Below are positions 1 through 64,000 of a stretch of DNA of 64,000 nt, in pieces (positions within the stretch are counted from its first letter, which is position 1; each line of letters opens with the position of its first letter). Position numbers and translations under genes: made by a program. This stretch comes from Yuukianura sp. NJ FZ-2021. Lineage: Eukaryota. The notes below the pieces were generated by a model. It worked only from the letters and a program-made list of their open reading frames with translations, was not told where the DNA came from and searched no databases. Where the stretch lies: the NCBI GenBank assembly GCA_046563655.1, contig CM102288.1, positions 5,518,001-5,582,000 of the forward strand. Direction: 5' to 3'.

Positions 1-18
1 TGTTTTTAAAAAAAATAG

Positions 19-1164
19 AGAGTACTACCGACGTAGTACGTGAACCAAGCTCGGAATTGGACCAGCAGGGTTTCAAGAAACCTACGAAAACCTTGAAAAG
101 TATGGCGACAAATTTTGATTTGTCGCAAATATACAGAAAACGTGTGCTGTTTTTGAAATTTTTTTTGAAATAGGAATGAGGACAATTCTCGAATTTGAGC
201 AGAACAAGAACAAGAAGTTTGACTTTTTTTCATGGACGGTTGTACTTTCTGGAGTGATGTTGGTAATCAATCCACCGTTTCATAGCATAATGATGATTGG
301 TAAGACGAAAAATTTTGACCCGACAATTCAAAAATTCAATTTCAGAAATTCCTTTTTAAAAAGTTATTTCAATATGTTCCGTTGAATGTCCACAGATACT
401 CCGTGTGCCCCTCATTTTTCTTCTTCCATTTTTTTGAATTGCGGTGACACTCAAGAGGATTCGAATCCATTTGTCCACAAAATTGTTTTCATTTTTATCG
501 AAACTTATTTCGCGCTCTTAATTTTTCTGTCGCTGTCCTTCAACTGGACGCTGATCTTCGTCGGTCTTGGTTGGATTGAAGCCGAACTCAAAGACATGAA
601 GCATTCACAAATTTCACAATTTCCAAATTTTAACAGTTTTAAAAATGATGTCTAAACTGATTCATTTTGCTTCATTGCAGTGAGAAATTGCTAAACGAGG
701 AAGAAAGCGACGTCAGCCTTGTTGGACGTTACAGAAGAATTTCCAGCCTCACTGCTCTTCTCAACGACAGTTTTCGGCTCTACCTGCAGTGGTTCCCCAC
801 ACTACTCCTCGGAATTGTCTCATTTCTGCTCTACGCATGTATCAAATTCCCCAGCGTCGGTTGGCGTGCATATGGAATGTTTCCGTCTTGTCTCATTCGT
901 TGTTCATTCGAGTCATTTACGCCGCTCGGACTCGCTGGGCAGGTCAACCAGAATTGCGTTAATTTTCTGGCACATTGGAAACGCGGTAAGGCAGGTCAGA
1001 CAGTGGAGGAGAAGCGACATCGTCGCCAATGTCGCCGAAGTTGCAGGGTGATTCAGTGCACTGCAGGGGGAATGTTCACTTTTGAAAATTCCATTGTTCT
1101 CACGACAGTCAGCAACTGCATTTTACTCACAATGAACCTCCTTCTTTTGAAAAGTTTCAACTAG
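19..1164 (+). CDS. Gustatory/odorant receptor-like 7TM protein, copy 1 (5'-truncated by window edge; exons ~19-69 or ~19-99, 174-299, 397-600, 681-1164)
   Basis: Same exon structure as, and high similarity to, the complete paralogs at 5923 and 9737; hydrophobic helices; C-terminus RSCRVIQCTAGGMFTFENSIVLTTVSNCILLTMNLLLL resembles the TM7 region of arthropod GR/OR-superfamily proteins. Family assignment is by pattern recognition. Confidence 0.7.
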
Positions 1165-2025
1165 ATTTACAAATTATTTCACAAACTGTAAAAGTTTGGG
1201 AATATTTAAAAATTTAAACCCTGATTAGCTAGTTTTAGCAAGAATTGAGTTATTCTAGGAACTTTTGCTGCTTTTCAAGAGGTTGAAATTTCCAAAGAGA
1301 ACTTTCATTCAAACTTGTTATATTTTGCAAATCACCTTTCTCAGAATTTCAGAAATACTAACGTAAGTTAAAGAAGACTCTTTAAAACCAATAAATGTAT
1401 TAGTCCTCACGCCATGACAAACCTTGGTTTTGTTATTCCAATTTTTTTTACAGACGTGCAAGGACTACTACTTGAAATTTGCATCACAAATTTTAAAATC
1501 TGCCAAACAATTTGGGAATTAAAAAAAAAGATTAAAAAAAAAAAAAAAAAAAAAAAAATTGGGAAATGATGTAAATATTAGTAGGTCAATATTAAATCCA
1601 AAAATGTAGACTGAACAAAATTTAAGCATGAAGTTTTTTAGTTCTTAAACTTTCTTAATCAAAATTTTGTTAATTTTACGATGAACTTTCCAGATACAAG
1701 CCTCCACTACACGTACGGCAATAACTACCAAATTGGAATTTATTTTGAAAATAAAATTTAACTGCTCAAATGCGCCTGCGCAACTGACATTGAGTTTGTA
1801 TTTGGCCTTGTTCAACTTTAATGTTCCCTTGGAGTTTCCAAAGAGCTTTAGCTTCAAAAACTCCGTGTGTTGCATCACAATGACAAAGGACCTTAAAAGT
1901 TCCCATCACTTCTGACAGTATATAATTAACTTTTGTAAAATTTCGATTTCCAGTGTATTTCTTGCTTTCAGCACGCAAAAGTTGCAATAACTTGAACTTT
2001 CAAATCAAAAATTAGAACTTCCGAA

Positions 2026-2760
2026 ATGAATCGCTTCATTTTTGCTACTTTCTGCGTTGGACTCGTTTTTGTACTTTTCGAAAATTCAAGCTGTGATTCT
2101 CCTCCAGGTAATCAGTTACCACCCAATTTTTTTCCCAGAACTAACACTAAATTTTTAAACCTAGCGCTATTTCTAATGTGGTAATTTCATTATTTTTTTA
2201 AATTTTTAAATTTTGAAGTTAAGGACGCATGTTTTTCGAAACCGTGTCCTCCTGGACAGACTTGTGTGAATGAGCCCAAACAATGCTTCACCACGCCGTG
2301 TCCTCAGTACACATGCACCCCACGAACTGTCAGTAAGTCATGTTTTGGAAAATTTGTAGTGTTGAAACAACAAAAATCAAATCTGTGAAATTTCAAAAAC
2401 TCATCTTAAATTCACTGAAACATTCAGCTCTCCAACTCTTCAGCTCTTGGAGTTTGAAGAATACAAAGAACTTATTTAAAAAAATGTTTTTTTTTGTTCG
2501 GTTTGTTGTGCTTAGGACCTTGTGAAACAATGAAGTGTCGTGCTGGCTACCGTTGTGAAAACAATATCAAGTGTTCAGGTAAAGTGTGCGGGGAAGTGGG
2601 CGAGTGTGTTCCAGATCCTGATCAAGGAACGACTGGCAAATGCCCTACGCAAGACTATTCAGACTGCGTTTATGAGGATTGTACGAAAAGTGGATGTGGG
2701 AAGGGGTTGCTGTGCTGTTCCAAACCTTGCGGTGGAACATGGTGTGTGAATCCAGCTTAA
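2026..2760 (+). CDS. Secreted cysteine-rich protein: signal peptide, two follistatin-N-like Cys repeats and a C-terminal WAP (four-disulfide core) domain; 3 exons
   Basis: Exon 1 [23 protein letters not shown] (signal peptide); exon 2 [29 protein letters not shown]; exon 3 ends [40 protein letters not shown] (8-Cys WAP pattern). GT-AG introns join in frame. Confidence 0.8.
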
Positions 2761-3199
2761 GTCAACCCCAGATGAAAAAAAAATCCAGGAAATAAATTTT
2801 ATTAGCAACTGCTCCTTAGGTTGACTGGAATAACTTGAATTAACCAAAACTTATCTAACATACAACATTATGCTAAATCTAACCTGGTTTTCCAATGAAA
2901 AAAAACGACAAATTTTTGAAAATTTTGATCATGTAAGACAATCTAACAAGTAGTTCTGCTAAAGTTAGACCAGAAAATCAAAAAAGTGTTTGGGAGAAAA
3001 AGTTGTTTAAACAATTTAAAGTAAACAAAGGCTCCGAAATCTCTTCCACAAAAATGGCTTCTATGATTTATTCTTGTCATAAAACTACAGCAGAACTTGG
3101 CTTTGCGAGTTGAAATTATCGTTACTGAATTTTTTTCAGCATTAAGGTGTGCGGACACACTGGAAACTGGGGGTCAAAATGCCGCTGTAACACCGCCAC

Positions 3200-3481
3200 G
3201 CAAAAATGGTTTTGGTCAGCGTAGAAATGTCGTACAGTGACCTACAATATATCAAACTTTAGGCAAAGACTTGATCTAGTACTATTACGTTGCAAACTTA
3301 TTTAATTCCAAGTGTAACTATGCAGAAAAAGGGGCTGAATATTTGTGTCCATTTTTTTCATTGTTAGAATTATAATTTCATAATTTTAAAACGTAATAGT
3401 ACTAGATCAACTCTTTTCCTAAAGTTTGATATATTGTGGGTTACTGTACGACATTCCTACGCTGACCAAAACCATTTTTGC
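3200..3481. mobile_element. MITE-like inverted repeat (~92-bp imperfect arms, ~98-bp spacer)
   Basis: 3200-3291 (gcaaaaatggttttggtcagcgtag...ctagtactattacgtt) is the reverse complement of 3390-3481 with scattered mismatches. It may lie within a larger TTAA-flanked unit at 3146-3729. Confidence 0.6.
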
Positions 3482-4264
3482 ATTTCAATGTCGCAGCCTC
3501 AGAAAAGTTGTTGACAAAACCCAAACGACGGCAACCGAACTTGCGTCAGTTTTGTTTGTTTGAAAGTGCATACTTTTTTTTTATCAAGGTATTTGCACTG
3601 ATCCTTTTTCACCACTCACGAGGGTGTTTCTTTTTGTCGATGTCTGCAACTTTTACTAACTACACAAGCTCGGTTATCGTGGTTACTAAATTTAACGATT
3701 ATTGTTTATTAGACGCATAACACACGTCCTTAAACCAACCCAAAAAAAGTTAGGCACAAATAGCATAGTAAAAAAAAGTTTGCATGAATACACTACTTTA
3801 GATAAACCCGTTTCCAAATCAAACAGCGACTATTGGTTTTAAGATCAAGGAATGCAAAAACACGTTAAGAGTCCACAGTGAGTCATCCGTAAAGTGGTTT
3901 TGAATTTGCATTGTGATGAAAATGCAATCTGAAACTGCTTACTCGAATGTTGTTGATAACCTATGCTGTCGGTCGTTTCAGAGTAATGTCGACGCCAGAA
4001 CAAAGACGCTGTCTAAAGGAGATAACAGAATTCGGTGCGATTTCAAGAAGTAGCATGAATTATCAATTCTGCACAACAAAGCAAAGATTAGTAACATTAG
4101 TAACAAGAAGAAAAAAATTCAGCTTGGTTTATTTTATTAGGCAGTTGAAAATTGGTTGGAGTACAGAAATAACTGTTAGCTTTTCTCGTTTTTTTACGCA
4201 GAAAAAGCAGATCGAAATTTTTTCAAGGTCTTGAAAATTTATTGAAAAGGACGCCAGACGAAAA

Positions 4265-5266
4265 ATGAAGGTCAACTACCAATACGCCGGTCATGTCAAG
4301 TTTGTGGGAATTTTGGAAATTGTGAGAAATTAAATTTCATAAATATATGTTTATATTTATGTAGAAATATTTATAAAAAAAGAAGAATAGCACAGAAATA
4401 TTTATTATGCTAACCTCAATAATCAACTTTCAACAAAAAGGAAAGTGTCGCTAAAATCAAAAACTCATATTTCTATGACTTTGAATTTGCAATGAAATTT
4501 TTAGAAATAAGCCTCCGTGAAGTGCAATTTCGTGTTAAATTGATTAATTTATTACTTAATTATAATTAATTGGCGATTAATTTATTTTATTTTATTCACT
4601 TATAGATCTTCCAAGTATTGTCCACCCTCGTTGTATTTGGGCTAGTGGCTATTCTGGCAGTGGGAACTGGTGCAATGTTTTCTGTCGAAAGTGGCCAAAA
4701 ATATTACCTCCTTTCCAACATCCTTCACATACGGGATGCAGAAAATTCAATTTCTGGAGGGATGATTGCTTTTGTAGTCATTCTTGGTAAGCACTAAATC
4801 AGTTCAACAAATTTTGACATGTTAAAAAATGGAAGTGTTAAATGCCTTTTGCGTTCTACAGTTCTTGTGGTGATTTTTCAATGTTGGATGGTCCACTTGG
4901 TGTTTTCTGGGGGACAAAAGGTTAGACATGGAAACAGGAAAAATACTTTGTGTTAAAATGAACAACAACTTCACACAAAAATTAGAAAAATGGAATATTC
5001 TGCCCAAAAAAAAATGTTTTTTTTTCATGTTTTTCTAGCAAAATGCTGGTCGTCTCACTATTTGGTACATTATTCAATCAATCTTTGCTGTCTTCCATGT
5101 CCTTGGCTTTATTGGTGTTCTCGTGCTTAAGTTGCCATTGTTTTGCATCATTATCGGCATCCTGGAACTTGTTTACCGAATCTACGCCATCCATGTCGTC
5201 CGCTGCCATGCTGCCGAGATCAACGAATATGTCAACAGCCGATTTTCCATTCAAAACCAAACTTAA
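4265..5266 (+). CDS. Small four-transmembrane protein of unknown function (LAPTM/tetraspan-like topology), copy 1; 4 exons, ~175 aa
   Basis: Spliced ORF MKVNYQYAGHVKFVGILEI/IFQVLSTLVVFGLVAILAVG...ILV/LVVIFQCWMVHLVFSGGQK/QNAGRLTIWYIIQSIFAVFHVLGFIGVLVLKLPLFCIIIGILELVYRIYAIHVV...; canonical GT-AG; conserved in the paralog at 8193. Confidence 0.75.
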
Positions 5267-5922
5267 AATTATCCCTAAGAGCTCAATAAGGCTTTGGATA
5301 ATTGCAGCTTTTTATCGAAAACAACTCAATAAATAGTTGTACTTTTACCTTACCTTTCATGTTACTAGCTCTCAGAAATGAGTAAAGGCACTTATCTTAC
5401 TATCTTACACAAATTCGATAGCAATCATCTTGATGTTTTTTAACTAGCTCTAGAAAAACAAGACATCGATACACACGTATCAATGTTTTGAGTTTTTGAA
5501 ATGTCTTGTTAGGAATAAATGCCACAATTATGTAGCATTTCGTGCATTAGTTTACGCTTCACCCCACATGTTGTTCCACTGATGAATGGCATACACTTAG
5601 GTCATTATGTCAGTCACATTTCAAATTGCTAACTGAAAAGACTTGTCTATATTGAAAAATAACAAATTTACAACAACAAAAAAGTTTAAAGATTCAATCT
5701 GCTTGAATATTGTGTTTTGAAAGAAACACAAACAATTCGGCAGGTGAGATTAAACAAAAATTAGTATCTATTACCGAGGCACTACTTATGGATTTTTTAA
5801 TTTTTTCTTTTCCCAAAATCATAAAATATTTTGAAACATTTCTGCAAGAAAAAAGTAACTGATTCAACACTTTTTTCAAATTTAGAAAAAGACCCAAGCA
5901 AACAGAAAAAACAAAAGTTCAA

Positions 5923-7448
5923 ATGATTTCAGATCTTGGATTTTGGTTTCTTCAAAATTCACTTTGGTTCATCTGTTTTTGTCGAATGGCTCCGTACAAG
6001 TGGAATGGAGAGACGTGTCAACTTGAATTTTTGACGTCGTGGTACGATCGCATGCTTTACGTTGTCAATCGTACTGTTGCGTTTTTACTTGCTCTTTTTT
6101 CAACTTGTCGATTTGTCCAATCATATTTGCATCACAATTCAAATTCCAAAAATTTCGTTCCGCGAATTGCTGCGATGAATATACTGTGGGGTTTAGCATA
6201 CTTTATGGCAGCCATTGCTTTCTACCAGTACGAGCGCAAGAAATCGAATGCTCGCCTTTTTGGAAACGCTATACTCAAATCCATCCAAGCAACCAAAAAA
6301 TGTAAGACTCAAATTTTCAAAATTTAAAAAAAAACTTTTAAACTGGTTTTTTTCAAAAAATAGATACTGCTGCGACGGAAGTGCTTACACCTGGTAAGAC
6401 ATTTTGCAATTTCTGCAATGTTCTCGGAAAACTTACTGTTTTTAAAAGTTTTTTCAATTATTTAGGAATGACAATTTCTGGAAATAAGCAGAACAAGAAG
6501 AATGCAATTGACTTTTTTTCATTTACGGTAATTCTTTCTGGAGTGATGTTGTTCATCAACCCACCGTTTCATAGCATAATGATGATCGGTAAGAAGAAAA
6601 ATTTTGCAACTGCAATTCATCAAAAATTCAATTTCAAAAATCATTTGTGAAAAGTTTTTTTCAAAATTTGTAATGATTACAGATACTCCATGTGCCCCTC
6701 ATTTTTCCTCTTCACTTTTTTTGAATTGTGGTGACGTTGAAGAGGACTCGAATCCATTTGTCGACAAAATTGTCTTCATTTTTGTCGAAACTTATTTCAT
6801 ACTCTTATTTCTCCTTCCACTGTCCTTCAACTGGACATTCATCTACGTTGGTCTTGGTTGGATTGGAGCCGAACTCAAAGACATGAAGCACTCACAAATT
6901 CCAAATTTTAAATTTTAAAAGTTTCACAAATTATGTCTCAACTTCACATTTTGTTTTATTGCAGTGAGAAATTGACAAATGAAGAAGAAAGTGACGTGAG
7001 CCTTGTCCGACGTTACAGACGAATCTCCAGCCTCATCGCTCTTCTCAACGACAGTTTCCGGTTCTACTTGCAGTGGTTCCCCACACTACTCCTCGGAATT
7101 GTCTCATTTCTGCTTTACGCATGTATTAAATTCCCAAGTGTCGGATGGCGTGCTTACGCTGGGTTCCCGTTATGTCTCGTTCGCTGCTCATTTGAGTCAT
7201 TTACGCCGCTCGGGCTCGCTGGGCAGGTCAACCAGAATTGCGTTCATTTTTTGACGCACTGGAAACGCGGCGGGAGAGGTCAAACGGAGGAGGAGAAGCG
7301 ATATCGTCGCCAATGTCGCCGTAGTTGCAGGGTGATTCAATGCACTGCAGGGGGAATGTTCACTTTTGAAAATTCCATTGTTCTCACCACAGTCAGCAAC
7401 TGCATTTTACTCACAATGAACCTCCTTCTTTTGAAAAGTTTCAACTAG
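5923..7448 (+). CDS. Gustatory/odorant receptor-like 7TM protein, copy 2; 5 exons, ~405 aa
   Basis: Exons ~5923-6301, 6364-6393, 6467-6588, 6684-6887, 6965-7448 join in frame if intron 4 is GC-AG. Size, multiple TM segments and C-terminal motif fit the GR/OR superfamily. Confidence 0.75.
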
Positions 7449-8192
7449 TTTTACAAATTATTTCACAAACTGTGAGAGTTTAGAAATATTTAAAAATTTA
7501 AACCCTGATTAGCTAGTTTTAGCAAGAATTTAGTAATTTTAAGAACTTGTGCTGCTTTTCCTCGGTGTTTTATTTCACAAGGCAATTTCATTCACGTTCC
7601 ATTTAAAATATTGATAAAAAATATTTTGCCATCACTGGTCACAATACAGCGGAACTTGGTTTCGCAAGTTGAAATTAGCAAACTGGGTTTCTTTCGGCAA
7701 ACCAACGCAAAAAAAAAGTAAAACAAAAATCACTGAAATCCCACATTAGACAAACCCGTTTCCAAATGAAACAGAGCCTGTATTAGTCTTAAGACCAACA
7801 ACTATAATAATAAAAGAGTCCTTAGTCACTCATTTGCTATAAAGCGGTTCTGAATTTACAGTGTGATGAAAATGTAATTTGAAACTGCTTACTCCAATGT
7901 TGTTGATAACCTTGCTGTAGGTCGTTCCAAAGTCATGTCGTCGAAAGACGCTGTCCGATAGAGAGATGACGGGAAGCGGTTATAATTTCTTGGAAGGAGA
8001 CAAATGAATTACAAATTCTCCAGAACAAAGCAAAGAATAAGCAGAAGAATAAAATTCAGCGCCTGTTTTATTAAGCAGTTGGAGATTGGTAGAAGCAGAG
8101 TAAACAACGCTTAAGTTTTTGTTTTAGTTGCACAATAAAGGAAATCGAAGTTTTTACAAAACCTTGCATTTTGCAAACGACGCCACAAAAAA

Positions 8193-9106
8193 ATGACGGC
8201 CAACTACCAATACGCCGGTCATGTCAAGTTTGTTGGAATTTTGGAAATTGTGAGAACTTTAATTTCATAAATGTATATACATAAATATTCATAAAATGAA
8301 ATCGAACAACAATATTTCCTAGAAAGTTAACTGCATGAAACAACTTTTAAGAAAAAAAAGTTTCATTAAAAATCTGAAAACTCAAATATTTCATGAATGT
8401 TGAACTTTCGGTAAAATTTTGACAGATCTTTCAAGTTTTGTCGACGCTCGTAGTATTTGTTGCGCTGGCTATGCTGGCAGTGGGAGCTGGTGCCATTTTT
8501 TCAGTAAGAAGTCGCAGCCAGTATGACTTTCCGTCCAACACAATTCACATTGACGACAACGCAGCCCGTGATGCACAAAATGCAGTTTCTGGAATGATGA
8601 TTGCTGGTGTAGTTATTCTTGGTAAGAACAAAATCCGTTGAACAAATTTTGAAAATTTTTGAAAAATTGTCAAAAAAATGGTAGTGTTAGATAACTTTTG
8701 TGTTCTACAGTTCTTGTGGTGATTTTTCAAGCATGGATGGTCCACTTGGTGTTCTCTGGAGGACAAAAGGTTAGGCTTGCAAAATACAAATTATTTTTGA
8801 AAAAAAACAACGATTTCACACAAAAATCAGAAAAATCAAATATTCTTTGAAAAAAATTTTTTTTTTATGTTTTTTTAGCAAAATGCTGGTCGTCTCACTA
8901 TTTGGTACATTGTTCAATCAGTCTTTACTGCCTTCCATGTCTTTGGCCTTATTGCTGCTCTCATGATTGAGTTGCCATGGTTTTTCATCCTTATCGGCCT
9001 CCTGCAACTGGCTTACCGAATCTACTCCATCCATGTCGTCCGCTGTCATGCTGCCGAGATCAACGAGTATGTCAACAGCCGATTTTCCGTTCACAACCAA
9101 ATTTAA
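8193..9106 (+). CDS. Small four-transmembrane protein, copy 2; 4 exons
   Basis: MTANYQYAGHVKFVGILEI/IFQVLSTLVVFVALAMLAVGAG...; same intron positions as copy 1; stop TAA at 9104-9106. Confidence 0.75.
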
Positions 9107-9736
9107 AATTATCTCCAAGGGCTCAACCCAACTTTTGAATTATTGGACAATTTTTATCGGAAACAACTAACTAAATAGTTGTACTTTTACCTTAACTTTC
9201 ATGTTCAATTTCTGAATGTCATCTCTGTTAATAGCTCTCAGAAATCAGTAAAGGCACTTATCTTACTATCTAACACAAATTCGATAGCAATCATCTTGTT
9301 CACAGTGAAATAGCTCTAGGGAAACACGACATCGATACACATTACACAGTCATTATCACAAAAGCGTCCCCATAAACACAAAATGACGCACAAGATTCCC
9401 AATTAAAAAACAATTTAAATTCGGCAAACATGGTTCCGATTTTATTGGCTTTATAATTTGAACTATCTTTAAAGCGTTAGCTCTCTACAGCCAACCACTT
9501 GTAAGAACAACGTAAACTTTCCTGTTGTATAATTTTTTTAGAAACTTGTTTTTTAATGTAATGCTTACCTTAGAAATAAATGCTACTTTTATTTAGCGAT
9601 GTTTGCAGCAGTTTAGGCATATACATGTCCTATTATTGACACTTGGTAGCCCTTATAAGTATGAGAAGGGAAGCTCCATGTCACACACTTCATCTGCATT
9701 GTTAACTGAAAGACTAGTCTATTTTGAAAAGTTGAA

Positions 9737-11277
9737 ATGATTTCTGATTTTGGATTTCGTTCTCTCCAAAATTCACTTTGGTTCATCTGTTTTTGTCGAA
9801 TGGCTCCGTACAAGTGGAATGGAGAGACGTGTCAACTTGAATTTTTGACGTCGTGGTACGATCGTACGATTTACGTTGTCAACCGTACTGTGATATTCTT
9901 ACTTGCTGTTTTTTCGAATTGCCGATTCATCCAATCATATTTATACCACACTCTAAATTCCAAAATTTTGCTGCCGCGAATTGCTGCGATGAATATTCTG
10001 TGGGGCTTAGCATATGCGATGGCAGCCATCTGCTTCTACCAGTACGATCGGAAGAGAACCAACATCCGCCTGTTTGGAAACGCTATTCTCAATTCCATTC
10101 ATGCAACTAAAAAATGTAAAACAGAAATTTTCAAAAGTAAAAGAAAAAGTAATTTTCTAAACTTGTTTTTCAAAAAAATAGGTAGCACAGCGACCGAGGT
10201 ACCAAGACCAGGTAAGAAATGTTGCAATTTCTGCAATGTTCGAAAAACTTTTGTTGTTTTTGAAAGTTTTTTTTTCATATAGAAATAAAGACAATTTCCG
10301 GAAATGAGCAGAACAAGAAGAATGCAATTGACTTTTTTTCATTTACGGTAATTCTTTCTGGAGTGATGTTGTTCATCAACCCACCGTTTCATAGCATAAT
10401 GATGATCGGTAAGACGAAACATTTTGCAACTACAATTCATCAAAAATTCAATTTCAAAATTCATGTGTGAAAAGTTTTCTTCAAAATTTGTAATGATTAC
10501 AGATACTCCATGTGCCCCTCATTTTTCCTCTTCACTTTTTTTGAATTGTGGTAACGTTGAAGAGGACTCGAATCCACTTGTCGACAAAATTGTCTTTATT
10601 TTTGTCGAAACTTATTTCATACTCTTAGTTCTCCTTCCGCTGTCCTTCAACTGGACATTCATCTACGTTGGTCTTGGTTGGATTGGAGCCGAACTCAAAG
10701 ACATGAAGCACTCACAAATTTCAAATTTTACAAATTTCAAATTGTAAAAGTTTCACAAATTATGCCTAAACTACACATTTTGTTTTATTACAGTGAGAAG
10801 TTGATAAACGAGGAAGAAAGTGACGTCAGCCTTGTCCGACGTTACAGACGAATTTCCAGCCTCATCGCTCTTTTGAACGACAGTTTCCGGTTCTACCTGC
10901 AGTGGTTTCCCACACTACTCCTCGGAATTGTCTCATTCCTGCTCTACGCATGTATCGAATTCCCAAGTGTGGGATGGCGTGCATACGCCATGTTCCCATC
11001 TTGCCTCATTCGCTGCTCATTTGAGTCATTTACGCCCCTGGCACTTGCCGGGCATGTCAACCAGACTTGCGTTGATTTTTTGGCCCACTGGAAACGCGGC
11101 AAGAGAGGTCAAACGGAGGAGGAGAAGCGACATCGTCGCCAGTGTCGCCGAAGTTGCAGGGTGATTCAGTGCACTGCTGGAGAATTGTTCACTTTTGAAA
11201 ATTCCATTGTTCTCACAACAGTCAGCAACTGCATTTTACTCACAATGAACCTCCTTTTGTTGAAAAATTTTAACTAA
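9737..11277 (+). CDS. Gustatory/odorant receptor-like 7TM protein, copy 3; 5 exons
   Basis: Paralog of copy 2 with the same intron phases; open frame across exons; intron 4 inferred as GC-AG (10708-10793). Confidence 0.75.
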
Positions 11278-12128
11278 ATTTTTTAAATCTTACAATATGA
11301 ATATTCTTTGAGAAAAATTTTCAACGTCCTATTGAGAATCTGTAAATTATTTCAATTCTGAAAAGAACTGATTTTGTTCGTTTACCACTTTTTGTTATCG
11401 TGGGTAGTGCACTAGACTGAGTTTTTTCTTATGTATTTTAGCTGCAGTCAATTTAGAAAAAGGTGTTTGTTATATAGTTAATTTATCGTAACACCAAAGT
11501 GTGCCATAAAAAAATAAGTAAATGTTTTTTTGTGGGAGTTGGCTATTCTTAAAACAAATTGTTTATGTAATACACTACTGGAACTTGGTTTAAAAAAAAC
11601 ACAATTTTGTGCCATCTCTTGGTAGTAAAGTCAAAAAATTCATAGTAGCATCATTAGGTCTGAAATAAAATCTTTATTTTTGGTAACAAATTGTGTCGGA
11701 TTTGTCAGAATGTTTCAAAATTGTCCTGCATTGTAAGTCAAACTCTGTGCAGTTAACACAGAGTTAAACGAAGTTCATACATTTCTTAATTCTTTTGTGA
11801 TTTCTTTTTCTACAAACCTTCAACAAACAAGCTGCAAACACACATTACTGAAATAACTAGCAAATTAGATGTCTAACCTCCACGTTTTTGTACTTAAACT
11901 TTATGATCCATTGACGTCGTCTATATCACTTCAGCTTATAACGAAAAACTCCGTTTGTCACATCACAATGACAAAGGAAGTTTAAGAGTTCCGTCGTCCT
12001 TGAAATTATTTATGTAATTAACGCTCAGTGGATTTCAATTTTTAGTACGCTTGCTGCCACAACTAAGACCAACGTTTGAGTAAAAAAAAAGTTGAATTTC
12101 AAAAGCGAGAATTTCAAAAATAGCGACA

Positions 12129-12481
12129 ATGAACCGCTTTATTTTTGCTACTATCTGCGTTGGACTCGTTTTTGTACTTGTGGAAAATTCGAGTGCTTTA
12201 CCAGGTTCAGGTAACGAATCAACTACGCACAATTTTCTTTTCCTAGAGACTAAATTTTATTTTGTCAGTGTTTTTGGATATCTTTTTTAAAGTTCTAATT
12301 CGATATTTTGACACACTTGTGTGTTTTGGATCTAGCTGTTACGCCAAAGGCCAAATGCCCACGTACGACAGTAAAGTCTTCAAGCTGCAAAAATGTGCAG
12401 TGTACACAAAGTGAATGTAGTGGCGGGTTGCGGTGCTGTCCTACTGAATGCGGTGGAACATCTTGTGTGAAACCACGTTAA
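12129..12481 (+). CDS. Secreted single-WAP-domain peptide (waprin/crustin-like); 2 exons
   Basis: [75 protein letters not shown]: signal peptide plus 8-Cys WAP pattern. Confidence 0.8.
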
Positions 12482-12673
12482 GTCAAACGTAAATGCAGAG
12501 AGAAAACGTTTCATCAAATAAATTTTGTTACTTACTCGTTACGTTGACTGGAATAACTTGAATTCATCAACTTCAAATTGAACTTATTTCATCGAAATAA
12601 GAGTGCTTTTTTTATTCAATAGAATATAAAAAATATTTTTAGGTTTAGTTTTTCAACGTTCTGAGAAATTGGC

Positions 12674-15289
12674 TTATCCACGATCTTCCAAAATCATTGC
12701 TGCTGCCTTCTCGGCGATCATAATTATTGGGGCCATTGCATTACCTAGAAAAGTCAATTCTTTTATGCGATTTTTCATAAAATTTCAACTTTCAAAATTT
12801 AATTAATATTTTCCAGGAAATGAAAACTCGAAAGATATTTTTTGTTTTTTTCGAAAACGTTACCTGTAGGAATCGACGGCATGATTGAAGCATCCCCCAC
12901 TCGGAGTCCTTTGATTTGACCTCGAACTCTTAGGCGTGTGTCAACCACTGCTGTATTGTCGTCAGATGACCCCATTTTGCATGTTCCGCAAGCATGGAGC
13001 TCACTTCCTGACAACCATTTGATTTTGCATGCAATGTATTCGTCTGATTGGTCACTGGGATCCGTTGCATTGAAAAACTGGGCACACCCTGCCAACGGAG
13101 TCTCAAATGCTTTGGCGCCAATTTTTTGAAATGCCTCCGTTTTGCCCAATTTCATAGCAATTTTATGTCCTGCAACAAGTCTCTTCAGATCTTCTGGCTG
13201 CGTTAGATAAGCCGGGTCAACCAGCGGAGGGTCAGTATAGTTGGTTGACCTCAATTTGACCTGACCTCTGCTTCGGACATAATTCAGACACATGATGATG
13301 TTCAGTGTTGGTTGACTTCCGTATTGTCCATAGTAGTCATTTGTTTCCTGATTCCCTAAAGGTCCCGTTCCTATTCCGTCGACACCTACAGGCAAAGCGG
13401 ATGGCTCAATCATGATATCGGCTGGACCGAAAGTGGCGCCATCCGTGGGAACATCAGTTTGAATCTGGATTGCGCCTGCCTGGTGAAAGTAGAACTGAGA
13501 CGCCAGTGGGCCAGTTCCATTGGAGTAAAATGCTTCCAAGTTTTCAGTGTTCAACAAATTCTGCCAGTCCGAAAAAACAGTAGTGTTGACCACAAAGTCA
13601 ACACCGCCGACTCTCGTGTGATCGTGAAAGTTGTGTCCAACGGGGAGGTCAGCTACAACAGGAATTCCTAAACTTTCCAAATCCTCTTTCGGACCGACTC
13701 CGGACAAAAGCAGAAGTTGGGCCGAAGCGATTGCTCCGGCTGAAACGATGATCTCTCCGCCCGAATTGACCTTGGCCACATACGTGAGACTGTTGTTGTA
13801 GCGAAACTGGACAGCAACGGCCCGCTTATTTTGAAAAATGATTTTGGTTGCTAAGGCACCCGTGATGATGGACAGGTTGTCCCTGTCCACAAGTGGACCG
13901 AGGTATGCCCTGGCAGTGGACAGTCGTCTGCCATCTCTCATGGTCCGCTGAATCCTGGTTGAGCCAATTTGATTTGGTCCATTGATGTCAGTCTCTGGAT
14001 ATCCGAGTTCTGCCGCTCCTTAAATAAAAGCAAGGTTCGTAAACAACAAAAAAAATTCTAAACCAGGTTATCTAGTAACTCGAAGTTTTAAACTTTGTTT
14101 GAAAGTAGAAAATCTGCCTTTCTATAGTATTTTTTTTTAATGTAAATGGGATTGGTGGTAAATTGGTGCTAAAAGTTATTTGAAGTAAGATTTTTGAAAA
14201 CCCTGAGTTATTGGACAAACTGTTGTAGGAAAAACAATTCGGTTGTCGAGGAACCTTGAATGAAAGTGTCGGACAGAAGCCGGTATGTGGCAGTAGCTTG
14301 GTCAATGTCTGGAGTGGAAATTGTCATTGGTCCATCCGTTCCGTGGTAAGTCGTGTCCAGTTTCAAAACCGGATCTGTTTCATTTTCTAATTTTTTGAAA
14401 AATGGCAACACGTCTGCGTACGACCACCCTTCGGCACCGTAGTCCACAACCCACCCGTCGTAGTCTTTTGCCCCACCTCGATTGTACATCATCCCATTCA
14501 CTGTGGTGCCACCTAAGAAGTGGAGAACACAGTTTGCATAAAAATGGCAACAAACTTAGTGCATTTTTTTCTCAAAATTCCGAAAAAATTAGACCTTGAA
14601 CGATTATGCCCGAGAAATTTCGAATTCAGGGCCTAATTTTCTACAGTTGAAAATTTTCATGGACTCATCAACTTCATAAAGAAATACGAATTTCTCTTAG
14701 AATAGAAGCGAAATCTCTTTAAAAAAAGTATCACGGAATTTAATATGATTCATATTTTCACAAAATATACCTCCGAGAGCTCTTCCAATGAAGATGGCGA
14801 CTTGGTTGTTGGTGAATGCAAAAGCAGCATTTTGTTGAGGTACTGTCAAGTACTGGTCGAATTGTGTCGTAGGTGGAGCCCAGTTGAGATAATCCATCGC
14901 TGGAATGTCATTGGACACAGTTTCTACATCGCCTTTTTCAAGGACAAGAACGCGCAAACTCGGGTTTTCAGAAAGACGTCCAGCTATGACACACCCAGCA
15001 TTTCCTGGATTTAAAATAGAATTTTACTTGAATATAATAAAAGCAACTTAAATTGTATGACATGTGTGTAAATGGGATACAAAATTTCAATTATTAATAA
15101 ATCAGTTAGTGCAAATATCGATTTCTTGTTAATTTTTTTACCTCCTCCGATGACAATGTAGTCGAATGGTTCCCGGAGTGTTTTTGGCAGTTTGTGGGTC
15201 AATGCTTTGTGCTCTTTGGTTTCTTTCAAAACACCAATGGAAATGGCCAGCAGCGCTGCTGTCAAAAGTGCTCCAGTGTTAACTACCAT
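12674..15289 (-). CDS. GMC (glucose-methanol-choline) oxidoreductase, glucose dehydrogenase-like, with N-terminal signal/anchor; 5 exons
   Basis: FAD-binding FDYIVIGGGNAGCVIAGRLSE; GRALGGTTVNGMMYNRG; SAGAIASAQLLLLSGVGP; DLPVGHNFHDH; HACGTCKMG; VVDTRLRV..IKGLRVGDASIMP; C-terminal IMIAEKAA. Confidence 0.93.
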
Positions 15290-15886
15290 TTTTAAAATTT
15301 GTTTGCAGGATTGTGCTACCCCACAATACTAAAAAGGAACTGAAAAGCTATTTGAAGCTAATTGCAAACTTATAAATACTTTTTCTCATTTCTACATCTC
15401 ACAGTTAAACTTCCTGTTATTAATCATCAATTAGTACTTATGTATTTTAAAATGATCTTGATCTTAGATTGGAACTTTTCACTTTCAAAATTGTTTTGCA
15501 ATGCCAATGTATTGAATTTTGCGTATTCAGCATTCAGCAGCACTTTGGATCACATTGTATCCGCCTTAAATATTTAAGTGCTTTCGCGAAACAAGAAATA
15601 GAATAAACTTCTAAAAGCTAAACAATCCTTATTAGGAATATTTAGCTTTGTGCTAACGTAGAATAATAGAAACATTGTGCTAACTTAGAATACAGGTAAA
15701 TCTTTGGCAATTCAAACATGTCGAAAAGTTAGATTACAGTTGAATTTTTGTTTTTAGTTGCTGTTTAAAATTTTCTTCGAAAATATTTATAGGAAATTAA
15801 TAATCAAGTTATTCCAGCCAATGTAAGAATTTACTCTGAGTGAGCAAATTTTGTTTCCTGCAATTTCTTGTGCATCCAGGGTTGGC

Positions 15887-16244
15887 TTAAGCCGGTTTCA
15901 CACACGAAGTTCCACCGCAACCTTTAGGACAGCACATCAACCCTTTACCACATCCACTTTTTTTGCAATCCGTGAATTCGCAGGTTGAAGTCGCTCCTTT
16001 CTTTGGTGTTGGGCATTTGCCTGTCGGTTTATGTTCTGAATCAACATGCACACAAATGTGTCAAATTATCAAATTAGAACATTACAAAAAGACATTTGAA
16101 AATACTGACAATATAAAATTTGTTTAAGAAAAAAATTTTGGTGGTAATTGAGTGGTTACTTGAAGGAGCAGTAACTGCACACGAGTTTTCCACGAGTAGA
16201 AAAACGAGTCCAACGCAAATAGTAGCAAAAAGTAAACGGTTCAT
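15887..16244 (-). CDS. Secreted single-WAP-domain peptide (cationic); 2 exons
   Basis: [77 protein letters not shown]; paralogous to the genes at 2026 and 12129. Confidence 0.8.
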
Positions 16245-17509
16245 TGTTGTAATTTTGAAAATTCTCGCTTTCAAAATTCAAGTTTTTTTAGTGTTTGACA
16301 CAAATGTTTTTCGTACCTGCCAGTAAAAGTACTGGAGATCGGAAATGACACAGCGCTAATTATGTATGTACTTCAAGGACTGTCGGAACTTTTACGGTCG
16401 TTTGTCATTGTGTGGCAACAGACGGAGTTTGCTATTAAAACTCCGCTTTTAAAACTTAAATGAGCATAAAGACCAACAAGGCCAAATACATACTGAAATT
16501 TAGTTGAGCTCCAGCGCATTTGAGCAGTTAAATTTTATTTTCCAATTATTTTCTAATTTGCTACCAATTTTATTTTCCAATTATTTTCTAATTTGCTATT
16601 AATCATGGTACGTTCGCCTTAAGGTTGTTGTTAGAACATTCGTGGAAAATTGATTTACAAAAGAATTAAGACAGGTATGAACTAGTTCGAACCTGACTAT
16701 TTTTCTGGGATCGAAGTTTGAACAAAATATTTTTTTCTGGAATCTGAGAATAACGTTTCCAAAATGGTGGAATTCGTACTGGTAGAAGGTTAAGGTTGAC
16801 ATGCCAATTCCTATAGTATACTCATCGCAGCAATTCGCGATGAAACACTAAGGTTGCGTTTTTCAGTTAGAATTCAGAGAATTCACACTTTTAGTGAGAC
16901 ATGGAATACAAGAACGCTAAGGCAGGGTTGAAGTTAACTTTATTAAACATAGTTGTACTTTTGATTTATTGCATTGAAGGATTAGAAAGTGACATTGACC
17001 TCCACGTTTATATTTGGACATTATAAAATAACTGGAAAGGTATCAGATGCGTTTATGGTATTTGAATTTCCCGCCCTCCTGCGTGAAATGTCAAATGTGC
17101 GGAGAGCACAATGCTATGCTAACTGAAGGGTACAACTAGCAGACATACGAGTTACGTCAACCAATTTGAACAAATAGACGAGTTCGACTTTTACTGCGTT
17201 TTTTCTTCCTAATGGAAAGTAACGACTAAAAATATTATTAAAGTTATTTAATTTATTTTATATTCTGTGTTACTTGACAGTAAAGGATAAATAACCTAAT
17301 GGTTCATGTTAGGCATCACCAACTCTCCATATTTTTATGATTCAGATAGTGTCTGACTTTAAAATTATTAAATAAAGTGTGAGGTAAGAAACTAAGCAGT
17401 AGAGAAGTGTGCATAACCTTGCTTTAGTATTTTTTTTAATGCTAATTAAGCACTTGTTCATTAGTAAAAGTTCATTAGTGTAAAGTTTTGTTTCTTTCAT
17501 TTCAGAATC

Positions 17510-20500
17510 ATGACGGATGTTTCTAGCGGCTTGAGAAATGAAATCAAACCAATTAACCCGGAAGTTTCGCACCGAATATGTTCGGGACAGGTAATGCCGC
17601 TAGAGATTTGGACTGACTGTTACTAAAAGCATCATGGTTAATTGCTATTTCATTTTTAGGTTATTGTGACTCTGGCCACCGCCGTTAAGGAACTTGTTGA
17701 GAATAGTTTGGATGCAGGTGCCAAAAGTGTTGAAATCCGATTGGTTGACTCTGGAAGTAAACTTATCCAGGTCGTAGACAATGGAAGCGGTGTTGCTGAA
17801 ACGAATTTCGCTGGCCTTGGTGAGTACGAACAGAACAAATCGTAACCGTGGCAGGAAACCCGTTAGTATAGTCTCAAATTTTGGAAAAAATCACAACTCA
17901 TGCAGTAATTACAAGAGTCCGCTTAAGTCCGATTGTAGATTTGATTTCAGCATCAGCATCCTATTCGGCCACAAGTTTCCCAACGCATTACATAGTAATT
18001 TAAGATGGAAATATGATATCACTATATTTTTTAATGTGTCTTTTATATCTGATAGCTCGGAAGCATTGTACATCTAAACTGAAAGAATTCGAAGACTTGA
18101 ACTCGATTGGTACATTTGGATTTCGTGGAGAAGCTCTGAGTTCGCTCTGTGCTCTATCCAATATGACCGTGACCACGCGGACCAAAGACTACAAACAAGG
18201 ATTTGAAATAGACTATAACCAGCAGGGGGAGATCGTCAAACAGGCGACAGTTGCCAGGCAGCAAGGGACGACCGTCTCTATTCGCAACATCTTCAGTCCA
18301 CTTCCGGTCAGACACAAGGAGTTCCTGAAGCATTTGAAGAGGGAGTTCAATCGCATGGTGACTGTGCTCTACGGGTACTCCATTGTGGCAAAGGGAGTGA
18401 GGCAAGTGACTAACTTTTGGAAAATTCTTGATCCTTTGGCTGCTAAACTATACTTGCTAATTGTGTAATAACGAGTTGGTATTTTCATTTTTTCAGGATA
18501 AGTTGTACGCATGAATGCAACGGAAGCACATCAAACGTCCTCTGCGTCCCAGCATCAGTGTCGACCAAGGAGAGGATCGGAAGTATTTTCGGGACCAATC
18601 AGGTTTGAAACTAATTCAGAATCAAAGCACTGTAGTACTTGCTTGGATTTTAGATATCCTGCTTTACATAAACTTTTTTATGGATGCTCGTCTGTAGTGT
18701 TGTGTATGCTGAATAAGATTTATTCAAGTGGCTGAGTGGCAAGTACACCTAAGAAACTGAGAACCAGAATGAGGGTGAGAGTGTGGCTTTTATACTAAGT
18801 AGGACAAGGAAGAGAACAAGGAAAAGAAGCACAAGGTGAGTTGGTTTGTGAAGGTCCTTACAACAAAGAAACAAGTTGTGAAGGTTGATTGTAATTATTT
18901 CCTAATACATTACACTACCTTCCTCTTTAAGTTTGGAAACTACATAGAAATTGAAAGTACGGAAACATGGTTCCATGTAAAGAAACTGCATTCATGCAAA
19001 AAGCATACGGAAGAATGGTTGTGTCCTGTCAACCTAAACCTTATAAGTTCCAGGAGGTGGTCGTGCTCGTTGTGGATATCTGGGTTCTGCTGGAGCTGGA
19101 GCTTCTGCTGTTACTGGAGCGTCTGCAGCAACCTCTGTCAGTTCCAGTTGATCCGAATTTCCATCTTGGTCATCGTCATCGAAAACTTCTGATTTCGGTT
19201 TTGGAGCGTCCAGGATTTGATCTGCATGTCGCTTCATTTGTTCTCCATCGACATCAATCTGGAAAGTCACTGGCCCCGTCTGACGAAGGATAATTCCGGA
19301 TGACCACTTCGGAGCGTTTTTCGAAAACGTTTTGACCCAGATCCGTTGTCCAACCTGGAATTCTCGAACTTTCGTTTTCTTGTCGTAGTTCGTCTTTTGT
19401 TTGAACTGAGAGTAGCCCACTTTTTCTCGAACATCAGGGCGTACCAAGTCCAGTAAAGTTCGTAACTTTTTCCCTTGTAGCAATTCCGCTGGAGATTGTC
19501 CAGTAGTCGAATGCGGTGTTACCCGGTAGGTAAACAGAAATCTTTGAAGTGCCAAATCTTTATCTTCCCCTGCGGCTTTGAGTGCCTTCTTAAAAGTTTG
19601 GATGAAACGTTCAGCTTCTCCATTTGAACGGGGATGATAAACAGAGCTGGTGGTGTGACGAATGCCATTGGATTCGCAGAAACTCTTAAATTCTTGCGAA
19701 GTAAACTGTGGTCCATTGTCACTTACGATCTGCTGCATTATTCCAAATCTGCAAATTGATTCTCGAATCTTCGAAATCACTGCCAGGCTTTTGGTATTGT
19801 TGTTCATGTTATAAACCTCCGGCCATTTCGAATGAGCATCGGTGATGATCAGCCACATCTTGTTCAAAAATGGTCCAGCCAGATCCACATGAACACGTTG
19901 CCAGGGACGTTCTGGAAACTCCCATGGATGCAGTGGCGAACTGGGTGGATTAGCTCGGTTTTGAACACAGCGTTCACAGCGTTTGCACATCTCTTCGATT
20001 TGGACATCAATGCCAGGCCACCAGACGTATTGTCTTGCAAGCGACTTCATTCTCACTATTCCAGAGTGAGACTCGTGTAGTTCGTCCAAAATCTTTTTCT
20101 GGAGCGAAGTTGGAATTATAACTCGAATTCCCCACAAGATAATGTCTTGAACGATTGTCAGTTCCTCGCGTCTGAGGAAGTACTGGTAAAGTGGATCGAC
20201 CTTAAGCATGCTGGAAGGCCATCCGCTGGAAACATGGTGATAAACAGAGGAGAGTAACTTATCTCGGGAAGTTACGGTTTTGATTGCTCTGGCTGTCACA
20301 GGAAGAATATCCAGAGTAGAAGATGCAACAAGGTTGACCTCCAATTCGACCTCTGACGTGACCTCAGTGTTTGCACCATCGGTGTGAACCGGATGACGTG
20401 AAAGAGCGTCAGCGTTACCATGATCCAGGGTTCTGCGGTATTGTATGGAGTAGTTGAACTGACTCAGAAAAAGGTTCCATTTCTGAAGTCTGGTTGCAGT

Positions 20501-23500
20501 GTAAGATGAAACTTGTGAACTCGGACCCAAAATCGAAAGCAATGGTTGGTGATCCGTGACAACGATAAAGTCTCGTCCACAAAGAAATTGGAAAAATTTC
20601 TTAACTCCAAAAACAATAGCGAGGGCTTCTTTCTCAATCTGTGAGTAGCGCTGCTCAGCTGAAGAAAGAACCTTTGACGCGAAGGCAACCGGGCGTTCAG
20701 AGTTATCTGAGAAGCGATGAAACAGGATCACTCCAAGTCCTTTCGGAGATGCGTCACAGCTAATTCCGATTGGAAGTTCTGCAGAGTGATGACAAAGCAC
20801 TGGAGCGGAGGCGAGTGCTTGTTTGATTTGGTCAAATCCCATTTGACATTGTTTGGTCCAAGTGAATGGGACATCTTTCTTCGTGAGTTCATACAGAACA
20901 GCACATTTGTCCGCCAAAGTGGGTATGAATTTCCCGTAGAAATTTACCAATCCTAGGAAGGATTTTACTTCGGTTACTGTTGTCGGACGTTGGATGGCTT
21001 GTACCGCCTTTACTTTGTTCGGTGACGTCTTCAGTCCATCCTTGGTGATCACAAATCCAATGTAGTCCAACGACTTTTGGAAAAATTGGCATTTGGATTT
21101 CGAAAGTCGGTAGTTGAATTCTCGCATGCGCTGGAAGATCTTCTGTAGGGTCGCCAAGTGCTCAGCATCGGTGAAACCAGTACAGATGGAATCGTCAATG
21201 AATGATCCAGCCATGGGAATGTCCTTCAGAAGTTTGTCCATAAACTCCTGGAAAATTGCTGGAGAGGATGCGATACCCTGGGGCAGGACTTTGTACCGAT
21301 AAAGTCCGCGGTGAGTGTTTATGACCATAAACGACTTGCTTGCCTCGTCCAGTTCAATTTGATGGAAGGCGTCCGGCCCGTCCAGTCTTGAGAACGTATT
21401 TCCTCCAGAGACCGTTGAGAGTAGCTCGTCAACCCGCTGTAGGGGATACTGCGTGATGTGTAACTGCGAATTGACAGTGTGCTTGAAATCACCAGTGATC
21501 CGGACTCTGCCATTTGGTTTGGGTACTACCACGAGAGGTGAGGCCCAATCGGAGTGTTCAATTCGGTGAATGACTCCAGACTTCTCCATTAGATCCAACT
21601 CGGCATCTACTTTGGAACGAAGTGCAAATGGAATAGGGCGAGCTTTCAGAAACTTCGGAACAGCGTCGTCCTTGAGGATAACTTTGGCCTTAAATGCTTT
21701 GATTTGTCCGCACGACGGCGAGAATACGTCCTTGTATTCTTCCAAAAGCGATTCTAAGGTCAACTTCTGCTTGGCAGGAACATAGTTACACTGGGAAGGC
21801 TCCGCGAGTGTCAACTCCAATCCGAAAAGTCGGATTAAATCTCGTCCGAAGAGAGAGTGACTTCCTTTCACGACTGAGAAGGAATGCTTCTTGGACTGAC
21901 CTTTGTAAACCAGGGTTACTTCCAATTTCCCCAAGGGGCGAAATTGTTGAGCAGTAAAGGTCCGAAAAACTGCGTTGCTTCTACGAAGCTGTGGAGCACC
22001 TAGCGTATTTCTCCAGAAATCAGCGCTGAGGAGACTCTCCTTGCACCCGCTGTCGAACTCCATCTTATGAGGGAAGCCATTGATTTGTACTCGAATGTTG
22101 AATTCAGACAAATTACCCGCTCCTTGATAAATGGAATTGACGTTTGATACGGTAGAATCATCATCGACTTCTACGTAATGGGTGGATTTTCTGCTGCTGC
22201 GGCAGAACTTGCGGAAATGTCCCTTTTTCCCACATGCAAAACAGCTTGCGTCTTTGTGAGGACAATCCTTAGGGTTCTTGTGTTGCGTCGAGCCACAATT
22301 TGGACATGAAGATTTTGATTGGTTGCGCACCGGCTGGCTCCTCCCTTGACTCCTCCCTTGGCTCCTCCCACCTTTTGGATTTGGTGCGAATTTGGATGCA
22401 GATCCATTGTTGCGACCGTACTGAGGTGTAGGACGTTGGAAAGGACGTGAAGCAGAGGCATAATTGACCCCACTGGTTGAATTATTTTCTCGAATCGTAG
22501 AAGTACCGGCCTCGGCAACTTCCTGAGAAACAGCGATTTTCAAGGCGTCTTCTAGGGTGAGGGTGTCATCTCTGGTGAAAATTCGACGTTGAGCCGTTTC
22601 ACTCGACAAGCCAAAAATAAACTGATCCCGCAGTCTCTCAGACAGGGTAGTTTCAAATTTGCAATGAACCGCTTGCTTCCGCAATTCAGCCAAAAAGGTG
22701 GTTGCGGATTCTCCAGTTTGCTGTTTGCGAGTGGAGAATTTAAAACGTTCGGCTATAGCTTTTGGCGTTGGCTTGAAATGAGCCTTGAGTGTTGCGACAA
22801 CATCTTCAACTTTTTTCTCAAGCGGCGGTGTTGGAGAAAGTAAATTTGTAAGGAGATTGTACGTACCAATTCCAATTGATGAAAGAAAAATTCCAATGCA
22901 TCTCTTCTGGTCGGTTGCTGAATTATAGTCGAGTCCATTTGCAAGGAGAAAGGATTTGTACACATTTACCCAATCTTCAAAGTCGTCTTTCCCTTGGTCA
23001 AAAGCAGGAAGTGTTCCTATTGTTGACATGGCAGTGGGTGGTGCCAAACGGTGTGACGGTGATGGGCTGTTGGAAGCAATGATGGTTGCGAAAGTGTCGT
23101 AAATGCGATTCAACTGCTCTTCTCGACTAATTTGTCCTTGGAAAAACTCTGCCCAAGTATCAAAAAGATAGTAAGATGCGCTTAGGAACTCGCTAGCGTC
23201 CAGGTCCAGAATGGAAAATAAATAGTTTTACTCTCGTCGCCAAAAATGTTGTGTATGCTGAATAAGATTTATTCAAGTGGCTGAGTGGCAAGTACACCTA
23301 AGAAACTGAGAACCAGAATGAGGGTGAGAGTGTGGCTTTTATACTAAGTAGGACAAGGAAGAGAACAAGGAAAAGAAGCACAAGGTGAGTTGGTTTGTGA
23401 AGGTCCTTACAACAAAGAAACAAGTTGTGAAGGTTGATTGTAATTATTTCCTAATACATTACATGTAGGTTAGTTACCAAGGTCAAACTGGTTTTTTGCT

Positions 23501-26500
23501 GAACAGCAACATTGCTTTCGTTCATTTCGATATTTTTTCTTCTGTTACAAGGTAGCGTCTCTTTCAGAATTGGAAGTGGACGTGAATATAGAAGACTCAG
23601 TTGCTGCAGAATTCGGACTAACAGGAGCAGACTTAGACAGAGGATGTTTCGATCTCAGTGGATGGATCTCAAGCCCCAATGCAGGGCGTAGTTCAGCCGA
23701 TCGTCAATTCTACTTCATCAATTCACGACCTTGGGACTCGCCAAAGGTAAGTCATAAAAACTACAAAAAAAAAGCTAGGAATGTAGTCAAAAGCTAGTTA
23801 GTAAGAAATAGAAAAGTTAGTAAACAGTGTTAGAAGTTAAATATTTCACTTTTCAGTGAAAAGTGAACAAAAACTGAAATTAACTGAAAAAACCCTAAAC
23901 GAAGTAAAACTCCAAGTGAAAGAAACTAAACTAAAGAAAACAGCTGTAGTTTATTTAAGTTTTTTTTTCAATTTTTCAGTTTTTTTCATTTATTTCAGTT
24001 TCTTTCACTGAAACGAAATTTTGCTTTGAGTGAAAGATTGCCTTAAAAATAGGGGGTATTCAATGCTCAATTATTTACAATTATTTTGGTCAAAATTATT
24101 TTTTGAACACCCTCCAAAATTAAATTTTCAATTATAATTAAAAATAATTGACTCTCGTCTCGAGTCAATTATTTCACCCCAAAACCATACGTGGGTATGT
24201 TGTCGGTATGTTGTTGGTATGTTGTGGGTATGTTGTTGGTATGTTGTTGGTATGTTGTGGGTATGTTGTTGGTATGTTGTTGGTATGTTGTGGGTATGTT
24301 GTTGGTATGTTGTTGATATGTTGTGGGTATGTTGTGGGTACGAGCGTGAATTTAGAACGTGGTATAGGTTGGGGTGACTATTTTTCAGAATCCTAGGTTA
24401 GGTTTGGTAAGCATCACAATTCTGAGGATTAGACACATTTTCCCATACCGCGGTTATACCGTGTTCTGAATTCACGGACATGTTGCGGGTATGTTGTTGG
24501 TATGTTGTGGGTATGTTGTTGGTATGTTGTTGGTATGTTGTGGGTATGTTGTTGGTATGTTGTGGGTATGTTGTTGGTATGTTGTGGGTATGTTGTTGGT
24601 ATGTTGTTGGTATGTTGTGGGTATGTTGTTGGTATGTTGTTGGTATGTTGTTGGTATGTTGTTGATATGTTGTGGGTATGTTGTGGGTACGAGCGTGAAT
24701 TTAGAACGTGGTATAGGTTGGGGTGACTATTTCTCGGAATCCTAGGTTAGGTTTGGTAAGCATCACAATTCTGAGGATTAGACACATTTTCCCATACCGC
24801 GGTTATACCGTGTTCTGAATTCACGGACATGTTGTGGGTATGTTGCGGGTATGTTGCGGGTGTGTTGTTGGTATGTTGTTGGTATGTCGTGGGTATGTTG
24901 TTGGTATGTTGTGGGTATGTTGTGGGTATTTCAGTTTCAGTTAATTTCAATTTTTTTCATTTCTTTAAGGCGAAACGAAATTTTGCTTTCCCAACCTAAA
25001 TTTATGGACTGAAAGAAAACAGCTGTAGTTTCTTTCAGTTTCTTTCAATTTTCAGTTTATTTCAGTTTCTTTCACTGAAACGAAAAAAGACACCTGACCC
25101 TTAAATATATACAACACTGTTAGTAAAAGTAAATTTTTTGCACTTTGTTTATGGTTTTGTAGGTTGCGCGATTAGTGAACGAAGTCTACAGTGGGTTCAG
25201 TCGAAGCCAATTTCCGTTTGTGGTGTTGAACATAACAGCAAACCAGGAGAACGTAGATGTCAACGTTACGCCAGATAAAAGATCAATTTTTGTACAAAAT
25301 GAAAAACTCCTCTACGCCAAAATTAAGGTGAGTTCGATTTACTCCAAATTCTTCCCATCAAGTATTACAAACTTCACTCGATTTTTTTTAATTTGAATTT
25401 TGGAATCAATCAATGTAGTTCTAAATTCAATTGCAGGCAACAATTTTGAAAACGCTGACTAAAACAAGCTCACAGTTTTGTTCGAGTGAACAATCATCTC
25501 TGGCGTTTCCGATTCTTCAGACACAGCCCAAACGCTCGTGTTCGAAAAATTCTGATACTCCTGTGCAGTCACAAGAAGTTGAAGTCGTAGCAGTGGAAAA
25601 TAATTCCCAAGAGTACAATTTCTATGAAAGCGACACCAACAGTACTTCATCAACACAGTCACCGAAAAGTACCTGTAGGTTTGATCCTCAACGGTCTTCA
25701 ATTCCTGCAAACTCAAAATCACCGAAGGAATCAACCACCGTTCGGTCCTTCCTGAGTAAATTCAAGTACGGAACTTCCTCAACTCCAAACGATTCCAAAT
25801 CCAACATGGCACTCAAACGGCCCTACACATCAACTAACAACAGTTCAACTAAGACTTTCAAAAAATCAGCGATCAAGCGTAAGTTGCTTTTGGATTTCAT
25901 AGTTTACCTGGTTTATTTTGTGACTTCTGACTTCTTTGATTGGAATCATTCAAGTTGAATTCTATGGATTTTATTAAGGTGATTTTTTTTTACTTTTAGA
26001 ACCAAAACTTATGGATTTTATACATTCGAAACAGAGGCAAAATCAGTTTTCCAATGAAGCACAGACTGATGACGAAGACGAAGTTGAAATTCTAGAAAAT
26101 AATGCTGACGACGATCTGGAAAAAGTTGAATCAAATGAGAATTGTGACTTGGCGGATACCGAAGGCCCGATGCAAAATGGAAGTGAAGAAGATCTGGACG
26201 AAGGTTACCCGGAAGAGTCAATTGGCGATGATGAGAAAGAGAACAATTCAGGTACTGCTGCGGACGATTCCGAAGGGATGCTGGAGGAGTACAGTGAAGA
26301 CTACTGCGATGTGCACGATCTTGTGGAAGCTGAATCAGAGCCATTGCTGTTCATGAATATCTTCGTGAATTGGAACTCCGTCCTTTCGAATGTCTCCAAA
26401 GTCAAAACTGTGATAGACAGCTACAGCGTTCAAGAAGAAGAAAGAAACGCAAGGAAATTCCGGGCCAAGATTTCACCAGATCAGAACTCAACTGCTGAGC

Positions 26501-27772
26501 AGGAACTCAAGCAGTCTCTGTCCAAGGAAATGTTCAAACAGGTACAAGTTTTACTTTTACACGTTTTTAACATGTGTTAAAAACTTGTAAAAGTTTGCGT
26601 AAAGTTATGTAACTTTACGCAAACTTGGCACAATATTCACGAATGCACGATTTCTCGAGATTCACGTTTTTGCAATTTCTAATTATTTGCATTGTTGTTT
26701 TTTTTAGATGAAGTTGATTGGACAATTCAACCTGGGTTTTATTGTTGCCAAACTGAATTCAGATCTGTTCATCTTCGACCAGCACGCAGCAGACGAAAAG
26801 TTCAATTACGAAGATCTCGAAAAACGAACTGTTCTCAATGGACAAAGACTTATCATGTAAGAAATATCATTTGATCGTGTGATAAATAACTTTTGCATAT
26901 TATGGAATTCAATCTCGCAAAAAAATATTTCGTCAACATTAGGTTCAAAAATATATCTCGGTTGCAATGCGATAGTACTAGTTAGCATGTTGTGGTTTGA
27001 ATTGAGATTTTTTGGTACACGTACAACTTGTTTATGTTATTTATTTTTTTAGTTCAATACTATCTTTTTTGTTTCAGTCCAATGCCACTTCATCTGACAT
27101 CAGTCGGCGAAAACATTCTGATGGAGAATTTGGCTGTTTTTGAAAAGAACGGCTTTAGTTTCAACATTAAACCAAATGGTATGCGAATTATATTGAGTTT
27201 TTGTTTTCTAAGAACCGATTTCTGAAAAACTTCAAGAGAAATAATTTTTGTATTGCCTTCGTTTGTTTTTAGGTGAACCAACACAGCGCATTAGCCTGAC
27301 TAAGATCCCGTACTCAAAATCATGCCAATTTGGAAAAGAAGATGTAGAGGAGCTCATCTTCTTGTTACAGGTCGGGATTCAAAGAAAAATTCGAAGACAA
27401 AAACTGAATAATGCACATATTTCTTATCAATCCGATTTTTTTTTTGTTTTTTCAGGATGCTCCTGAGAAGAGTTTCTACCGCCCAGTCAAGGTGAAGACT
27501 ATGCTTGCTTCTAGAGCTTGCCGAAAATCAGTGATGGTTGGAGACCGACTGAATCTTAATGATATGCGACGTGTTGTCGGACAACTAGGGACCATCGAGC
27601 ATCCTTGGGTGAGTAGACTATTTTTATTAAAAATTCTGTTATACAAGTCTTGTTTATTTGAACATTCCGAACTTTATTTCTCTTACAGAATTGCCCGCAC
27701 GGTCGACCTACACTTCGTCATCTGTTTAATTTGAATCTTCTGCCGGATCCCGACTGGTTTGGACCCACCTAG
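17510..27772 (+). CDS. PMS2: DNA mismatch repair endonuclease PMS2 (MutL homolog); ~13 exons
   Basis: [41 protein letters not shown] ATPase motif [36 protein letters not shown]; endonuclease motif [37 protein letters not shown]. Intron 3 is GC-AG (18402-18496). Confidence 0.96.
18698..18914 (-). repeat. 3' LTR (217 bp)
   Basis: Appears identical by eye to 23247-23463; contains minus-strand TATAAAA and AATAAA. Confidence 0.95.
18915..18928 (-). promoter_or_regulatory. Polypurine tract of the retrotransposon
   Basis: Minus-strand AAAGAGGAAGGTAG immediately before the 3' LTR. Confidence 0.8.
19034..23029 (-). CDS. Gag-Pol polyprotein (~1331 aa from the first ATG)
   Basis: Two Cys/His knuckles ([29 protein letters not shown]); protease FDSG; RT motifs LD, LPQG, FIDD; RNase H CDAS, EKEAL, TDH; integrase HHCC and D-D-E (VDL, SDNG, EAE); GPVTF. 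Confidence 0.95.
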   Translation of the reverse strand: MSTIGTLPAFDQGKDDFEDWVNVYKSFLLANGLDYNSATDQKRCIGIFLSSIGIGTYNLLTNLLSPTPPLEKKVEDVVATLKAHFKPTPKAIAERFKFSTRKQQTGESATTFLAELRKQAVHCKFETTLSERLRDQFIFGLSSETAQRRIFTRDDTLTLEDALKIAVSQEVAEAGTSTIRENNSTSGVNYASASRPFQRPTPQYGRNNGSASKFAPNPKGGRSQGRSQGRSQPVRNQSKSSCPNCGSTQHKNPKDCPHKDASCFACGKKGHFRKFCRSSRKSTHYVEVDDDSTVSNVNSIYQGAGNLSEFNIRVQINGFPHKMEFDSGCKESLLSADFWRNTLGAPQLRRSNAVFRTFTAQQFRPLGKLEVTLVYKGQSKKHSFSVVKGSHSLFGRDLIRLFGLELTLAEPSQCNYVPAKQKLTLESLLEEYKDVFSPSCGQIKAFKAKVILKDDAVPKFLKARPIPFALRSKVDAELDLMEKSGVIHRIEHSDWASPLVVVPKPNGRVRITGDFKHTVNSQLHITQYPLQRVDELLSTVSGGNTFSRLDGPDAFHQIELDEASKSFMVINTHRGLYRYKVLPQGIASSPAIFQEFMDKLLKDIPMAGSFIDDSICTGFTDAEHLATLQKIFQRMREFNYRLSKSKCQFFQKSLDYIGFVITKDGLKTSPNKVKAVQAIQRPTTVTEVKSFLGLVNFYGKFIPTLADKCAVLYELTKKDVPFTWTKQCQMGFDQIKQALASAPVLCHHSAELPIGISCDASPKGLGVILFHRFSDNSERPVAFASKVLSSAEQRYSQIEKEALAIVFGVKKFFQFLCGRDFIVVTDHQPLLSILGPSSQVSSYTATRLQKWNLFLSQFNYSIQYRRTLDHGNADALSRHPVHTDGANTEVTSEVELEVNLVASSTLDILPVTARAIKTVTSRDKLLSSVYHHVSSGWPSSMLKVDPLYQYFLRREELTIVQDIILWGIRVIIPTSLQKKILDELHESHSGIVRMKSLARQYVWWPGIDVQIEEMCKRCERCVQNRANPPSSPLHPWEFPERPWQRVHVDLAGPFLNKMWLIITDAHSKWPEVYNMNNNTKSLAVISKIRESICRFGIMQQIVSDNGPQFTSQEFKSFCESNGIRHTTSSVYHPRSNGEAERFIQTFKKALKAAGEDKDLALQRFLFTYRVTPHSTTGQSPAELLQGKKLRTLLDLVRPDVREKVGYSQFKQKTNYDKKTKVREFQVGQRIWVKTFSKNAPKWSSGIILRQTGPVTFQIDVDGEQMKRHADQILDAPKPKSEVFDDDDQDGNSDQLELTEVAADAPVTAEAPAPAEPRYPQRARPPPGTYKV
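23233..23242 (-). promoter_or_regulatory. Primer binding site TGGCGACGAG (complementary to a tRNA 3' end, probably tRNA-Ser GCU)
   Basis: Lies 4 nt inside the 5' LTR and begins with TGG, the complement of CCA. tRNA identity is from recall. Confidence 0.75.
23247..23463 (-). repeat. 5' LTR (217 bp)
   Basis: Direct repeat of 18698-18914. Confidence 0.95.
23825..25119. mobile_element. Non-autonomous hAT-like DNA transposon in PMS2 intron 5
   Basis: Termini CAGTGTT...AACACTG; 8-bp TSD TTAGTAAA (23817-23824, 25120-25127); repeated tttcagtt/aactgaaa subterminal motifs; no transposase ORF. Confidence 0.75.
24190..24928. repeat. 11-bp minisatellite (GGTATGTTGT[T/G])n interrupted by two copies of a ~135-bp unit
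   Basis: Three array blocks separated by near-identical spacers at ~24345-24477 and ~24694-24826 (349-bp period). Confidence 0.9.
26591..26626. repeat. Perfect 17-bp inverted repeat (intronic hairpin)
   Basis: aagtttgcgtaaagtta-tg-taactttacgcaaactt. Confidence 0.85.
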
Positions 27773-28079
27773 ATACGGTTTATAAATTAAGTGCTTTTGT
27801 ATTTTTTTTATGCTTACGCTTATAACTTTATATTTGAATGAGTCTCCAGCGGTACAAACAATCCCTCAATGCTCTTTGGGTACTGAAAGCGTTTTGAAGT
27901 TGATCAATCCTAAACCCGCCAAACAACGGGATTCAAAAACTTAATTTTTACTTTACAAATGAGACCGCGTTGTTTTGTATGTATTTAAAAATACGTATTT
28001 ATTTCTGTTAGTAAAACTGAGACACGACACGAACTGTTGAAATAATGTGTCTTCGGAGAGAATTAGATAGATCTGGAGG

Positions 28080-30113
28080 TCACAAATTCGCAGGTCGAAA
28101 GACGTTGAACCCATCGGCAGCCGTACTGAGTAATAAGCCAGGAATTTGGGAATGCCAGTGCACCTCCTGCAAGAAACAAAGAAAAAGTATTAGGAGGTGA
28201 AGCAATTCCACTCGTGCTGCTATTTGATACTTCTAAATTATAAGTGTTCCATTTCAGTGACTCCAAAATAATATTCATGTAGTCCAGAACTAGATATTAG
28301 TTTACTCACCTTGATGTCCTGCTGCCCCTGATGTACAAAAAGTAACTGCGGTGGCACGTCCTGTAAAAATGAAAACACAGGACTTGGACAATTCATCTTT
28401 TCGCATTTGAAATTAGAAGAAAAACAGGTGAGGTTTTTAGCTAGCGTCTTACAACGTCTTCTTCAGTTGTCGTCTCTTCCGTGTCCTTTTCAACTGACAA
28501 ATCCCAAACAGCAATCTGGTCATCCTCTCCTGCCGTAGCCAACACTGTAGACTCGTGTGGGCTCCATTCCACGGAACAAATAGGTGCCTTGTGATGATGT
28601 CGAAACTCAGCCACGGCGTCTCCCTTGTCGAAAGTCCGCAAATCCCAGATTTTCAGGGCACAGTCGTCACCACCGGAGGCAATGAAAGTGTCCCTGCGAT
28701 TCCAGTGGATCACATTGATGTCCTTGTCATGCGCATCCGCCTTCGTCACAAGACTCCCTTTGTTTGGCTTCGCTCTCGCATCCCAAATTCGAATTCTAAA
28801 AATCACGGTATAACAATTTGATTGAAGTTTTTTTTTGTTCTGAAGAAAAAGAAGTAAACAACGGGAGTCGTCTTACGTTCTATCAACGGAGCAGGAGGCG
28901 AAGACGTTCGGCTCTGTGGGTGACCACTGAATGTCCTCCACAGAAGCGGAGTGTCCATCAAACGGTCGCTGGTCAATTGTCCATGTGGACTCATGTGGTC
29001 GCCAGACATGGATGAATCGTTTTGTGTCGCCTGTAGCCAGGACACCAGGTTCCATGTGTGACCAGTCCATAGCAAAACCTTCATCACGATGCCCCTTGAA
29101 CTCAAAAACTGGACGAGGCTTGTTCTTCAGCTTGATGTACTCTTGCAGTTTCTGAGCAAATGAGTAAACCAACGTCAAAAATCAAAGTGTAGGTGCCAAA
29201 AATCAAAAGAACAATTTACCTACCCGAGTGTCATCGAGAGCAGTTAGAGGAATGGTGAGATCCCACAGACAAACTTTCCCAAGCTCTGACCAACTGGCAG
29301 CGAACGGTTTATCTCCCAAAAATTTAAACTGAAATTGAAAATTATAACGTTGAATTGTAAAAATGAAGGTTAGAAAGTCATTTCATTATTACCCGAACTC
29401 GATTGATCACTCCGTGATGTGGGATAAGGGCTACGGTTAGTTCAGGTTTCTTGGTGAGTTGCTCGTCTTCTGCCCCACCTTCGTCTTCTGATTCATCACT
29501 GCTCAGCTCATCATCACTTGACTTCGGCCTAGTTTTATAAACGTCACTCATCTAGGAATAAACGACAAAATAAAAATCATGTCAACTTAATTTGGAACAA
29601 GGGTACAATTCTTCTAGAAGGCTCACTTTCATTATCATCAGGTTGTTGGCATGTGACCTCTGAGCTTGTGTTCCACTGATGGCATAAGCGGTAATAGGAA
29701 ATGAAGTGCGATTGTCACCCAGATTGTCCGGAATAATATCGAAGCTGAGGCAGGGCGCAGACGTAGTGAAAGTATGGAGTGTCAAGTACTCAGACTCCTC
29801 GCAAACCTGTTCAAATCACAAACCAAATTTAAATGGATGGAGATCAAAATAAAAAGCAAGGTAAGGCAAGAAAGAGACTCGCCAGCTTCTCTCCATCTTT
29901 GATTTCCATGCCTGGCAAATATGTTTTCCGTGTTTTCGATTTTTTAGATTTTTTTCCAGCATCAGATGCAGTTGTTCCCGTTGTCACCGATCCCGAGGGT
30001 TGTTCTGAGTCTTCTTCAATATCTTCGTACTGATCGTCGTCGTCCATCTCCGCATCAACAGCGTCCTCTTCCATAACTTCATCCTTGACTTGAATGAGGT
30101 TGTCTTCGTCCAT
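28080..30113 (-). CDS. GRWD1: Glutamate-rich WD repeat protein 1 (Rrb1 homolog); 8 coding exons
   Basis: Acidic N-terminus; [78 protein letters not shown]. The first coding intron is GC-AG (29807-29882). Confidence 0.95.
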
Positions 30114-30944
30114 TTCTTCTAATCAATCTTGAATCCTAAAAACGTAAAAAAAAACGAACCGGCTTTATGCTATTACAAATATAATAATAAAATAAAATAA
30201 GGAGCTTACTTTAACCAAATTATCAAATACCGCAATTACACGTGCTCTGCTAATAATCTTGATTCATTCTTGATTGATTTCCAGCGTGAATTTAGAATTT
30301 AAGCCGCCGCCGTGTAAACAGAGGCCGACTATTCCTCGGAAAAGTGAGCACATGTCCGATTCTCAATTTTGCCAGAAATTCTGAATTATTGGGTTGAAGT
30401 GACACAGAAGTATACATGTTGTAGTCACAAAGCGTAGCAATTTTGTATTCACGCAAAAACATACAGAAGATGGTTGCAGTAACAAAATCACCTAGCTCTA
30501 AAGCCTATTTAATTGTTACTACTAAAACACTACTAATTAAGATACTACTAATTACTACTAATTAAGATAACACGACATAATGTAACCACTAAGTGGTTAC
30601 AAATGTGACAGCGACACGGCAGACCAAATTGTGGTTATGACGAGTATACAAAACGTTTCTGTTTTGTGCACTAAATGCAGTTTCTGTGTTACGTCAACCA
30701 AGTTTTCAACTTATCTCACGTGAGTAATTTAATTTTGAACATCGAAGCGGCAACAAAATATACACAATCATCGAATCATCTGTCGCCTCCGTCGTGAGTG
30801 ATTCCGTGGATGTCACTGTCACTTGGTTGAGTATTTTTCCCGTAATAGCTTTCGTTAAAGTTTACAACAGTTTAAAAATTTGGGTTAGCTTTCCGTCTTT
30901 TTCTAATCTATCACAAGTAATCTGAAATTTTGGAAGAGGTACCC

Positions 30945-33900
30945 ATGGCTTCAGCAACGGCAGTTATTGTGCTTACACCTAACGGGAGACGAGTTACGGT
31001 GAAGGTCACACCGAACACAAATATTTTACATGTAAGTTTTACTTAATAACTGGATTTCAATGTATTTCTGAATTACATAAATTGAAAAATGAATATCTAA
31101 TTGAAAAGTATGACACTGGAGGAGGATACGGCATAACTTGCTGCATGCGCTACGCAGATGTGTTGTTAGCTGCAAACTTTGGCTATTTCGAATGCCACCA
31201 TTTGAATGTCGCTGCTTTAAATTAGTTTAAGTATTCTGATTCAAGTAAGAATTAATCAACTTCAACTGAACTTTTTGCTGTATGATTCAGGTCCTGGAGG
31301 AAGCCTGTCGGAAACATGGATTCGATGCGAAGGAATACGATTTAAAGTAAAGTTTCTTATTCCATGTATGATGGCTTGGATTTAGCTCGCTAACAAAAGT
31401 TTGAAAGTTTTGAAAGTATTGAAAGTTTTCCATGAGTCAAGTTCGGGTTACTACAATATCAGCAGTGAGCAGTGCAATGATTATTGATAAACACTTTTCT
31501 CTTTTCTCCTTTTTTGTAGGCATTACAACCGCATAATTGATACTGCAAATTCGTTTCGCTTTTCTGGACTCCCAAATAACGCTACTCTCGAAATGGTTCA
31601 GGCCTCACGTCAGCGCCAAGAAACTAGCATCAACCTCGGTCTCCAGCTTGAGTCAGGAAAACGTCTAATGCATTCCTTTTACCCAAAAAGTGAGTTGGTC
31701 TGTTTGTCGCTAAATTCCTCAATTCAAGTTTCCAAGATTTCAATTAACTTTGGATTTTGATTTTTGCTGTGCTGTAATTTCGTCGTTTGTGGTCTTCAGA
31801 TACCTTATGGGAAGTAATCCAACACTGGGAGGCGGCGGGAGAAAACGTTCATTCCTCAAGTGATCCCAACGCTGAGCCGGTTTGTGTTTACATGCGTCAG
31901 GAAATCGTTGGCAAAACTCAGTTGGAGTCCCGTACGTTACGATCTCTTGGCCTCACGACTGGCAGCGCCTGTATTCGGTAAGCTAATTAATTACAATCCC
32001 GATCATCTCTTCTTCTTCAATTAATGTCGCTTTGGTTACAAAATTCTGCTGTCTTTATTGCTAAAGAGCCTGACACTTAAGCTTAAAAGTTACAACAAAT
32101 GGAACACTGAATGAGTTTAGCCTCACAAGAAAGTACACGTACACGATACTAAACATAATTGATGTCCTAGTCCAAACAAAACAAAAATGCCTTCAACTTA
32201 AAGTTACACAAAAGACGAAAGTTGATTGAAGAAAGTATTTAGAAAAGTTAGTTGAGGTGGGAGAGATTCGGTGACACTAAGTTCTTACATTAGGTTGTTG
32301 ATTACATGTAAATTAAAATTAAGTTACTACGGACTGAGCCTCCCTAACGTTTTTATAACGTCCTTGGAACGACACCGCCAGGATGTACATGTTTACGTGA
32401 TCTGAGATGACGTTCAAGCCGTGATTTATGTAGAAATCCAATGTTGCACTCCTCGCACTGATAGATTTCATTTCCCTTCATGTGGGTACGCTCATGGACG
32501 CGGCAGTTTGACGGGCTGTTAAATGCATTGGAACAAAATTGACATCGGAACGGCTTCTCCCCTGAAATCACAAAATAAGGTTGAAACGTTGGGTTTTAGT
32601 TAATTAACGTTAGATTTCGTGAAGTCACTTCACTGAAGTGGCGAGAGCAACTATAACAGAATTCAATTAACTTACCTGTGTGAGTTCGAATGTGAACGGT
32701 CAAGTGTGATGACTGAAAGAACCTTTTGGAGCAGTAGGAACATTCGTAGCTGCGCTCTCTTGTATGTGTGTTCATGTGGACTTTGAGTGTCGATGGATTC
32801 GGGAACTGGCGAGGACAGTAAGTACATTTGAGGTCCTTTGGATCCATGCCTGCCATCATCATCAAGTCGTCACTCTCATAAAAGTCTGGAATCTGCTTCT
32901 TCTGCTTCATGAAATCTTGTAGGGAGGATGACTTTCCATTAACAGCAATACTCACACTAACTGGTGCTTTTCGTCCACCACCACCTCCACCGTTGACCAA
33001 TACCGCCGGAGGGTGCACTCGTCCAGTGCCGTTCCGATTTCTGACTCTTGCTCCCCCTCCAGTGCTGTTCATGTGCCGTTGTAGTTTGTGTATGGTGAGA
33101 CTTTTTTGGGAACTAAAGACGCTGACACATTTGCCACATTTGAATAGCCTGATAGGCTGCTTTGGCTCTACCAATTCGCTTTCAGCAGAGTCGACCACGT
33201 CTATTGGTGTAGTGATTGACTTCAGTGGTGGGACTCCAAGTATCGTCCTAGGGCTGGCTCTTCTAGTATTAGCTATCGTTGACAGAGCAGTGAATCGTGA
33301 TGTGGGTGCTAGTGGTTGAGAATGTGATCCGGGTAGAAGGTCGGATACTGAAAATGTGTCTGGGTAGTTGTGTTCCTCTTCTTGGTTAATGGTAGGATGA
33401 TCCTGATCATCTTCGTCATCTTCATCTGAAGTGTCGTCTTCTTCTTCTTCTGAACTAGAGGATAACCAATCTTCCTCTTCTTGCATCTGGATGATCTCGT
33501 TTAGTCGACTAATTGGGTCACTGTCCATGTCATTTTCGATACACTCTTGCTTATGTTTCAAGTCCAGGAGGAACCGAGGTTTAAACTTTCTTATCCGTTC
33601 GAAGTCCTGTTCGGAAACGTCCATTTCGACCATCAATTGGGTTTGGAGTTCCTAAAGGATAATCGATTAATACTAATTAGTCAACTCAAATCCAACCAAG
33701 GTCATGTATATTACTAACAGTAAGGGTGGGTTTGCGGACGAGGTGACTAATTTTAATGCTCAAGTATTACATATGATATGACGAGACATGGAGACTGTTA
33801 GCTTATCGATTGATTATTGGCAAGGATTAATCGATAGATTTTGCTATTATTAAACTTACCACTGGCAGATTCTGATATAAAAAGTTAATTTGCTGATTAA

Positions 33901-35516
33901 CTAATGACGATTACTAGGTGAGTGTGGATGGTATGATGAATGGTGATCGACATGGGTGGGCGTGTGCTAACTGCGTCTGAATTTGAACTCAGCCACTCAC
34001 TCTTCTGAAACAATCGGTTAAAAAAAATCAATTTTTAAAGAAAATCAACACTTGAACGGAAAAGCGTTGGCGCCGAGTTGAATTTGAGCTTAGGTTGGGG
34101 ACCAACTGAGACACTCAGAACAATAAATTGTTTCTCTTTCTCTCTTTTTCAGACTCCTTCATCGTACGGCAGACCAATTGGGACAACAAGCCAATATCAG
34201 TGCTCCCCTCATCCGACCTTCTACGGTCAGAGTGGACGACGACGAAGAGCTACCGGTGAACTCTGAACGCTTAAATCATGGCCAGGGTCAAGGTCAGCAG
34301 CATCACAGATCAGATGCTGCTGAGATTCAGCAGTCGCAGCCAGTATCACGCATGCCAGAACAGAACAATACCGGTGGGAAGAAGAGGCATTTGTCACTGT
34401 CGCCAGTTCCAATGGATACAGATGATACTGGACCAACTGTAGTCGCTGTCGATCCTCCAACGTTTCCGCTTGACCTGTCAGCCAATGCTGCCGCTGCGGC
34501 ATCCACTGTCCACGCAGAAGCTCGACCTGTCAGAGTTGTTCCCAGAGTATCAGAGCCCGGCGCTCTTCATGTCGTGAGTGGCTAAACTGAAAAAAAAATT
34601 GTACTTACACCTTTCCCTTATTAGTAATTGATTCAATTGATTGATTAATGTATTTGAATTGGTTTACAGCTGGGAGATCATCATGCGCTGCTGTACCATG
34701 CTGACGACGTTGGACACCCTTCTGATGTTTCGCTTCCAGACTCTTTTTACGAGCTGACCAGAAGTGACGTGGAGTCCATTTATCGTGATTTACAAGCTCG
34801 CAGGTTACTTTTCACTTTCAAAATTCAAAATACTTTTGTTCATAATTTTATTTTTGATTTTGTAGGCGAGAATTAGAAGACGCTCCGCTATCTACAGCAA
34901 CGCTTCGAGATCAGCAACGAGATGAAGCGATTTTGCGGAATTTGCACCAGCATCCAAACACCATCATCAGAATTCGGTTCCGAAATCGGTTTGTTCTGCA
35001 AGGAATTTTCCGCGGTGTCGACACAGTGGCAGCCGTTATGAACATGGTCAAAACTTATCTGACAAATGAGCAGCTTGCTTTTCATCTTTGTAAGAATTGA
35101 AAGCTGGATACTATGACGAAGTTAATTAATTAGTAATTGAAATAATACTTGGCGGATATTTTTATTTTCCAGTCACTTCCCCGCCTAAAACTGTGTTGGA
35201 TCCGGATCAGCGATTGGTCGAGGCGGGATTGGTTGGATGTGCTGTGGCTTATTTTGGATGTGAAGAAGTTGCGGAAAACTACTTAAAAGCTGAAGTGTGT
35301 AGAAACCTTTCATGTCCGGATGCCATTGACAATTACGTTCGTGAGACTCTGTCCAAAGAGCGTCCTAGGATGGATCCAGTGTCATTTGCAGAAGGTCAAA
35401 GGTCAAATCCATCTGCAGGGACCACGGGGCCCTCCTCTTCTGCTGCCTCTTCTTCCAAACAAGTCAGATCAGGAACCACAAGCACACGAGTGCCCAAATG
35501 GTTCAATCCCAAGTAA
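30945..35516 (+). CDS. ASPSCR1: Tether containing UBX domain for GLUT4 (ASPSCR1/TUG/UBXD9); 8 exons
   Basis: N-terminal UBL AVIVLTPNGRRVTVKVTPNTNILHVLEEAC; FRFSGLPNNATLEMV; LPDSFYELT; UBX-like IRIRFRNRFVLQGIF; C-terminal VPKWF. Confidence 0.92.
32353..33633 (-). CDS. C2H2 zinc-finger protein (5 fingers, acidic N-terminal region), nested antisense in ASPSCR1 intron 4; N-terminus uncertain
   Basis: Fingers CGKC..HKLQRH, CTYC..HMNTH, CSYC..HIRTH-TGEKP, CQFC..HERTH, CEEC..HLRSRKH. A GT-AG intron at ~32562-32675 splits TGEKP; an upstream acceptor near 33652 suggests further 5' exons. Confidence 0.9.
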
Positions 35517-35824
35517 AATATCTCAAAAATTTCCATAATGCCTTCTATCGATAAAATTTTGAAAAAAACAACTAAAAATTCTAAGTTCACTACACCTCAA
35601 AAAATAAACGGACTGACCCTGTTGATAATGCTGTAATTTTAAAAAAAAAATTCTGTGTATCAAATACGGCTACCATGGAAACCATAAAGAATCCAACATT
35701 ATTTGAAACCATTTTCAAACGATCATAACTGAAAAACCGACGAAAAATCGTCCCTGGATGTTTGCAAGTTTTGAATTTGAGCAGTAAGACTCTGATTTCT
35801 TGACGTTTTCAATCAAAAGTCGAA

Positions 35825-38800
35825 ATGAAGTTAATCACTCTTACAATCGTCGTGACTGTTTTACAAGGTAAGACATTGATTACAATAACTAGGTTAATTC
35901 TTAACTCCGTTTTTAATGTTAATTCTGAATTTTAAACGATTTTAGTGTTCAACGTCAGCATGATTTTCGGAGAAAATGAAAAGCACCTTGAAGTGGAGGG
36001 CGCTTGTGAAAAAAGTTTGCCTTGTAACACAATGAACGACGATGTCAATGGTGAATTCACGACAGTTGAAGCCGTAGACGCTGAAATTCTTGACGCTGGA
36101 ATGCTTGAAGATACTTCTGTCGACGAGCAGCGAATTTTGCGCCGTCAAAAACGCAGCAACGAATCTAGTCCCCAGGAACCCCTCGAGAAAGACTTTCAGT
36201 TTACGGATGACAAGAAATGTGAGTTTTCTTGTCATCGACCGATCAAGATTTAGCAGGGATGAGATATTGTTGGATACTGCGAGATAATTTTGGGATATTA
36301 CGAGATAGTTCTGGATATTTCCAAATATTTTTATCGTTATCACATTTCCTTGTTACAGATTTTTATGATCTGCTTGATGGAAGTGGTGCACATGACAAGT
36401 CGTTGTTTCATAAACAGTCGCCTGATGGATACGCAGAAGCTGACCGAACGAAGCTCCTCCTCTTTGATGTCATGAAATCCGCGTATCCTCCGTTCACTTA
36501 TCGCGGGCTTTACGGTAAAAATTTTACCGTAAAACATAACCTTATTAACCTAAACTAACTTTTAAAAATTCAACTTAGGGAGGAACAACTGGCACAAGAT
36601 TCCAATAGAATCGCTGATGAAGAAGCGAAACAAATCTTTTATGATGTTGGAACACGAGTGTGAGCAGAAAGAGACGCGAGAGGAGGAGAAGAAGTGTGCG
36701 AAAACGGAGTACGTTAAACTACCGAGCTGCAAGTCTCAAGCTGACCAATCGCCCATGGACATCGACACGTAACCTTTCAAATTTTGAAAAAAAATCAAAC
36801 TTTGAAAACTAAAATTTTGTGAATTTTTTTGATAGGTTCAGAGCTCGTGACAGTTCTCTGAAGGAGTTCGAGTTTAGAAACCTCAAAGATGGCCAGGGGA
36901 AGGCCATCAAGTTCCCTTTCATGATGTCAGTTCCATGGGACGGGACGGACATACGTAAGTTACTCAACAAATTTCAAACTAAACTAACAATTTTATAAAG
37001 ATAACTAACTACTAATTAACTAACCTTTGACCTTTGACCTTGCAGTTACCGTTGAGTTGCTGGGCAACCAACCGCCGCCGTCGGTCGAAAAAGGAAGCAT
37101 TTCCGGTCAGAAGCTTCATCTCGAGCGGATCCACATTCATTTCGGAGAAAACGAAACTGTCGGTTCGGAGCACACTCTCAACAACCTCACGTAAACTACA
37201 TACTATTTACGTTTTTACACAATTTTTTTTTACATTTTACTTTTGTACATGGGAGTTATTTTAAATTTACGTGTTGCTTTGAGTTTGAGTTTGAGTTTAT
37301 TATACTGCAAGTACCCTGCATGCAGGCCATTACACTTGAGTTTGAGTTACGTTAAGAAAGGATGTATTACTTTAGTTAGTTGGTAGGTCAATGAAAACAA
37401 ATATTGAAAAATATGAGGCAATTTAAAAAAAGGGTTACATTGATAAAATTAAGATAAAAAGTTAAAATTAAAATTATTTCAGACAAAAGAATTACTTAAG
37501 GTAGAGTCAAGACAGGACATATTTGCTAGGTTTGAACTTTTTGTCGTCGTCAAGATTTGTAAATTCAGAAAATGCTTGTGAAGGGCATTCCGGAAGTGAG
37601 CAAATGGTTTGCCAATTCCAAGATCCTGAAGTTCAGTCGGTAGGGCGCAGATTATTTTTGCAATTGTAGGAATAAAGGCCTTTGAATGGAAACATTTGTC
37701 ATTCACAGAAACGTAGGATCCGCTTCGTGTCGATTTTCTTTGTCTTAGGCAGTTTTCAATTTGTAAGATGGTCTCCTGGAAGTATGGAATTTGATGAGAC
37801 TTCATTTTAGCAAATACTTGAACCAATTCGAAGAGGTTGTGATGGGTAGGTAGTAACCATTGGAGTTCAAAGTTTAGCTTCTCCATGACACAGTCGCGTT
37901 TTCTGAATTGATAGATGAATCTTATACTTTTCCGAAAAATCTTGTTGATGCACTTAAATTGGGAGGTTTTGCAGTTTGCCCAAATGATCAGCATGTATTG
38001 CAAAATTGCAAAATTTATTGATTTACGTCAATGCGTTGTAGGTACTCGATGGAAATCCAGTTCATTTTTACGAAGAGAAAAAGTGGTGATGGCGTTCGAC
38101 AACCGAGTGACCTCCAGTACTGGGACCTCCTGATGCAGTACTACACGAAAGCTGGGGAGCCCAACAGACACAAGAATGTGCACATCATTGCATTCTGGGT
38201 CAAGGTCATTGTACGTCCACTAACGTAACTAAATTCCTTTTTTCTAAATTTTTACATAATATTTTCATAAATTTCGTAAAATTGTTGTAGGAGGATGAAA
38301 AGTTCAAAAGCGGGAGAGGGGACTGGAACGATCCCTGGAACAAAGAGGCGAGCAATGCATTTGGTGCCTTGGCAAGGGCAGCTAGAAGTACGTAATTTTA
38401 ACACATCCTAAAACTTTTGTTTTCTGATTGGCGGTAAACTTCTGCGCATGTGTGTTGTGTGATGTTAATTTTTTTTAATTTAGAATTCTGGGCTATTCAC
38501 AACACTCTGCAAAATCCAAACTCACCAAACACCGGTTCTGAGAATCCGTCGCCAAACATGACCGAAACTGGAAATACGACAGCAGGATCAAGCAAGCGGC
38601 GGAGACAAGCAAGTGATGGCGATACGAATGGAACCGCTCCGGTTTCACCTTCCAACGGAACCGGCTCTGCTCCGCGACCACCGTCGAAGTTCAAATACAG
38701 AGCAGTTATTAGCGTAAGTGCTTTTTTAAAAATGAATTTTCCAAAAAAGTTTCATTTTTCAAAGAGAACATGATCATAAATTATTGTTCCTAATTTCAGA

Positions 38801-39377
38801 CTGGATCCGAAGCACTGGAACTGGGAGCCTTTTTTCCACCGCAAGTGCTGGACGCGAGACAGAAGAAGCAGCGTGACAGCATCTACTACAACTACAAAGG
38901 CGGCATCACGCATCCACCGTGTTTCAGTTACGTGGAATGGGACATCTACGACCGACCTTTGTACATTCCAAATTCTATGGTAAAGTTGTCACTAATTCAG
39001 CAGTGAAGCAGTCATAGAGCAGCAAAAGTAATACGTGTCATGTGACATTTTTTCAGTGGTTCGACTTCCTGTACATGCACTCGGAGTTTGACGACACAAA
39101 GTACATCGCTGGCAACTACAGATTGCCGGTCCATGTGTATGTAGAAGCCTTGGACAGCAAGAGGACGGAATCTTGGACGAGCAAGAACGAAGAGGAAAGA
39201 CAGAAAGTATTGGCGAAGATGGCCAAACGAGACTTGCGCAGAAGCAAACCCTCAGGCAGAGATTCCGACAATTACTACTACACAGACTTGAGCTCCACAC
39301 CAAAAACTCCGTCTGAACTCAACCCACTCATCGCCACTGCTGCCATCACACAGATACTTTTTAGAACTATGGGTTGA
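35825..39377 (+). CDS. Secreted alpha-carbonic anhydrase-like protein, probably acatalytic (CARP-like); ~11 exons
   Basis: Signal peptide MKLITLTIVVTVLQV; QSPMDIDT; LERIHIHFGENETVGSEHTLNNLTYSMEIQF; YYNYKGGITHPPCFSYVEWDI; GNYRLP. All introns are GT-AG and join in frame. Confidence 0.85.
37278..38003 (-). mobile_element. 5'-truncated non-LTR retrotransposon (L2/Crack/CR1-like) 3' end in a CA intron
   Basis: Minus-strand ORF resembles a LINE ORF2 C-terminus (YMLIIWA...IRFIY..RKRD...LQWL...LP..L....F...L). It is followed by a 3' UTR ending AATAAA-(CTCAAA)n. Confidence 0.7.
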
Positions 39378-40257
39378 CACAGTATGCTATTATACATAAT
39401 AATATTATAATATAATAATAATAATTATCATCTTCCTGTATAGTTATTCGTTTTTTCCCTTCTTTTTTGGAATTTTGTGACGCTAAATGCAGTTTTAGTA
39501 AAACAATCCTAAGGGTGATTGAACGTAAAGGCTGCCCTCTTCTGCATCGATGCGAGCACTTCGCGCCTGCGCAGACACTGGCCAATGGTTGCTGTTTTTA
39601 ACATGCGCCTAGGGTAGTTAGATTATAAGTAGGTTACTATAATTCGACTTGGATTTTAGCACAAATTAAAAGAAACAAGTGGATTTGATTGTCATAGTCA
39701 ACCATCCGCTTTAAATTGAAAAATTTGTTAAATAGTATGAAAAAACGATCAACATTTTTTTGTTTTCAATTTTGTCATGGATTTTTTTCTAGAATTTAGA
39801 TTCGTTCGCTTTTGAAATTGTGAATTCACAAAGAGTGTCTTTGAGCGTCTTTTAACCCTCAATAAGGATGAAGCCCAAAAATTTTTCAACTGTGGAAATT
39901 CTAAGAATATAATTTTGAAGGTTAATGCAGGTCGTTCTTGTCAACCGAAAATACGCCCAAGATAGAGGCAGTCATTTCATGTTCCACATAATCTAGCTTC
40001 ATGACAATTCTTATAGGCCTTTGAAAGTTGCCTCAATATTCATTTTTAAGCTAAAAAGGCACTTCAGATATTTTTAAATTGAAACTAACCAAAGTCAATC
40101 AGGCCGGAAGGCATTGGTCCATTGAACGCTTAAGAATCTGTTTGAACAATTCTATTCCCAATTCGCACTCTGTCAACGTCATAACTCTGTAGTTGAAACA
40201 TTTCCCACATCAAAAAATTGCAACCGGCTAATTCTTTTCAAAACTCTTCAACCCAGC

Positions 40258-41095
40258 ATGGACGACAATTATAGCTTTGAAACTGTGCAACTACGCTTTA
40301 CAAATGAAATCAACATTCACGGAGTCCCTAGCAAGACATGGCGTGCGCGTTGGCGGATTTTCATGAGGACACTTCCAAATGGTCGACAGCGTGTAGTTTT
40401 GGGTTTAAGAATTCCGTCACCCCAAGGTAAGACATCATTCGTTCGACCTGCGTTGAGTAGTTAACTTAAAAGAGTTGTACACCCAGTTTAAACCACACAG
40501 AAATTCAGAAAACCAACAACAAAAAATTAAAATGTACAATATTACATATTATGCCAGGAGACCGAACACGCGAATTCGAGTTCGCAAGACAACTGAGAAA
40601 TGTAATTCATGTTGTACATGTGGGGCAACAACAGCTCCGACTACGTTACGAGGAACCAGACGGTGTTCTCGAAGACGTTCTAATCACCGTGCGTTGCCGA
40701 ATAGGTAAGTGTAACGTTCACGGCATCTCAATGAATTTGCACATGATTTTGGTTTTGCAAAGCCAAGATTTAAAAAAAAACGCAATCGAGAAAGTATTAT
40801 TATAAATATAAGTTTGATTATTGGTTTCAGACTTTAATTACATTCGAGGGTTTCTTCGGAAGGCAGCTCAACGTTGGATAATCCACAACAACGTAAGTTT
40901 TCAACCTCTTTAATGTATTCTTTATGCAAAGGATGAATTCTGGAATGTAATTTCGAACAAATGGTGTGAACACACCGTGCGCACCAGTTGGCTAACATCA
41001 GTTGATTTTTAGTTTATCGCTCGAAACCGTTTGTACTAGTAATGAAGATCATGCATACAATTTTTCAGAATATCTCATCTTCCAGAGGACTTTAG
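40258..41095 (+). CDS. Hypothetical small protein (134 aa, 4 exons), no recognised family
   Basis: Exons 40258-40426, 40558-40704, 40831-40892 and 41069-41095 have strong donors (gtaaga, gtaagt, gtaagt) and join in frame to give 405 nt. Confidence 0.6.
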
Positions 41096-42002
41096 TGATC
41101 ATGCAGACATAACGACAGAAATTTTATAGACTGACTACTGAATTAGCGTTCCAAATTTTAGTTTTTTTTTTCTTTTTGAAGTATCATTAGTTGTTTACCT
41201 TGGAGCTTTGCCGTTACTGAATTTAAAATATCAACCATGTTATTAAATTTTGACAATTCCACTTCTGCATAGTTTTATTCTTGACTAGTCTTTTTTTTTT
41301 GTATTTTAGAAAGAGATGAGTGAGTTCGAGTTTTGAGAAAGGTCAGAGCCAAGTCCAAATGGGAGGCAACAGAACACATCAAAATCAAAACTAGATATCT
41401 TACAATACAATTCAAGCCTTACAAAGATAAATCTTCCGGTCCATTGCCCAGTATCCTCCGAACTATTGCTTAGCTGTAGTTGGAATTGTTCTTGCGACTC
41501 AAAGCTTTGAAGAATAATGTAAATGTAATCATCAATACCCACGGTAACTTCGTCAGTGCTGATGTACTTAGTTTTTTTATATTACGCTTTTCATGGAACC
41601 TTAATGTAAACTTGTAATTTACTTCCAGTTGTCCTCACTCACTATATTCAGTGACTCTACTCACTCACTAAAAGTATTTACCGTATTTATATAAGATTTC
41701 GCACTAAGTCAATTTTCGTAGCAATTAAGCAATTTCCTCGCAACAATTGGTTTCGTAGTAATGTGGTTTCGCAGCAAAGTACCATTCACGGAAGTACCTT
41801 TCGAAGGAAATGGTTTCTCAGTAATTCAATCGCAGCAATATGGTATGGAACGCGCAATGGTTGCCGTTCATCAAATACGCCTAGGTTATTTAGGTTATTG
41901 ACTAGGAACATTAACTTACTAACGATATTGGCTAAAATTGTAATAAAAAGTAAAAATAACGATAATACTTATTAGAAGCAAACAGGAACAGCGGCGCTCG
42001 AT

Positions 42003-45000
42003 CTACTTGATGTCGCAGAGAAGTGCTACTCCGCGAAGAACCCAGTGTTTGGGTGGAGTGTCTGTTTGGAAGTCGATAGATCCAATGTAGTTGGCGTCCG
42101 TTCGACGCGGTTTCCTGTAAATCGGACACTCGTACAGTCGTGGATCTTTGCCCAAAGTTGTGTTCACTGCAAAGATGAAGATGACTGGAACGGGTTCGTA
42201 CAGCACTTTCGGCTTGCTCTCAACCAACTTCCCAGAACGTTTTTCCACGGAAGCTCCCTCCACGAACAGGCCATGCACGTACACACCTGAAACAATCATA
42301 TTTTACATTTGTAACAAAAAAATAAGAAGCCGAGCGGGGTTCGATCCCAAGAATCCCTCTATTCCGGAGATGTGCTATCCAAAGTGGCTGATTCAATTTC
42401 TAAGCGGTTTGGCACATACTATTGCAAAACGTCATTACTTGGTTAGAAATACCTTCCATCGGTGGTTCGTTGATGTCTTCCTTCCAGAACCGTGTGACGA
42501 CGTTCTGCAGAACGACGGAGTCCAACGCCCATCCTTTGTGTGCCCGTGTGACCTCCTTTCGCACAAAAAAATTTCGAAACAAAAATATTTACGTAATTTC
42601 AAAATTTTAAAAAGTTTTTTGAACAATTTTTTGAAAATGTTATTTCACCTGACGCATGGCGGTGAGGAATCCTTGTGGATTGAAAAATCCTGTCATCCAG
42701 AAAACGCGTGGTTTTCCAAATGATAACCAACTGCGATACTGGGTGTACCGCTCCAGCAATTCCGTAAACCAAAAGCCAATGGAACTCGAATCCCAGGAAA
42801 TCTGAAAAAGTAAAACTCAAAACTACTTTCAAAAATTTTTGAAAAAAAAATATAAATTTGGAAATTTCAAAATTTATGGCCAACCTTCCTCCAAGTGGGT
42901 GGAACTTGTGCATTGTACATTGCGTCGAGTGACTCCCGTAGCACACTGCTCATGATAATTGTTCCATCAATTGCCAATTTCAAATCACTCAAAGTTTGAC
43001 GCACAATTAACAAAACTTTGCCCATTCGATCCAACTCTTGTCTCAGAAAAATGTTCATCGGAAGCAGAGCTCCAAGTTTGCTCAGTGCATCTTTCACCTA
43101 AAACAAACAATTCTACTGAATTAGTTACACAAGTTTAACTCATCAATTAATTCATTTCACACTAATTAACCAAAACTTGATTACCTCAAAAGAGACATAG
43201 GGAAGAGGCAACTTCTTCAACATTTCATCCGCGAGACGATACACGACGTCCTCTCGTGACTCTCCGCCTGCACTCCCACTCTGTTTCGGCTGAACTCCGA
43301 GAATCGCTTCGGAAATGTTCTTGACTGCGTTGATTTGATAAGTGATGTCTGCATTCGGATGGAGACCGAACACTTCCGGAGAATCCCGAATCGGAAGGTT
43401 GTTGATGACGTCGTTGATGACAATGAGGTTCTTCGTACATGGAGCTCGGTAGCCCTTGCTAAACTCAAAGTGACCGTGCAAAACGGCTTCGCAGAACCAC
43501 GATGTTGTCAGAGTATTCAACAGTCTCTTGTCAAAATCATCTAAGAAAAAATCACACACAAAGTTACAAAATCCAAAAAAAAAACATCAACCTTGAAAAA
43601 ATTTTGATAAAAGTATATCCTGCGAAAAAGAAAAATCAACCAGCGAAGTTTTTTTTAATGAGATTGAAAATACGCTGAAAATGAACCTCAATGGAGTTGG
43701 CTCAAAATTTTTCAAACTAAATTTCAAAATTTTCAAGAAAAAGGAGCCTGTTTCCAGCGAATTTCTCACGAAAAAGATTTTTTTCTTTCGAAAAAAAAAA
43801 ATAACAACAAGTAGCGACACTGCCGGGATTTACCAGTGACGCGACCTCCGTATTGAACTTCTCCAATCATATAGCAGACGGTGGGCCAGGAAATGATTTG
43901 CTGCAAGTTTCAAACCAAAATTTTTTAATTATAGTGGATTTCCATATTTTATTATTTATATTATCTAATATATCTACATACAACTATAATCAAATTGTTT
44001 TACCTTTCTAGGATTAAGTTCCTCCAAATGATTCTGGATAAATTGAACGCTGGCAGTGAAATCCGCCTTGTTAAATTCATACGGAATGTTCCAGCCCAGC
44101 GGTCCGAATTTTCTGCGTTCTTGCACAATCGTGTGCAGAAAAGCCACGGCGTAGAGAAGAACCGAAAAATGCTTAGATCCAGTATAGTCCAGATAATCCT
44201 GTAAAGAATTCAAAAATTACCACCTAACGGCTAACTACTTACCACCTAACCACCTCCCCACGGTACTTTTACCGCCATTTTTTGAAAGAAACATTCCGAC
44301 CTGGGTAATGCTTTGGTACGTTCGTTTCATGCTTGCTCTGATGCCTTGTGGCGGTTCATTTGTAAATTTGATTCCAGCGTGGAGGAGACTGATGGGAAAT
44401 CCCGGGTAGCATTCAGTTGTCAGCCAGAGTCTGAAATTACTGTGAATCGCTGGAGCTTCATTAAGAATTGTCATGATTTCATCGCAGAACTGAAGTGACA
44501 AGTGACAGTTCTGCAGAAGTGTCCAACTTCCACTGCTCATAGACTCGGTGATGAGGTTCTTTGCAAAGTTCTCTTGCCCTTGACCAAGTGACACAACTTT
44601 GATCGGGGTGGCCTTGACTTTAGCCAGAGTCTCAATTTCATTGGTCGGATCAGATCCAATGGATAAGAGGCAGATGAGGGGCGTCCTTTCGTCAGACTCG
44701 CTCCACGTCGACTCCAAGTCTAGAATTCGACTCTCTCCAAACTCCGGTCCAAGCGAAGCTGAAACCAAAGTCAAAGGTCAATTCAGAATTTGGAACTAAG
44801 GTCAAAGGTCAGCAGTCAGCGATTCAGAGTCGTTGGCAGAAAATAATGTTAAGAGTTACCCATGACGTATATTTTTGCTTGAGAAAGCGTCCTGTCCGGA
44901 CACCATGACCGGACGAGCAGCAGTTTCCGGAAGGGGTCCAGCGGTGTCTTGAATCCGGAGGGCAACGGAGCTGTTTCTGGAGCTTCCATTTCTTCCCAAT

Positions 45001-48000
45001 CTCTCCACTCTGTTTCTCGTTCCACAACCTAAAAGCAAAACCAGAAAAAATTTTTAGTTTTCCTTTCAATTTTACTTATTTTTTCAAATTTTCAAATTTT
45101 CGTTTCAACTTTTTGAAAAATGTCTCTACCTCTGCGAGGATTTTCGTAAAAGGTTCCTGTTTTGACAATTCGACGAGATTGAGCCACGTGATGTCGGAGA
45201 TCCATTTGAACGGTTTTGGCTGAACCGCTGTCAGATCTAGCGAAGCGCCTCCTGTTCAAAAAGAACAAGGGATACAAAAATATAAAACCATAAAAGAAAA
45301 AGTAAACATTTGAAAGAAAATTAAAATTTTCAAAATCTGAAATCTGACCTTTGATGAGGACCATGAACTCGTCGTGGGTGATGTGGCCTTCGTGGAGATG
45401 AATTTTAAGTGCCATTAGCAGTGTGAAGAGGAATCTATCTTTAACAAAAAGCGCCCTCTGCACAAACTGCCAAACTTCGATATTGATTCTGCTGAGGACG
45501 ATGGAAATCCTCTCTTCAGTGCTCACTCCACGGACGGATAGTTTGATCGAAGAGTCAAACAGATTGAGAAACTGTTTGAGAGATGTCTGGTACATTGAAT
45601 TGACCTTGGCCAGCTCAACCACTAAAAAGTACAAAACACTTCCTCTGCTGGCGATTGGACGAAACTCGTTCCGCGCAGCCGTGATCTTCTGCTCAGTTTC
45701 TTCAGAAACTTCTAACTTTTCCTTTACTTCTTCCGCAGTGGTTTTAGTTTCACGCAGAACGCGGATCAGTTCTTCATCGTCAACCAACGAACCCTGTGAA
45801 AAGTTTACAATAAAGTATTTTTTTAGAATTTTGACCTTCAGTTTTCAAAATTTTTAAATTTTATGAAAAAACAAACCTTTGAAGTTGACAGTTTGAGAAG
45901 AAGACTGTCTTCCAGCAACTTCATACTTCGCTTGTTCTGCATTACGGACTCAAACAAAGCCATTCTCTCCGCTTCCAAATCGGCCTTCTCCATCAAAATC
46001 ACTCGACCTGAAATGATGTAAGTTATGTAAATTATGTTATGTAGGTATGTAAATTTTTAAAGTAAGAGTTCTTTTTTAAAAGATGTACCGAGCAACTGAT
46101 CTTCGAGTCCCTTCATGGTGACAGTGAAGTCGATAATTGACGTTTTGGCGCTGATTTCTGGAGTGTAAAAGGGGTTGGCGAGTTTAGTTGTGATGTAGAG
46201 CATGAATCCTCGCATGACATCGCACTCTTTGTCACCTACGACCACTTTCTCAATTGTTCCTGACTTGATGAAGTTCTTTTCCAGAACATTGTCCAGCACT
46301 GGGTCCAGTTCCTCTCCAACGTCCTCGATCAACAGAGGGCGTCCCAGACTCAGGCTGTCTTCCAAGTGGTTCCGAAAATACTTGTGGTTCAGAGAAGTAA
46401 TCTTCAAAAAGAGAAACCAAAATTAAAAACTACTTGCAAATTTTCGACAAGTCATTTTCTGTAGCATTTCTAAAATTTTGAGTGCCATTAGATCATTTCC
46501 GGCTTCCTTGGCTTTGATCCAAGCTTTCCCTTGACTCTGCGGATCCACTAACAACGGATACGAAGATCCAGTCGTTACTATAATTGCGTTTTCAATTGAC
46601 AATTCGTCATTCGGCAGACCTTGGAGTGTCCACTCAGAAATCTACACAATGGTACATAAAATAATTAAAACAATACTAGAAATAATTAAAATATTATAAT
46701 AATTAATTAAAATAATTAATTGTTTACTTCAGATGACTCCACCAAAAGAGACTGCGGAGTGAAGCCCTCTGTATGTGGAATGTTGTACTTGGTGATCAAC
46801 TTCAACGTCTGATTGGACAACAGAGCTCGATACTCTTGGTTGAATGGACCGGAATACGCTAAGAACGACGTCGTACTCACAATATCTCCGACAAGTCTGA
46901 AAGAAAAAAGAATTATAAGAGGAGTCGTACCCACGACACCCTTTTTCCAGGAAGACGCTCTAGCCAATTCGCAGGAGACAACTGTCTAAATCTTACCTTC
47001 CCATGATTTCCTTCAGTTCTTTGCTCTGATCCGTCCAGCGTCTGTTCTCTCCGCTGAGTCCGTCAATGAGTGCCAACGCAGTAGACATTTTCCTGCGACA
47101 GGTTTCTGCAGCATCCGTCAGTTGCTCAGTTTTCATCAGAGCCGAGTTGTACTCCATTTGAACAGACTCCAGTTCGATTTCTTTCTCTTTTAGCTCCTCC
47201 TCCAGTCGCTCTAAATCTGAAACTGCCGTTCGATGTCTTGCTTCCTGCAGAGCCAAGTTAGCCTTCAGAGGTAAAACTTCTTTGTTGACTCCGAAGAAGA
47301 ATGCCATGGCTTTCGTCCAGCTTAAAAGTCCCGCCACGTCACCACAAACTCTCTTGGCATCGTCCATCTGATAATCGTCCATTCGGAAGTAAGGCTCCAG
47401 CAGGTCAATGATCTCCTCGTTGATCAAATCCTTCGGATAGTTTTGCAACTGAACCAGAAAAGTAGTGCTGGACATCATCTAAAAAACACATTCAAAAAAA
47501 TAATTCAATGTAATCAATTACATCATTTTATGTAAATTCGGCGTCCAGGTAGCTGAACGGCTTATTTGAGTTCATATATAGTACGCCTTGTATTGACGAC
47601 ATTAATGTAATATCAGAAATTACCTTGAGGGCTTCTGCCCACGATGGTTTAGGGCAGGGTAGCTGTGGATCAGGAAATGTCCAATGGAGTTTCTTCTGGA
47701 AGAGAATGAGGACGCAGTCCATGATGCGCATGATCAGATGTGGAGGACGACCCAGTTTCCGCACTGTGGCAATATGTGCTGGCAATATTGTGTTCAGAGC
47801 TGCTTCAGCTTCCTACCCAAAGACAACATTTCTAATAAATACAATTTACTATGAATATGGCTAATTAGATTGTCAGTTTTTAGAATGTGAACCTCCAGCG
47901 CAGGTTTCGCTGCTTCCAACTTCTCCTCAGCGATGGCTCGATCCGCCTCGATTTCTTTTACCTAAATGAAAACATGAAATGCGTGCGTAGAATTTTTTGA

Positions 48001-51000
48001 AAGCGCTATGTAATTAAAAGTAAATCATTTAATGTCATGTACCAGTCGTTCAGCAGTTTCCTTGCTGTTCTGTACACGGTTCCTTATGATTTCGGCCTCT
48101 TCGGCTCGTTCCTTGACTGAAGACAAGACGCGTTCGGCTTCTGCAGACGCCACTTTCAAATCCTCCTCCATTTCTGCCAAGTTTTTCTTCAGCACAGTCA
48201 CACTCACCGCTGCCTCCCGCAACTTCTCCAGCCCAATCTCCATTCTTTTTGTAGAATCTCTCACATCGTTCAACTTGTTGCTGTATACAACTTTATACGA
48301 AGTCAGGAACTTCAGGTATGACTTCGGAGTCACATGGGCAGAACGACGAAGTCTAAGAATAATTAAAATAATAAAGTATTTTTACTAGAAGATTTTCATA
48401 GTTTTACAAATTCTGAGCAAATACTTTTTTAAAAACAGTTTTTTTTCAAAAACCTAACTATTTTTCAAGCTTACCGTTGAGAGTACTCTTCACAGACGTT
48501 GGCGACAGAATCATGGATGGATCCGAGGACGTAGATGACGTTGCGTTTCGTGTCGTCTGAACACTCCATTGGAAAATTCGTGATGAAATGTTCAGCTACT
48601 GCGACTAACGCATTTTTAGGCCACGGTTGGAGCCAGTTAATGGTACAACCGGAAATCAAACTCGGAAACTTCATGGCCCGGTTTCGAAATTTCTCACCAA
48701 CCTAAACAAAAATTTCAAGATTCTTAGACAAATTTAGTTTCTGAAAAATTATCATAACTTACTGGCGAAAAGCAGAGAACGACGTGGAGGTACTGCTTCA
48801 TTCGCGTGATGAAGAAGTTGAATACGTTCTCCGGAGTGGCCGGTTTCTTCGGCATCTCTCGGCGCATGATCGGCGTCAGTTCGGTGATAATCTCAGCATG
48901 TTCATCGCGATTGAACAAGTTGCAGATGAAACCAGAAGACAAAACGTTGTTCAAGTATTCTAAAAACACTTCCTCCTTGATGTCTTGATCGGAGAAAATA
49001 AAAGTTGTGCCTTTCCCCTGTGCTCCACAAGTCCTGTACAAAACTTTCAGATCCTCCAAGAAGTTGCTCAAATTGTAGGACCTGAAATCAAAAATTCCGG
49101 AAACAAATTTAAGAACAATGCAATATTTTCAAAATCCAAATTTGAAATTATCCAAATTCCAGAACAGGGTTCGAAAATTACGGTATTTTTGCCGAAAACT
49201 ACGTAACTTACGTAATTATCGTAACTTACGTAATCTACGTAAGATTGTAATTTTCAAAACAAGCCGCCTGCATCCCACTCCCATCCCCAAACCATAAACT
49301 ATTAATATCTACTATCTAATTGCGTTTAAAATCAAACCAAGGCCTGATAGAAATATACTGCGGTAGGCAATATTTACTACTATTTTATTTTTAAGACTAA
49401 ACTAACACACTTAACGCAATTAACACAAATAGTTCGAGAAACATAACACTAATTAATCCACTGACATCACATCTAACTCTTCCTTAGGCTCGCTGCTCGC
49501 TCTCAACAATTAGACTCTGAAAATGTTAAAGTGAACATGACGTACTTGGCCCAATTGATTCGGAGTCTTTGCCAACGTTTTGATGTTTCTGTAAGTGTGA
49601 TTTCATCCTGTCCGGGGTTCCTGCATGTCTCCAATCACACAACTTACAATTTGCCCAGGGGATCTTACTGCCCGGGTTGGGTTCAAGGTCAAAATCGTTC
49701 CAAATCGGATCTCTGACTCGTGGCATTTCAATAACAGCCAGTTTAAACAACAGAAAGAAAAGCTACGACGAATATCCTGGTATTTTTCGAGCACACTGCT
49801 CGAAAAATATCCTGGTATTTCTCGAGCAGACTGCTCGAGAATTATCCTGGTATTTCTCGAGCAGACTGCTCGAAGAATATCCTGGTATTTCTCAAGCAGA
49901 CTGCTCGAAGAATATCCTGGTATTTCTCAAGCAGACTGCTCGAGAATTATCCTGGTATTTCTCGAGCAGACTGCTCGAGAATTATCCTGGTATTTCTCGA
50001 GCAGACTGCTCGAAGAATATCCTGGTATTTCTCGAGCAGACTGCTCGAGAATTATCCTGGTATTTCTCGAGCAGACTGCTCGAAAAATATCCTGGTATTT
50101 CTCGAGCAGACTGCTCGAAGAATATCCTGGTATTTCTCGAGCAGACTGCTCGAGAATTATCCTGGTATTTCTCGAGCAGCCTGCTCGAAGAATATCCTGG
50201 TATTTCTCGAGCAGACTGCTCGAAGAATATCCTGGTATTTCTCGAGCAGACTGCTCGAGAATTATCCTGGTATTTCTCGAGCAGACTGCTCGAGAATTAT
50301 CCTGGTATTTCTCGAGCAGACTGCTCGAAGAATATCCTGGTATTTCTCGAGCAGACTGCTCGAAAAATATCCTGGTATTTCTCGAGCAGACTGCTCGAAG
50401 AATTTCCTGGTATTTCTCGAGCAGACTGCTCGAGAATTATCCTGATATTTCTCGAGCAGCCTGCTCGAAGAATATCCTGGTATTTCTCGAGCAGACTGCT
50501 CGAAGAATATCCTGGTATTTCTCGAGCAGACTGCTCGAGAATTATCCTGGTATTTCTCGAGCAGACTGCTCGAAGAATATCCTGGTATTTCTCGAGCAGT
50601 CTGCTCGAGAAAAAACCGAAAAAATAATCATCTAAATCACTGCTCTTTTGTTATTTTGGACTTCTCCCGCTCCCCTGACTCCTACGCTGTCTCCCTCCCG
50701 CGTAAAATTCAAAAGAATGAAAATTTCGAAAATTACAACCCCTCTGAAAATTACGTAACTTACGTACGTAAGTTACAGGACGTAAGTTACAGCCTTCGAA
50801 CCCTGTTCCAGAATTCCTTGCCTGGTCAAAGTCACTTGAAAAGTTTTGTATCCAGCTATGAAACTTGAGAGTTTCGTGAGACTTTGTTTGCCCGATCCAC
50901 CAACTCCGACAAGTAATGAGTTCCCGCCAGGACTTCTAATGATTCTAGAAATTTTTACTAAGTTGATCATAGCATCTGAGAAGAAAACGAGATTCATCGG

Positions 51001-54000
51001 AGATCCTCGCACAATTTCATTGTACTGACTGAGGAACATGACCAGCCTCTCCTTCAGTACTTCCAAGTCTTCTATTGGTTCGTACACTTTGGGCAGTTCC
51101 ACGTCTGCATCTTCTCCCTCCTCCCCAGTTGGTTCAGGCGCATCACGCATGAAATCGACAAACAGAATTTGCTTTTTGATCATGTCACGGTGACGCATGC
51201 TCAGATGACTCGTGACGAGCGTGTCCATTTCAGCGTCAAACCATTCTTTGTCACTGGGGTCAATGAACCTGTCTGCCAGGACTCTCACAACTTCGTGGAT
51301 CCAAACTTGCATTACTTCCCGTTCTGAGTCAATCACGGTCGACAGAGTGCCAATCATCCCTTGCCAAATTCTGGACAGGTCACGCAGATTGAAAATGTAG
51401 TGGAACTTGCTAGGCGACGGTTTCAACTCTGAACAAAATCAAAATCAAAATTCAAAAAAAAATATTTTCATTTTTAACGTACCTCGTCGAGTAGATTTCC
51501 AAAGAATCCGCGTGAGTCCAACCAAGTTTGTGACCAAAGCACGAACAGAATCGCTGAATCCGCGTTTTGCACTATAGTGTCCCATTGCAATTGTTCCAAA
51601 AATCTTGTCAATCGATTCGTCCGACGGTAGCGTGCAGTTGAAAACGGAAAAATGGCGCTGAAGTTCAAAACAGAAAATTTAAAAATTCTATTAAAGTTTA
51701 AAATTTTTGAGTCTTTATTTAAAAACTATGAGTTTGACCTTGAGTCTGGATGGAATATCGTTTCTTCCAGCTCCTGGATGAATCATAGCTGCTATGATGG
51801 TGAGATCCACAATATGGATGAAATCTCCCGGTTTTTCTAGACTGTAGAATCCCTTCATCTCAATCGTTTGTCTCACAATTTCGTTGGTCACTTGGTCACC
51901 CCATTCGCTGATTTCTGGCAGGTTGATGTCATCTATAAAAACTGTCATGCGCTTTCCTCCGGTTGGACCGAAAGTGGATCCCACTCTTTTTTCTAAGTAA
52001 GTTTCAATTGTTTTCTGAAACTGGAACGCTGTCGTAGCAAAGGAAAAGTTCATCGTCCTCGTCAACTCTGCCTCGGCGCTGCATGACTTGGTGAAAGAGT
52101 CGATCATAACAGTTTTTCCTGAACCTGATAAAAAAATTTGGAAAGGGAAAGGCCCAAAGTCCATAAGAAAGTTGTCCTGGTGGTATTCAAATTAAATTTT
52201 TACCAGTTGTTAGGGTCCATACTGGGATCATATGTGCAAATTTTCAGACCCCTAGAAACGATAGGTCACGGGTCACAGGGGGTCAAAGGTCACCATGTCA
52301 TCCTATGACGACCCCATGCAAGTAGCATATCGTTGGAACGGGCTTGACCTCCTGATTCAGAAAATGTATATATGTCGCTATCTGCAACGTAAGACAACAA
52401 AGTTACTGCGACTTTAAGTTTGAAACCCATGTCGCAATCTATCTCCAATTTCAGACTGCGACATCTTACATGCAGTAACTTTGTTGTCTTACGTTGCAGA
52501 TAGCGACATATATACATTTTCTGAATCAGGAGGTCAAGCCCGTTCCAACGATATGCTACTTGCATGGGGTCGTCATAGGATGACATGGTGACCTTTGACC
52601 CCCCTATGACCCGTGACCTATCGTTTCTGGGGGTCTGAAAATTTGCACATATGATCCCAGTATGGACCCTAACAACTGGTAAAAATTTAATTTGAATACC
52701 ACCAGGACAACTTTCTTATGGACTTTGGGCCTTTCCCTTTCATTTCTCCACATCTTTTATTAAAAAAAAAGTTTAATTTTTTTTCGTTATATTAAAAAAA
52801 ACAGCAATGATGATGTACGTCCGTAACTCACCTTGTTCTCCAATCAAAAGTACAGGCTTATGCTAGAAGAAATGAAACATGAATTAAAAACCAACAAAGT
52901 TCATTTCTTTATTTTTTCGAAATTTAACCTGTTTTGCGATTGTGCTGATGAAGAAGTTGGTTCGGAGTGTGTCGATGTTCGGAACCAAAATTGAGGAAAA
53001 CTCGTTGATGTAATTTTCCGGAAAAATGTAGTCGTCCAGTTTGTTTTTCCAGGGAATCCACTCGTCCCCTTCCATAACAAAGTCAAACACTGTCGATCCG
53101 TCAGTCGTTTCTGGCAGCGGCAGATGAAAGTCTCCTACGCCAACACGTAGAAACTGATCCAATTTGACACGGTCTTCCGTTTCCAAAAAAGCTCCGATGC
53201 TCCACACGACAGCAAAAACGTAAATTTTCTTCACTTCAGATTCAACTATTTTTTTATCCGACGAAGTGACCAACGTTCGCAGAGCCTCCTCCTCCTCCTC
53301 ACTTTGTGGCAACAGCCCCTCCATCAAGGTCAGCATCTGAAACAATTAAAGAATCATCATAACATTTACTAATTCAATACATTTTAGTATTAGTTTAATA
53401 TTTTTATTATATTTTTATATAGATTTGACCTGAAAAACGATATTGCACTCCAGAATGGGCATTTTGAAAATGAGAGTTTGGCGTGCCCAGTCGTAGGTTT
53501 TGAAAAATGAGGCTTCAATGCACAAGCGCAGAATGGTGGCAACGCGGTGGTTCCTCTGCTTCAACCAAGCTTCCACGATTGGACTCCAGTTCAATCCAGA
53601 TGAACTCATGTAGACCTGCGTGTAGCACAACAGTTTTTTGTTGTATACTAATGTGAAACCGAGTCCTTCTGTGTGTCACGGTACTCCATCGAGACCGAAC
53701 CGATGTGTCCATTAACAAGTGTTGAACTTGACTGGGCGAAACCCCAGCAAGAATGTGAAGCATTCTAGTTATTTATGATATAAAATATTGTAAAATTGTG
53801 AAAACCTTACCATTCCGTTTCGAGAGACGGTTGCGGGCGAGGCGTTGTCAATGTTGTGTGGCTCAAAGATGACTTTGCAAGTGGGAGCCATCGGAAGACG
53901 ATCTCCATTGGCCAAAGTCAAGGTTTTGTTGTCATCCAAAACACTGTTGAGGTTCTCAATCCAAATGGAATCCACAGGACCATCCAGAACCAACCAAATA

Positions 54001-57000
54001 TGATCTCCTGCTCAATCACAATGGTCATAAAAATAAACAAATGAATAAAAATTGTCAAAAAATTCGTTCAATTCGTTTTAAGAAAAGTCTCACCCTGCCC
54101 TTTCTTGGCTCGCAAAGTTTTTCGCCACAAAGCTGAAAAAATTCCATCCGTCCAGTCGTTTGTGGCGACATCTGAAAAAAGGCGGGAAAAACTTATTTGT
54201 ACGAAACACAAATCTCCAATATTTTAAAGTAACAAACTCACCCAGCCTTCCAAACATTTGATGAGCCGTTATCTAAAACAAATTCAAAATTTTAATACTA
54301 AAATTCAAGAAATTCAAAATTTTGAAACGAAAATTAAAAAATCATCTTTGAGAAATATTCGATTTCTCTCTCACAGCTTTTGGATTCATCCGGAGCTCCC
54401 TAGAAGAATTAATCATAACAAAGCATTTTTATAAAATAATTTATTTATTTATTAGTTAAAGTTAATTAACTTTTTTTTTGCTTACCTATGCGGAGTACCC
54501 AGAGCAGTAAGTGCCTTCATCAACGAATGAATGCATGAAGTTTTTCCAGCTCCAGCTACAAACAAAAATGTCACAAAAAATGTCAAAATTCCCACTGAAA
54601 TTTTTCTTCCGTTTGTCAAATTTTTCAAATCGTTTTTACCTGGACCGAGCGTCATGATGCCATGTCGAACTTGTTGCGTCTCGTACAACTGCGGCAAAAC
54701 ACAATTTCAAAAATTTGTACCGACTTTTTTTTTACCGCCAAAATGGGGCTTACTTGAACCAACTTGAGAACCCATGGCTCATGGTAGACGAGACCCTGCA
54801 GTTCCACTTGCTGCTTGATTGCTTGCTCCAAGTCGGGGTGACTCGTCTTCTCAAACACAACGTTCGGAAACAGATCCATGATCAGAGACATGAACAACGG
54901 CTCGTCCTCGTCTGCCAACATTCAAAAGTTATCACAAACAAAGTAAAAAAATATTTTTTTTTTCAAAAAATTAGAAAAACGAAGTACCGATGAGTTTTGA
55001 GAGATTCATGTCCCTCAGAACGCGCATGACAATGATGCTTTCGGCGTCTTTGGAGTTGGCTCGTTTAGTCGTTCCGAGTGTCCTCAGCACAGACAAAATA
55101 TTTCTGAGGCCAAAGTCATAGTGAACTTGTTTTGTCAACTGCTCTTCACACAGTTTGTACAAAGTGTAGAACTTCCGTGCTAAAGTAATGTTTTCTAAAA
55201 ACCCACAACTTGCCAACTTCACTCGAATGATAATCTGTCGATCTGGGACCATCTACAATTTCAAAATTTCAAAATTTTGAAAAACTTTAGCTTTATTCAA
55301 AAACAAACCACAAAAGCAACAAAAAAAATCACCAACCATAGCCACCGTCCTGAACTGAATTTTCAAATTCTCTGGAAGTTCCTGCCTCCCGGCATATCCC
55401 GGATTCTGTCCAAATAAAATCAATCAATTCTGCATTTGTTCTAAATCAAATTTTCAAAATTTGGAAAAAAAAAAAAAAAAACTTGTTTTTTCAAAAGGCT
55501 GACCATTGTGAGGAAAATCCCAAATTCGGTGTTGAGTTCCACAAGATCTCCATCTGTAAAAATGAAGTGTTTCTTCCTCTCTCTTCGACATCCCAAAACA
55601 ACCGCAATTTGTTGCGCAGCAACAGACAGAACAGGGAGGTCAATCCTGTTGAACTCATCAAAGCACCCCCAACTGTAAAGATCAAGGTCACAAAAGTTCA
55701 AGGTCATGCAAGGTCAAGGTCAATTGGTTCATTTAATGATCTAATAACTATGTGTATTGTTAACTTACGATCCGCTTTGTGCTAGTCCCTTGTAAATCCG
55801 TCCAAGTCCCTTGTAGTCCATTTGATCCGAACAGTTGAACACCACCACATATTTTCCCAGCGTTTTTCCCATGTCCTTCACCGTCTCTGTCTACAAAGTA
55901 TTGGAGTCCAAAATAAGTTAAGAATTTTGACTTTTCTAACAAGAATTTCCTAAAACTAAAAATTTTGAAATCGATTTTCAACTTACTTTCCCAGTGCCTT
56001 CGAACCATGGCAAGCATAAAAAATATTTAAATTTTAAGTACAGCAATAATTTTTTTTTGAAAACATACCTGCAGGGCCGCTGCTGCATCCTCCCATGCTC
56101 AGACTCAGAGCTTGTGCCAGCGTAATGTAACACCTTTTCAAAAGTGCCAAGGTTCAAAATTTCCCCAAATTTTTGAGAACATGAACATTTTTGATAGGAA
56201 TTTGACCTGTCAGTGAGCGGCGTATGACACAGACGTTCTGCACATCCGAGGTATTCATTTTGGTAGACAAAGTACACATCCGTGATGTAGATTTCAGTAA
56301 TGTCCGAATCCTCTTTGAAGTAAGATCGACACTGCTTCACCCACTCAAAGTCCGTCAGAGATTTCACGCTCATACGACACTAAAAAAGGCAAAACGCAAA
56401 GTTTTATGAAATCTTACAAAATTTTACGAAATCTTTCAAGTTTTTTAGTTTTTGACAAAAACTCCTAACCAGTCCATCAAAAATGTCTCTTGAGTGGACA
56501 TGTATGGTGATGAACGTCTCAAATTTGATTCTCTCAATCTTTGTTAAATTTTTGGTCGTTTGGTCGATGAGATTGTTGAGGATGTCTAGGAACTTGCTGT
56601 TCACTTCCTGCATGATTTTACGGTCATGTCGAGCTTGCTGCAGAGCAGACTCTGACAACTTCGTCCACACCAACTGCAGGGCCAAAATTCCAACCTAAGA
56701 AAAAAAAACATTAAAAAAAAATTAAAACCTTAATTTTTTTGGTTTTTGTTTTAGTTGGACCGCTAAATTTCTAAACAACATGAAAACTTTCGGTTTGGTT
56801 TATGAACCGGTTTCTTTAGTTCGTATCTTAGTTTTTCGGATCACAAGTTTGTAACAATGCACAAGTTTTTCTATGAGTAATCTTACGTAAAATTGGTGCA
56901 CACTTAAAAAACAGACAAGCAAATTCCACATTTCAAGTGCACATGTTACAACCGCAAATTTTGTGAGTAGAAGACTTTTCAATATTTCCGTGCTTCACTC

Positions 57001-60000
57001 ACTCACTCACAAAAAACTTCACTCAACTATATTCAGGAATTGGTGAAACATCGCTGCACAAAATTTGAAAAATGTGCAGCATGTATGCATACTTGCACCG
57101 TTTTGGATCAAAAGTTTGTAACAAATGCACTACTTCTATGCACTACTGTCCATCTCAAAAAGATGTACAGTTTTCAAAATTCAAAACCAAAGTGTCAAGT
57201 TTTTTAGTACATACTTGTGCTGGCAGTCCTTCCAGAAGTTCGTTCATATTATAATCTGGTTCACATGTGGCGACATGAGCTTCTCGAATTATTCCTTGGA
57301 TGGACTTTCTGGAAGTATTCAACAGTTGGTTCAGCCAAATCTCGACACTTCCTTCTGCGTTGACTGGTCGCTCCAACTGAAACAAAATAAAATGTTATTA
57401 ACTTTTCTTCAAATTCTTGATTTTGTGTTTTTAAGTTTGAAAGTGTCTTACTTTGATGGTTTCTCCTTCTGATGAGTTGATTGCTATGATTCTGTTGTAG
57501 TGTGTTTCATGGAACGTGACCGTGGAGATGTTGTCGAAGATTGACAGAAGATGTGACTGGATCGTGTGTGAGTCCGATGCTTGTCCAAGTATTTCCAGAA
57601 GTGCTGGATCCGAAACAAAGAAAAATCGGGGGAAAAGGAGCCGCTTCTTCTCCAAGTATCCGCTGAGCGATTTCTGGCAAATCTCAAGTTCCTGTTGGAG
57701 GTGCGGCAGGAGTTGTTTCTGTTCAAACGGAAAAAAAAAAATTTCACACACATTTTACAATTAAATTCAAAATTTCTTAACAAAATTTGTGTTTCTTCAT
57801 TAAAATTCAAGAATGTAAGAATGTTACTTTACCAAGTTATCGTCTCCAACAGCACAGGAAACGACGCTTGGCGTCTCGTGTGCCCTCTGCATGATCCTCT
57901 GCCACGAATAATCGATTTTACTAAACCTATTTTCAAAAAAATTATAGAAGTTATAGAAAATATATAATTTATGACGTCACTTTTCAAACTTTTCAGTTTT
58001 ACAAAATTTATAAACACAGCCCAGAAGTTTCATAATTGAGAAAAGTTTGGAAAGTGACGTCACAGATTTCGAAATGAACCAATCACGGGAACCGTAACAA
58101 AGCGGGTTACGGAGGGTGGAAAGGGGCGGGGCTTTACTAAATTCTATATTTTCTATAAACTCTATTTGAAAATCCAAAATCCTATTAAAAAATAAATATT
58201 CAATTTGAATTTTTTTTTGAAAGCCTTGTTTTGAAAAGTTTTTTCTGTCTTGTTCTACTGACCTCTTGGCTTCTTTTGGAAGTTGCTTCGCAATGTCACC
58301 TCCGACAAACACCGCTTCCAGGTACACCCACATGTTCTGGACGAGGAGCCACCGCTCCAGGATTTCGTTAGTGTTGGACAGATCACTGACCCACTTCTGG
58401 ATATTTTTTTTAAACGGTGCATTATATCTATTGGACAGAAGAGAACCCAGGATCATCAAACTATCTTCCAGTTGACTAATGGTCTCGGCCGTTGTGTCTC
58501 CGCGCAGAAGCAGTTCTCCACGGGTCTTGAATGACACAAAGGTCAACTCATTCAGAGACCAGTCGTTCGTCACTTGTCTCAACTTGGCTTCTATGTCACG
58601 CTCCTTCATGGCCGAGATACACACATCTTCAATGTCTTCCTTGAACTGGAGCAGAGGAGCGTCCAGAATGTCCTTGAGACACAACGATTCATTCTCAAGG
58701 TCAAACTCGTGCTTGGTCGTTTCCATAATTTTCTGCCAGTGACGCTGTTTCATGGCCTTGTTGGACATGAGTTCTAGCAGGGGACAAATGTCATTGAAAT
58801 CGTCAATTGTCTTCTTCAAAGCAAAAAATGCTGGCCACTCCTTCAGTCCTTTCGGCAGTTTTCGACACCTGAAAAACCAGAATTGAAATTCTATCACTTT
58901 TTTTTATTGAAGTTCAAAAACCTGAAATTCTTCAATATAATTTGGAAGGGAGTGCAGCAGTAGTAAAACAAGAGAAAAGTTGAAAATAGGAAACCGGGTG
59001 ACTTTGGAACATTCAAATTTTTGAGATTTTTTTTGAAATCTTGACCTGTTTTGAAACTCGAGTAGTTCGTTGTTGATTTCTTCAATGTTGACCTCCTTCC
59101 ATAAAATGTCGTAATAGCTGGCCACTCGGTCAATGACATCGTTGTACAGTCGGTACAGCTTTTGAAGTAAGTTGAGCTCCTTCTTGATACTTGTCAACTC
59201 CGTGATTTCCTGTGGCGGCAAACCAAACAGTTGCTGGCCACTGGCAAGCTGAGTATTTCGACGCCAGAGGGCATCAAACCGATTCTGAAAAACAAAATCC
59301 TTTTTTGAAAAATCTTTTTCAAAAAGTGAAAAGTTTTCAAAAATTTATTATTTTAATCAACTTGTACCTGAAAGTAAGCCAGCTTGTCCGACGCTTCCCT
59401 TGGACTGAGTCCAGTCACCATTGGCCCTTCATCAAGGTACGAAGTGCAGAAAGTCGTGCATTCCTGTTTGAACGAAGTGAGACTAGATTGCAATTGGCGT
59501 TGAAAAGTCGGATGAAGTCTGTCCACGTTCCCTGATTGGTTAAAAGTTGTATAAAAATTAGATATGTGCATAAAAAAGTCAATCCAGGCACTGGGTATCG
59601 AACCACAATCACTTTGATAAAACTTCAAAGGATTAACCAGAGGGCCAGGATCACATTTTTTTCTGAAATCTGTTACAGTTACTTAATTTTTTTTTCATCC
59701 TAACCGGACAAATTATTGGCGGAATATCTCAGCTTCCGAAACAGATATGAAAGACTATCTGATTCTTCCAGCTCCTCCGTCGTCGCTGGAATGTTGTATT
59801 TGGTGACAACGAAAAACGCTTCTTCGATTGGCGGAATTTTCAAATCCAGATCAGTTTCCGCTTCTCGAAATTTCTGTAAAGCCTCCATAGCTAATCTTAC
59901 GTCTTCAATATCTTCAATCTTTGCGTCCAACCGTGACTGGAAACTCTGAAGAGCCAGAATCACGGTTTCCATTTCCCGCTTGTAACGATTCTTTAGAGCC

Positions 60001-63000
60001 AAACCGTATTTTACTATCAGTGCTCTGTTTTCAACCAGGAGAGACTCTTTGAGCTTGTCTAAAAACATAATTTAATATTTACCTGGACAATTAACATAAA
60101 ATAATATATTAGTTAGTTTTGTTAAGTAGCAAGCTCACCAGAATAAATTCGAATCGCTCTAAAGTCGAAATAGTCTGCCAGCGATTCCAACTTGGTGGAG
60201 TTCTGCTGACACTCGTCCAGTTTTTCCTCGAATTCAACCCAAGACGGATTTGTGGCCGTGAAAGTTCTGACGGCGGCGCGTCGATTGGGATCCCACAGGA
60301 ATTGAAACTGGTTCCAAACTTTCATAAACTCCAGGAAATGCTAGAATTCAAAAAAAAAATTAAAATGATGTTCTGACTATGTTGTGACTATGCTGTGACT
60401 ATGTTGTGGCTATGTTGTGACTATGTTGTGGCTATGTTGCGGCTATGTTGTGGCTATGTTGTGGCTATGTTGTGACTATGTATGTTGTGGCTATGTTGAG
60501 ACTATGCTATGGCTATGTTGTGACTATGTTGTGGGTATGTTGTGACTATGTTGTGACTATGTTGTCGCTATATTGTGACTATGTTGTGACTATGTTGTGG
60601 CTATGTTGTGACTAGGACTTTTTGTGGTGTTGGTTGGCTTACTTCCTTCAGCGTCTGCGTGCAATTGGCCAGAGCCGCGGTGTACTTGGAAACGTCCTTG
60701 TTCTCGCATATTTGCGCGTAGTAGTTGAAAGGTTGATGCTTCGGTCCAGCACGGTCCTGCGACAAACCGCGGTACAAAAGCCTTCGACGTGCCTTTTTCT
60801 CATTCACTGCATGTCGAGACTGGTGCTCCGTCTCCTCTGTCACGTAAAACTGCCAAAGTCCAACACCTTTTGCAGAAGACACAATTGCACGACCCACCTA
60901 GTAGTACCAGGAATGTAGGAAATAGCATTAACATAAGTAATATAAAATATAAAAATATAATTTTCATAAATTTTTTGTATCATACGTGAGTGATGGCCTC
61001 TTGGATTTGCTCCATCGTTGGTTTGATAACGACCGAAGAGCCCTGAAGTTGAGTTTCCAAAACGAAAATGGGCGTGTCTTCGGTGAAGCTTGAATCCTCC
61101 AGTCCTGCTGGAACTGAAAAAAATTTTTTTCATGATTTAAGTTGTGATTAACCTAATGTGATGAATTGACCACATTAAGTTAGCGATACATTAGACTAGC
61201 TAAAATCTCACCCGGAATTGGGACGGTGTGGAGACCTTTGAGTGTTTGTGGCCCAACGAATCGCCTGCGCAGTAAACTGAGGCTGTTTTTGATAATGGTG
61301 ACCACAATTTCAAAGAGTTGTTTGGAGAAGGCGTACTTGATGTCTTCCGAGTAGTTCCGAAGTACGTCTCTCAACTGCTTCGTGCACTTCCGAGTGACGA
61401 GTCCATGCAAGAGGCGTGGTTGGTCGTACAGTTTCTCCGAAAGGCTCCAATCAGGAGGAGGACGTTGGTGATTGGTCGGAGTTCCGTAGCTGAAGGTGTC
61501 CATGCCTTTGAACGCATCCGATCCACATTCAGAGACTTTGTCAGACGAACTCTGGTTCGGAGTGCTGCACATTGAAATTACTAAACAAAGCAAAAACATT
61601 ATTACATGAAACATGATTACATGAAACATGATGCCATGAAGCATGATCACATGAAACATGAAACATTACATCAAACTTGATTACTCGCAACATGATTGAA
61701 ACTTGGAACAATGTTGAGTTTGCAACTTCTTCCGTGAATGCAATAACTGGTGTGTATGTAATAACTGTTTACGTAAGTAACTTGTAGAAAAATCGAAATC
61801 TTCTTCACGTATTATTTGTGGTAAATAAGCTGTTCATCAGTTTGGAGTAGCAGAGGGGTGCGCCCGCGTGCAAAAAAGGGGCGCGGGGGCGGGTGCGGCG
61901 TAATTAATTTAAATTTGGTAAAAAAATGGCAAAAGTGAAAAATAAATGAATGTTGATAAAAATCAATACTTTTAATAATATAATTAATTAATTTTAATTA
62001 GTATTTAAATAATTAATATAAAAAATTTATTTTTTTGTGTTTTTTAAATTTCACGTTATATACACAATCAGTTAAGTAAAAATTGATTAAAACGTGTAAT
62101 AATATAATATAATTAATGAATTTTAATTAATTAATGAATAATTAATATAAAAAGTCGATTTTTCCATTCAAGTTTCTAAAAAAATCAATTTTTTACGTTA
62201 ATTATTCATTAATTAATTAAAATTCATTAATTATATTATATTATTACACGTTTTAATCAATTTTTACTTAACTGATTGTGTATATAACGTGAAATTTAAA
62301 AAACACAAAAAAATAAATTTTTTATATTAATTATTTAAATACTAATTAAAATTAATTAATTATATTATTAAAAGTATTGATTTTTATCAACATTCATTTA
62401 TTTTTCACTTTTGCCATTTTTTTACCAAATTTAAATTAATTATGCCGCACCCGCCCCCGCGCCCCTTTTTTGCACGCGGGCGCACCCCTCTGCTACTCCA
62501 AACTGATGAACACCTTATTTACCATAGATAGTACTTGTTTTGTTTTCAGTTTAGAACGCATCAGCAAAAAAGGGTGTGCACAAGTTGCACTAACAGGTTT
62601 TTCAAAAGCTGTCGTTTTTGGAAAAAAAAACGAGCGGTTTTTTGAAACCATGAATTTCATGGGAAGGTTGGTGAGTGCGACTCGAAAACGAAAAACGGGT
62701 TTTAAGTTTCCTTAGAAACAGACCGAATCCGTCATTTTTGGATAAACGGTTTTATGAAACCGGTTTTCATCTAAATGAGGTCCAGTTCCATTAAAAAGTT
62801 GTGCAAAAATAAAAAAAAGATTTGATTTTCAGTTTTTCACTGTTGCACACTTACGTCAAAACTGTGCATAAGTGGGAGGGAGAAAACCTCCAAAAGCGCA
62901 CAATTGAAACAAAATTGAATGAAAATAGGTTCGAAGTGAATCCAGTTAAGATTGTGTTGAGATGTGTGCACAAAAATGTCGATGACAACTTGGGAAATGT

Positions 63001-64000
63001 GCAAAAGGGACAACACAAAATGAGAATCAAAACGGTTTTGCTGCTCATTTTGCTTTGCTGTCACTGCAAAAAAATTTGCCTTCGTCTTTGGTTCCGATGT
63101 TTCACCGTTTTGATGCACAGGGGGGAATTTTGTTGTGAATGTGTACAACTACGATGAGTCACGTGTACAGAATATATGCGCTAAATGTACAACAAACTGC
63201 ACAGTATACATGCTTAGGTGCAAAACTACACAAAAGTGCATAAGTTAGCGACTTTTTTTAACGTTTTTCTGCAATGCAAAAAAAATGGATATGTCAAAAC
63301 TTTTTGAGTTGCAACTTCAACACTCAACTGTAAAGTTAAACTTCAAAAAAGTTGTGCAGAGTTGTACTGTTTTGCATCTTTGCACAACTTTTGGTTACCT
63401 TCGGATAGAACATGATTGGATTTGTCCAACTGAAACTTGTCGATGATTTCTTCTCCAAGTGAAGCCGTCGCTTGAATTGAGAGTTCAATCAAGTCATCCA
63501 CTAGGTCCCGCGCTTTCAAACTTTTCGAATGAACAGTCTGAAAACATAAAAACTGAATTATGAATGGAGAAATATCAAATGCTGCCGAAAAAAAATTCAT
63601 ACAGTCGTTCCTTCTCGTATGCACTTGTAGTTGTTGTCCAGCAGATCGTCAAGTGTCCATGGCAAATTCAAAAACTCGGCACAGAGTATGATGTCTTCCA
63701 TCTCAGAAAATGTCCGCATGATTTGAAATTCAAAGAAGTCTCGTATCCTGTTCAAATTCGCATCATAAACAGCAAGGTTGCATAGAATTATGTAAGTAGT
63801 ATGCAGTACAATTATCTAATGTAGATATGTAAATATGTAACCAAATGATGTTAATTATGTTTTGTTACTGGAAGGACAGTAGTCCAAAGTCCTTGATGGT
63901 TTGGAGGAACGTTTGAAAGTAATTTTCAAAGAGAGGACTGGTCCAGTTGAGAGTAGTAAGTGCCGGTTGGAAGAGAGTCGCTAGCCGTATTATCATTGGA
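42003..64000 (-). CDS. DNAH5: Axonemal outer-arm dynein heavy chain (DNAH5/DNAH8 class), 5'-truncated by window edge; ~56 exons visible
   Basis: Walker A motifs [95 protein letters not shown]-terminus [18 protein letters not shown]5 versus DNAH8 cannot be resolved. Confidence 0.95.
49526..49726 (-). pseudogene. BED zinc-finger N-terminus of a truncated hAT transposase
   Basis: [12 protein letters not shown]...WANCKLC...[12 protein letters not shown] matches the W-x2-F, C-x2-C, H-x3-H BED pattern; no DDE catalytic domain follows. Confidence 0.75.
49771..50610. repeat. Tandem array of 24 x 35-bp units, each with an internal palindrome; 280-bp higher-order period
   Basis: Unit a[a/t]tatcctggtatttctcgagcagactgctcga[ag/ga]; variant cgaaaaatat recurs at 49801, 50081 and 50361. 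Confidence 0.95.
52141..52741. mobile_element. Foldback/MITE: ~269-bp near-perfect inverted arms around a ~62-bp spacer, in a dynein intron
   Basis: 52141-52409 is the reverse complement of 52472-52741 with about 2 visible mismatches; TSD not clear. Confidence 0.8.
60374..60613. repeat. 11-bp minisatellite ([A/G]CTATGTTGTG)n in a dynein intron
   Basis: About 21 tandem copies with minor variants. Confidence 0.9.
61819..62524. mobile_element. Long foldback element: ~340-bp inverted arms with a short central loop, in a dynein intron
   Basis: 61819-~62163 is the reverse complement of ~62179-62524; GC-rich outer block and very AT-rich core; TSD not identified. Confidence 0.8.

Follow-up and report, generated by a model that had tools for sequence, protein, structure and literature searches.

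Predicted GC-AG introns at five independent positions in a springtail genome window: three donors with predicted compensation and two with little predicted U1 pairing

Non-GT donors in animals

U2-type GC-AG introns form the major non-canonical class and account for 0.37–0.87% of the U2 introns of five model species (PMC1557818). Their donors follow a compensation rule, in which extra pairing with U1 offsets the mismatch at +2 (PMC1557818; 10.1101/479493). The U12-type GC-AG introns carry the donor motif GCATCCT (PMC1557818). According to the available portions of the reports on Eurytemora affinis (PMC5714493) and Oikopleura dioica (PMC7072748), GA or GG donors make up about 10–12% of the introns of these animals, need an exonic AG and were recently acquired; GC-AG introns are tabulated at 3560 of about 183,000 in Eurytemora and 2324 of about 70,000 in Oikopleura. 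GT donors themselves are described, in the accessible part of PMC11732430, as split into AG//GU and //GURAG classes in many species. The literature retrieved on GC-AG or non-canonical splicing in Collembola comprised only PMC10639083 and a preprint, which in their accessible parts deal with minor introns; the supplements may contain per-species splice-site counts. In the annotation of the springtail Folsomia candida, GC-AG is found in 1292 of 120,839 introns (1.07%) and GA-AG in 14, i.e. GA-AG is about 90 times rarer.

Catalogue of GC donors

The window, a stretch of 64,000 nucleotides from contig CM102288.1 of Yuukianura sp. NJ FZ-2021, holds 120 predicted introns in 16 gene models, and seven of these (7/120) begin with GC. 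Homology places the organism among the springtails. All seven GC dinucleotides named by an earlier sequence-only reading were found, at 601, 6888, 10708 and 18402 on the plus strand and at 29882, 46485 and 50821 on the minus strand, and its estimate of seven among roughly 120 introns, at five independent positions, agrees with the catalogue. Intron 4 of the GR family, present in three copies, was counted as one independent site, which gives five independent sites in 108 introns after paralogs are collapsed (4.6%, CI 1.5–10.5%). The sites are listed below, with a caret at the exon-intron boundary.

601..680, plus strand: GR-family copy 1, intron 4 (predicted); donor GAA^GCATTCAC, 80 nt, phase 2
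6888..6964, plus strand: GR-family copy 2, intron 4 (predicted); donor GAA^GCACTCAC, 77 nt
10708..10793, plus strand: GR-family copy 3, intron 4 (predicted); donor GAA^GCACTCAC, 86 nt
18402..18496, plus strand: PMS2 intron 3, GC-AG; donor GAG^GCAAGTGA, 95 nt, phase 2
29807..29882, minus strand: GRWD1 first coding intron, GC-AG; donor CTG^GCGAGTCT, 76 nt, phase 0
46402..46485, minus strand: dynein (DNAH5/8-type) intron, GC-AG; donor ATG^GCACTCAA, AAG acceptor, 84 nt, phase 0
49082..50821, minus strand: dynein intron, GC-AG; donor CAG^GCAAGGAA, 1740 nt, phase 2

The conserved genes were aligned with a spliced profile aligner allowing GT donors only, GC donors as well, or also GA and GG donors, and the losses of score were compared. 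Restriction to GT cost 35.2 points at 18402 in PMS2, 18.6 points at 29882 in GRWD1 (where exon 1 was dropped), and 83.6 and 27.9 points at 46485 and 50821 in dynein; nearby GT donors at these four junctions were rejected, being out of frame or 19–84 points worse. Colinearity with the Orchesella protein P0123 extends across the GRWD1 junction. Scores at the four junctions were unchanged when GA and GG donors were allowed; with any donor starting in G permitted, PMS2, GRWD1 and the 49 dynein introns that aligned could all be read without GA or GG donors. A GG donor called at 54099 in dynein is marginal (3 points gained), and a canonical GT reading exists there. Assembly error may be involved at the single-copy GC sites.

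The axonemal dynein heavy chain gene (DNAH5/8-type) has a frame open over 3755 codons and 52 introns. The intron position at 46485 is common to 31 of 80 metagenome loci and that at 50821 to four of the loci compared, with GT in all 31 and in all four; L001, the closest long locus (79% identity over 709 aligned residues), reads ATG^GTAAGA at the 46485 position. Both dynein GC introns occupy old intron positions, with GT in every comparable locus. The intron opening at 50821 contains a 1641-nt TIR element, which starts at +17, after an 8-nt target duplication at +9; a transposon-supplied (introner-like) donor was rejected here, as the element lies downstream of the donor, which it does not supply. 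Transposon-made GC introns were also discarded for dynein, both positions being common to other genomes and hence not new.

In the GR family, copies 2 and 3 yield open models of 385 aa (5986 to about 7447) and 386 aa (9800 to about 11277), and the gene of copy 1 extends past the left end of the window. Alternative GA donors (CAT^GAAGCA) lie 3 nt upstream of the GC, at 598, 6885 and 10705 in copies 1, 2 and 3, and the homolog profile does not separate the two in copy 2 (GA 324.9, GC 324.4) because the loop encoded there varies in length. No GT donor in copy 2 (6888) preserves the conserved TM4 motif; copy 3 has an in-frame GT at 10744, 36 nt downstream of 10708, which would give a 50-nt intron and 12 additional residues, and the GT alternative in copy 1 requires an unusual downstream AAG acceptor. 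The donors available in all three copies are GC or GA only, and a non-GT donor is needed in at least one copy. Exon 5 shows dN/dS of 0.11–0.15 and dS of 0.35–0.45 among the copies, which are under purifying selection; assembly error is unlikely at this site, where three copies carry GC. Judging from a model of the Folsomia homolog P0310 (not a window protein; pLDDT 81.8), whose top Foldseek matches were MhOR5, AgamOR28, Gr64a and Gr43a (E about 2e-6), the host genes are predicted to encode the insect GR/OR 7TM ion-channel fold; a Pfam scan found no 7TM family in 9/9 proteins. The earlier view that conserved reading frames require GC donors is upheld by homology for PMS2, GRWD1 and both dynein introns; at GR intron 4 the profile scores GA equal to GC. 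Four GC calls are forced by homology and the GR-family call is likely.

Donor strength and predicted U1 pairing

The donors at 18402, 29882 and 50821 match the consensus at 7.5, 7.5 and 8 of 11, with predicted U1 duplexes of -6.8, -4.8 and -7.1 kcal/mol, and on this predicted pairing those of PMS2, GRWD1 and dynein 50821 are textbook compensated GC donors. The consensus match is 4 of 11 at dynein 46485 and in the GR family (601/6888/10708), with predicted duplexes of -1.5 and -0.6 kcal/mol, respectively; the weakest of the 113 window GT donors reaches -1.9, so that these two independent GC donors (ATG^GCACTCA and GAA^GCAYTCA) have predicted pairing below all 113. Among control GC donors, 9/9 score at least 7 of 11. 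Two of the five independent GC donors, dynein 46485 and the GR-family site, therefore run, on prediction, against the compensation rule. Positions +1 to +7 are identical in dynein 46485 and GR copies 2 and 3 (chance 0.003–0.012, a post hoc figure), copy 1 deviating at +4, and ACTCA at +3 to +7 occurs in 0/113 window GT donors. A donor-proximal ACTCA motif was rejected as not enriched (1 vs 5 occurrences), only A-runs being enriched.

The GT donors had been described as generally weak, a description at odds with their mean consensus match of 7.07 (n = 102), compared with 6.96 in controls (n = 355; P = 0.45). The five deviant hexamers put forward are indeed present (7 occurrences), but all seven follow an exonic AG. 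Among 103 GT donors, 43 match AG//GU, 46 match //GURAG, 10 match both and 24 neither (odds ratio 0.20, P = 0.0003); likewise, a seesaw is seen between -1G and +5G, the latter being present in 87% of donors without -1G and 55% with it. The weak-looking GT donors belong to the common AG//GU class.

Frequency of GC-AG introns

The window was chosen post hoc, and the excess is nominal. Against the Folsomia rate of 1.07%, 5/108 gives P = 0.0063, 4/104 (the GR site left out) gives P = 0.026, and the homology-anchored independent introns alone (5/72) give P = 0.001; against a rate of 2%, 5/108 gives P = 0.066. Controls made with the same aligner on dynein introns of other genomes contain GC in 9/364, or 8/329 after clustering (P = 0.33 and P = 0.32 vs the window), and the controls, at 2.4%, themselves exceed 1.07% (P = 0.027). 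At a rate of 1.07%, a count of 5/108 would be reached in about 5.5 of 868 windows from this genome, an upper estimate that assumes equal intron richness. By eye, the point estimate of 4.6% falls at the very top of a table of 489 animals. What remains of the claimed excess of GC-AG introns is a nominally high count relative to Folsomia, in a window selected post hoc that does not differ from same-method controls; the local excess is likely mostly chance.

Explanations

The best explanation, held with modest confidence, is that these are ordinary GC-AG introns of the major spliceosome, with no altered spliceosome, and that the local excess reflects chance and a post hoc window on a genome rate of about 1–2.5%. 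GT would have changed to GC one intron at a time, at old intron positions. In PMS2, GRWD1 and dynein 50821 the donor matches the consensus well elsewhere, so that normal U1 pairing, as predicted, would compensate for the +2 mismatch. The 46485 and GR-family donors would be used by default. Both open AT-rich introns of 77–86 nt with ordinary acceptors, and the nearest other GT is 31 nt (GR) or 37 nt (46485) away, an isolation reached by 14/103 and 7/103 GT donors, respectively; with no GT within 30 nt, definition across so short an intron would leave that G as the usable cut site, probably at low efficiency. At 46485 the exon end, in the top 2% for its GAA/CAA count, may assist definition; GAA/CAA-type enhancers support weak human GC donors, according to the accessible part of PMC3167603. 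Default use is weakened by the ordinary enhancer counts of the GR family, by a median-strength GT that could compete with the GR donors from within 40 nt, and by the selection of the GT-free and enhancer features from nine tested.

A lineage-wide relaxation of donor recognition, as the sequence-only reading proposed, would tolerate C (sometimes A or G) at +2, let GT-to-GC changes in weak contexts drift to fixation and raise the GC-AG share to at least 3%. It would fit the independent count (nominal P = 0.0063 against 1.07%), the two uncompensated donors, which fall below all 113 GT donors in strength, and the retention of a non-GT donor in three GR paralogs under purifying selection. What keeps the proposal alive is a feature on which the sequence-only reading had not remarked, namely two independent GC donors that share +1 to +7 and have almost no predicted U1 pairing. 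The proposal is not established, however, and seems unlikely: the window GT donors are ordinary and no weaker than controls, three of five GC donors are compensated, PMS2, GRWD1 and dynein require no GA or GG donor, the related springtail Folsomia stands at 1.07%, and the post hoc window does not differ from same-method controls at about 2.5% (P = 0.33). It is similarly doubtful that GC donors are spliced in this springtail lineage with practically no base-pairing to U1, by a recurring GCAYTCA-like class or a general +2 tolerance, at a genome-wide GC-AG share of 3–5%, which would equal or exceed the highest values reliably recorded in animals.

The weak sites could instead not be working GC donors, 46485 being an allele of recent origin that damages splicing or leaves it leaky, in a dynein gene intact in other respects, and the GR genes using the GA 3 nt upstream or copy-specific GTs, with three ordinary GC introns left. 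With T at +2, 46485 would indeed look like the weak GT donors found elsewhere in dynein, e.g. TCG^GTACTT at 54987, only 15–18% of human GT-to-GC changes, mostly in strong contexts, give normal transcript (10.1101/479493), and both the equal GR profile scores in copy 2 and the in-frame GT of copy 3 are compatible with it. This reading is nevertheless rather improbable, given the open dynein frame, the rarity of GA-AG relative to GC-AG in Folsomia, the exonic AG which Eurytemora GA donors need (PMC5714493) and CAT^GA lacks, and the restriction of donors shared by the three GR copies to GC or GA; a GA donor there would be an even more unusual result. A dedicated GCAYTCA donor class, recognised by a U1 snRNA variant whose 5' end is complementary to it or by another factor, is very unlikely. 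The letters shared by two unrelated genes and missing from the GT donors point to it, and a U1 variant has been proposed for GA donors elsewhere (in the available portion of PMC7072748), but it comprises just two independent sites, noticed post hoc, with GR copy 1 differing at +4, the 46485 intron has an ordinary GTAAG-type donor in L001, and ACTCA shows no enrichment near donors. A search for snRNA genes in the window returned 0 Rfam matches.

Under ordinary GC-AG splicing, the significance is a modest point of annotation: five GC-AG positions missed by gene finders restricted to GT. Efficient splicing of the two uncompensated donors would make them natural exceptions to the extra-U1-pairing rule, as well as short (77–86 nt) minigene-ready substrates for studying how far exonic enhancers, U5/U6 contacts and definition across the intron can stand in for U1 pairing. 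Were the excess to hold genome-wide, springtails would join the small group of animals in which donor recognition is altered, and pairing-free GC splicing would make them a second lineage of arthropods whose recognition of the 5' splice site has been remodelled, by a route different from that of Eurytemora.

Comparison with known systems

The U12-type resembles these sites in its GC start and, at the GR site, in a non-G exon end, and copy 1 (601) matches 5/7 letters of GCATCCT; unlike U12-type donors, 6888, 10708 and 46485 match only 4/7, and other loci bear U2-type donors at the dynein position, so a U12 assignment was rejected. The window GT donors split into anti-correlated classes like those in the accessible part of PMC11732430, and the two weak GC donors fall in neither. 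As in Eurytemora and Oikopleura, non-GT donors occur in several unrelated genes of one animal, but the window can be read without any GA or GG donor, the two GC introns of dynein are old, and neither weak donor follows an exonic AG; GA or GG donors at about 10% of introns were not seen in the homology-anchored genes, and the GR site could be GA. The U2-type GC-AG introns differ in that two window sites are uncompensated (4 of 11) and GC-AG is locally about four times as frequent as in Folsomia. They are matched in the GC...AG ends, the ordinary acceptors, the switch of subtype at an old GT intron and the compensation of three of the five independent sites.

GC donors in conserved genes

A GC dinucleotide stands at each of the seven intron starts where the sequence-only reading had placed one: PMS2 (18402, plus strand), GRWD1 (29882, minus), an axonemal dynein heavy chain (46485 and 50821, minus) and intron 4 of three GR-family copies (601, 6888 and 10708, plus). 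A spliced profile-to-genome aligner was run in three modes (GT only; GT and GC, the latter with a 4-point penalty; any donor beginning with G). Restriction to GT cost 35.2 points in PMS2, 18.6 in GRWD1, and 83.6 and 27.9 at dynein 46485 and 50821, and the any-G mode chose identical GC sites in all four introns. With these drops the earlier claim that the reading frame needs GC holds for PMS2, GRWD1 and dynein; it is less firm for the GR-family site. At 78% identity, a GRWD1 exon is closer to Orchesella cincta than to insects (about 60%).

The dynein model has 3755 open codons and 52 introns. Scanning metagenome contigs yielded 80 dynein loci, of which 31 (many of them near-duplicates) have an intron at the codon and phase of 46485 and four at those of 50821, always with a GT donor; locus L001 (79% identity, 709 aligned residues) reads ATG/GTAAGA where the window reads ATG/GCACTC. 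Because the same positions carry GT introns elsewhere, both dynein GC introns would, by parsimony, be old introns whose subtype has switched.

Two introns of these genes contain transposons:

49165-50805, in dynein intron 49082-50821: TIR element, 1641 nt, perfect 11-nt terminal inverted repeats, 8-nt target duplication
18698-23463, minus strand, in PMS2 intron 4: LTR retrotransposon, two 217-nt LTRs, 100% identical, Ty3/gypsy-type by eye only

The first, presumably hAT-like from its termini and target duplication, encloses a tandem array in which a 35-nt palindromic unit recurs about 25 times, and without the element the intron would measure 91 nt; the second is very recent, as its LTRs are identical. 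Long inverted-repeat, foldback-like insertions were seen by eye in dynein introns (52131-52765, 61830-62510), and tandem arrays lie at about 24190-24930 (PMS2 intron) and 60380-60610. Two dynein micro-exons on the minus strand, 55987-55997 (11 nt; by our reading part of the AAA1 P-loop) and 54375-54399 (25 nt), sit between short introns. PMS2 and GRWD1 are arranged tail to tail (17510-30113), and a longest contig of equal length (426,346 nt) is listed for both of their Orchesella cincta homologs, which suggests conserved linkage. A C2H2 zinc-finger gene (about 32300-34000, minus; full model not closed, two introns placed by eye) is nested antisense in a 2175-nt intron (31978-34152) of an ASPSCR1/TUG-like gene.

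The GR-family site

Among ten homologs examined for the GR-like genes, all four with a species name are from Folsomia candida or Orchesella dallaii. Together with the GRWD1 exon, this makes it very likely that the window is springtail DNA. Pfam held no matching family for these proteins; the GR-like label is backed at family level by solved insect OR/GR structures, to which the predicted model of a Folsomia homolog, P0310 (not a window protein), is a match. Across homologs the TM4 stretch is conserved through 'EL..M', and therefore exon 4 must extend to about 601. In all three copies the only in-frame donors sparing this stretch are the GC (offset 0) and a GA (offset -3). Copy 3 has a further in-frame GT at +36, giving a 50-nt intron (the catalogue's shortest is 54), and copy 1 a further GT at +35 that depends on a downstream AAG acceptor. 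The options are not told apart by profile scores, at 326.3 either way in copy 1, 325.5 versus 326.3 in copy 3, and 305.5 (GT), 324.4 (GC) and 324.9 (GA) in copy 2. Comparison of the copies shows purifying selection on the last exon (dN/dS 0.11-0.15 at dS 0.35-0.45), so their common ancestor likely had a working non-GT donor. GC is preferred over GA, since Folsomia has 14 GA-AG against 1292 GC-AG introns and since GA donors in Eurytemora require an exonic AG, according to PMC5714493.

The copies belong to a tandem block (1-12481) of about three repeats, each with a GR-family gene, a small cysteine-rich secreted gene (WAP-like by eye) and a small four-TM membrane gene; another cysteine-rich paralog runs from 16244 to about 15880 on the minus strand. 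Exon 4 of copies 2 and 3 (6683-6887, 10503-10707) differs by a dS of 0.05 versus 0.35 for exon 5, a contrast that points to gene conversion or to recombination in one copy. In P0304, a Folsomia RefSeq model listed alongside another, P0361, the last exon is apparently fused to unrelated N-terminal sequence, and homolog P0298 misses part of the loop at the intron 4 junction; both may reflect annotation trouble there.

Size of the GC excess

Sixteen gene models contribute 120 introns to the catalogue, 79 of them in models anchored by homology and 41 placed by open frame or eye; introns in UTRs and the long one before 61578 are omitted. Seven of the 120 are GC, which bears out the earlier hand count of about 120 introns with seven GC donors, five independent. 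With paralogs collapsed the share is 5/108 (4.6%, exact CI 1.5-10.5%), against 1.07% (1292/120,839) in the Folsomia annotation, as tabulated in the PMC7072748 supplement (P=0.0063); against an assumed 2% rate P=0.066. Without the GR site it is 4/104 (P=0.026), and among homology-anchored independent introns, which are in the genes where the sites were first spotted, 5/72 (P=0.001). Of about 92,000 introns in the Orchesella annotation only 18 are GC-AG, a figure that we attribute to the pipeline. In a 489-animal table (S8, judged by eye) GC-AG mostly makes up about 0.5-2%, with Oikopleura at 3.3% and Diaphorina at 4.6% plus many other odd junctions.

Control dynein loci under the same aligner, covering this gene only, gave 9 GC among 364 distinct introns (Fisher P=0.33 against the window), or 8/329 (P=0.32) once 47 loci had been reduced to 20 clusters, with score drops of 11-81 in support; window dynein alone gives 2/54 (P=0.64). 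The count leaves out 29 loci that show at most one gap of 45 nt or more and the transcript-like L020, L024, L027 and L080; seven short non-GT calls, 40-53 nt long, came from left-out loci (three in L020, one each in L012, L014, L071 and L073). In L041, L042 and L046, control donors CAG/GCNNGTTT are followed by a GT four bases on and depend on matching on the exon side; two of the 13 introns of L079 have GC donors. The window was singled out among at least 868 of this genome; at 1.07%, up to about 5.5 like it would be expected, and a smaller number if introns are sparser in most of them. Within the window the excess is real; a genome-wide excess is not established by it. GC-AG introns are already a known class, and a literature search, largely without subscription journals, found no paper on springtail GC-AG or non-canonical donors.

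Donor strength and explanations

Donors were scored against the 11-letter consensus and the U1 5' end. The consensus is matched well by PMS2 and GRWD1 (7.5 each), by dynein 50821 (8 of 11) and by all nine control GC donors (7-9). The score is 4 for dynein 46485 and for each GR copy, under every independent GT donor in the window (minimum 5). Their U1 duplexes are predicted at -1.5 (46485) and -0.6 kcal/mol (GR); window GT donors (n=113) have a median of -6.2, the weakest reaching -1.9. GC donors usually match the consensus better at their remaining positions, as PMC1557818, PMC3167603 and 10.1101/479493 indicate. A U12 type was rejected, as only 4-5 of the 7 positions of GCATCCT are matched at 46485 and in the GR copies; minor introns are reported to be depleted in springtails (PMC10639083).

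The analysis shows the ends, frames, old positions and donor scores of the GC sites, from sequence and homology. The account we lean towards, at somewhat better than even, is that GC donors arose by GT-to-GC switching, that PMS2, GRWD1 and 50821 would use ordinary U1 pairing, and that 46485 and GR intron 4 may be used by default as the sole suitable G. Both weak sites have short introns (77-86 nt), counted in support of default use. The nearest other GT lies 31 nt (GR) or 37 nt (46485) away, distances reached by 14/103 and 7/103 GT donors respectively; within 40 nt of 46485 no rival GT is predicted to pair stably with U1, and its GAA/CAA count is in the top 2%. Against default use, nine features were examined, the GAA/CAA content of GR exon ends is unremarkable, and a median-strength GT lies upstream of the GR donor.

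Lineage-wide tolerance, the earlier interpretation, is unlikely; the observation of GC donors was largely right, but relaxed recognition is unproven. Slightly less likely again is that the weak sites are non-functional or mis-called. A class served by a variant U1 is highly improbable. The heptamer GCACTCA occupies +1 to +7 both at dynein 46485 and in GR copies 2 and 3, a coincidence with a chance of 0.003-0.012, judged post hoc; copy 1 differs at +4.

GT donors

The further claim of generally weak GT donors was not supported: window donors average a consensus match of 7.07 (n=102) and control donors one of 6.96 (n=355; P=0.45), and +5G occurs in 65% versus 60%. A carbonic-anhydrase-like gene (35825-39376; 639-aa secreted protein, ten introns, motifs by eye) has two very weak CAC/GTAA donors, at 36769 and 37191. 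The five hexamers cited as weak follow an exonic AG directly in 7/7 occurrences. Among 103 GT donors, 43 are AG//GU, 46 //GURAG, 10 both and 24 neither, the two features being anti-correlated (P=0.0003); window GT donors thus show the two-class split described in PMC11732430.
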